Part shown: positions 1 to 43,396 of the stretch, piece by piece
Position numbering within the stretch: the stretch's first letter is position 1
Layout of the letters: each line of letters opens with the position of its first letter
Assembly (NCBI GenBank): GCA_024278215.1
Contig: JAJRTR010000167.1
Span: 1 to 43,396, forward strand
DNA: 43,396 nucleotides
Source of the DNA: a bacterium
Lineage (GTDB): Bacteria; UBP15; UBA6099; JAJRTR01
Direction: 5' to 3'
Made by a program: the position numbers and the translations under genes
The notes under the pieces: generated by a model
The model's database searches: none
What the model was told of the DNA's origin: nothing
What the model saw: only the letters and a program-made list of their open reading frames with translations

Positions 1-2
1 CA

Positions 3-2348
3 GGCGGTACACTCACCGGCTCTATAGATATGGGCAATAACGCAATAACGAATATCGACTGGTCGGCATCCGACGACGGCACGGGAAGCGGACTCGATGC
101 GGATACGCTTGACGGCAGCGATTCGACAAGTTTCATGGCTGCGGGAACAGACAACTGGGTGGATGCCGCGGGCGACGCAATGACGGGCGATCTGAACGTG
201 GACGCGAATGTACTTGTGGCGGGCGACATAACGGCAGCGACGGGCACAATTACGGCGAATTACTTCAATGGCACATCGGGAGCGTTATTTGAAGGAAATA
301 CGGAAGTTAACGGGGCAATAATATCATCCGGAAATATCACAGCTTCGACGAGTACGATCACCGCACAGTTCTTCAGTGGCGACGGCTCGGCCCTGACTGG
401 TGTGACTGGAACAGATAATACGAAGCTGCTAAAGACCGGTGATGTAATGACGGGTAATCTCGAAGTGGACGCGGATGTCATAACATCCGGCGCGGTCACG
501 GCGGCGACAGGCACGATAACAGCCGATTATTACAATGGCACATCAGGCGCACTGCTGGCGGGCGACCTCGAAGTCAACTCGAACATTCTGACATCCGGCG
601 CGGTCACTGCGGCGACAGGTACGATAACGGCCAATTACTTCAATGGCACATCGGGAGCGTTATTTGAAGGGAATACGGAAGTTAACGGGGCAATAATATC
701 ATCAGGAAATATCACAGCTTCGACGAGTACGATAACGGCGAATGCGTTCATTGGCGACGGCTCGGCTCTGACGGGTGTGGTTGCGGCGGGGTCTGTCGCG
801 AAAACGGGCGATGCAATGACGGGCGACTTGAACGTGGGCGCGGATGTGCTTGTGGCGGGCGACATAACAGCGGCGACAGGCACGATAACAGCCGATTATT
901 ACAATGGCACATCAGGCGCACTGCTGGCGGGCGACCTCGAAGTCAACTCGAACATTCTGACATCCGGCGACATAACGGCAGCGACAGGCACAATTACGGC
1001 GAATTACTTCAATGGCACATCAGGCGCGTTATTTGAAGGGAATACGGAAGTTAACGGGGCAATAATATCATCCGGAAATATCACAGCTTCGACGAGTACG
1101 ATCACCGCACAGTTCTTCAGCGGCGACGGCTCGGCTCTGACGGGTGTGACTGGAACAGATAATACGAAGCTGCTTAAGACCGGTGATGTAATGACGGGTA
1201 ATCTCGAAGTTGACGCGGATGTCATAACATCCGGCGCGGTCACGGCGGCAACGGGTACGATAACCGCGAATTACTTCAATGGCACATCAGGAGCGCTGCT
1301 GGCGGGCGACCTCGAAGTCAACTCGAACATTCTAACATCCGGCGACATAACGGCAGCGACGGGCACGGTCACGGCGGCAGAAATGTTGTTGACCGGCAAC
1401 GCGACTGCTGCATACTTTTTCGGCGACGGCAGCAATCTGACGGGCGTGGTTGCAGCGGGGGCTGTCGCGAAAACGGGCGACGCAATGACGGGCGACTTGA
1501 ACGTGGGCGCGAATGTGCTTGTGGCGGGCGACATAACAGCGGCGACAGGAACGATCACGGCGAACGCGTTCAGCGGCGACGGCGCTGCGCTGACAAATGT
1601 AGTTCTGACAGCGGGAGACGAAATGTCCGGAGCTCTTGGAATAGCTGACAGCGCAGCGACGGCGAGTCTGTATGTATATAAAACAGGCACCGTCAACCAG
1701 GCGGCATATCTTGAAACAACATCCACAGGCAACGCAGCCGATGTCCTCTATGTAAAAACAGCAGGCACAGGTTCACTGATCGGAGGAGACCACACAGGTG
1801 CATCAGGCGATCTTATCAGGCTCGACAGCGGTGGAAACGACACATTTGTTGTCGACAAAAGTGGAAATGTATTCGCAAGCAGTACAATAACCGCCGGTAA
1901 CGGTTTGACAGTGTCGGGAGGCACAGTAAGTCTTCCCGCAGGAGAAATCGACGACGCGGAAATATCACCGACAGCCGATATAATGAAAAGCGGTGCCACG
2001 ATATTCATAGACGGAAACGGAAGCGCGATCACAACCGGAGAGAAGCAGTACTATATAAGCTGGCCGTTCAACTGCAAAATCACAAAAGTCAGATTGCTCG
2101 CGGACCAGAGCTCCAACACGACAATTGATATATGGAACGACTCCTACGCCAATTTCCCGCCGACAGACCTGGACAGCCTGTTCGATGTAGCTTCCGAACC
2201 TGCACTTGCCGGAACAACGAAAGCGGAAGTCACTTCATTCGACACCGGTGAAGACTCGATATCGCAGGGTGACATCACCATGATCAGAGTAGATGCAAAC
2301 GACAGCGCGACATTACTGTCGATCACATTTGAAGTTACAAGGCAGTGA
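3..2348 (+). CDS. Repetitive fibrous surface protein with phage tail-fibre-like motifs (5' end outside window)
   Basis: Frame is open from base 3 (GGTLTGSIDMGNNAI...). Repeated GDxMTGxL, TGTITAxxF and F[SI]GDGSALTGV modules, a GSGLDADTLDG motif and a ~120-aa non-repetitive C-terminal beta domain. Confidence 0.75.
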   Translation, partial: GGTLTGSIDMGNNAITNIDWSASDDGTGSGLDADTLDGSDSTSFMAAGTDNWVDAAGDAMTGDLNVDANVLVAGDITAATGTITANYFNGTSGALFEGNTEVNGAIISSGNITASTSTITAQFFSGDGSALTGVTGTDNTKLLKTGDVMTGNLEVDADVITSGAVTAATGTITADYYNGTSGALLAGDLEVNSNILTSGAVTAATGTITANYFNGTSGALFEGNTEVNGAIISSGNITASTSTITANAFIGDGSALTGVVAAGSVAKTGDAMTGDLNVGADVLVAGDITAATGTITADYYNGTSGALLAGDLEVNSNILTSGDITAATGTITANYFNGTSGALFEGNTEVNGAIISSGNITASTSTITAQFFSGDGSALTGVTGTDNTKLLKTGDVMTGNLEVDADVITSGAVTAATGTITANYFNGTSGALLAGDLEVNSNILTSGDITAATGTVTAAEMLLTGNATAAYFFGDGSNLTGVVAAGAVAKTGDAMTGDLNVGANVLVAGDITAATGTITANAFSGDGAALTNVVLTAGDEMSGALGIADSAATASLYVYKTGTVNQAAYLETTSTGNAADVLYVKTAGTGSLIGGDHTGASGDLIRLDSGGNDTFVVDKSGNVFASSTITAGNGLTVSGGTVSLPAGEIDDAEISPTADIMKSGATIFIDGNGSAITTGEKQYYISWPFNCKITKVRLLADQSSNTTIDIWNDSYANFPPTDLDSLFDVASEPALAGTTKAEVTSFDTGEDSISQGDITMIRVDANDSATLLSITFEVTRQ
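225..1580 (+). repeat. Intragenic near-identical modular direct repeats in the fibre gene
   Basis: For example ~243-520 recurs at ~987-1264 (744-bp offset) with mostly synonymous differences; sub-modules recur at ~620-770, ~870-990 and ~1270-1360. Confidence 0.9.
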
Positions 2349-2367
2349 GAAACAAAGGTAACTATTT

Positions 2368-3036
2368 ATGAAGAAACAGAATCTTTCGATTTTCATGTTG
2401 AGAACATCCGTAATAGTGGCAATAGTGTTTCTGCTATACGGATGTGTGGCTCTTTCAAAATCAATAATTGCTGAAAACGCCAACAAAAAAGGTGCGGCGG
2501 CATACGAAACCGGCGATTATCCGCTTGCAGAAATCTATTTCGAATCCGCCGTAAACGTCAACCCGAGGTATGCTTCGGCGTGGCTCAACCTTGCCCGTGT
2601 CGCCGCCAAACGACGCAACTACGACCTTGCAATCAGCTCTTACAATAATGTTCTCGATCATTCCGCCAACCCGGACAACATCAGGCTCGCAAGACTCGGC
2701 CTCGCGAATATTTACAACGACACCTCCATCGAAGAACCATTAAGGAAAAAAGGATGGTACAAAAAAGCAATCGCCCAACTCGAAGCCCTTGTCGACCAAT
2801 ATCCGGACAATCCTCAGTACCGGCTCCAGCTCGGCTTCGCTTTCTTCAACGCCGCCAATCCCGGATCGGGCATGGAACAACTATCGGTCGCCTCCAGGCT
2901 GGCCAACACGCCTGAAACTCGATGGGTACATAACAAACTGCTGGATTTTTATCTTAAAATAAATCTAAAAGGAAACGCGAAAAAAGAGAGAAACATCCTT
3001 GACAGCGCTGAATTGTTGACACAGAGCAATAACTGA
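2368..3036 (+). CDS. TPR-repeat lipoprotein
   Basis: Signal peptide with lipobox LYG-C; TPR patterns (GDYPLAEIYFESAVNVNPRYASAWLNLA; YPDNPQYRLQLG). Confidence 0.8.
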   Translation: MKKQNLSIFMLRTSVIVAIVFLLYGCVALSKSIIAENANKKGAAAYETGDYPLAEIYFESAVNVNPRYASAWLNLARVAAKRRNYDLAISSYNNVLDHSANPDNIRLARLGLANIYNDTSIEEPLRKKGWYKKAIAQLEALVDQYPDNPQYRLQLGFAFFNAANPGSGMEQLSVASRLANTPETRWVHNKLLDFYLKINLKGNAKKERNILDSAELLTQSNN

Positions 3037-3089
3037 CATCATGAGATTTACCGGACATGCGGCAAGCGCAGACATGTAAAGGTGCATAG

Positions 3090-5414
3090 ATGAAAAGAGA
3101 AAAAAGGAAAAGCATTCTCATAGCAGCGACAATCGCGATGATGACAGCCGGAATCGCGATGATGATTTTCGCATACAGCAACAACGACGGCGCGTCGGTT
3201 GTCGTCGGCCAATCGAAGTTTTCATACAGCGGCGCGAACGGACTTAACCCCGACGCCAACACCAGCAACAACACTTCATCGGTTTTTGTAAGCTCCGACT
3301 CGAAAATGATAGTGGCCGACTCCGAAAACAACCGCGTGCTGATCTTCAACAGCATTCCGTCGAGCAGCAACGCCGCGGCGGACGTCGTAATCGGGCAACC
3401 AGACATGACCTCTGTCGACGCCAACCAGGGCGGGGCCGTCGCCGCCAACACCCTCGACAGTCCCTATTCCGCCTTCGCGACCGCATCAAAACTTTATATA
3501 GCAGACAGGGACAACAACCGTGTTCTTATCTACAACAGCATACCGACAACAGACAACCAGCCAGCCGACGTCGTCGTCGGGCAACCGGACAAAATAAGCA
3601 GTACCGCCGGTCTCTCCGCCACAGCCCTGAGCCTGCCATACGGCGTGACAAGCGACGGTACAAAACTCTTCATTGCAGACAGGAGCAACAACCGCGTCCT
3701 GATCTTCAACAGCATTCCCACCACGGACGGCGCGAGCGCCAATGTCGTCGTCGGCCAGCCCGACATGACATCAAACCTCGCCAACAACGGCGGCATCAGC
3801 GCCAAATCGCTACAGAATCCAAGATTCGCTTATTCAGACGGAACAAAACTTTTCATCGCCGACACAAACAACCATCGAGTCCTCATTTTCAACAGCATTC
3901 CAGGCGCTGATTTTGCAAGCGCGGACGTTGTCATAGGACAACCCGACATGGTTTCCAATACAGGCAACAACGGCGGGCTCAGCGCATCCACCCTATATTA
4001 TCCACAATGCGTTTACACGGACGGCACGAAGCTTTTTATCACAGACACATACAACCACAGAGTTCTTATTTTCAACAGCGTTCCGGCGGTCGACGGTGCA
4101 AGCGCGAACACGGTAATCGGACAGATAAACATGACATCGGCGAGTTCCGGCGCAAGCGCATCGAAACTCGCCTATCCCATAACAGGCTTCTATGACGGAA
4201 CAAAGTTTTTCATCGCCGACAGCAACAACCATAGAGGCTTGATATTCAACACCCTGCCGACATCGGACGGCGCGAGCGCGGACTACGCCATCGGCCAGCA
4301 GAACCTCACAGACAACTCGGCGAACCAGGGCAGCGAAGTCACCGCAAGCAATGTCAGCCTGCCCTATTCAGCATATTCCGACGGCACAAAACTCTTCATT
4401 GCAGACAGGGACAACAGCAGGGTACTGATCTACAACAGCATCCCCACCGTCAGCGGCACGAGCGCCGACGTCGTCGTCGGACAACCTGATATGGTTTCCT
4501 CGGCGCTTAACCAGGGCGGCACGGCTGCGACCAACACACTCAAGCAGCCACGCTTCGCCTTCAGCGACGGCACAAAACTTTTCATCGCCGATACAAACAA
4601 CAATCGCGTCCTGATCTATAACAGCATACCGGTCGCCAACGATGCCAACGCCGATGTCGTCGTCGGCCAGCCCGACATGGTTTCCGCTCTCGCCAACCAG
4701 GGCGGCGGACCGGCTGCAAACACACTGTACACACCCATGTCCATCAGTGTCGACAGTTCAGGAAAACTCTACATTGCAGACACATACAACCACAGAGTAC
4801 TTATCTACAACAGCGTGCCCGCCGTCAACGACGCAAGCGCCAACGTCGTCGTCGGCCAGCCTGACAAGGTCTCCAACATCGCCAACAACGGCGGCATCAG
4901 CGCGGCCGTCCTCTGGTATCCCACAGGCGTCTATTCGGACAACACAAAACTTTATATAGCGGACAGCACCAACCACAGAGTCCTCATTTTCAACTCGATA
5001 CCCGCCGCCGACGGCACAAGCGCCGATGTCGTCGTCGGCCAACCGGATATGGTTTCCCGCAACGCAAACCAGGGTGCCGGTGCCGCCGCAAATACTCTCA
5101 ATACACCCAACGCCGCTTACTCCGACGGCACAAGCCTTTTTGTCGCCGATTCGCTGAATCACAGAATGCTCATTTTCAACTCGATACCGGTCGCCGACAA
5201 CACTTCCGCCGACACCGTCATCGGCCAGCCCGACATGACATCCAGCAGTATAAACCAGGGTGAACCCGCACCGGCCAGTAATACACTCAACTGGCCCGCG
5301 ACTGTCTACGATGACGGCACCTATATGTACATCGCCGATCTTCAGAATAATCGCGTCCTCATTTATAGTAATACCGCTCCTTATATCGAGAGCGGACAGG
5401 TGATTTATTATTAA
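3090..5414 (+). CDS. Secreted/anchored NHL-repeat beta-propeller protein (12 repeats)
   Basis: N-terminal hydrophobic segment; twelve ~60-aa repeats ADVVVGQPDM...P...DGTKLFIAD..N[NH]RVLI[FY]N. Confidence 0.85.
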   Translation: MKREKRKSILIAATIAMMTAGIAMMIFAYSNNDGASVVVGQSKFSYSGANGLNPDANTSNNTSSVFVSSDSKMIVADSENNRVLIFNSIPSSSNAAADVVIGQPDMTSVDANQGGAVAANTLDSPYSAFATASKLYIADRDNNRVLIYNSIPTTDNQPADVVVGQPDKISSTAGLSATALSLPYGVTSDGTKLFIADRSNNRVLIFNSIPTTDGASANVVVGQPDMTSNLANNGGISAKSLQNPRFAYSDGTKLFIADTNNHRVLIFNSIPGADFASADVVIGQPDMVSNTGNNGGLSASTLYYPQCVYTDGTKLFITDTYNHRVLIFNSVPAVDGASANTVIGQINMTSASSGASASKLAYPITGFYDGTKFFIADSNNHRGLIFNTLPTSDGASADYAIGQQNLTDNSANQGSEVTASNVSLPYSAYSDGTKLFIADRDNSRVLIYNSIPTVSGTSADVVVGQPDMVSSALNQGGTAATNTLKQPRFAFSDGTKLFIADTNNNRVLIYNSIPVANDANADVVVGQPDMVSALANQGGGPAANTLYTPMSISVDSSGKLYIADTYNHRVLIYNSVPAVNDASANVVVGQPDKVSNIANNGGISAAVLWYPTGVYSDNTKLYIADSTNHRVLIFNSIPAADGTSADVVVGQPDMVSRNANQGAGAAANTLNTPNAAYSDGTSLFVADSLNHRMLIFNSIPVADNTSADTVIGQPDMTSSSINQGEPAPASNTLNWPATVYDDGTYMYIADLQNNRVLIYSNTAPYIESGQVIYY

Positions 5415-5455
5415 CCGGAATGCGAAGCCAGTCCGATGAAAGACGAATAACGTGA

Positions 5456-5634
5456 GAGCCAGTTGCAAAATTATGTTCGAAGCGAGGTCGAGCAAAATTG
5501 GTCGGAAGCAAGGCGGAGGTGCAAAATCCCCGCAGGCGTACTTGTAGAGTACGTCGAGTATGATTTTGTGCCGACAACGCAACTGTTGCCAATTGCAGCC
5601 GACCGTAGCCTAATCAGAATTTTGCAATTGGCTC
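5456..5634 (+). mobile_element. ~178-bp palindromic MITE/RPE-like element, copy A
   Basis: Terminal inverted repeats GAGCCAGTTGCAAAATT / AATTTTGCAATTGGCTC; alignable to five other full copies in the window. Confidence 0.85.
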
Positions 5635-5676
5635 GTAAAAATGAAATTAACAACAATAAGTAAAACCGGAGAAGGA

Positions 5677-7770
5677 ATGAAAAGGCTTATCATTCTCATC
5701 GCTGCCGCCATTCTGTTTTTGCCTGTCTGCGCATTATGCGCCGTCGCAAAAACCGCCGGCGATTACGAACTGCTGCTTGAAACCGCTTCCCTCGGCGGAG
5801 ATGCGGGAGACATGGCGGGCAATATGGAATTGCATTGCGCAATCGGACAGCCCGTCGGCCATGATCAGTTCGCGCAGGATGTCTATGAACTATTCGGAGG
5901 ATTCCTCGGCGTTGTCGATGAGACCGCACCCACGATCAACATATCGAACCCCGCATCCGCAACGACAATCGGCGGCCCGGTCGGCATCACCGGATCCGTC
6001 TTCGACGAAAATATCACACAGTGGACTATAGAATACGGAGCGGGCGCATCGCCGTCCACCTGGGACCAACTCAGCGACGGAAACACGAATGTCACATCCT
6101 CGAACCTTGCCCCCTGGGACGCCTCGCTCCTTGGCGGCACCTACTCGGCACGCCTCACCGCAACCGACGACCGCGGCAACACCGCGACATCAGCGGTCAG
6201 CTTCACCATTGAAAACAGCCTCAGCATCAGCGGCACAATCCCAATGCACAAATGGGTATTCCTCTCGATGCCCCTCGGCGTCGACCCGGACGATCCGCTT
6301 TCCCTGTACGGCACAGATTACGAATACAAAGTATTCCGCTGGAACCCCGACAGTGAATACATGCAGGATTCCGGCAGATATGAATATCCCGAACACCTGA
6401 CGGCAGGCACAGGATACTGGGTGAAAGCGTACAACAAGGATTTGCCTTACAGTTACAACGGCGTCCTCTCGGACACAACACAGGATTACGCAGTCAGCGT
6501 GAAAGAAGGCTGGAACCAGATCGGCACGCCATACTCTGAAAACTACCCCTGGGCTTATGTGAAAGTCGGGCAGGGAGCCGAAACTTATGATATGGCGACT
6601 GCCGTTTCCATGGGCCTGCTTTCCCAGACAATCACTACATTCGATGCCGACATTAACGGATGGGTTCAGCACGATCTTTCAACCGACATGGAACCATACA
6701 CAGGCTACAACGTGCGGGCATACCAGGATTTGGAGCTTCTTTTCGACCCAGCCGTCATCATCTCCGGCAGTGTCCCCAGGCAGCTCTCACGAATCATACG
6801 GGTACCGCATGAATTCAACGTAAAAATATCCGCCGCCGCCACGCACTCCGCCGACCCGGACAACTACTTCGGCATATCACCCGCCGCCGCTCGCGAATTC
6901 GATCCCCTCGATTACGAAGAGCCATTCCATTCTCCAGGCGGTTACTTCACTTCATTATATTTCGACCACGACAACTGGCAGCGAATGGCCGGCAGGTATG
7001 CAAACGATTTGCGCAACGCAGCCGCCGTGACGGCTCAATCAGGCGACTGGGATTTCAACGTCGAAACAAATGAAACCGGACAGACCGTCACACTCTCATG
7101 GGACAGCTCTAAACTTCCCGCGGACCGCTATACCTTCACACTCGTGGACCTCACGACAGGCACTCGAATCGATATGACCACACAGTCCTCCTACGTATAC
7201 ACAGCAGCAGGCGAAGGCAATGCCCTGAACAGCTTCAGAATCGAAGTAAGGAGAAAAGACACCGTGCAGGTCGTGCGCTCGATCACACTCGCTCCCGGCT
7301 GGAACCTCGTCAGTGTACCGCTCGACCCGGAAGTCACAAGCGCCCTGGCTCAACTCGGCGACGACCTGCCCATACTCGACGTGTTCCAGTTCTTCGACGG
7401 GAAATTCTATCCCGCGGAAGAAGCCGACATACAGGCCGGTATCGGCTACTGGATACACGTCGATAAAAACACAGAGATTGACATAGAAGGAGAGTTGCCC
7501 GAAAACACCATCAAGGTACCACTCAGCATCGGATGGAACATGATCGGCAACCCCTACGAAGCTACCGTTCAGTGGAGCGACGACGCCATCTCATTTATAT
7601 GCAACGGCGCGCGAAAAACATTATCACAGGCAGTATCTGAAAAACTCGTCGTCGACGGACTGTACGAATATACCGGCGAGGGATACACCCCCGCCGAAGC
7701 ACTGCTTCCCTGGCACGGTTATTTCTTCAGGTCGGCATCAAAATGCGAACTGGAAATCACCGGTCCGTAG
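5677..7770 (+). CDS. Secreted Ig-like/beta-sandwich surface protein
   Basis: RBS GGAGAAGGA before ATG 5677; signal peptide MKRLIILIAAAILFL; Big-like segment (DETAPTINISNP...LTATDDRGN); recurring GWN[LQM][IV] motifs. Confidence 0.7.
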   Translation: MKRLIILIAAAILFLPVCALCAVAKTAGDYELLLETASLGGDAGDMAGNMELHCAIGQPVGHDQFAQDVYELFGGFLGVVDETAPTINISNPASATTIGGPVGITGSVFDENITQWTIEYGAGASPSTWDQLSDGNTNVTSSNLAPWDASLLGGTYSARLTATDDRGNTATSAVSFTIENSLSISGTIPMHKWVFLSMPLGVDPDDPLSLYGTDYEYKVFRWNPDSEYMQDSGRYEYPEHLTAGTGYWVKAYNKDLPYSYNGVLSDTTQDYAVSVKEGWNQIGTPYSENYPWAYVKVGQGAETYDMATAVSMGLLSQTITTFDADINGWVQHDLSTDMEPYTGYNVRAYQDLELLFDPAVIISGSVPRQLSRIIRVPHEFNVKISAAATHSADPDNYFGISPAAAREFDPLDYEEPFHSPGGYFTSLYFDHDNWQRMAGRYANDLRNAAAVTAQSGDWDFNVETNETGQTVTLSWDSSKLPADRYTFTLVDLTTGTRIDMTTQSSYVYTAAGEGNALNSFRIEVRRKDTVQVVRSITLAPGWNLVSVPLDPEVTSALAQLGDDLPILDVFQFFDGKFYPAEEADIQAGIGYWIHVDKNTEIDIEGELPENTIKVPLSIGWNMIGNPYEATVQWSDDAISFICNGARKTLSQAVSEKLVVDGLYEYTGEGYTPAEALLPWHGYFFRSASKCELEITGP

Positions 7771-7856
7771 ATATTATCCCACATATTCAACCCCCAATGC
7801 GGGTTATGGGTTTGCTGTTTCGATAGACCTGGAATATAGAAAGCGCCAGTTGTAAC

Positions 7857-8034
7857 GAGCCAATTGCAAAATTATGTTCGTAGCGATGTCGAGCGAAATT
7901 GTTCAGAGCAAGGCAGAGATGTAACATCCCCGCAGGCGTACTTGTAAAGCATGTCGAGGACGATTTCGCGCCGACAACGCAGCTATGGACAATAGCAGCC
8001 GACCTCAGCAAAATCATAATTTTGCAATTGGCTC
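7857..8034 (+). mobile_element. ~178-bp palindromic element, copy B
   Basis: GAGCCAATTGCAAAATTATG...CATAATTTTGCAATTGGCTC between convergent genes. Confidence 0.85.
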
Positions 8035-8042
8035 TAGCGTTA

Positions 8043-9050
8043 TTACTTCCCCGGCTTTGTCCCGATAATCAGCGAAGAGTGCGACGGTATCTCTACGCGC
8101 TTCATTTTCTTAAAGCCCGCCGCCGACATCCACGACTTGATCTCCTTTTCAGTGTAGGAGGCGCCGCAGTCGGTGTTTACCAGCATATTGACGGAAAACA
8201 GCGCCGCCTGCACCGGCGAAGTTTTATTCGGATCGAGCACGAAATCGCGCACTACAAGCCGCCCGCCCGGGTTCAGGGCAGTGTAGCCTTTTTTTATAAT
8301 ACGCTTGTTGACAGCCGGAGAATATATGTGGATGATGCTGGACATAAAAACAAGGTCGTAACCGCGCCCGAGTGCATCCTTCGTGAAGTCGCCTTCCACG
8401 GTGCCGACCCTGTCGCTCATACCCGATTCCTCGATGAACTCGCGTGTTGTCTCCAGCGTCGCCGGCATATCGAAGACATTGCCGGTGATTTCAGGATTCG
8501 CCCGGATCATCTCGAACAGGAAAATCCCCGGCCCACCGCCGACATCCAGCACCCTCCTCACATTTGAAAGGTCGATGCTGCCCGCGACCCGGCGCGCCGC
8601 ATCTCGCCCGACGTCCGCCATAGCCCTGATGAAGTGCCGGGTCCTCTCCCTGACAGACTGCTCGCTCGTGTCGGGTTTCGGGATCGGTTTGCCGGTTCTT
8701 ATCGCCGTTGGGAGTTCGAGCCAGGCGCGGCGCATATTTATCACGTGATTGACCATGTTACCCATGTATGAAGATGACGCCGGATCGAGATATTCACGCG
8801 ACAGTTTTGACATATAAAACATATCTTTGCGTTTTGTCAACAGGTCGATCGCCACAAGCGCATTAAGAAGTATCTCTGTGCCGCGCCTGTCAGTCCCGAG
8901 CGCGTTTGCAACTTGAACAGCCGTGCGCGGTTTTTCCGCTATAAGGTCGAACACTCCAAGTTCCGCACCGGCGCACAGCACATCTGTGAAGCGGTGTCCC
9001 GACATGAGTCTTTCGATTTCGTCCCGTAAATCCCTGTTCTTTTTTGTCAT
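8043..9050 (-). CDS. SAM-dependent O-methyltransferase (dimerisation + Methyltransf_2 type)
   Basis: VLDVGGGPG SAM motif, GDF, N-terminal AELGVFDLI wHTH dimerisation region; GGAGG RBS before ATG 9050. Confidence 0.85.
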   Translation of the reverse strand: MTKKNRDLRDEIERLMSGHRFTDVLCAGAELGVFDLIAEKPRTAVQVANALGTDRRGTEILLNALVAIDLLTKRKDMFYMSKLSREYLDPASSSYMGNMVNHVINMRRAWLELPTAIRTGKPIPKPDTSEQSVRERTRHFIRAMADVGRDAARRVAGSIDLSNVRRVLDVGGGPGIFLFEMIRANPEITGNVFDMPATLETTREFIEESGMSDRVGTVEGDFTKDALGRGYDLVFMSSIIHIYSPAVNKRIIKKGYTALNPGGRLVVRDFVLDPNKTSPVQAALFSVNMLVNTDCGASYTEKEIKSWMSAAGFKKMKRVEIPSHSSLIIGTKPGK

Positions 9051-9217
9051 CGCCGGACCCTCCGAAAACAAGCTTTTCTATATATTCATTGAATGTTATC
9101 ACAGAATCTCCCCGCGTTTCTTTTCGCGAACCTTAACTTCCCTTATCAATCCGTCCGGCCACCATTATAACACCAGTTATCCTGCGCAGGTTCCCGTGCC
9201 GTGCTGTTAAATGGAGA

Positions 9218-9239
9218 CAGGGCTCTTGCAGGAGCCCTG
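9218..9239. repeat. GC-rich hairpin (terminator or REP-like) downstream of the TPR gene
   Basis: CAGGGCTC-N6-GAGCCCTG; no clear U-tract. Confidence 0.4.
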
Positions 9240-9273
9240 CTATGCTGCTGAACATCCGAAAAACGATCTGCAA

Positions 9274-9819
9274 CTATTTCGCCGATTTTATTTCTTTCTT
9301 CTTTTCCGCTTTCGTGAGTTGCGTGTTGATCTTTTCGGCTTTCTCGAAGGCGGCCAGCGCGGCTTCGGTTTTCTTCATGGTTTTCAGGACGTGGCCATAG
9401 GACATATAGAGGTGATAAGCCTGTTTGCCGACAGGCGGGGCCTTTTTTATACCGGCTTCGAGCACTTCAGCCGCTTTTTCGGGCTTACCCATTTCGAGGT
9501 AGACCTGGCCGAGGTAGTCGAACATGTCGAGTTGCATGAGCGCGCCGTCGCTGTTTTCCATGCCTTCGGGAAACTCGAGCGCGACAATGGCTTCAAGCTC
9601 TTTGGCCGTCTCCGCCAGTTTCTTTTTTTCGTATAGAAGGTCCGCTTTTTCATAGTGAACCATCGCTTTTTCAAACGCGAGGTCATACTGCTGCTTGATT
9701 TCCTGGGGCGACATCTTCTTTTCCGTTTTTTGTTCCTGTGCCGCTGCCGGTGCCGCGGTGAACACCGCCGCCAGCATGATCACCAGCACTACCGCCATGA
9801 TGATGTTCCGTTTTGTCAT
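9274..9819 (-). CDS. Secreted TPR protein
   Basis: Signal peptide (AAAQ cleavage site), TPR patterns (LGQVYLEMGKPEKAAEVLEAGI); ATGA overlap with the upstream gene. Confidence 0.75.
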   Translation of the reverse strand: MTKRNIIMAVVLVIMLAAVFTAAPAAAQEQKTEKKMSPQEIKQQYDLAFEKAMVHYEKADLLYEKKKLAETAKELEAIVALEFPEGMENSDGALMQLDMFDYLGQVYLEMGKPEKAAEVLEAGIKKAPPVGKQAYHLYMSYGHVLKTMKKTEAALAAFEKAEKINTQLTKAEKKKEIKSAK

Positions 9820-10373
9820 CTGGGAAATCTCCTTTCCCGCCTGTAATTTCTGTAATATGTTCCGGGCTCGGTGCGCACCGAGTTGAATTGCATCCGGCGA
9901 ACTTTCCGGTTGTAGTTTTCCGAGAACAGCGATTCTCTGTAACCGTAGCCCGGTTCCGATTTCATTCTTTCCGTAAATGGTATATACATTTTATCATACT
10001 TTTCCAGTTGGGCTGCAATATTTCTGTCTGTTTGTTCCCTGACCATCCAGAGAGTGGGAACGATAAAAACGAAGAAAGCAGCGGCGATGGCGGCGCGGAG
10101 CCGGCGGCGGCGGCGGACATGCAGCGGCTGGGCGGGCAGTGCTGTCGGAGCTACTTTCACGCCGTGTGCTTTCTCCGCCTCGCGAACCAGCCTTGCGCGC
10201 AGGGTGCCGGAGAACTCCTGTTTGAGCCGCGGGCAGGTGTCGGCTGCGCTCATGACGACGCGCGCGGTCTCGGCGGCGAGCAGAATTTCCGCATCCGCGC
10301 CGGGATCGACATCCGCGCCGTCGAGGTAATCCCCGAGCAGCTTTGCAAGTTGTTTTTCTTTTTCTTCTTCCAT
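9816..10373 (-). CDS. Putative single-pass anti-sigma factor
   Basis: Directly follows the ECF sigma; N-terminal LxDYLDG helix, Arg cluster then one TM helix (AAIAAAFFVFIVPTLW). Confidence 0.65.
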   Translation of the reverse strand: MEEEKEKQLAKLLGDYLDGADVDPGADAEILLAAETARVVMSAADTCPRLKQEFSGTLRARLVREAEKAHGVKVAPTALPAQPLHVRRRRRLRAAIAAAFFVFIVPTLWMVREQTDRNIAAQLEKYDKMYIPFTERMKSEPGYGYRESLFSENYNRKVRRMQFNSVRTEPGTYYRNYRRERRFPR

Positions 10374-10424
10374 ATCTATTACCGTCCGTGCGGTGGTTTT
10401 CCGGCGTTGTCGATACACCGCGCT

Positions 10425-11015
10425 TCAGAGTTCCCCGTACTTCTTAATGTACGCCTCTCTGAACGACTTACACGCCCTGAAAAAAACCACGTCGAATGTC
10501 TCGATCGTCACTCCGAGCGCATCCGCGCATTCTTCCCTCGATTGCTTTTCCTTCAGCCGCATTATGACGGCGCTGGCGTAGCGCTTGTTTATTGTGCCAA
10601 GCACTTCTTCGATCCGGTCGCCGAGTATGCGGCTGAAATCTTCGACGACTACCGCATCTTCAGGCTGGTACGACGTGTCGGACTGATAGTCCAGCACCGC
10701 GCCGTCGACAGTCGAGTGTCGGATCGATTTGGAAATATGTTCGCGACACTTGTTTATTGCGATCATTCGCAGCCAGAAAAATATGCTCCTGTCACGCCAT
10801 TCGAAAGCCCCTATCTTGCCGAGAGCCATGAGGAATGTATCCTGGAGCACTTCTTCGGCTGCTTTTTCGTCGCGCAGGCGCGGAAATATCACTGTCTGAA
10901 ACAATGTGTTTTTGTACGCATCGTAAATCGCGCCGAAAGCTTCCCCGTCACCGTTCCGGGCTCTTTCGATAAGCGCGCGTTCTTCTTCGAGCGAAAGTTT
11001 GGATTCAAGCGCCAT
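10425..11015 (-). CDS. ECF RNA polymerase sigma-70 factor
   Basis: ERALIERARNGDGEAFGAIY, AEEVLQDTFL, WLRMIAINKC region 2; region 4 HTH (ECADALGVT). Confidence 0.9.
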   Translation of the reverse strand: MALESKLSLEEERALIERARNGDGEAFGAIYDAYKNTLFQTVIFPRLRDEKAAEEVLQDTFLMALGKIGAFEWRDRSIFFWLRMIAINKCREHISKSIRHSTVDGAVLDYQSDTSYQPEDAVVVEDFSRILGDRIEEVLGTINKRYASAVIMRLKEKQSREECADALGVTIETFDVVFFRACKSFREAYIKKYGEL

Positions 11016-11318
11016 CGTAGCTTCTATTATATATGGTCCGAAACAACATTTCACTACACAGGGTGGACAGAATCATTATTATCACGGATTTACCACAAAG
11101 AAATCTGTTAACGGAATCAGGAAAAAGCGAAAGATCGGCACGAGGAACTGCGAGAGACAGAAAGTAATTTTATTAAGGACTTTACAATACTATTGCCGAC
11201 ATATTAATATAGTTAACTATAGGCAATGTCCGATCTTTGGCTATTAGCGTTTAAAATAATTCGCCAGAGTGCGGTATTGTAACTATACCAGCATTATTTG
11301 AAGGTCAGGTGAACACCT

Positions 11319-13034
11319 ATGTCTCGCGCTGTGGGCATTGATTTCGGTACAACAAATTCCGTCGTCGCCGTGATGGAAGGCGGCGAAACAGTCGTCATCC
11401 CCAACAACCGCGGCGAGCGGCTCACTCCGTCGGTTGTTTCTTTCGGGGGCGGCGGAGAGATACTTGTCGGAACGGCCGCGAAAAATCAGGCGATAATAAA
11501 TTTCGAGCGCACTGTTGTCTCTGTAAAGCGAAAGTTCGGCACTGAGTTTTCTCTCGGCGTCGACGACAAAAAATACAATCCCGAGCAGATAGCGGCCATA
11601 GTTATCGGCAGACTCAAGGAAAGCGCCGAGGAATTCATCGGAGAAGAAGTGCGAAGCGCGGTAATCACCGTTCCGGCATATTTCAACGACGGCCAGAGAC
11701 AGTCGGTGAAGAAGGCTGGAGAGATGGCGGGGCTGGAAGTGATGCGGCTGATAAATGAGCCTACAGCGGCGGCGCTCGCGTACAATATGCCGCGCGGCGG
11801 CGAGGGCGCGATACTCGTGTTCGATCTCGGCGGCGGCACTTTCGACGTTTCCATACTCGATGTTTCCGACACTGTCTATGAAGTCATCGCCACGGCGGGC
11901 AACAACAAGCTGGGCGGCGACGATTTCGACACGGCGCTTGTGCATCACTTCTGCAGCGAGTTTTACCAGCAGCACAGCATTGATCTTCGCGAGGACCTGA
12001 TGGCGCTCCAGAAGATACGCGACGCGGCCGAGCAGGCGAAAAAAGAGTTGTCCGAATCCGACGCTACGACTGTGAATGTTCCTTTTATTTCCGCGGACAA
12101 AGACGGGCCGAAACATCTCGAAATCACTATCACACGCACAGGGTTCGAGAACCTGATAAGAAAGCATCTCGACGAAATAGATGAACTCGTGGTCCGTGCC
12201 ATGGAAGACGCCGATGTGGAAGCGGAGGATATCGACAGGGTGATCCTGGTGGGCGGATCGACGCGGGTGCCTGCGGTTCAGAGGCTGCTCGATGACCGGT
12301 TCGCGGGGCGTGTGATGAAGAACACGAATCCTGACGAATGTGTCGCGGCAGGCGCTGCGATACAGGCGGGCATCATGAGCGGCAGCGTGAAGGGACTCGT
12401 GCTGGTGGATGTCACGCCGCTGACGCTGGGCATTGAAACCGAGCACGATGTTTTCGTGCCGATCATCGAGCGCAACAGTTGCATCCCCACATCGCAGAAC
12501 AGGATTTTCACCACTGTCACAGACAACCAGAACGAGGTGGAGATACACGTGGTACAGGGCGAGCGTTCGCAGGCGAGCAAGAACTATTCGCTGGGTAAAT
12601 TCACACTCGAGGACATCGAACCGGCGCGGCGCGGCACTCCGCGCATCGAGGTGCTGTTCGACATCGACGTCAACGGGATAGTGCATGTGAGCGCGAAAGA
12701 CCAGCGCACCGGCAACGCGAAGAAGATCGAAGTGTCGCCCCGTGAGAAACTGTCGGAAGAGGAGATCGAGCAGATCGTCTCGGACGCCGAACAGCACAGG
12801 CGCGACGACGAAGTGTTCCTGGGCCGCCGACAGCTCATAAAGCAGGCGCGCACCCTGCTCGTGTTGCTGAAAACGAAGGCTGCTTCCGGTGACATTTCCG
12901 ACGACGACGAGGTCCCAGAAATAAATGAACTTGTCGAATATATCGAAAAGGTCATGCAGGGTGACGACATCGAACAGATACGGAACGCGATTGAAACGAT
13001 GAACGTATACCTGAACGAGCTGGCGGTCGCGTGA
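11319..13034 (+). CDS. dnaK: Hsp70/DnaK-family chaperone (short, probably a paralogue)
   Basis: GIDFGTTNS, TVPAYFND, INEPTAAALAY, VFDLGGGTFDVS, LGGDDFD, LVGGSTRVP, DVTPLTLGIE; 571 aa. Confidence 0.9.
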   Translation: MSRAVGIDFGTTNSVVAVMEGGETVVIPNNRGERLTPSVVSFGGGGEILVGTAAKNQAIINFERTVVSVKRKFGTEFSLGVDDKKYNPEQIAAIVIGRLKESAEEFIGEEVRSAVITVPAYFNDGQRQSVKKAGEMAGLEVMRLINEPTAAALAYNMPRGGEGAILVFDLGGGTFDVSILDVSDTVYEVIATAGNNKLGGDDFDTALVHHFCSEFYQQHSIDLREDLMALQKIRDAAEQAKKELSESDATTVNVPFISADKDGPKHLEITITRTGFENLIRKHLDEIDELVVRAMEDADVEAEDIDRVILVGGSTRVPAVQRLLDDRFAGRVMKNTNPDECVAAGAAIQAGIMSGSVKGLVLVDVTPLTLGIETEHDVFVPIIERNSCIPTSQNRIFTTVTDNQNEVEIHVVQGERSQASKNYSLGKFTLEDIEPARRGTPRIEVLFDIDVNGIVHVSAKDQRTGNAKKIEVSPREKLSEEEIEQIVSDAEQHRRDDEVFLGRRQLIKQARTLLVLLKTKAASGDISDDDEVPEINELVEYIEKVMQGDDIEQIRNAIETMNVYLNELAVA

Positions 13035-13714
13035 TGGCGGCGGATGCGCGGGAAAAGATAAAAAAATACTGCGCTGTACTCGGTGTGGCGGAAGGCGCCG
13101 GGGCAAAAGAGCTCAAAAAGGCCTACCACTGCAAAGCGGCTAAACTTCACCCCGACGTATGCCCGAACGATCCCATGGCAACCGAGGCTTTCAGGAAAGT
13201 CAACATTGCTTATCAGTATCTTAAAAAAGATGCGCGTGGCAGGAAGAAAAAATCACGTCCGAAGATCAACAAGGTAACGCGCGTCCCGGCTTCGGACTTC
13301 ACGGCGTCGCGGCGTCGTGCCGTGCCGCCTGCGCTGGACCTGCCCCCCGAAGAACTCGCCTTCCGGCTCAAATATTCCAGCAACACTTATGTTCGCATTC
13401 ACGCTGTACGCACGCTCCGCAAAACCGGGGGCAAGGAGGCTGTGTGGGCTGTTCTGCCTGCTATCGAGGACACCAACCGGCAGGTGGCCGCCGAGGCAGT
13501 AGCCGCGCTCGGGATGCTGGGCGCCCGCATCGCCGTTCTGCCGCTGATCCAGCTTTATAACAAAGCCGATACGATACTACAGTTACGTATCCAGTGGGCG
13601 CTGAAAAGGATCGATTCGCCAATAGCAGCAAGATTCGTTTCCCGCATCTCGCCGGAAAAAGAGGAATCGACCACCCTCGAAGCCCCCCGCTCCGGCGAGG
13701 GCTCGACAGCCTGA
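13031..13714 (+). CDS. J-domain protein with C-terminal HEAT repeats
   Basis: VLGV...LKKAY...LHPD J-domain; HEAT-like VRIHAVRTL / AAEAVAALGMLG; overlaps the dnaK stop. Confidence 0.85.
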   Translation: MMAADAREKIKKYCAVLGVAEGAGAKELKKAYHCKAAKLHPDVCPNDPMATEAFRKVNIAYQYLKKDARGRKKKSRPKINKVTRVPASDFTASRRRAVPPALDLPPEELAFRLKYSSNTYVRIHAVRTLRKTGGKEAVWAVLPAIEDTNRQVAAEAVAALGMLGARIAVLPLIQLYNKADTILQLRIQWALKRIDSPIAARFVSRISPEKEESTTLEAPRSGEGSTA

Positions 13715-13755
13715 AACTTTTTGCCGGGCGCATGGAGAGAAACAGAAGGTACACA

Positions 13756-14664
13756 ATGACAATACACGACGATCATCTGCACTTGAGGCCGCATGTCGCA
13801 CCGACGCCGCCGCACGAGCTCGCGCCTCTGTTGAAAGCTGCGGGCGCGGCAGGCTTTGCGCCCGGCATTCGCGAGCATCCACCGCTGCCCGGACCATACC
13901 GCATCGGGCCACACAGCGACTACGATTATGCTATGCGCGAGCACGAGGTCGAGCGATTTTTCGATCTCTTCGTCGCCGCGGGCCGGCCTGTCGGCTTCGA
14001 GTTCGATTACATTGCAGGCTTCGAGGAGGAGCAGAAAAATATACTCGACGATATGACTGCCCGCGCCCAGTCAAAAGGCGTCCCCGTTTCGGGCGTCATC
14101 GGCTCCGTGCACTTCCTGCCCGGCGATATCGTAGATGTCGAGTATGAGAAAAGCGGATTGCAGACAGTAATGTGGGACCTGGATGAAAATGTATTCAGGA
14201 GACACTTGAAGAACCGGGGCGCGGCACGCATGATCCGCGACTACTTCGGCGCGCAGCGTGAGCTGATCGGCATGAAAACCTTTGACGTGCTCGGACACAT
14301 TGAACTGATACGGAAGTTCGACACGAAGGATTCAAACGGCGACAGCATATATTTCGCGGATGTGGAAGACTTGTATATGGAGCTCGCGCGTGGAGTGATC
14401 GAACTTCTCGCGGAGTCGCCGATGGCGCTCGAGATCAACACGGCGGGGATGTTCGCAAAGCTCGGGCGGCCTTATATTTCACAGGAGCTTCTTAATTACG
14501 CGGTCGAAGCGGGTGTGCCGACCTGTTACGGTTCAGACTCGCATCTGCCTGAAAGAGTGGGGGCCGGCTGGGACATCGTCGCGCGAATGCTGGAGCGGGC
14601 CGGCCGCGAGCGGCTTGTGACATTCGACAACCGGAAAATGATTGAATACTCGTGGGTGAAATGA
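13756..14664 (+). CDS. PHP-family phosphatase (HisJ/HisK histidinol-phosphatase-like)
   Basis: DxHxH (DDHLH), EH, GFEFDY, IGSVH, GH, LEINTAG, GSDSH motifs. Confidence 0.8.
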   Translation: MTIHDDHLHLRPHVAPTPPHELAPLLKAAGAAGFAPGIREHPPLPGPYRIGPHSDYDYAMREHEVERFFDLFVAAGRPVGFEFDYIAGFEEEQKNILDDMTARAQSKGVPVSGVIGSVHFLPGDIVDVEYEKSGLQTVMWDLDENVFRRHLKNRGAARMIRDYFGAQRELIGMKTFDVLGHIELIRKFDTKDSNGDSIYFADVEDLYMELARGVIELLAESPMALEINTAGMFAKLGRPYISQELLNYAVEAGVPTCYGSDSHLPERVGAGWDIVARMLERAGRERLVTFDNRKMIEYSWVK

Positions 14665-14709
14665 AGAATAGAAGAACAGACACCGGCAAAAAACAAATAC
14701 CGACCGTCG

Positions 14710-15339
14710 CTATCGCTTATCCTTCTTTATACCGTTTAGAACCATGTTCATGAGAAATTCCTCGAACTGTTTGACGGAATTATTGCAGACCTTTTTCAGA
14801 GAATCCGACTTACCCCATTGAATGACGCATGTCGAGATGAGTTCGCAGGCGGCGAAACCGTCTGTATCATCGAAGATGCCTGCTGCCGCGCATTCGTCGT
14901 AAAAGTAGCGGAACTTGTCGATATAGAGGACTTTCTTCTCTTCCATGATTTCCCGGTCGGTTGCTTCCATGCCGAGGAGCTCAGGGATAAGCGCCCTTGC
15001 TGTCTGGCTGTACTCTTCAGTCAGAGTCAATTGTACGTGGATGGCCTCCCTGAATTTTTCTTCCGGCGGTATGTCCCTGGTTTTTATACGGTCCCATTCG
15101 GCGAAGAGCATGCTGTGGGCTTCGTCCATGACGAGGAATAGAAGGTCTTTTTTGCTGTCTATGTATTCGTAGAGAGTGCCTTTGCCGAGGTCCGCTTCTT
15201 CGGCTATTTCGCGGACGGTGGCGTTATGATAACCTTTGCGGGCGAACACGGCGGCGGCGGCGGTGAATATCTGCCTGCGCCGTTTGTTCGCATGTTCCTG
15301 CGATCTTTTAAGTGCTGCTGCGGATTTTTTTCTTGCCAT
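14710..15339 (-). CDS. TetR/AcrR-family regulator
   Basis: IFTAAAAVFARKGYHNATVREIAEEADLGKGTLYEYIDSKKDLL HTH. Confidence 0.92.
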   Translation of the reverse strand: MARKKSAAALKRSQEHANKRRRQIFTAAAAVFARKGYHNATVREIAEEADLGKGTLYEYIDSKKDLLFLVMDEAHSMLFAEWDRIKTRDIPPEEKFREAIHVQLTLTEEYSQTARALIPELLGMEATDREIMEEKKVLYIDKFRYFYDECAAAGIFDDTDGFAACELISTCVIQWGKSDSLKKVCNNSVKQFEEFLMNMVLNGIKKDKR

Positions 15340-15417
15340 GTCGGTCCCGGCTCCTAATGGTTCTTGTAGCTTTTATAAGATGGAAGCTGGAGCTTCCGCT
15401 TTTTTCTGCGTCTGCTC

Positions 15418-15444
15418 ATCGACAACATGTTGTCGCTTACGGCG
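15418..15444 (-). repeat. REP-like palindrome, family 3 copy 1
   Basis: ATCGACAACATGTTGTCGCTTACGGCG contains a perfect 16-bp palindrome; near-identical copy at 22038-22064. Confidence 0.6.
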
Positions 15445-15454
15445 CGATAAGGGC

Positions 15455-18400
15455 CTAATCAGCAGCATCATTCTTTTTAAGGTGATCCCACAGGGGCGGC
15501 AGGTCACGTTTCCCGGTGATATAGAGAACTGCACGCGTTCCGCTGTCGAACAGTATGTACATGGCGGGAATGAACACGAGAGTGAGCACAGCCGAAACGG
15601 TGAGTCCGCCGATCGCGATGATCGCCATCGGAGCACGCATTCCGCCGCCTTCCCCGCCGAAAAACGCCGCGGGGACCATGCCGCAGATCGTCGATAGTGT
15701 CGTGATGAGGATCGGTCTTAGCCTCTTGGGGGAAGCGTCGAGAATAGCGTCGTTTCTCGACATCCCTTCCTCTCGCTTCTGGTTGATAAAGTCGATCAGG
15801 AGAATTCCGTTGTTCACCACTATTCCGATAAGAAGTACTATGCCGATCTGGGACATCATATTGAATGTATTGTTCGAGAGATAAAGCGACCACACCACGC
15901 CGATGAATGTAAGCGGGAGCGTGAACATAACGACCAGCGGCTGGAGAAACGACTCGAACTGCGCGGCCATGACCATGTAAATAAATATCAGGGCGAGCAA
16001 CATAGCCGTGCCCATTTCGGCGCCCATCTCGGACATCTGCGAGTACTCGCCTTCATACTCGACAGTGTATCCTTTCGGCAACCCCATCTTTTTTATGCCG
16101 GCTTTAATGGAGTTCACGACTTCGTTGATTGTCTTGTCGCCGAGCGCGCCTTCGAGCTTGATGAGCGGCACACCGTCCTTGCGCCTGAGCGTCGCGTAGC
16201 CGAGGTCCTGTTCGACCCGCGCTACATTCGACAGCCTGACAGCGCCCCGCTTCGTCATGATGGGAATGTTTTTAACATCTTCCACCGTTTGCCTGTTTTC
16301 GCCGTCGAACCTGACACGTATGTCGTATTCGTCGCCGCCGACACGATATTTGACCGAGTCGTCTCCTTCGAGCGAAGCGCGCATCGTCATGCCGACAGTC
16401 GCGACATCCAGCCCCATCCGCGCCATTTTCTCTTTGTCGGGAATAACCCTGATTTCGGATTTTCCCGTTTCATAAGAACTGTTGACATCCTGCGCGCCGG
16501 GAGTCGCCTTGACTATATTCTCGATTTTTTCCGAAAGAGCCACCAGCGTTTCCATGTCCGGGCCCATGATGTCGACTTCGAGCGGAAGCTGACCCGGCGG
16601 GCCTCCCATGTTGGCCTGCACGATCTGGAAAGTGGCGTCGGGAATAGTTGCGGCGTGATGTCTCAGCAGGCTGATGATGTCGTCCGTGCTTCGGTCCCTG
16701 TCGGCAAAACCGACAAGATTTATCGTCATGTAGCCCTTTGTGGGCGCTTTTTGAGACATGCTTCCCTTCAGGTCCTGCCCCGCGATGCCCGTATATGTTT
16801 CGACTTCCGGGATCGTTTTTACGAATTCTTCCATGTCTTTAATTGCATTGTTTGTGTCGTCGAGAGAAGAATAGGCGGGCATGTCGAGAAGAACATATAT
16901 CTCGCCCTGATCGGTGGACGGAACGTATTCCTGCTTAACGAGTGGAAACACGAATTTAAGTGTTGCCAGAAAGATACCGGTGATAACTATGATCGTAACC
17001 GGCCAGAGCTTTATGTTGGCCCTTAGTATCGCCGGGTATGACCGCTGAACACGACCCATAAAGAAGTCGAAAACCGGAAACAGGAGATACCTGAAAACGG
17101 CGGTGAACGGGAAGAAAATGACGCCGAGCATCTTCATGATGAACGACTGCCCGGTTTTGATCTTCTCCCCGTTTTCGTCCTTGAGCTGCTTGAACATCCG
17201 GGCGGATAGCGCCGGTGTCAGCGTGAAAGCGATGAAGATGGCGAATATCGTGGCGAATACAACAGAGAAGCCGAACTGCTTGAAGAACTGCCCGGTCATG
17301 CCGGTCATGAACGCTACCGGGATGAACACGCAAATATTGGTCGAACCGGAAGCGATAACGGCAAGACCGACCTGTTTCACGCCGTCGGCCGCCGCCTGTG
17401 CAGGCGGTTTCCCCATCTCGAGGTGCCGGTATATGTTTTCGAGCACAACGACGGAATTATCCACGAGCGTACCCACAGCGATCGACAGGCCCATCAGGGA
17501 CATGAAGTTGATGGTGAAACCCGCGACATATATCGGCATGAATGTGCCGATGATGGCTGTTGGAAGCGCAAGGAAGATAATGAACGTGCTGCGGAGGTCT
17601 TTGAGGAAGAGGAATATCATCAGGGTGGCGAAGAGGCCGCCGTAGAGCAGGCTCGTTTTCACCTCTGCAAGCGCGTTTACGACGAAGTGGGACATATCCA
17701 TCGTCACCCTGACGATGTAGTCGTCCGGCAGGTATTTGCCCACGAGTGTTTTCAACGCTTTTTTTGTGTCGGCGGCAACCTCGACCGTGTTCGCGCCGCT
17801 TTGTTTTATGATTTCCATCGTCACGGCGTTTTCGGAATTCAGGCGCGAGTATTTAGTTGTGTCTTTTACGGAATCGACAACTGTTGCGATGTCACCGATC
17901 TTCACAAGCCCCATCGGGCCGGCGATTTCCACGTCTTTTATTTCGTCGACCGTGCGGTACTCGCCCATAAGCCGCACGATACTTTCATCTGTGCCTTTTT
18001 TGATTTTTCCGGCGGGAAAGTCGATGTTGTCCCGGCCCAGCGCCTGCACCACCTGCAGTATGGAAAGGTTGTAGCCGATCAGCTTGTCGCGGTTCACGTT
18101 GACTTGTATCTCCCGCTCCTGTCCGCCGGAGACACCCACATTGGCGACACCGTTTATCTTCTCGAGTTGTTTCGAGACAATGTCGTCTACAGCTTTTCGC
18201 ACTTCGAGCTCGGATCGCGGGGCGGAGACAGCGGCGAAAAGAATCGGGAACGCCGTCGGGTCGATCTGCTGGATGAAAGGGTCCTCGGCATCGTCGGGCA
18301 GATCATTTATAACAAGGTCTATTTTGTCGCGGATTTCGTTGACTTTCGCGTCGAGGTCGACACCCATGTGGAACTCCATCATGATGTTCGACATGCTTTC

Positions 18401-18655
18401 GCCGGACGTGCTGTAATACTTTTTCAAGTCGCTGAGTGAAGACAGCTCATCTTCAAGTTTGTCGGTGACCTGGAGGTCCACTTCCTCGGGCGACGCGCCC
18501 GGATATATGGTAACTACCATCACATAGGGGATATCGGCTTCGGGAAACAGTTCGACCGGCAGTTTCTGTATGGCGGTCAGACCCAGAATGACAACCGCCA
18601 TGATTATCATCGTTATAAAAACCGGCCTGCGTATCGATACATCCGCGAGATTCAT
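15455..18655 (-). CDS. RND efflux permease (AcrB/AcrD/AcrF family)
   Basis: SIRRPV start, GTLVDNSVVVLENI, GIVVNNGILLIDF, RLRPILITT; 1066 aa. Confidence 0.95.
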   Translation of the reverse strand: MNLADVSIRRPVFITMIIMAVVILGLTAIQKLPVELFPEADIPYVMVVTIYPGASPEEVDLQVTDKLEDELSSLSDLKKYYSTSGESMSNIMMEFHMGVDLDAKVNEIRDKIDLVINDLPDDAEDPFIQQIDPTAFPILFAAVSAPRSELEVRKAVDDIVSKQLEKINGVANVGVSGGQEREIQVNVNRDKLIGYNLSILQVVQALGRDNIDFPAGKIKKGTDESIVRLMGEYRTVDEIKDVEIAGPMGLVKIGDIATVVDSVKDTTKYSRLNSENAVTMEIIKQSGANTVEVAADTKKALKTLVGKYLPDDYIVRVTMDMSHFVVNALAEVKTSLLYGGLFATLMIFLFLKDLRSTFIIFLALPTAIIGTFMPIYVAGFTINFMSLMGLSIAVGTLVDNSVVVLENIYRHLEMGKPPAQAAADGVKQVGLAVIASGSTNICVFIPVAFMTGMTGQFFKQFGFSVVFATIFAIFIAFTLTPALSARMFKQLKDENGEKIKTGQSFIMKMLGVIFFPFTAVFRYLLFPVFDFFMGRVQRSYPAILRANIKLWPVTIIVITGIFLATLKFVFPLVKQEYVPSTDQGEIYVLLDMPAYSSLDDTNNAIKDMEEFVKTIPEVETYTGIAGQDLKGSMSQKAPTKGYMTINLVGFADRDRSTDDIISLLRHHAATIPDATFQIVQANMGGPPGQLPLEVDIMGPDMETLVALSEKIENIVKATPGAQDVNSSYETGKSEIRVIPDKEKMARMGLDVATVGMTMRASLEGDDSVKYRVGGDEYDIRVRFDGENRQTVEDVKNIPIMTKRGAVRLSNVARVEQDLGYATLRRKDGVPLIKLEGALGDKTINEVVNSIKAGIKKMGLPKGYTVEYEGEYSQMSEMGAEMGTAMLLALIFIYMVMAAQFESFLQPLVVMFTLPLTFIGVVWSLYLSNNTFNMMSQIGIVLLIGIVVNNGILLIDFINQKREEGMSRNDAILDASPKRLRPILITTLSTICGMVPAAFFGGEGGGMRAPMAIIAIGGLTVSAVLTLVFIPAMYILFDSGTRAVLYITGKRDLPPLWDHLKKNDAAD

Positions 18656-18769
18656 TCCGCAATGTTCCTTTTCTTCAGTCTACTTCTTCTGTGTTTCTTC
18701 ACTTAACCGCGCTGGTGAAATATGCGGGTTAATAAATCCGCATACGCCCTGCCCCGGCTATACGCTGCT

Positions 18770-19984
18770 TCAGTAGTCCTGCGTCGCCTCGATGCTGACT
18801 TTATCGCCCTCTTCAAGGATGCTCTGGCCCTCGATGACAACCATGTCGCCCGGAACGATGCACCCGTCTGTGATTACAACAAAATCGGAAACCCGCTGTG
18901 TTCCGTTGCAGAGTTTCTGCTTCGCTGTTTCGCCGACAACGGTTATCAAGTACCTGTTGTCGAGCAGCGCCTTGTAAGGAACCGCGAATTCGTTTTTTGT
19001 TCCAAGCATGATCCGGCCTTCTACAAAAGAGCCGGGGGAGAGTTCCACCGGTTCGTCGATTATGACAGCTTCGACTTCGGCTTCGCGCGTCATTTTCCTG
19101 ACATGGTTGCTGACATAAGTGATTTTCGCTTTAAACTCGGTGTTTTCGACAGCGTCGGTGGTGAAGGTGATGATGTCGCCTGTTTTTATCCGGTTTTGAT
19201 CCGCCTCGTTGACAGTGAACACAACTTTTTTCGGGCCGGATTTGAGTATTTGAAAAATTGCGTCCCTGGTGCCGGCGCCCTGGCCCAGAACAGCGAACTT
19301 ATATGAGATCACACCGTCCACGGGAGAAACAACCGTTGTGCGGTCGAGCATAAGCTTTGCCGAATCCATAGCCGCTCTCGCCTGTTCCACCTGCGCCTCG
19401 ATAACTTTTATCTGTTCGGGTCTCGCGCCGGTGACCGCCATCTCGAGGCTTTTCCTCGACGCGATGCAGGCTGTTTCAGCACCGTCGAGTTGTTGCTTCG
19501 CAGCGACACCTTTATCGTACAGGTCTTTAAGCCGCTGGAAGTTCTTGCAGTCATACTCTTTCTTTGCCTTCACCTGGACAAGTTCCTCGGACCTTGCACC
19601 CGTTATTGCCATTTCGAGACCGTTTTTCGCCTGTTCATAAGCAGCCTTCGCACGCCGGTAACCCAGTTCGTAGTCCTTTTTCTCTATCTGCAAAAGCGCC
19701 TCTCCCTTTCGGACACTCTCGCCTTTGTCTTTGTATATCGCTATGATCTCGCCTCCGACCTTCGGAGTCACATTCACTTCGTCGGGTGCTTCCACCGTGC
19801 CGCTCATTGTGATCGTAACAGGCAGCAGCATACTTTTCGCTATTACAACTTTGACCGGTTTCCCTTCCTGTTCCTGTATCTGCTGGATCGAGAGATTGTT
19901 ATCTTCTTCATCCTTTTTCCCGGCGCAGCCTGCGACGGCGGCGACCGCGAACATTATCAACATTATTGCGGCAATTCGTTTCAT
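18770..19984 (-). CDS. RND periplasmic adaptor (MFP) lipoprotein
   Basis: RBS GGGGAGA, lipobox VAG-C, KVGGEI...GESVRKGEALL and SPVDGVI motifs with long coiled coil; the longer ORF-track start runs through a repeat element. Confidence 0.9.
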   Translation of the reverse strand: MKRIAAIMLIMFAVAAVAGCAGKKDEEDNNLSIQQIQEQEGKPVKVVIAKSMLLPVTITMSGTVEAPDEVNVTPKVGGEIIAIYKDKGESVRKGEALLQIEKKDYELGYRRAKAAYEQAKNGLEMAITGARSEELVQVKAKKEYDCKNFQRLKDLYDKGVAAKQQLDGAETACIASRKSLEMAVTGARPEQIKVIEAQVEQARAAMDSAKLMLDRTTVVSPVDGVISYKFAVLGQGAGTRDAIFQILKSGPKKVVFTVNEADQNRIKTGDIITFTTDAVENTEFKAKITYVSNHVRKMTREAEVEAVIIDEPVELSPGSFVEGRIMLGTKNEFAVPYKALLDNRYLITVVGETAKQKLCNGTQRVSDFVVITDGCIVPGDMVVIEGQSILEEGDKVSIEATQDY

Positions 19985-20048
19985 AGCTGCATTCTCCCCA
20001 TTCAGAACCGTTTTGCAAAAGTTCGTAATTCCATATATGTATTCATTC

Positions 20049-20224
20049 GAGCCAATTGCAAAATTACGTTTGTGACGAGTCCGAACGATATTATTCCGAG
20101 CAAGGCAGAGACGCGAAATCCCCGCAGGCGTACTATATAGTACGTCGAGGACGGTTTCGCGCCGATAACGCGGCTCGGAGCAATTGCAGCCGGAAGCAGT
20201 AGAACTGAATTTTTCAATTGGCTC
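20049..20224 (+). mobile_element. ~178-bp palindromic element, copy C (inside the efflux operon)
   Basis: GAGCCAATTGCAAAATT...AATTTTTCAATTGGCTC flanked by ATTC on both sides; overlaps the tolC stop codon. Confidence 0.85.
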
Positions 20225-21749
20225 ATTCATTGACATAATCCTCCAGCGAATCGACACCGCAGGAATATGCCAGTTGTGCTTTGGCGGTTTCGTAGTCGAA
20301 ATAAGCTTTCGCACTGTTGAGGCGTGCCTGCGTGAGCGTGTGTTCGGCATCTATCAGGTCTATCTGCGCCGTAACACCTTCTTTGAACCCAATATCCGCC
20401 ATCCTGTACGCCTCGTCTGCTATTTCAAGAATTACTTCGGAAGATTCAATTCGCTGGTTTGCTTCGATCACATCAAGGTATGCGGATTTTACCTGCAACT
20501 GGATACCTTCCCGAAGGTCCGTTTCGGAGAGATTCAGGTTTTCACGGCGCTTGAGGACCTGTGCTTTTTTCGCGGAGGCGAGACCGTTGTCAAAAACAGG
20601 TATCTCGCCTGCGATGATAGCGCGCCAGGCATCCTGCGAGGCGAATGTGCTGCCGCGGTTGTGAAATGTCCAGGTGCCGGCAAGTGAAAATACAGCTTTC
20701 TTCTCTTCGAGCTCGGCGGCGAGTTCCGTTGCATTCTGCGCCAGCTCGATCTGCTTGATCTCAGGTCGCGACACGAAAGCAAGCGCGTAATAGAAATCCA
20801 GCGGCTTGAGGTTCATCCGCCTGTAAGCGCTTTCGTCGTTCAATTCCGTTTTTCTGCTCACGGGGAATCCCAGGAGATTATTGAAAGACATAATCGACAA
20901 CGCGTGTCCTTTGTTCGTCATGATAAGTTTTTCTTTTGCCTGTTCGAGGTCGCTGCGCGCGCGGATAACATTGAGTTTCGGCACAACCCCCGCGTTGAAT
21001 CTGCTGTTGGCCGCCTCGACATGCGCACGGGCTCTCTCGACAGATTCTTCCTGTGCCTCGACCGCCCTTTCGGCCAGCAAAACCTGGTAGAACGACTTCC
21101 TGACATTCAGCATCAACTTCCTGCGCTCGAGTTCCACGTCCAGCTCTTTCACTTCGCTGTCACTTCTGGCGGCCGCTACGGCCTTCCTTTTCTTTCCGAA
21201 TGTCAACAGTGGCTTGCTTATCTTCAGTTCCGCACCATGTTGCCAGTTCTGGTTTATCTCCGCCGAAAGAAAACCGAACTTCGGCGCCGGATCAGTGATG
21301 GTATACATCGACTCGTCTTTTAGATTATCCGGGAGGTCCCACGGCTGCGGCAACACGCCGGGGATGTATATCGGTGCCACATCGTAATAGGTGTACGGCA
21401 TAGCAAATGAAGTCGGGTCATGCACCCTCTGGTAATTAGCTTCCACTTTCATATTCAGTCCGAACTGCTTTTTTGTTTCGGAAACTTTTTCCCATGATGC
21501 TTCGAGCTTGTTGACACTCGCCTTCAGCGTCCTGCTCTGTGCGACGGCGATATCGACAGCATCCGCGAGAGATAGCGATTTACCTTCGAGAGTGCCGTTG
21601 TCGAGGCTGATCTCCGACGGGCATTGCACTGCCCCGGTCGACTTTTCCGCATTCGTATCCGCGCCCGCGGGGTTTGCCGCACACAAAAACAAAAGCGATA
21701 GCAAAGCAACAGGCGCTATGCGTCGCAAACCCGATGCAGATGACGACAT
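20223..21749 (-). CDS. TolC-family outer-membrane efflux protein
   Basis: LSLADAVDIAV, RFNAGVVPKLNV, IPVFDNG, FKEGVTAQIDLIDAE OEP motifs; signal peptide after ATG 21749. Confidence 0.9.
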   Translation of the reverse strand: MSSSASGLRRIAPVALLSLLFLCAANPAGADTNAEKSTGAVQCPSEISLDNGTLEGKSLSLADAVDIAVAQSRTLKASVNKLEASWEKVSETKKQFGLNMKVEANYQRVHDPTSFAMPYTYYDVAPIYIPGVLPQPWDLPDNLKDESMYTITDPAPKFGFLSAEINQNWQHGAELKISKPLLTFGKKRKAVAAARSDSEVKELDVELERRKLMLNVRKSFYQVLLAERAVEAQEESVERARAHVEAANSRFNAGVVPKLNVIRARSDLEQAKEKLIMTNKGHALSIMSFNNLLGFPVSRKTELNDESAYRRMNLKPLDFYYALAFVSRPEIKQIELAQNATELAAELEEKKAVFSLAGTWTFHNRGSTFASQDAWRAIIAGEIPVFDNGLASAKKAQVLKRRENLNLSETDLREGIQLQVKSAYLDVIEANQRIESSEVILEIADEAYRMADIGFKEGVTAQIDLIDAEHTLTQARLNSAKAYFDYETAKAQLAYSCGVDSLEDYVNE

Positions 21750-21879
21750 TATCCCCTGCCTGCCGTTTTCATTTTTCTGGAGTAAACGTCTTTCGCACAT
21801 TTTATGCGTCCTCCGGTTATATGCTTTAAACACTTTCGTTGTCAGGCGCAAACCACACATGAACAAACCTCTCGCAAAA

Positions 21880-21897
21880 ACCGACCGAACGGTCGGT
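21880..21897. promoter_or_regulatory. Probable TetR operator for the tolC-MFP-RND-tetR operon
   Basis: Perfect inverted repeat ACCGACCG-AA-CGGTCGGT just downstream of the -10 box. Confidence 0.75.
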
Positions 21898-21909
21898 CTA
21901 AGCGGTATA

Positions 21910-21937
21910 ATTATAGCAGCACTCTTGTTTGTGTCAA
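21910..21937 (-). promoter_or_regulatory. Sigma70 promoter of the efflux operon
   Basis: Minus strand TTGACA-N16-TATAAT with extended -10 (TGcTATAAT). Confidence 0.75.
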
Positions 21938-21988
21938 TAAGGGAATCGTAATTATTTTCTAAAACATATACTCGAGGGGCGGTTTTTT

Positions 21989-22018
21989 AATTATGTTCGA
22001 GGCGAGGTCGAGCGAAAT
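21989..22018 (+). repeat. Left-arm remnant of the 178-bp element
   Basis: AATTATGTTCGAGGCGAGGTCGAGCGAAAT matches the left arm of copies A/E/F. Confidence 0.7.
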
Positions 22019-22037
22019 CAGCCTGGTTTATGTTATT

Positions 22038-22064
22038 ATCGACAACGCTTTGTCGCTTACAGCG
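22038..22064 (-). repeat. REP-like palindrome, family 3 copy 2
   Basis: ATCGACAACGCTTTGTCGCTTACAGCG; 23/27 identical to 15418-15444. Confidence 0.6.
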
Positions 22065-22066
22065 AA

Positions 22067-22660
22067 CTATGGGGCCAGAATAACCTTTGTCTTGAACCAG
22101 TCGTCGCCCAGTCGCGATTCTCCGCTACGCGATATCAATATAATGAGTTCCACTATGGTGAAAAACGGAATAAAATACACGATATTTCTGAGGATCGAAT
22201 CCTTGAAATCCGCCGGCTGGCCGGTTTCAAGGTTGATTACCCTGATACCCATTGCCTTTTTGCCGAGGCTGCGGCCATCGAAGAGTGCGTCTTTTACCAA
22301 TCCGTAAACCACAACTGCAATCCATCCAAGAATCGGAATTAAACACACTACCATCATAAGTAACCCGTCGATAAGATAAGCCAGGATGCGTTTGCCGAGT
22401 ATGCCCTGCTGCGCGCCGCCGGGTACAGGCATCTGCGGGGCAGGCTGCTGTTGCATCGGTAGTGGTTGTTGTTGCGGAGGCTGGGGGAACTGCTGTTGCG
22501 GTGGGGCCGCCTGTGGCGGTGCAGGCTGAGGAGCCTGTGCATAAGGCTGTTGCGTGGCCGCCTGCGCCGCGCTTGCGCCTGTCTGTTCCACCTTTGTTCC
22601 GCATCCCGGACAGAACTTCGCCGTGTCCGCCAGGGCTCTACCGCATGATTGGCAATTCAT
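22067..22660 (-). CDS. Zinc-ribbon + P/Q-rich linker + RDD-family membrane protein
   Basis: CxxC...CxxC N-terminus, KRILAYLID, GRSLGKKAMGIRV, RLGD; GGAGG RBS. Confidence 0.88.
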   Translation of the reverse strand: MNCQSCGRALADTAKFCPGCGTKVEQTGASAAQAATQQPYAQAPQPAPPQAAPPQQQFPQPPQQQPLPMQQQPAPQMPVPGGAQQGILGKRILAYLIDGLLMMVVCLIPILGWIAVVVYGLVKDALFDGRSLGKKAMGIRVINLETGQPADFKDSILRNIVYFIPFFTIVELIILISRSGESRLGDDWFKTKVILAP

Positions 22661-22708
22661 TGTATGCCTCCGGATAATAATATCTTCTGGTCCATTATTA
22701 TTTATAAT

Positions 22709-22738
22709 AGTATATGCGTAACGGCACAATGATGTCAA
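22709..22738 (-). promoter_or_regulatory. Sigma70 promoter for the RDD gene
   Basis: Minus strand TTGACA-N18-TATACT. Confidence 0.55.
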
Positions 22739-22773
22739 TTTGTGTTAACGGCAAGTGTCGAGAAACACAGTGT

Positions 22774-22813
22774 CCCTTGTCGTTCCCAGGACCCACCCTG
22801 GAAACGATAAGGG
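22774..22813. repeat. Imperfect 17-bp-stem hairpin (REP-like)
   Basis: CCCTTGTCGTTCCCAGG-ACCCAC-CCTGGAAACGATAAGGG. Confidence 0.55.
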
Positions 22814-22851
22814 GGAAGGTCCCTGTGGGAAGTGATGAAAAATCCGGGTAA

Positions 22852-22940
22852 GCAGACGTACTCGCAGAGATTTCGCGGCGGCAACGCAGCTCCGGACAAT
22901 TGCAGCCAACCGCAGTAGAACAGCCTTTTGCAAACGGCTC
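22852..22940 (+). repeat. Right-half, internally deleted remnant of the 178-bp element
   Basis: GCAGACGTACT...CAACGCAGCTCCGGACAATTGCAGCC...TTTTGCAAACGGCTC. Confidence 0.75.
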
Positions 22941-22971
22941 CAAAGGCTGAACGCCCTGTGTTCACCGCGTT

Positions 22972-24279
22972 TCAATAATTATCTTCCGGCGGCAGGTAAC
23001 GAGCCCACTCTTTCATGCGGCGTTGTTGCCGACGGAATTTCTTTGCGTCGTATTTTTCCGCAATCGGTTGCGGCGCGGACATCTTCCGTGTTTTCTTCTT
23101 CTCCGGAAACTCGACACCCGCCCTGCGCATTCGCGCCAGCCGCTCGTCATGTTCACGTCCGGTCAGACCGTATTCCATTTCATACAGGCTTTCGATCCTG
23201 CCTTTATTCCACTTTCGCGCTGCCAGCGACCGGGCGCGCACCTTTAGTTGTTTCCTGTTTGCAAGCCGCGAGGTAAACCTGTCCGGCAGACCGGCAGTGC
23301 CATGCAGCGCACCCGCCGCCGCGCCCGCTATCGCCCCCATCGCGGCTGTCTCGCCGCCCGCATTCACCACCTCCAGCACAGCGTCTTCATAACAATCGCA
23401 TTTCAGCAATGAAAGATAAATCGCATACACGACCGATGCCAGCGCAATATCCAGCGTCGGGCGCTTCACCGTGTTGGCCGCGTGCGGATCAGCATTTTTC
23501 GCTATCCATGCTCCGACACTTACGGGTCCCGAACCGAAACGGTCCGCAACCCCGGCCAGCGCGTCGCTGAAAAGATGCAGCAAGTCCCGGTATCCATCGA
23601 AAAACATATTCGCATAGCGGTCGCCGACAACCACTTCGTGTTTGCGGCAGTCGGCAGCGAGACCGGTCATGAGCAGGGCACCCTCGCCGGGTAGTATTTC
23701 CTCTAAAAACATCATCCTGCGCACAAGCAACGCCACAGCGCAGGCGGACGACACCGCGATCGGGTTCCTGTGCGTGATCAGCGCCGCTCGTGCGGCGGCA
23801 TCGACCATCTCGTCCTCATTTTCCCGGTAATACAGCGCAATGGGCACCACACGGGCAGCCGCCTCGTTGCACGGACTGTTGCGTCCGCACGCGTCCCAGT
23901 TCACGCCCTGCCGCAGATCGGTCAGCGACAGGCTCAAACTCCTGCCGCAACCTCGATACACACCCGACCTGAACTCGGCGCCCTTCGCGAGTTCCGCCAT
24001 GCGCCTGCCGACCTTCTCCGGTCTCAGGCATCGGTCCTGGAGCAGCGAGTCCAGCACCACCAGCGCCTGCTGCGTATTGGACGAATACAATCCCGGTTTT
24101 CGCCACTTATAAAGCTTCTGTCTGCCGAACACCTTTTCCGGATCGACATAAGTTGTCACACGCTTGCAGGCATTACTCAAGGCGCCCGGTTTGGCCTTAT
24201 CTATCGACGCGCCCAGCGCGTCACCGACCGCCATCCCCATAATCGCGCCCTCTATCCTGTCTTCCGGATCGTCACTCAC
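22972..24279 (-). CDS. ADP-ribosylglycohydrolase-family protein (degenerate metal sites)
   Basis: GAIMGMAVGDALG, NEAAARVVP, ITH, VNAGGETAAMGAIAGAAAGALHG. Confidence 0.82.
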   Translation of the reverse strand: MSDDPEDRIEGAIMGMAVGDALGASIDKAKPGALSNACKRVTTYVDPEKVFGRQKLYKWRKPGLYSSNTQQALVVLDSLLQDRCLRPEKVGRRMAELAKGAEFRSGVYRGCGRSLSLSLTDLRQGVNWDACGRNSPCNEAAARVVPIALYYRENEDEMVDAAARAALITHRNPIAVSSACAVALLVRRMMFLEEILPGEGALLMTGLAADCRKHEVVVGDRYANMFFDGYRDLLHLFSDALAGVADRFGSGPVSVGAWIAKNADPHAANTVKRPTLDIALASVVYAIYLSLLKCDCYEDAVLEVVNAGGETAAMGAIAGAAAGALHGTAGLPDRFTSRLANRKQLKVRARSLAARKWNKGRIESLYEMEYGLTGREHDERLARMRRAGVEFPEKKKTRKMSAPQPIAEKYDAKKFRRQQRRMKEWARYLPPEDNY

Positions 24280-24292
24280 AAACTCAGACTCC

Positions 24293-24322
24293 TAACCCGG
24301 ATTTTCTCACAAAGAAATCCGG
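24293..24322 (+). repeat. REP-like hairpin, family 2
   Basis: TAACCCGGATTTTCTCACAAAGAAATCCGG, near-identical to 38936-38964. Confidence 0.65.
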
Positions 24323-24423
24323 AAAATCGGCAGTATTTGTATTGATTATAGTATATCGTGCCGCAGTCACAAATCTATCGGCAGTCACAATGCGGATTGT
24401 GTTCCCGGGGGAATTCTTCACTT

Positions 24424-24495
24424 GAGCCAACTGCGAAATTACTTATTTTAGCCAACTGCGAAATTCAGTTCTACTACTTCCGGCTGCAATTGCTC
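24424..24495 (-). repeat. Terminal remnant of the 178-bp element with duplicated end
   Basis: AGCCAACTGCGAAATT occurs twice (24425, 24450); 24450-24495 is the reverse complement of the right end of copy C. Confidence 0.75.
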
Positions 24496-24641
24496 ATTTA
24501 TTTGATTCGTGTGTAATAAGTCATTTTCAAAACAATGTTTTTGTCAAAGTCGGTCAGGATGCTTTAAAATGCTGAACGAACGTTCGTTATAGTCGATCAT
24601 TGTTGGTTGACATTTGTCATCTCCGACTTATTACACACGAA

Positions 24642-26312
24642 TCATTTATTTATGTCTTTCTTAGTTTTATTGCCCGACGAAGCCGCGATGGAAAGGCACC
24701 AGGCCAGACCTCCGAAGAGTACGGTCGAAGCCAGGATAAGCATCGCCACGGCGTTGGGCGGCAGATTTATTTTTACGCCTGTGCCGATCCAATATGTCAT
24801 GCCGGCGAATACAGCAATAAGAGCACCGGCGGTCAGTGCCCTGGCAATCCATCGCATATCCTTTGCCAGCAGGACGCCGAACCCGGTCAGCAGCAGTATC
24901 AGCCCCCAGCCACCTGCGAACTGCGCCCAGGCAGGGTAGCCCTCGTAAGCACTGTTGAGGGCCAGGTATGCGGAGCGCATAAACATGAAAACCAGCACTC
25001 CCGGTGTAATATACATGATGCAGACGTCCCACCAGTAACCGATCTTTATTTCACTGGTCTTGTTCACGTGTTCGCGCACCTTGCGCGCGCCGAGCACATA
25101 ACCGATTATGATGCACTCCAGCAACCCTATCATCGTAAGCCCGAAACTCGTGAGGTAGTGATCGACAATGTCCAGCCAGTAGAGGCCGCCCTTCGTGGCA
25201 TAGACGACACCAATCAGAAATGCGATAAAAGAAACGCCGGCGTTGACCGCGACACGGGGGAACTTCCATTTATCTATGATGCCCGCCACACCGGCCTCGA
25301 CCAGCGAGAATGCCGAGTCGATGCCCAGCGTCAGGAGCAGAATGAAAAACAAGACCCCGAACACCTGCGGCGCCAGGGGAAGATTGTTTATGATCGTCGG
25401 ATAAGTGACAAAAGCCAGTCCGGGGCCGCTTGCAACGACACTTTCGACAGGCTGCCCCTGTTGAACCGCGAGAAAACCAAGTGTCGAAAACACAGCGAGA
25501 CCCGCGAGAAAACTTATCCCGGCATCGGCAAAACTTGTGATGAAGGCATTATTTGTGATGTCGCTGTCTTCAGGCAGATAACTGGCATAAGCGATCATTA
25601 CACCGAATCCGATGGACAGCGAGAAAAACACCTGTCCGTATGCGGCAAGCCACACGGCGGGGTCTTTGAGAACATTGAAATCGGGTGTGAGAAAATACTG
25701 AAGGCCCTCCGCCGCGCCGGGAAGCGTGACGCCCCGCACTACAAAAAGTATCAGGATAATTACCGGCAGCGGCACAGTGTACATAACGACTTTGCCGACC
25801 GATTTCACACCTTTGTAGATACACAGAAAAACAAAGAGCCAGCACAGGAACAGCCCCAGCACGATGTGCCATACCGGCGGCCCGATTTCGCCTATCCCTC
25901 CCGAAAGCTGGAGTACGTTCTTGAAGAAGAAAGCGTTCGTATCCTGCCCCCAGCCGAGTGTGAATGAATGGTAAAGGAAATTGAAACACCAGCCCATCAC
26001 CACACCGTAATAAGTCATCACGATGAGACCGACAATCACTGACACCCAGCCGATCCATTCATACTGTTTGCGTATCTTCGCAAAGGCCGCGGGCGCTGCA
26101 AGCTGCGCCCTGTGGCCGAGTCCGAACTCGAGGATCAGCAGCGGCACTCCCGCGGTGAACAGCGCAATAAGATATGGAATAAGGAACGCTCCGCCACCGT
26201 TTTTATAGCAGACGTAAGGGAACCTCCAGATATTGCCGAGTCCGACCGCCGACCCGACCGCCGCCATGACAAAAGCCATCCGGCTATCCCAGAAACCGCG
26301 CGTTTTCTCCAT
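24642..26312 (-). CDS. Sodium-dependent transporter (NSS/SNF family) with MetS-like C-terminal extension
   Basis: GSAVGLGNIWRFPY, GGGAFLIPY, QVFFSLS, GPGLAFVTYP, LGIDSAF; AAGGAG RBS. Confidence 0.92.
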   Translation of the reverse strand: MEKTRGFWDSRMAFVMAAVGSAVGLGNIWRFPYVCYKNGGGAFLIPYLIALFTAGVPLLILEFGLGHRAQLAAPAAFAKIRKQYEWIGWVSVIVGLIVMTYYGVVMGWCFNFLYHSFTLGWGQDTNAFFFKNVLQLSGGIGEIGPPVWHIVLGLFLCWLFVFLCIYKGVKSVGKVVMYTVPLPVIILILFVVRGVTLPGAAEGLQYFLTPDFNVLKDPAVWLAAYGQVFFSLSIGFGVMIAYASYLPEDSDITNNAFITSFADAGISFLAGLAVFSTLGFLAVQQGQPVESVVASGPGLAFVTYPTIINNLPLAPQVFGVLFFILLLTLGIDSAFSLVEAGVAGIIDKWKFPRVAVNAGVSFIAFLIGVVYATKGGLYWLDIVDHYLTSFGLTMIGLLECIIIGYVLGARKVREHVNKTSEIKIGYWWDVCIMYITPGVLVFMFMRSAYLALNSAYEGYPAWAQFAGGWGLILLLTGFGVLLAKDMRWIARALTAGALIAVFAGMTYWIGTGVKINLPPNAVAMLILASTVLFGGLAWCLSIAASSGNKTKKDINK

Positions 26313-26413
26313 AATGCCGCTCCTTGTCCGCAATGCTATAATGACTCTTCAACTGAATATTATGCTTGATATTTTATAATAAAATCGCGATAACGCATGT
26401 TCTATTGCATTGA

Positions 26414-26449
26414 GGCGGGGTACGGTGACCCCGCCCTTTTATTGTTTTT
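26414..26449. terminator. Hairpin with T-tract between the cNMP-GAF and NSS genes
   Basis: GGCGGGG-N8-CCCCGCC followed by CTTTTATTGTTTTT; the T-tract is on the + strand while flanking genes are on -. Confidence 0.4.
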
Positions 26450-26528
26450 ACGCTACCCCATCTTGCATCTTTTCTTTGTTGACATGGCACTACCTTTAAT
26501 GAAAACGCACAAGTCCAGTGAAGAAGAT

Positions 26529-27479
26529 TCAGAACTGGATATGTTTACGATCAAATTGTTCTCTTGCGGCGCGGTCTTTGTGGAAGAGGGCCGCTTCCAT
26601 CGCGGCGGACGCCTGGTTGGCGACTGCGCCGACAAGGTTCACGTTGGCTGTCGTGAATGGTTTGCCGTCGCTTTTGTCCGCGAGGAGTATCGCGCCGAAT
26701 GCGTTGCCGCGCCTTGAGAGCGGCGCGATGAGCATTTCCGGCCTTTCGTATCCGAATCTTTTCACCTTTGCATAGTCAGGGTCGGAGTCGAAGTCCTCGA
26801 CGGCGAGCACTTCGTTGCGCGCCATGGCCTCGCAGACGATACCTTCGTCGCGGTTGCATTTAAGTGCCATTAATTGCATCGTGTCTTTTCCGACGGCATG
26901 GCGCACTTCGAGTTTTTCGGTGAACTCGTTCAGAACGAATACGATGCCGGTGTCGACGTTCACTACGCGGATGATCGAATTCATTATTTCTGTGAGCATT
27001 TCGTCGAGTGGTGGAGAGTTGCTTATTATGCGACCGACGTCGTAGAGGACGACGAGTTCGTCGTTGGTGGCGCGAAGCCTGTTGGAGATCACGGAGAGGA
27101 AGGAAGTGAAGAGGCGTATGATGCCCTGCGGGAATGATCTCATGAGGTTTATAAAGTCAGCGCGTGTGACGCGCAGAACGATGGAATCTATGTCGGCTTT
27201 CGCCGAGGCCGAGCGCGGGGTGCCGTCCATGATAGTCATCTCGCCAAGGTATGTGCCGGCTTCGAGCAGAGCCAGGGATTTTTCTTCGCCTGTGTCGGTG
27301 TCGATGACTTTGAAAATCCTTATTGCGCCTTCGTAGACGATAAAAAGGGAGTCGCCGGGGTCGCCCTCGTTGAAAAGAATATCGCCCTGCTTGAGATGCA
27401 GTTCCGAGATGGCGGGAACAAATTTCTCGATCTCGCCCGGTTTGAAATCCCTGAAAAGTTCGACTGAGGAAAGGTCCAT
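26529..27479 (-). CDS. cNMP-binding + GAF domain protein
   Basis: LFNEGDPGDSLFIVYEG, GEMTIMDGTPRSAS phosphate-binding cassette; GAF with MLIAPL...GAILLADK...FT. Confidence 0.88.
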   Translation of the reverse strand: MDLSSVELFRDFKPGEIEKFVPAISELHLKQGDILFNEGDPGDSLFIVYEGAIRIFKVIDTDTGEEKSLALLEAGTYLGEMTIMDGTPRSASAKADIDSIVLRVTRADFINLMRSFPQGIIRLFTSFLSVISNRLRATNDELVVLYDVGRIISNSPPLDEMLTEIMNSIIRVVNVDTGIVFVLNEFTEKLEVRHAVGKDTMQLMALKCNRDEGIVCEAMARNEVLAVEDFDSDPDYAKVKRFGYERPEMLIAPLSRRGNAFGAILLADKSDGKPFTTANVNLVGAVANQASAAMEAALFHKDRAAREQFDRKHIQF

Positions 27480-27485
27480 CGTTGA

Positions 27486-28538
27486 TCACTCCCTGAGCGC
27501 GGCGGCCATAGTTTCCGGGTCTGTCGCACGCGCGATTGCTTCTTCCTTATGTATTATGCCCTTTTTGCAATAGAAGAGAAGCGTGTCGTCCATCGAGACC
27601 ATACCCAGTTCGGCACCGGCTTTTATGGCTTCCTCGATGCGGTGGAGCCGACCGTCGCGAATAAGTTTTTTGATGGGGTTGGTTACGATCATGATTTCGC
27701 GCGCGGCGATGCGGGCGGGTTTGTCGCGACGCGGCACAAGCTGCTGTGAAATCACGCCGCGCAGTGTCACAGACAACTGGTAACGTATCTGCTGTTGCTG
27801 GTAGGAGGGAAAAACTTCGACGATGCGGCCGATGCTCTGTGCCGCGTTGACAGTGTGTAGAGTGGCGAGCACGAGAGGGCCGGTTTCAGCGATGGTGACA
27901 GCGGCCATCATAGTTTCCATGTCGCGCATCTCACCGACGAGCAATACGTCGGGGTCTTCGCGCAGCACCGACCTCAGGCCTGTGGTGAAAGAATCGGTGT
28001 GGAGTCCGACGGCGCGCTGGTGGATGATGCTGTTTTTATTCTCGAAAACAAATTCGATGGGGTCTTCAATTGTGATAATGTGGGCATGCCGCTCGGTGTT
28101 GATGAGATCGACGATGGCGGAAAGAGTAGTGGACTTCCCGCTTGCCGTGGGACCTGTCACCAGAACGAGGCCGCGTTTGAGGCGGGCCAGCTTGTAGCCC
28201 ACAGGCGGCATGAGTATGGACTTCATATCCGGGGGCCGGACGGGAATGACGCGCATCGTCGCGGCCACGCCGAAATTGTCGTTGAATATGTTTACGCGGA
28301 ACCGCGCTTCCTCGATACCATAAGAAAAGTCAAGCTCTTTCTCATTGGCGAAACGATGCTTCTGTTCGTCTGTGAGCAGGGGAAACAACAGACGCTTGAT
28401 GGCATCCCACTCGAGTTTCTCGGCATCCATCGGCACGAGCCTGCCGTTGATCCTTAACATGGGCGGCATGCCGCGTACAAAATGAATATCCGACGCGCCG
28501 GCACGGACTGCTTTTTGTAGTACCTCTTTAATATCCAC
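27486..28538 (-). CDS. pilT: PilT/PilU-family type IV pilus retraction ATPase
   Basis: ASDIH, GLVLVTGPTASGKSTTL, TIEDPIE, LREDPDVLLVGEMRD, ATLH. Confidence 0.88.
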   Translation of the reverse strand: MDIKEVLQKAVRAGASDIHFVRGMPPMLRINGRLVPMDAEKLEWDAIKRLLFPLLTDEQKHRFANEKELDFSYGIEEARFRVNIFNDNFGVAATMRVIPVRPPDMKSILMPPVGYKLARLKRGLVLVTGPTASGKSTTLSAIVDLINTERHAHIITIEDPIEFVFENKNSIIHQRAVGLHTDSFTTGLRSVLREDPDVLLVGEMRDMETMMAAVTIAETGPLVLATLHTVNAAQSIGRIVEVFPSYQQQQIRYQLSVTLRGVISQQLVPRRDKPARIAAREIMIVTNPIKKLIRDGRLHRIEEAIKAGAELGMVSMDDTLLFYCKKGIIHKEEAIARATDPETMAAALRE

Positions 28539-28592
28539 GTTATAATGTTACACTATTCCATAGAGTCTATTGAATTCATGCGTTTTACATGA

Positions 28593-28768
28593 GAGCCAAT
28601 TGCAAAATAATGCTTGTTGCGAGGCCGAGAGAAATTGTTCCGGACAGAGAAGAGACAAAAATCCACACAGGGGCATTCTCGGTGCACTTTGAGAAAGTTT
28701 TTTCGCCGTCAACGATGTACGGGGCAATTGTAGCCGGACGCAACAGGACATAATCTTACAATCGGCTC
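28593..28768 (+). mobile_element. ~178-bp palindromic element, divergent copy D
   Basis: GAGCCAATTGCAAAAT...ATCTTACAATCGGCTC; same length and layout, many substitutions that keep the stems paired. Confidence 0.75.
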
Positions 28769-28791
28769 CATAATAATGTGACAAAAAACTC

Positions 28792-28820
28792 TTTACTTAT
28801 TAGAACTATCACTGTAAAAT
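28792..28820 (+). promoter_or_regulatory. Sigma70 promoter for fliN-prsA
   Basis: TTTACT-N17-TAAAAT. Confidence 0.45.
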
Positions 28821-28904
28821 GTTACAATCATCTTACCGGAGCAATAAGATACAGGCAATACTTTAGATGATTTTTTTTAATGCGCGAAAGAGAGGAACAC
28901 CGGG

Positions 28905-29561
28905 ATGAGTGATCCGACACTGAACCAGGATGAAATTGACGCACTGTTGGCGGATGTAGGAGACCCGACAGAAGAAGCGCCGGAGGAGACTGCCGCTGTT
29001 GACGCAGTTGCTGAACCTGAAGCAGCCGTCGGCGGAGACGACCTCGGTGATCTCGGTCTTGATGATATCGGCGACATTGGAGACGTGAGCAGCGACGACG
29101 CCGGTATGGGCGGAGACGATATGAACGGAGACGATATGGACCTCGGTGGTCTGGGCGATGACGACGCGGCCGACGACCTCGCGGCTATGCTTGACGACTC
29201 GCCTGCCGACGACATGGGCGATCTGGGTGAGGCAGCCCCGGCGGCTGAACCTGCTGCGGCTTCGACATCGAACGCTCCATCGGTTATGGCCGAATTCTCC
29301 CAGAAGAATATCGAGGTGCTTCTCGATGTTCCCTTGCAGATCATTGTCGAGCTTGGGCGGGCACAGATGCCGATTCAAAAAATTCTCGAACTCGGCCCGG
29401 GCTCCATCGTCGAGCTCAACCGCATGTCCGGGGAACCCATCAACATTCTTGTCAACAGCAGACTCGTTGCCAAAGGCGAAGTTGTTGTCGTAGACGAGAA
29501 CTTCGGCATCAAGATCACCAGCATCATCAGCCCCATGGAGAGGCTGACACAATTAAATTAA
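28905..29561 (+). CDS. fliN: Flagellar motor switch protein FliN with N-terminal CheY-binding-like peptide
   Basis: C-terminal SpoA domain ([13 protein letters not shown]...[15 protein letters not shown]); N-terminal [10 protein letters not shown]; acidic linker. Confidence 0.88.
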
Positions 29562-29613
29562 ACCGCTTTGCACCGCTTCTCATTTCAGCGTTGTAAACAT
29601 CATTGGAGGACTT

Positions 29614-30645
29614 ATGTCTGCTGTTAAGCTGTTTTGCCGTGTTTCCATTTGTTTCGCGCTATGCGCTGTTGTCCTCACCGGCTGCGCCGGAACAGGCCGC
29701 AACTCAAAGTCCGGGCCGGAAGGCAACACCGCCGTCAAAAAAGACGGCACCCCGCTCGTTGAATATGACGGCGGCATGATTACTGTCGAAGAAGTTAAGT
29801 TTCTTCTTGGAAAAATGCCCCAGAAGGAAAGAGCCCAGTATCAAACGCCCTCCGGCATCAAACAGCTCGTTAATACTATCGCCGAGCGTTCTGTTCTCGC
29901 TTCTGTAGCAAGAGACAAGGGCTTCGACAAAGAAAAAGACGTCAGGGCCATGCTGGAAATCCTCGACAATAATATACTTTCCCAGGAAGTTTTCCAGAAG
30001 GAACTTCAGCCGCTGATGGACAACCCGGTCATCACGGAAGAAGACATGAAAAAGTATTACGAGGACAATAAAAAGCAATTCGATAAATCCAAGGTGAAAG
30101 CGGCACACATTCTCGTCAAAGATGAAGCCGAAGCCAAAGAAATATATAAGCAGGTGAAGGATTCGCCCGAAAAGTTCGCGGAAATGGCCAAAGAAAAATC
30201 GATCGACGAAGGAAGTGCCAAGAACGGCGGCGACCTGGGTTGGTTTGACCGCGGTGTTATGGTCCCCGAATTCGAGGACGTAGCGTTTTCGCTAAAACCC
30301 GGCGAAGTCAGCGAACCGTTCAAGACTATGTTCGGGTGGCACATTATACGGTTGGAAGACAAAACTGAAACCGGCATGAAATCATTCGAGGATTCGAAAC
30401 AGCAGATACGGGGCATTCTCATGAGGACCCAGGGCCGAAAAGCGGTCGAGGCTAAAATCGAGGAATACAAGGCCAACAAGCATCTCAAGATTCTGGAAGA
30501 AAATCTTGCAAAGATTTCAGAAACGGCCCCCGCGGCAGTCACACCTCCCGCGGACCTCACACCGCCGCCGCCCGCGGGCAACGCCGCGCCGTCTGCGGAA
30601 AAAACACCTCCGCCCCCGCCCGACATTCCCGACTCAAAGGAATAA
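29614..30645 (+). CDS. PrsA/PpiC-type peptidyl-prolyl isomerase lipoprotein
   Basis: Lipobox [41 protein letters not shown]. Confidence 0.9.
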
Positions 30646-30650
30646 CGGAA

Positions 30651-30691
30651 GAGCCGATTATTGCAGCAGAAGCCTATTTTGCAATCGGCGC
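30651..30691 (+). repeat. 41-bp deletion derivative of the 178-bp element
   Basis: GAGCCGATT...GCAGCAGAAGCCTATTTTGCAATCGGCGC retains both degenerate ends. Confidence 0.5.
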
Positions 30692-30725
30692 GGAAGTGAT
30701 CGGTCAACAATTATAAACTCGAAAC

Positions 30726-30758
30726 AAAAAAGCGCCGGTCTCAAAACCGGCGCTTTTT
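30726..30758. terminator. Bidirectional intrinsic terminator
   Basis: AAAAAAGCGCCGGT-CTCAAA-ACCGGCGCTTTTT after the PPIase gene; a second hairpin CCGCCTGTCG/CGACAGGCGG lies at 30778-30801. Confidence 0.85.
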
Positions 30759-30810
30759 ACATGCGCGCCCGGAGGGGCCGCCTGTCGTTTGCGACAGGCG
30801 GGCGGTCTAT

Positions 30811-30839
30811 TTGAAAAATAGTGGTTAATTCATGATAAT
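30811..30839 (+). promoter_or_regulatory. Sigma70 promoter for kinase-rpe-radical SAM
   Basis: TTGAAA-N17-GATAAT. Confidence 0.5.
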
Positions 30840-30892
30840 AGAGTTAAAATATAATACTTTTGAAAGCCGGGGATAGTTGCTTATTAAAGACT

Positions 30893-32920
30893 ATGGAAGG
30901 TAAAACACTCGGAAACAAATATCAGATAATTGAAAAGATCCGCAGGCAGCGGTTCTACGATGTATATGTTGCGCGGCTTGTGGACACGGACCAGAGGCTG
31001 CTCGTCAAACTTCTTAGAAGCGAGCTTTTCGAGCCGGACACTACGTTCGACAGGCTCAGCCCCAACCTGGCGGTGATCGCTTCGTTACGCCACAGCGGAA
31101 TCATTTCACTACGCGATTACGGCAAGACCGAAGATTCAATATACTGCGTCGAAGAATATTTCGACGGCGCGGTTCTCAGCGATGTTCTCGCGCAGGCCGG
31201 CGGTGCCATAAATTCGATGAACGCACTCGGCCAGGGCATTAAGATAGCAGAAGCCTTGGCCTTCGCGCACAAAAAGGGTGTGGTCCACGGACTGCTGACA
31301 CCTGAATCCGTCACGGTCGCCGGCGACCTCTCCCTGAAAGTCGGCGACTTCTATTATCTCGCCGACCTCACAGGCAGCCTGACGACAAACAAGGAGTTCC
31401 AGGGCAGAGATGTCCGCTACTGTGCTCCTGAAGTTCTGGCCGGCGAAAAAGCTTCAACACAGGCAGACGTCTTTTCCATCGGCGTTATCCTCTACGAACT
31501 CCTCACCGGCCTGACACCCTTCAACAGGGAAGAGTCTATCTCAAAAGCGCTGGAAAAAAGTCCATGGGAAATCAAAAGTCCGCGGGAACACAATTCACAG
31601 ATACCGAGGCTTCTCGATTCCGTAATAATCAAATGCTTAAAAAGGGACCCGGGCGCCAGATATAAAAACGCGGAGAAACTTCTGTCCGAACTTCATTTGT
31701 GTCGCACTTCGCTCGCCCGCGCCATGGCCGAAGCCAGAAAAGCGGAGCGCGAACAACAATCAGGCGGCATCCATGACGATGGGACACAATCGCTCAACAG
31801 GATAATCGAAGAAAAAAGGAAAAAGAACCTTATTTCTTCTCAAAAAACTCAGACCAGCTCGTTTATTGGAGAAAGTGACCGGCAGACTACAAGCAGCAAG
31901 GACGGCTATATGCCCGAGTCAACAGCAGAAAAGGAAACCACGCCAAAGAAACCAGCCGGGAAACTGCCTGCCGGTTTTATCGCTTTTCTGGTCTCTTTCG
32001 GTATTCTGGTCGCACTTATCGTTTTCGGCGTAAAGATGATCGTCGGCTACCTCGGCATCGAGGGTTCACCGGGCGACGCGGTTATCGTTCCTTCTGTCGT
32101 CGGCAAAAGCATTGTCGAGGCAAAGGCTCTCCTCGGTAACAAGGACCTTGTCCCCGAGGTGACCGGATCGCAATTCAGCAGGGAAGTAGCTGAAGGCTAC
32201 ATCATCAGCCAGACACCACCGGCAGGGTCAAACGTGAAAGCCGGTCGAAAAGTCGAACTCATTTTCAGCGAGGGCGAACAGAAATTATCGGTGCCTAAAG
32301 TAACCAGCCTCACGAGCGAGGACGCACGCCTTATCATAGAAAAAGCGGGTTTCGAAGTCGGTGAAATCCGCAAGGAATACAACGAGCGCCATGCCGAAGG
32401 CTACGTGCTCTCACAGGCGCCCGAACCCGGCGAGGACAGGTTCAAAGGCCAAAAAATCAATCTTGTCGTCAGCCTCGGAAAATCTCCTCAAATGATCACC
32501 ATGCCGCGCGTCACGGACCTTCCCGTAAGTGAAGCGCGTCAGATTCTGAAAATGAACGACATCGTTTCCGTTACGATCAAGAAAATGGAAACAGGCGCAG
32601 GCCTGGCCGGTTACATCGTAGCCCAGAACGTTCTCGAAGGTACACGCATCGACCCCGATCAGAAAGTAATCCTATACGCCGCCGAAAGACCCCGGACGAC
32701 AAGCCTCATCGAGGTCAAAGGCGATGTCACCATGAAGATATCTGAAGAAGAGAAGGTCCAGGAAGTCATCGTTATTGTTTTCGACCAGGAAGGCAGCCGC
32801 GAGGTCTACCGGAAAATCCACGAGCCCGGCGACAAGTTCAAAGTCAGTGTTTCCGGCTTCGGCGTCACTAATGTTAAAGTCTACATCGATGGGTTCCTCG
32901 CCAAGGAAGCGACACTGTAA
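30893..32920 (+). CDS. PknB/PrkC-like membrane protein with kinase-fold and three PASTA domains (probable pseudokinase)
   Basis: YCAPE, ADVFSIGVILYELLTG, TM helix, PASTA starts VPSVVG / VPKVTS / MPRVTD; catalytic motifs degenerate. Confidence 0.85.
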   Translation: MEGKTLGNKYQIIEKIRRQRFYDVYVARLVDTDQRLLVKLLRSELFEPDTTFDRLSPNLAVIASLRHSGIISLRDYGKTEDSIYCVEEYFDGAVLSDVLAQAGGAINSMNALGQGIKIAEALAFAHKKGVVHGLLTPESVTVAGDLSLKVGDFYYLADLTGSLTTNKEFQGRDVRYCAPEVLAGEKASTQADVFSIGVILYELLTGLTPFNREESISKALEKSPWEIKSPREHNSQIPRLLDSVIIKCLKRDPGARYKNAEKLLSELHLCRTSLARAMAEARKAEREQQSGGIHDDGTQSLNRIIEEKRKKNLISSQKTQTSSFIGESDRQTTSSKDGYMPESTAEKETTPKKPAGKLPAGFIAFLVSFGILVALIVFGVKMIVGYLGIEGSPGDAVIVPSVVGKSIVEAKALLGNKDLVPEVTGSQFSREVAEGYIISQTPPAGSNVKAGRKVELIFSEGEQKLSVPKVTSLTSEDARLIIEKAGFEVGEIRKEYNERHAEGYVLSQAPEPGEDRFKGQKINLVVSLGKSPQMITMPRVTDLPVSEARQILKMNDIVSVTIKKMETGAGLAGYIVAQNVLEGTRIDPDQKVILYAAERPRTTSLIEVKGDVTMKISEEEKVQEVIVIVFDQEGSREVYRKIHEPGDKFKVSVSGFGVTNVKVYIDGFLAKEATL

Positions 32921-32988
32921 TCTTCAGCCCGTTATCAACAGCGCGGTCGTCACACCACGCCACAATACGCAGGAGAGACAGGACCGGA

Positions 32989-33660
32989 ATGAAAAAACTC
33001 ATAATTTCACCATCGATACTCAGCGCGGATTTCTACAACCTCGAGAAAGACGCTGAAGAACTTAAAAAATGCGGTGCGGACACACTGCACGTGGATGTCA
33101 TGGACGGCAGTTTTGTAAACAACATCACCATCGGGCAGGCCTTCGTACAGTCGATCGCCGAATCCGTTCCACTGCCCATGGACGTGCATCTTATGATCGA
33201 CCGCCCCGAGCGTTTCATCAAAGACTATGCCGTCGAGAATGTCAACAATATTTGCGTACATCCCGAATCGACGGACCATCTCGACGGCACGCTCCAGCAG
33301 ATAATGGAAACCGGCATAAAAACAGGCGTAGCCCTCAATCCGGCAACTCCACTCGCCTCGCTGCAATGGGTAATCGACAAGGTCGATCTTATAATGATTA
33401 TGACGGTTAATCCCGGATTCGGCGGCCAGAAATTCATCAAGGCGATGCTGCCCAAAATCGAGCAGGCGCGTGAACTCATCGACGATGCGGGCAAAGATAT
33501 CATACTCGCGGTCGACGGCGGCGTAACAGGCGACAACGCACCGGAAATCGTCGCCGCCGGAGCCGATTATCTCGTGTCCGGATCATACATTCTCTCGAAT
33601 AAAAATCTTTCCGTCCAACAGGCGATAGCCGAACTCCAAAAAGCGGAAACACGAAAATAA
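32989..33660 (+). CDS. rpe: Ribulose-phosphate 3-epimerase
   Basis: SPSILSADF, HVDVMDG, DVHLMI, MTVNPGFGGQKF, VDGG. Confidence 0.96.
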   Translation: MKKLIISPSILSADFYNLEKDAEELKKCGADTLHVDVMDGSFVNNITIGQAFVQSIAESVPLPMDVHLMIDRPERFIKDYAVENVNNICVHPESTDHLDGTLQQIMETGIKTGVALNPATPLASLQWVIDKVDLIMIMTVNPGFGGQKFIKAMLPKIEQARELIDDAGKDIILAVDGGVTGDNAPEIVAAGADYLVSGSYILSNKNLSVQQAIAELQKAETRK

Positions 33661-33688
33661 TAATGCAACGTATCAACTGAGCCGCTTT

Positions 33689-35122
33689 ATGAAAGTAATC
33701 TTTTTACAGGACAACGGAATAAACGAATCACTGTCGGTGACCGACGTTGCGGGCCTGCTCGAAGACCGCGGCCACGAGTGCGACCTGTTTATCGAACACA
33801 ACGAAAGAGATTTCTACGGAGAAGTCGAGCGAAGCAGGCCGGGGCTCATCGTGATCCCCATGGACGTGTGGGGCGAAAAGAAGGCTATCGACATGGCCGG
33901 AAAAGTGAAGCAGCGCGTGGATGCGCCGATCGTGTTCGCAGGCACCTACCCCCTTCTCATGCCAGAGATCATCGAGCGGCGCGGCGTGGACATTGTTTGT
34001 GTCGGCGAAGCGGAGTTTCCCATCCTCGAACTCGCCGAACACATCGAGCAGGGCAAAGACTACTACGACATACCCAACCTGCACGTCCGCCGCAACGGTG
34101 ACATAATCCGAAACGATATGCGCCCTCTGCTCCAGGACCTCGACCAACTCCCGCTGCCCGACCGCGGCATATATTTCAAATACCGTTTCCTGCGCGACTT
34201 CAGCATAAAGAGATTCACCAGCGGTCGCGGTTGCCCCAACGCATGTTCCTTCTGCTACAACGCGAAATTCCGCGAGATATACCGGGGCCACGGAAAGTAC
34301 GTCAGGCGAAAATCCGTCCGGCGCGTTATCGACGAGATAGAAGAGATGAAGCGCATCGCACCCATGCGCAGCATACATTTCTCCGACGACCTTTTCACCG
34401 ACAACAAAAAATGGGTCCTCGAGTTCTGCCGGGAATACTCCGCACGCTTCGATGTGCCCTGGACATGCAACACCGCCGTCCACGCAGTCGACGAAGAGAT
34501 GGTCGACGCGATCAAACGCGCCGGTTGTTTCGGCATCGCCATGGGCGTCGAGACCGGCCGCGAGTTCCTCCGCATGGACACTCTCAACAAACCCTACCGC
34601 GACCGACAGGTGCTTCGCGTCGCACGCATGATAAAAGACAAAGGTCTCTATCTCACATCCTTCAACATGATCGCCCTGCCGAACGAAAGCATCGAGGACG
34701 CTCTCGTAACCGTCCGCCTGAACCGCTTCCTGCGCTCGGACAATGTACGTGTCTTTTTCCTCTCGCCGATCCCTCGCACCAGGCTCACCGAGAACGCCAT
34801 CTCCGAAGGCCTCCTGCGCGAAAACTACGACCGCGAAGGCGCACAGGTTCTCACCCCGGAGATACACTCATCACAGATGGAAAAACTTCAAACTCTCTAC
34901 TATTTATACGATGTCGCCCTCATCTCGCCGTTCTTCGAGAAGCTTGTCACACGCATGTTGGGTGCGCGTGTGCCCGGCATAATAAAATTCCTGCTCCTAC
35001 TCCCGCGCATGCTCCGCGAACAGAAATTCTTCAACATATCTCTCTTCTCCGGCATAAAATATTTCCTCAACACAACACTGCCGCAAAACCGCACGAAAAA
35101 TTTTAACAACTACTTGCCGTAA
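33689..35122 (+). CDS. B12-binding-domain radical SAM protein
   Basis: SGRGCPNACSFC, N-terminal cobalamin-binding-like region (DIVCVGEAE), FSDDLFT, GVETG. Confidence 0.88.
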   Translation: MKVIFLQDNGINESLSVTDVAGLLEDRGHECDLFIEHNERDFYGEVERSRPGLIVIPMDVWGEKKAIDMAGKVKQRVDAPIVFAGTYPLLMPEIIERRGVDIVCVGEAEFPILELAEHIEQGKDYYDIPNLHVRRNGDIIRNDMRPLLQDLDQLPLPDRGIYFKYRFLRDFSIKRFTSGRGCPNACSFCYNAKFREIYRGHGKYVRRKSVRRVIDEIEEMKRIAPMRSIHFSDDLFTDNKKWVLEFCREYSARFDVPWTCNTAVHAVDEEMVDAIKRAGCFGIAMGVETGREFLRMDTLNKPYRDRQVLRVARMIKDKGLYLTSFNMIALPNESIEDALVTVRLNRFLRSDNVRVFFLSPIPRTRLTENAISEGLLRENYDREGAQVLTPEIHSSQMEKLQTLYYLYDVALISPFFEKLVTRMLGARVPGIIKFLLLLPRMLREQKFFNISLFSGIKYFLNTTLPQNRTKNFNNYLP

Positions 35123-35200
35123 CCGGTACCGCCTGTATTTTCCTTTCATACCGCGTCATAATTATAAGATGCAGCACATGCGTCCCGCCTGTGCAGTTCA

Positions 35201-35233
35201 GCCCGGCTTTCTTCTTCGAGAAATCCGGGCTAC
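35201..35233 (-). repeat. GTAG-type REP-like hairpin, family 2
   Basis: Minus strand GTAGCCCGGATTTCTCGAAGAAGAAAGCCGGGC; its TAG is the stop of the upstream CDS. Confidence 0.65.
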
Positions 35234-36525
35234 TTCCTGTATCTTTTCCTTGCCTCATTGAGCCACTTGTTGATGTACTCATTTTTCACAACAGCATCCG
35301 ACCACTTCTCGCCTGCAAGCGACATGGCATCCTCTTCCGTGATGGGCGGCGCGAGCAGCGCGGCGCGTTTTTTCTTGTTCTTCGACACCTTTTCCCAGGC
35401 CGCCGCCAGGTCTTTGTGTGTGTCAATGACGTAAGCGCCGATAAGGTCGTTAAGCAGTCCCCACCTCTTCGAACCCTTCTCGAAGTCATAAGTGAAACCT
35501 TTCTTCTGCGCGAACGGATTTACCGTAACATTTGATTTACCGGCATAATCTTTGTAAAGCGAGGGCAGCACACACATCTTGTTGAGCGACACATCCACCG
35601 GCCCGCCCGGCACACCCTTTTTGTACAGCCATATCTTCTGGCCCGCCGGGCTCATCGTAAACTCGATATACGCTTCGGCAACTTTCTTGTTTGGCGCTCC
35701 TTTCAGCATCGCTATCGGGTCCGGCGTAATAACAGTCGCCTGCTGCGGCAGCACGAATCCCAACCGTTTAGGGCCAAGGTCCTCGATGGCCGAAAACGCA
35801 TAAGTATCTATAGAAAGAGCAACCGCAGTTTCGCCCACTGCTAGATCCTTGCTGATCTGGCCTGAACTCTTGGGAAAATTCCGCACATTCGCGCCAGTAG
35901 CCAGAATAATCTCCCAGCCGCGCTCCCATCCATAAGCCTGCAGGATAAGCTCGTACATAATGTGAGTGCTTCCGCTGTGGCGCGGGTCGCTCGAACCGAC
36001 AAGTTCATAAAAATCAGGGTCCGCAAGATCAACCCAACTCTGCGGCGTTTCCAGTCCGTACATTTTGAGCAGTTTCTTGTTGTAGAGAATACCGAATCCG
36101 GCCAGTGAAGAGCCATACCAGCGATACTCACTGTCATAGAGCGGTATTCCGTTGAGGTCCTTCGGTATAGTGCCGATGATTTTATCCGGCAGTTTGTAAG
36201 GTTGCAAAAGACTGTCTTTGGATAGTTCGATATAGGGGTCGATGCCGCCACCGTAGAAAATATCTACATCGATTCCTTCCGGACTGCGCGAGAAACCCGA
36301 TTTGATGAACCGCAGATCGTCCGATGTGCCGCCCTGGTCCAGCCAGGTTATCTCGACATCTCCGCCCCGGTTCGCGGCGTACCATTTCCCGAATCCCCTT
36401 GTAAACTCCGTTCGGATGCCCTCCCAATGGGGTGATATTATCACCAGTTTGTCCGCCGCTCGCGCCGGCCCCGACGCAATCACTACAACCATAAATAAAA
36501 GCAGTATTACTTTGAAATATCTCAT
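35230..36525 (-). CDS. ABC transporter substrate-binding protein (Fe3+/thiamine/phosphonate-like SBP family)
   Basis: Signal peptide; DIFYGGG, PQSWVDLADP, DPRHSGS, IAMLKGAPNKKVAEAYIEF. Confidence 0.85.
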   Translation of the reverse strand: MRYFKVILLLFMVVVIASGPARAADKLVIISPHWEGIRTEFTRGFGKWYAANRGGDVEITWLDQGGTSDDLRFIKSGFSRSPEGIDVDIFYGGGIDPYIELSKDSLLQPYKLPDKIIGTIPKDLNGIPLYDSEYRWYGSSLAGFGILYNKKLLKMYGLETPQSWVDLADPDFYELVGSSDPRHSGSTHIMYELILQAYGWERGWEIILATGANVRNFPKSSGQISKDLAVGETAVALSIDTYAFSAIEDLGPKRLGFVLPQQATVITPDPIAMLKGAPNKKVAEAYIEFTMSPAGQKIWLYKKGVPGGPVDVSLNKMCVLPSLYKDYAGKSNVTVNPFAQKKGFTYDFEKGSKRWGLLNDLIGAYVIDTHKDLAAAWEKVSKNKKKRAALLAPPITEEDAMSLAGEKWSDAVVKNEYINKWLNEARKRYRK

Positions 36526-36599
36526 CCTGAAACTCCTGTTGATGCTTTATATGTTGCCACGACAGTCATAAGTCTATCATATATTATTCACCGCCACTA

Positions 36600-36778
36600 G
36601 AGCCAATTGCAAAATTATGTTCGAAGCGAGGTCGAACGAAATTCTCCAAAAGCAAGGCGGAGGTGCAAAATTCCCGCAGACGTACTTGCAGAGTACGTCG
36701 AGGAAGATTTTGCGCCGACAACGCAGCTGTTGGCAATTGCAGCCGACCGCAGCCGAATCAGAATTTTGCAATTGGCTC
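36600..36778 (+). mobile_element. ~178-bp palindromic element, copy E
   Basis: Perfect 17-bp TIRs GAGCCAATTGCAAAATT / AATTTTGCAATTGGCTC; central GACGTACT-N5-AGTACGTC hairpin. Confidence 0.85.
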
Positions 36779-36923
36779 CTTGTATTATTGCATTGAAAAT
36801 GTTAAAATTCATTTAACTCGAAGCAATAACATCCGCCTTATTTCGAACAATTTCGCACGGTCTCACGACAGAATATAATTTTCACAATAGGTTCAGGAAT
36901 TGTTAATGGTAAAGGAAACCATT

Positions 36924-38294
36924 ATGTCTTTCTTTGAAAAGAATCTTAAGGCGCTCACCAGTGCGGATTTCCCCGGGAAATATGAAATCATCAAGAAGCT
37001 GCGCTCGGAAGTACCACTTGAGAGGGTGGAAACATCGGTTCAAGATTGTCCCACGGCTTTTGGGTTTGATGGAATAAGAAAAGTCGCACTTCACAGCACA
37101 AGGAATCCTGTCAAAGAGGCTGAGAGATGGATAGCAACAAATAAGCTCGATGAACATAATCATCTTGTGGCACTGGGTATTGCTCTTGGTTATCATGTAG
37201 AAGCGGCTTTGAATCTTTATCATTCCGAATCAAGAATAATCGTTGTAGAATTGAATCTTAAACACTTCGCAACTGCGCTACATGCTCGTGATCTGTCCAC
37301 CATATTAGATAACGATAGAATAAAATTGTTTCTCGGACCTATGGACATTATCCGTAATGAATTTATTTCGGAAACAGAATATCTGAAAGAGAATGACGGT
37401 GTGGAAGTTGAGGTAATGATTCATGAGCCGTCTTTACGGACATTGCCGAAGTCCGAGCAACAGTCTCAAGAAATATTTTACTATATAAGAAACATCAGGA
37501 TTTCAACTAAAAATACACGCCAACAGAGACTTCAGCAAAAGAATCAGGCAGGGAATGAGGAAGTTGTAAAAGCATCAGTGTCGGTAGAAACGCTAAGGGG
37601 CAGTCAATTGGGGCGCACGGCGATATTGATCGCGCCGGGACCCTCGCTGCAGAAAAACCTGCATCTTGTTGCTCTGGCTGCTGGACATGCTGTCACAGTG
37701 TGCCTGGACGCTGCTCTTAAGCCTGCGGTAAATGCGGGGCTGGTGCCGGATTACGTAGTTACCATTGATCCGGCTGATATAATCTCTGATTTTTTTGATT
37801 TCTCATTCAGCAACAAAACCGGGTTGATTTTTTTCCCGGGTTCGAACATGAAGGCGGTACGCCGCTTTGCGCCGGAGAACCGTTTTGTAGCAATGCCGTC
37901 GGACATTCCCCCGCCGTCAGGCAGAGAACGTGGTTTCGAGGGAATGCTGTACCGGAGCAGTTCCGTGATCATCACAGCGCTGGACTTCTACCGGCATATA
38001 GGCTGCAATTCAATCATTCTTGTCGGGGCGGATCATGCTGTGCGCAAAGACAGGTCGCACGTGGAAGGAGCTGCCACACAATCCCGCAAATCGAGCCGTC
38101 TGATCAAAGCCGGGGGCTATTTCGGCGTAGAAGTCAACGTCCCTGAAGATTACTATATATATTTGCGTGAAATCGAAACTTTTTTTGAAAAATATTTTCC
38201 AGGATGTCAGCTCATCAATGCCACGGAAGGTGGCAGTAGAATAAACGGTTGCAGGCAGTCGAGTTTCCTGGATGCTGTCGTAAATATTTTATAA
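36924..38294 (+). CDS. Motility-associated factor / DUF115 (MAF_flag10, MptE-like) protein
   Basis: FFEKNLKAL, LHSTRNPVKEAE, GIALGYH, AILIAPGPSL.KN, PDYVVTID, IILVGAD, INATEGG. Confidence 0.8.
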   Translation: MSFFEKNLKALTSADFPGKYEIIKKLRSEVPLERVETSVQDCPTAFGFDGIRKVALHSTRNPVKEAERWIATNKLDEHNHLVALGIALGYHVEAALNLYHSESRIIVVELNLKHFATALHARDLSTILDNDRIKLFLGPMDIIRNEFISETEYLKENDGVEVEVMIHEPSLRTLPKSEQQSQEIFYYIRNIRISTKNTRQQRLQQKNQAGNEEVVKASVSVETLRGSQLGRTAILIAPGPSLQKNLHLVALAAGHAVTVCLDAALKPAVNAGLVPDYVVTIDPADIISDFFDFSFSNKTGLIFFPGSNMKAVRRFAPENRFVAMPSDIPPPSGRERGFEGMLYRSSSVIITALDFYRHIGCNSIILVGADHAVRKDRSHVEGAATQSRKSSRLIKAGGYFGVEVNVPEDYYIYLREIETFFEKYFPGCQLINATEGGSRINGCRQSSFLDAVVNIL

Positions 38295-38516
38295 GAAGCT
38301 CCCGCGTGAAATCTTTCCTGTCTCTCTACTGTCCGGTCACACTAATCAGCCCAATGATAAAAAAAGTTTTGCAAAGATTATCCTAACCCGGCAAAACCGG
38401 AACCAAAAAGGCCGCATTTTCGTGCCCAAACAAATACGGTTTGAGCACGTCACACAGAGTTTCATCGTTCCCAAGGTCTACCACTACATGAGTTTAAGGA
38501 GTAATCAGGAAGATTA

Positions 38517-38567
38517 TTGACAATATCGACTGAATTACATACCATACATGAATATATGTTCACACAT
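38517..38567 (+). promoter_or_regulatory. Promoter and SmtB/CzrA-type operator of the metal-response operon
   Basis: TTGACA-N17-TACCAT followed by TGAA-N6-TTCA inverted repeat (38549-38562). Confidence 0.75.
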
Positions 38568-38578
38568 GAGGTGTAATC

Positions 38579-38938
38579 ATGCAAGATGGACCTGCAAAAA
38601 CATGTTCAACGAAATACGTCCATAAGGATGTGGTGGAGCGAGTCGAGAAGAATATGAAACCTGAGGATACGCTTCTGCGGCTTGCCGAGTTTTTCAAGGT
38701 TTTCGGCGATGTGACACGCCTTAAGATACTGACCGCGATCACCGGGAACGAACTGTGTGTGTGTGATATTGCATGTATCACAGGCATGAGCGATTCGGCT
38801 ATATCGCACCAGTTGCGGATTCTGCGCAATACAAGACTTGTCAAATATCGACGTGAGGGCCGTGTTGTCTTCTATTCGCTGGACGACGAACATATCTCCG
38901 GCATCATTACGGAAGGAATCAGCCATGTCGAGGAGTAG
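38579..38938 (+). CDS. ArsR/SmtB metalloregulator (CadC/ZiaR-like)
   Basis: FKVFGDVTRLKIL, ELCVCDIA (alpha3 site), SAISHQLRILR, DDEH-x10-HVEE (alpha5 site). Confidence 0.92.
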   Translation: MQDGPAKTCSTKYVHKDVVERVEKNMKPEDTLLRLAEFFKVFGDVTRLKILTAITGNELCVCDIACITGMSDSAISHQLRILRNTRLVKYRREGRVVFYSLDDEHISGIITEGISHVEE

Positions 38939-38964
38939 CCCGGATTTCTCACAAAGGAATCCGG
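38935..38964 (+). repeat. GTAG-type REP-like hairpin, family 2
   Basis: GTAGCCCGGATTTCTCACAAAGGAATCCGG; its TAG is the ArsR stop. Confidence 0.65.
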
Positions 38965-39013
38965 TGATAAGCGTCACACAATTGACATGTACTATAAATG
39001 TAAGGGTGAAAAG

Positions 39014-40294
39014 ATGATGGATACAATAATTGGGTTCTTACAGGGATTCTGGGAGATAATGGGGGAGATGTCTCCGTATCTCCTGCTGGGCTTTTTGATC
39101 GCCGGCATACTTTCCGTGTTTTTTACAGAGAAGACTGTCGAGAAATATATAGGACGCCGCGACACGGCATCTGTATTCAAGGCATCTCTTTTCGGTGTAC
39201 CGCTGCCGCTGTGTTCGTGCGGTGTAATCCCCGTGGGGATGTCGCTTCGCAGACATGGCGCGGGGCGCGGCGCGGCTACGGCGTTTCTTATTTCCACGCC
39301 CCAGACGGGCGTTGACAGCATACTCGTCACATTCAGTCTGCTGGGGCCGTTGTTTGCGATAGTGAGGCCGATAGCGGCGCTTGTGACCGGCGCTGCGGGC
39401 GGCATGCTTGTCAACGGCTTTGTGGGCAAAGAGAAAACTACTGCGGCTACTGCTAATACGCAACCGGGCTGCACCGGCGGATGTTGCGGCAGGGACGAAG
39501 GCACAGAGACGAGTGAAAGCCGGTTTGAAAGGGCTCTTCGTTATGGGTTTCTGACCCTGCCGGGCGATATCGGAAAGTATCTCATCGTGGGACTCGTACT
39601 CGCGGCGGTGGTATCGGCGCTGATTCCCGCCGACTATCTTTCGTCTTACCTGGGGCGCGGTCTTGTGCCCATGTTTGCGATGATGCTGATAGGTATCCCG
39701 ATGTACGTCTGTTCGACAGCTTCCGTGCCCGTTGCGGCGGCGCTCATGGCCGCCGGGGTGTCGCCCGGTGCGGCGCTTGTCTTCCTCATGACCGGCCCGG
39801 CCACAAATATTGCTACAATTACGACAATATGGAGCGTTCTGGGAAAACGCACTGCCCTGATTTATCTGGGTACAATTGCCGTGGGGGCGATGCTGTCCGG
39901 ACTCCTGCTCGACGCGCTTGCCGTTAATGTCGCACAACACCTGAACACTACAAATATATTGATGCTGCCAGCATGGGTTGGAAACCTGAGCGCGGTGCTT
40001 CTGATAGGCGTGATTGCCACCGCACTCATGAAAAGAAAAGGACAGGCACACATGCCGGTGACGGAAGCAATGGCAGAGTCGGTATCCGAAAATATCGCTG
40101 TTTATCTTGAGATCAAGGGTATGAAATGCAGCCACTGCGTCAACCAAATCACGCGCTCACTGAATGAACTGAGCAAAGTCAGCGGAGTCGACATCGACCT
40201 GCAGACCGGGCAAAGTACCATAACCGGCAGGAATCTCGACCGGGAAGAACTTATCGGTATTGTTACAAGCCTGGGATATGGAATCGAAGAGTGA
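39014..40294 (+). CDS. DUF318/ArsP-like heavy-metal permease (SO_0444 type) with C-terminal HMA domain
   Basis: PLPLCSCGVIP, FLISTPQTGVDS, PMYVCSTASVP, GPATN; GMKCSHC HMA motif. Confidence 0.88.
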   Translation: MMDTIIGFLQGFWEIMGEMSPYLLLGFLIAGILSVFFTEKTVEKYIGRRDTASVFKASLFGVPLPLCSCGVIPVGMSLRRHGAGRGAATAFLISTPQTGVDSILVTFSLLGPLFAIVRPIAALVTGAAGGMLVNGFVGKEKTTAATANTQPGCTGGCCGRDEGTETSESRFERALRYGFLTLPGDIGKYLIVGLVLAAVVSALIPADYLSSYLGRGLVPMFAMMLIGIPMYVCSTASVPVAAALMAAGVSPGAALVFLMTGPATNIATITTIWSVLGKRTALIYLGTIAVGAMLSGLLLDALAVNVAQHLNTTNILMLPAWVGNLSAVLLIGVIATALMKRKGQAHMPVTEAMAESVSENIAVYLEIKGMKCSHCVNQITRSLNELSKVSGVDIDLQTGQSTITGRNLDREELIGIVTSLGYGIEE

Positions 40295-40323
40295 AGGGAG
40301 ACCGCTTTTCATCGGGGTACATT

Positions 40324-40458
40324 ATGGTGTATATTGAAAGATAGATGGAGACGACCATCCGAAGGGTGGCAAAGGATTTCCCGGCTGTGGTGCTGACCGG
40401 GTTGCGCCGGTCTGTCAAAACTACTTTATCGGATGCTGTTGATACAATCCGGCTTTAA
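40324..40458 (+). pseudogene. N-terminal remnant of an AAA_14-type ATP-binding protein
   Basis: Reads MVYIER*METTIRRVAKDFPAVVLTGLRRSVKTTL...*, a decayed version of the typical YIxR...FPVVxLTGPRQxGKTTL start; internal stop and broken Walker A. Confidence 0.6.
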
Positions 40459-40693
40459 TAAAATTCCAACATGTATGAAACGGGTTAGAACTTCTCGAAA
40501 TACGAGAAAATCAACAGCGGCTTTGAAGCTATGCGGGATAAGTTCGTTTCACTGGAGTTGCCTGATGTCAGGGAGTCGGCTTTTCTAATCACAGGGGATT
40601 ATCTGCCGTTTATTCTCCACTTATAATTTTTCATGAGGTGCAATATATGTCTGATCTTTTACAGTTGTCAAATAACAAATCCGGAGGAAACTG

Positions 40694-41497
40694 ATGAAAC
40701 TTGCTTTGCAGGAAGGTTTATATGATGACGGAGGATTCGGAAAATTCGTTGAAAGAGCGCAGGAATGGGGTTTCGATGCTGTTGAGGTATGGGGTGAAGG
40801 GCTGTCCGACAGGCTGACAGAGGTGAAAAAAGTTGTTTCCGATGCCGGAATGCCCGTGTCGTCGATCTGTCCTGGCGGCGGCGGCATTCGTGGTTCTTTG
40901 CTGAGCGGCGACGAGGCTGGGAGAAGCGCGGCGGCGGCAGACATCGAAACTTTGCTCGAGATGGGTGCTGAACTCGGCGGTGCGGGCCTGATAATTGTAC
41001 CGGAATTCGGGGTTGAAAAATTCATGGCTCTCTACCCCGATCTCAGCGATTTCGAGTCGAGAAAACGCATGTTCGCCGACCGGCTCGCGCCGCTCGCCGA
41101 GAAAGCCGCCACACTGGGCGTTGATATCCTGATCGAGCCTCTCAATCGTTACGAGGCGTTCTTTATGCTTACTGTCGGCCAGGCCGCCGAGATTTGCCGT
41201 TTGACAGGCAGTCCCGCCGTGAAGGTCATGGCCGATCTCTTTCACATGGGCATCGAGGAACGCAGTGTTATCAATGCGCTTGCCACGAATTCGGGCTACA
41301 TCGCGCATATTCATCTTGTCGACACCAACCGGAAACTCCCCGGCTTCGGCGACCGCGATTTCCTGCCGGTTTTCAAAACACTGGACGAAAAGAGTTTCGG
41401 CGGACATCTTTGCCTCGAATGCGGCATACCCGGCGACCCGTTTCATGATATTCCGAAATCGATTGAGACGATTAATATGATTCTGGATAAACTATAA
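40694..41497 (+). CDS. Sugar phosphate isomerase/epimerase (AP_endonuc_2 TIM barrel)
   Basis: GFDAVE, IEPLNRYE, DLFHM, HIHLVDTNR.LPG.G, LEC metal ligands. Confidence 0.88.
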   Translation: MKLALQEGLYDDGGFGKFVERAQEWGFDAVEVWGEGLSDRLTEVKKVVSDAGMPVSSICPGGGGIRGSLLSGDEAGRSAAAADIETLLEMGAELGGAGLIIVPEFGVEKFMALYPDLSDFESRKRMFADRLAPLAEKAATLGVDILIEPLNRYEAFFMLTVGQAAEICRLTGSPAVKVMADLFHMGIEERSVINALATNSGYIAHIHLVDTNRKLPGFGDRDFLPVFKTLDEKSFGGHLCLECGIPGDPFHDIPKSIETINMILDKL

Positions 41498-41555
41498 AGC
41501 TTGTGCGTTCTTGCAAGCGACTCTTCCGGCAAAATATTCAAGAGGGTATCCATTA

Positions 41556-41733
41556 GAGCCATTTGCAAAATTATGATTCTGCTGCGGTCGGCTGCTATTG
41601 TCCATAGTTGCGTTGTCGGTGCAAAATCGTCCTCGACGTACTCTACAAGTACGCCTGCGAGGATTTTACACCTCCGCCTTGCTCTGAACAATTTCGCTCG
41701 ACCTCGCTACGAACATAATTTTGCAATTGGCTC
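41556..41733 (-). mobile_element. ~178-bp palindromic element, copy F (reverse orientation)
   Basis: Reverse complement aligns to copies A/B; flanked by ATTA on both sides. Confidence 0.85.
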
Positions 41734-41748
41734 ATTAGACTCCTGTTG

Positions 41749-41797
41749 CCACAATATATCGTCGTTCTTTCCTCTTCAAACATACAATATATAGTGC
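41749..41797. promoter_or_regulatory. Tandem NrdR-box-like sites
   Basis: ccaCAATATATCGtcg (41749-41764) and ataCAATATATAGtgc (41782-41797) resemble acaCwAtATaTwGtgt; starts are 33 bp apart. Confidence 0.5.
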
Positions 41798-42143
41798 TAA
41801 CTTGAGCGATGTGGATACCCCACATATTCAAAAAGTCAGGGCTGGTAAATAATGGGAAAACGGGTGCTAAAAAATGGAAAGTATGATAGAATATATTAAT
41901 AATTAGCATGGGGAAAATATGTCCTGGTAGTGAATCGAGGCTATAATGTGATAAAGTGGATGGTGTGAGGGGTAATGCCGGGTTACCGGGGGAATAGCAA
42001 TAAGCACCATATGAATTTTTCAACAGGGGAAAATCCGGTTTATAAAATGATAATAGTAGATGTTTCAGGTTGCCCGGCAGCCGAATGCCGTTTCCAGTCG
42101 ATCTTATCGAAATGAATTTATGCAACTGCAAGCAGGAGAATCC

Positions 42144-43396
42144 ATGAGACCCAAAAATGTTTTTGGTATGTTATTGTTATCCTTTTTAATTTCCATCATA
42201 GCAACGGGGGCCGCGCAGGCGGCGATAACGCTTAATGCCTCTTCGACGGTTGGGATAGGAGCCAGCGGCACGTGGTTCATACGCGCCAACAGCGAAACCA
42301 AAGAGGTGTTGTCATTTGATCTGAGCCGGTCCGGTCTCGGGGCGAATTTTGCCTCGATAACGGTAACTATCGACGACCCGGGCAGCGGAATACAGACCGA
42401 CTGGCTGCACTGCATTGCGACCGACGATACGAGCGGTATTGCGATATACGAAGATAATGGAACAGTCGGATTGCTGGAAAGTGGAACAGATGTGCTGCAG
42501 GCGATAAATACAGGCAGTTCAGGCTGGAGCCTCGCGGGCAACCTGTGCGGCGACACGAGCGCGACGGATTCTGCCCATATTGTTCTCACAACTCCTTACG
42601 CGCTGGCAAACGGGTCGAATGAATTTCTGATAGCGCTGAATACTAACAGTTCGCTGGCATCCGGAGCGACTTTCACGGTAACAATACACCTGAACAATAT
42701 ATATACGGACGAGCCGTCTTCCTTCCCCACGGCGAACGCGATTACGACTGATCTTATAAGCACAGACGCGGCAAGCCCGACGGTTCTTATAACAAGTCCC
42801 GCGACATCCACCTGGCAGGTTGCGAATTTCGATGTGGGGGTCGAAGAAGCCGACACGGGCGGTTCGGGACTCGAGACTTGCGAATATGCCGTGGTATCGA
42901 ATTCAGTGGAAACAGTCGCCTGGACATCGTATGGATGCGGGGCAACGCCTACGGTGACGTTGGGCGCGAGCGCGAACTGCCTCGATCAGGGGGCTGGCAT
43001 CTGCGCTGTGGGCATCAGGGCGACAGATTTCGCGAGCAACACCACATATGCTACGGAGACTTATGATATAGATTATTCGACACCGACGATTAGTGTTGCC
43101 AACCCTGCGTCTGGGACGTGGCAGTCGGCGCAGTTCGAGGTGGATACGACCGAGGCGGATACGGGCGGCGCGCTGCTTTCCGAGTGCCGTTATCGCGTGG
43201 AATCCAACAGTGTCGAAACGCTGGCGTGGCAGGTTTACACGTGCGGAGAATATGCGACGGTAACAGTAGGCGCGACGGGCTACTGCCAGAACGAAGGGGC
43301 GGGTATGTGCGAAGTCGCGGTGCTGGCGGTGGACGGAGCGAGCAACACGTCGACAATCGCAACTGCATCATACGACATAGATTACACGATACCGAC
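42144..43396 (+). CDS. Large secreted protein with tandem Cys-containing Ig-like repeats (3' end outside window; absent from ORF track)
   Basis: AGGAG RBS, ATG 42144, signal peptide MRPKNVFGMLLLSFLISIIATGAAQA; frame stays open to the window end; ~102-aa repeats PT..P...WQ...F.V...EADTGG..L..C.Y.V.SNSVET.AW..Y.CG...C...GAG.C.V...A.D.ASN...YDIDY. Confidence 0.85.
   Translation, partial: MRPKNVFGMLLLSFLISIIATGAAQAAITLNASSTVGIGASGTWFIRANSETKEVLSFDLSRSGLGANFASITVTIDDPGSGIQTDWLHCIATDDTSGIAIYEDNGTVGLLESGTDVLQAINTGSSGWSLAGNLCGDTSATDSAHIVLTTPYALANGSNEFLIALNTNSSLASGATFTVTIHLNNIYTDEPSSFPTANAITTDLISTDAASPTVLITSPATSTWQVANFDVGVEEADTGGSGLETCEYAVVSNSVETVAWTSYGCGATPTVTLGASANCLDQGAGICAVGIRATDFASNTTYATETYDIDYSTPTISVANPASGTWQSAQFEVDTTEADTGGALLSECRYRVESNSVETLAWQVYTCGEYATVTVGATGYCQNEGAGMCEVAVLAVDGASNTSTIATASYDIDYTIP

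Follow-up and report, generated by a model that had tools for sequence, protein, structure and literature searches.

Palindromic repeats of about 178 bp as probable MITEs with IS1182-type ends, with compensated arm changes concentrated in one copy

The rod-shaped palindromic repeats spread over the stretch of bacterial DNA analysed here (43,396 nt, hereafter the window) are in all probability non-coding MITEs of about 178 bp with IS1182-type ends, mobilised in trans by an IS1182-family DDE transposase encoded elsewhere in the genome; we place the probability of this reading at roughly 0.85. It follows from two features taken together, i.e., the identity of the repeat ends to those of transposase-bearing insertion sequences and the presence of 4-bp target duplications. 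The family is new and of an already familiar kind (a MITE with IS1182-type ends).

The nhmmer search recovered six full and five partial copies per 43.4 kb (Table 1). The full copies span 176–179 bp, with E values from 4.6e-60 to 4.5e-47, and about 3.4% of the bases of the window belong to this family. All six full copies claimed by an earlier, sequence-only reading of this DNA were found in place; its four remnants exist as well, but the list was incomplete, a fifth (36819–36894) having been missed. The state of the copies ranges from near-consensus through decayed to shortened, their pairwise identity (full copies, after turning copy F) is 66–92%, and both orientations are represented among the intergenic copies. 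Copy F (41556–41733) lies in the opposite orientation to the other five full copies, which corrects the earlier description. With no more than three mismatches allowed, the window contains 16 occurrences of the 16-nt end motif vs. 0.59 expected, a count reached in none of 100 shuffles. Two weak nhmmer matches, at 7641–7694 (E = 0.022) and 22039–22076 (E = 7.9), were discarded as not significant. Outside the window, two further copies (P0001 and P0002) were encountered, their similarity to the window being restricted to about 60 repeat-derived residues; the open reading frame spanning copy F gave just two matches in a protein-database search.

Table 1. Members of the repeat family in the window (positions count from the first letter of the window).
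Feature	Position	Strand	Length	Remarks	nhmmer E
Full copy A	5456..5634	+	179 bp		2.8e-57
Full copy B	7857..8034	+	178 bp		8.8e-59
Full copy C	20049..20224	+	176 bp	divergent subfamily	1.5e-52
Remnant, left arm (model positions 14-49)	21975..22040	+		terminal repeat destroyed	8.2e-6
Remnant, right two-thirds (model positions 56-178)	22812..22940	+		C/D subfamily type	3.4e-16
Remnant, right-arm end	24424..24500	-		C type; terminal motif twice, 25 bp apart	2.3e-7
Full copy D	28593..28768	+	176 bp	most decayed	4.5e-47
Internally deleted copy	30651..30691	+	41 bp	about 10 nt of left end fused to about 30 nt of right end	
Full copy E	36600..36778	+	179 bp		5.8e-58
Remnant, degenerate left arm	36819..36894	-		40 bp from copy E	4.3e-5
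Full copy F	41556..41733	-	178 bp		4.6e-60 (minus strand)

The terminal inverted repeat (TIR) comprises the 17 terminal pairs, 12 of which are invariant across all six copies, and its first 16 nt match at every position (16/16) the termini of full-length insertion sequences from other bacteria. In one of these loci, L057, a 1444-bp element is bounded on both sides by the 16-nt motif, and its sole long internal open reading frame, of 376 aa, matches Pfam DDE_Tnp_1 and DUF772. Homologues of this transposase adjoin the same 16-mer in L004 and L032, which makes at least three such loci among the 97 listed; the underlying genome scan with the 16-mer gave at least 97 loci, mostly chance matches among those listed, and the 178-bp family itself was found in 0 of the 97 among these matches (nhmmer, E ≤ 1e-3). 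The L057 transposase is 48–55% identical to plasmid genes annotated as “IS1182 family transposase”; one such plasmid relative is ISUnCu17, the ends of which show the GAGC..TTGCAAAA pattern and which is flanked by an ATGA/ATGA duplication. Among the NCBIfam models, IS1182 was the best match to the L057 transposase, at 95.7 bits, i.e., below the curated cutoff of 270. The two L057 ends diverge from each other after about 18 nt, whereas the arms of the window elements pair along their whole length and, past about 18 nt, resemble none of the insertion-sequence ends compared.

Perfect 4-bp duplications flank two of the six full copies (ATTC/ATTC around copy C and ATTA/ATTA around copy F), and two more show a 3/4 match (GTGA/GTAA, copy A; TAAC/TAGC, copy B); copies D and E have no matching 4-bp flanks, and the right TIR of copy D bears three mismatches. 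The duplicated target is AT-rich. Among the loci listed, a perfect 4-bp duplication flanks 6 of 14 short elements from other phyla that carry these same ends. Neither a transposase domain in the 36 window open reading frames scanned nor a transposase detectable in the window by tblastn (best E = 0.46) was found. Likewise, the elements themselves have no conserved coding capacity, the stop codons differing among the copies in all six frames.

The window elements and IS1182-family insertion sequences such as ISUnCu17 (Aeromonas plasmids) and ISPse1 (Paracoccus) have in common terminal repeats about 16 nt long that follow the GAGC..TTGCAAAA pattern. For ISPse1, inverted repeats of 16/16 and a direct repeat of 4 bp are listed (PMC3281130), and a 4-bp target duplication is also found in the window elements; unlike these insertion sequences, they possess no transposase gene and measure 178 bp vs. 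1.4–1.65 kb. The MITEs derived from ISMac2 in Methanosarcina acetivorans represent the same insertion-sequence family and a similar size, 160 bp with a 4-bp direct repeat and 169 bp with none (PMC3852290). Compared by description, they differ in their archaeal host and in terminal repeats of 25–26 bp.

In the most probable scenario, the transposase would bind both terminal repeats and then cut and paste the element, and the end-to-end hairpin would exist since both arms were inherited from an ancestor, common to all copies, that was an imperfect foldback. The claimed end-to-end folding was borne out far beyond shuffled sequences. The most stable RNA fold is that of copy F (−83.6 kcal/mol), followed by copy E (−80.4 kcal/mol, z = −7.86, 0/200 shuffles as stable); for copy D, −56.3 kcal/mol was obtained (z = −3.61, 1/200 shuffles as stable). 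The consensus fold contains 65 pairs with 90.2% of cells paired, and all the stems proposed earlier are present in it, namely the 17-bp TIR, the GGTCG/CGACC stem, the AATTG stem, the 11-bp inner stem, and the apical hairpin. Bulges and arm asymmetries are common to all six copies.

The claim that the stems have undergone compensatory changes held in part. The arm-to-arm covariation does exceed that of shuffles: nine pairs were changed on both sides vs. 3.8 ± 1.6 in shuffles, and none of 500 shuffles was as high (n = 6 sequences). However, it is carried almost wholly by copy C, in which alone compensated doubles are significantly in excess (6 vs. 0.8 ± 0.8 expected, or 4–5 when E, F, or A singly supplies the structure). 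In copy D, compensated doubles were not significant; this copy harbors 49 substitutions, retains 39 Watson–Crick and 8 G-T pairs (47/65), and its left arm is 0.61 Watson–Crick with its own right arm vs. 0.62–0.72 with the right arms of other copies. The changes in copy C show that the arms are subject to something more than simple neutral decay. The combination proposed at the outset as contrary to selected structure, i.e., the ends of a known insertion-sequence family plus neutral internal decay, describes the ends and copy D but not copy C. Of the structured non-autonomous mobile element suggested earlier, mobility and the long hairpin stand, but the evidence of selection is limited to the divergent C sub-lineage. 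A separate foldback origin of the C subfamily was rejected because its arm asymmetries are those seen in every other copy.

Template switching at quasipalindromes is an established source of mutation, and the elements may be MITEs in which compensation is mutational and owes nothing to selection: as the hairpin is replicated, a switch of template would transfer a change in one arm to its partner (arm-to-arm conversion or quasipalindrome correction). This explanation is possible, if rather unlikely. It agrees with the doubles being confined to one lineage and, there, to a few sites, with the absence of a purifying signal on the stems and of a strand bias, and with the conversion of wobble to Watson–Crick pairs in 10 cells at the 5 consensus wobble pairs. 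At the same time, the inter-arm bulges and asymmetries found in every one of the six copies have escaped correction, and single-sided pair-breaking changes (48) far exceed repairs. Furthermore, two remnants also show C-type states, which therefore date from a master copy that was propagating rather than from the time after insertion.

Under the MITE reading, pairing may have been maintained in lineages that were still transposing (the C subfamily) and lost after insertion (copy D), in which case the rod would matter, if at all, for the propagation of the element rather than for any RNA function in the host. A stronger version, in which arm pairing is itself needed for mobilisation and an ssDNA or cruciform hairpin joins both IS1182-type ends for the transposase, appears distinctly unlikely. 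It would account for the association of compensated changes with the propagating C subfamily. It would also explain how one 16-nt end yielded mostly rod-shaped, otherwise unrelated MITE families; among the loci listed, such short families with the same 16-nt end were found in about nine major lineages.

Alternatively, the rod could function as an RNA that the host keeps, whether a small RNA or a cis-acting mRNA element, with the mobile features being secondary, which we regard as improbable. Apart from the covariation above shuffles and the four to six compensated doubles in copy C, it draws on strand differences in folding: the forward consensus fold is better than the reverse one (−60.19 kcal/mol with 65 pairs vs. 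−46.66 kcal/mol with 57 pairs), and for copies A, E, and F the forward strand gains 3–14.5 kcal/mol over the reverse. For the bcr1 repeats, moreover, compensatory changes have been reported at the RNA level (PMC3184786). These arguments are countered by the lack of a strand difference in folding energy for B, C, and D, by the decay of copy D, and by stems substituted as often as loops, 88 of 127 substitutions falling in paired columns vs. 72.6% of columns paired, i.e., without stem depletion. The idea that the numerous G-T pairs betray function on one strand did not survive either: single-sided changes from Watson–Crick pairs gave 14 G-T, 19 A-C, and 15 other combinations, a mirror alignment of the consensus arms gave 4 G-T vs. 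9 A-C, and the copies do not share one orientation with respect to flanking genes (A is sense, C and F are antisense). The covariation term of RNAalifold (+1.43) is a penalty, and the proposed check against Rfam (release 15) returned no match at the gathering score for the whole window nor even at E ≤ 1 for 36560–36900.

Finally, the Rickettsia palindromic element RPE-1 is also a repeated palindromic element of similar size, hosted by Rickettsia and inserted in frame within protein-coding genes. Kinship with it or with single-strand hairpin transposons (REP/PATE, mobilised by Y1 transposases), for which a suggested resemblance of the apical core and the common palindromic nature speak and nothing else, is scarcely credible given the DDE insertion-sequence ends and 4-bp target duplications indicative of DDE transposition, the intergenic and not in-frame position of the six full copies, the G+C content of the window (52.6%), the absence of a blastn match to copy E in 72,556 plasmids, and the absence of a match to the end motif in a full-text literature search. 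The part of the window from 11001 to 36000 likewise had no megablast match among plasmids.

Among other described MITE-like repeats, bcr1 of the Bacillus cereus group is likewise short (about 155 bp), has a short direct repeat, and shows compensatory changes keeping the fold, but its direct repeats are of 5 bp, it has been shown to be transcribed, and its host and sequence are different; compensation in the window family is limited to one subfamily, unlike that of bcr1 as described in the same source (PMC3184786). In Geobacter uraniireducens, the Chunjie MITE likewise measures 178–235 bp, has very stable predicted hairpins, and has one copy in an operon (PMC3184786, PMC10969869). By its description, it is A+T-rich, with a 21-bp TIR and 9-bp direct repeats (PMC3184786), vs. 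about 50% G+C, 17 bp, and 4 bp in the window family, and the identity of the two was rejected on the lengths of the TIR and the direct repeat.

As for the genomic setting, the description of the copies as all intergenic applies to all but one, since the last 2 nt of copy C overlap the stop codon of an outer-membrane efflux gene; within an RND efflux operon on the minus strand, this copy separates the outer-membrane and membrane-fusion genes. Copy A is located between an NHL-repeat gene and the open reading frame 5641–7770, copy B between two convergent genes, and copy E in a divergent promoter region, where an outward-facing TTGCAA in its left TIR and the flanking AATAAT form a promoter-like match (9/12). 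A composite transposon comprising the gene between A and B was rejected, as the outer flanks mismatch. For an unexplained neighbor protein of 709 aa, the ESM Atlas search gave no informative family.

Overall, inferring a structural function from “compensatory” changes in palindromic repeats calls first for controls that are per-lineage and strand-symmetric. The IS1182-type ends name a concrete partner transposase to seek, and one 16-nt end motif is common to short hairpin elements across many bacterial lineages. In the window, this MITE family is unusually dense, with copies at the borders of genes, in divergent promoter regions, and within an efflux operon; by virtue of these positions, its copies may affect the expression of neighboring genes.

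The sequence-only reading had placed six full copies of a palindromic element in the window, and a profile built from these recovers all six where they had been claimed (E = 4.6e-60 to 4.5e-47); a partial copy at 36832–36891, absent from the earlier list, was added by the profile search. The pairwise identity of the full copies is 66–92% (copy F first inverted), and full and partial copies together occupy ~1.47 kb, i.e., 3.4% of the window, which has a G+C content of 52.6% and an ordinary chromosomal gene content. The 16-nt end motif, i.e., the beginning of the 17-bp terminal inverted repeat (TIR), occurs 16 times in the window at up to three mismatches vs. 0.59 expected. A transposase domain was found in none of the 36 window ORFs scanned. 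Two database ORFs, P0001 and P0002, resemble the window only over ~60 repeat-derived residues, hence at least two further copies of the family exist elsewhere. In the remnant at 24424–24464, the terminal motif is present twice in tandem (GAGCCAACTGCGAAAT and TAGCCAACTGCGAAAT, 25 bp apart), the tip of the element having been duplicated locally.

Copies of the family and other features of the window
Feature	Coordinates	Strand	Details
Full copy A	5456–5634		family-profile match
Full copy B	7857–8034		family-profile match
Full copy C	20049–20224		family-profile match
Full copy D	28593–28768		family-profile match
Full copy E	36600–36778		family-profile match
Full copy F	41556–41733		family-profile match; orientation opposite to other five
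Remnant	21975–22040		profile match 21989–22024, E = 8.2e-6
Remnant	22812–22940		profile match 22828–22940, model positions 56–178, E = 3.4e-16
Remnant	24424–24500	minus (match)	profile match 24450–24496, E = 2.3e-7
Remnant	36819–36894	minus (match)	profile match 36832–36891, E = 4.3e-5
Internally deleted copy	30651–30691		41 bp
Unrelated second element	24503–24644		142 bp, perfect 20-bp terminal inverted repeats
RND efflux operon	14710–21866	minus	outer-membrane, membrane-fusion and AcrB-type pump genes; TetR gene adjoining
Small RDD-family/zinc-ribbon gene	22067–22738	minus
Repeat-rich large ORF	one of 3–2348, 3090–5414		units ~267 and 375 bp; no firm Pfam family
NHL-repeat protein, large ORF	other of 3–2348, 3090–5414		12 units, spacing 174–189 bp
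Hsp70-family gene, then overlapping DnaJ-domain and HEAT-repeat gene	11319–13714		looks like a non-canonical chaperone pair

The origin of the elements is indicated by their ends. A genome scan with the 16-mer returned at least 97 loci, in many of which, as listed, the motif serves as a transposon end; the 178-bp family itself was met in 0 of 97 loci among the matches listed (16-mer scan and profile search). Locus L057 contains a 1444-bp element with the motif at either end, in inverted orientation; its 376-aa ORF carries the Pfam domains DDE_Tnp_1 and DUF772; the best NCBIfam model for this transposase is IS1182 (95.7 bits, below the cutoff of 270). Homologous transposases adjoin the motif at loci L004 and L032 (among the matches listed), and the closest plasmid genes (48–55% identity) are annotated as IS1182 family, one of their elements, ISUnCu17, having ends of the same pattern and the flanks ATGA/ATGA. 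In the window, perfect 4-bp target duplications border copies C (ATTC) and F (ATTA); the 4-bp flanks of copies A and B agree at three of four positions, and those of D and E do not match. In published tables, the IS1182-family ISPse1 is entered with IR 16/16 and DR 4 (PMC3281130), and IS1182-derived MITEs of Methanosarcina acetivorans with 160 bp and DR 4 or 169 bp and DR 0 (PMC3852290). Since the ends, the 4-bp duplications and these tables agree, the window elements are, judging by sequence, MITEs of the IS1182 type, and the ends together with the target duplication point to an origin from a DDE insertion sequence.

In 14 further cases among the matches listed, from at least 13 loci (L009, L034, L035, L037, L042, L055, L061, L065, L071, L078, L084, L089, L095, L097), the motif has an inverted partner 67–227 bp away. 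These short elements, otherwise unrelated to each other, are spread over many bacterial lineages, named in the records as Bacteriovoracaceae, Victivallales/Lentisphaeria, Simkaniaceae, Nitrospirae-type magnetotactic bacteria, Acidobacteriota, Sphaerochaetaceae and Alphaproteobacteria. Perfect 4-bp flanking duplications accompany 6 of the 14, and 7 of the 14 fold into a single rod; in one more, L078, every pair but one spans the centre. More than one copy per MAG was seen in Simkaniaceae PL25a_bin.114, Victivallales, Lentisphaeria DeMMO1_3 and Sphaerochaetaceae Horse_feces196.

All six full copies fold end to end, and every stem named in the sequence-only reading is present in the RNAalifold consensus (65 pairs). 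The fold of copy E (−80.4 kcal/mol, z = −7.86) was equalled by 0/200 shuffles, that of the most decayed copy, D (−56.3 kcal/mol, z = −3.61), by 1/200. The compensatory stem changes proposed earlier stand as a genuine but narrow excess, significant in copy C only. Across the six copies, nine pairs are changed on both sides vs. 3.8 ± 1.6 in shuffles (0/500 reach 9), and 90.2% of cells are paired vs. 86.9 ± 0.7%; the RNAalifold covariation term (+1.43) is a net penalty. When the substitutions of each copy were placed at random on the consensus, copy C displayed six compensated doubles vs. 0.8 ± 0.8 expected (six being reached in no permutation) and 58 paired positions vs. 51.0 ± 2.0 (P = 0.0012). 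Copy D had 47 paired positions vs. 41.1 (P = 0.018) and four doubles vs. 2.1 (not significant); E and F had P ~0.01–0.03 for pairing with zero doubles, and A and B showed no significance. With E, F or A serving singly as the source of the structure, copy C retains 4–5 doubles vs. ~0.8 (P = 0.005, < 0.0002 and 0.003, respectively), those of D again being non-significant.

Watson–Crick complementarity of the arms is 0.817 within and 0.768 between copies; the arms of D pair with each other at 0.61, which does not exceed the 0.62–0.72 of its left arm with the right arms of other copies. Paired columns (72.6% of all) take 88 of 127 substitutions, so the stems are not protected. The C-type states recur in copy D and in the remnants 22812–22940, 24449–24516 and 36819–36894, and hence mark a subfamily and descend from a propagating master copy; its rebuilding from a single arm is ruled out by the bulges and arm asymmetries common to all copies.

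The argument that G-T pairs would function on a single strand finds no clear support. The forward-derived structure contains 33 G-T and 19 A-C cells, such a structure favouring G-T by construction; single-sided changes from consensus Watson–Crick pairs comprise 14 G-T, 19 A-C and 15 others, and 4 G-T and 9 A-C are counted when the consensus arms are mirror-aligned. The consensus folds at −60.19 kcal/mol (65 pairs) forward and −46.66 (57 pairs) in reverse, the per-copy advantage of the forward strand being +14.5 (A), +13.3 (F), +3.0 (E), +1.3 (C), +0.2 (B) and −3.4 (D) kcal/mol. Orientation to genes is mixed: between plus-strand genes, A is sense and F antisense; C is antisense within the minus-strand operon; the genes flanking B are convergent, those flanking D and E divergent. 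These weak asymmetries are no evidence for a strand-specific RNA.

Copy C lies inside the RND efflux operon, where the stop TGA of the outer-membrane gene is formed by one flank base and the first two bases of the copy; the gene would have had the identical stop before the insertion took place. For the membrane-fusion gene, the ATG at 19984, preceded by a GGGGAG motif, is the probable start; the ATG at 20350, from which the frame would run through copy C, is an unlikely one. On either side of the RDD-family gene (region 21975–22940) lies a degenerate partial copy, both in the same orientation: one is a left arm whose TIR has been destroyed, the other a right two-thirds. The two may derive from a single disrupted copy or be remnants of separate copies. 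Each intact copy carries an outward-facing TTGCAA at either end; at the left TIR of copy E (36583–36612), it forms, with an 18-nt spacer and the flank AATAAT, a promoter-like 9/12 match facing the solute-binding-protein gene 35230–36525. The second element occurs once in the window, abuts the remnant 24424–24500 and is flanked on both sides by TTTATT, a possible 6-bp target duplication.

Rfam returned no match to the elements. Membership in Chunjie is excluded by the repeat lengths with which that family is described (21-bp terminal and 9-bp direct repeats, PMC3184786); the nearest precedent is bcr1, a repeat characterized in the same source as MITE-like and as carrying compensatory changes. 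In the window elements, the two arms do change in concert, to a real but narrow extent; this could stem from selection that keeps propagating lineages foldable or from template-switch conversion inside the hairpin. Of the readings considered, a host RNA function has the least support. Overall, the family is new but its kind is well known: these are MITEs with IS1182-type ends, present at high density in this genomic stretch.
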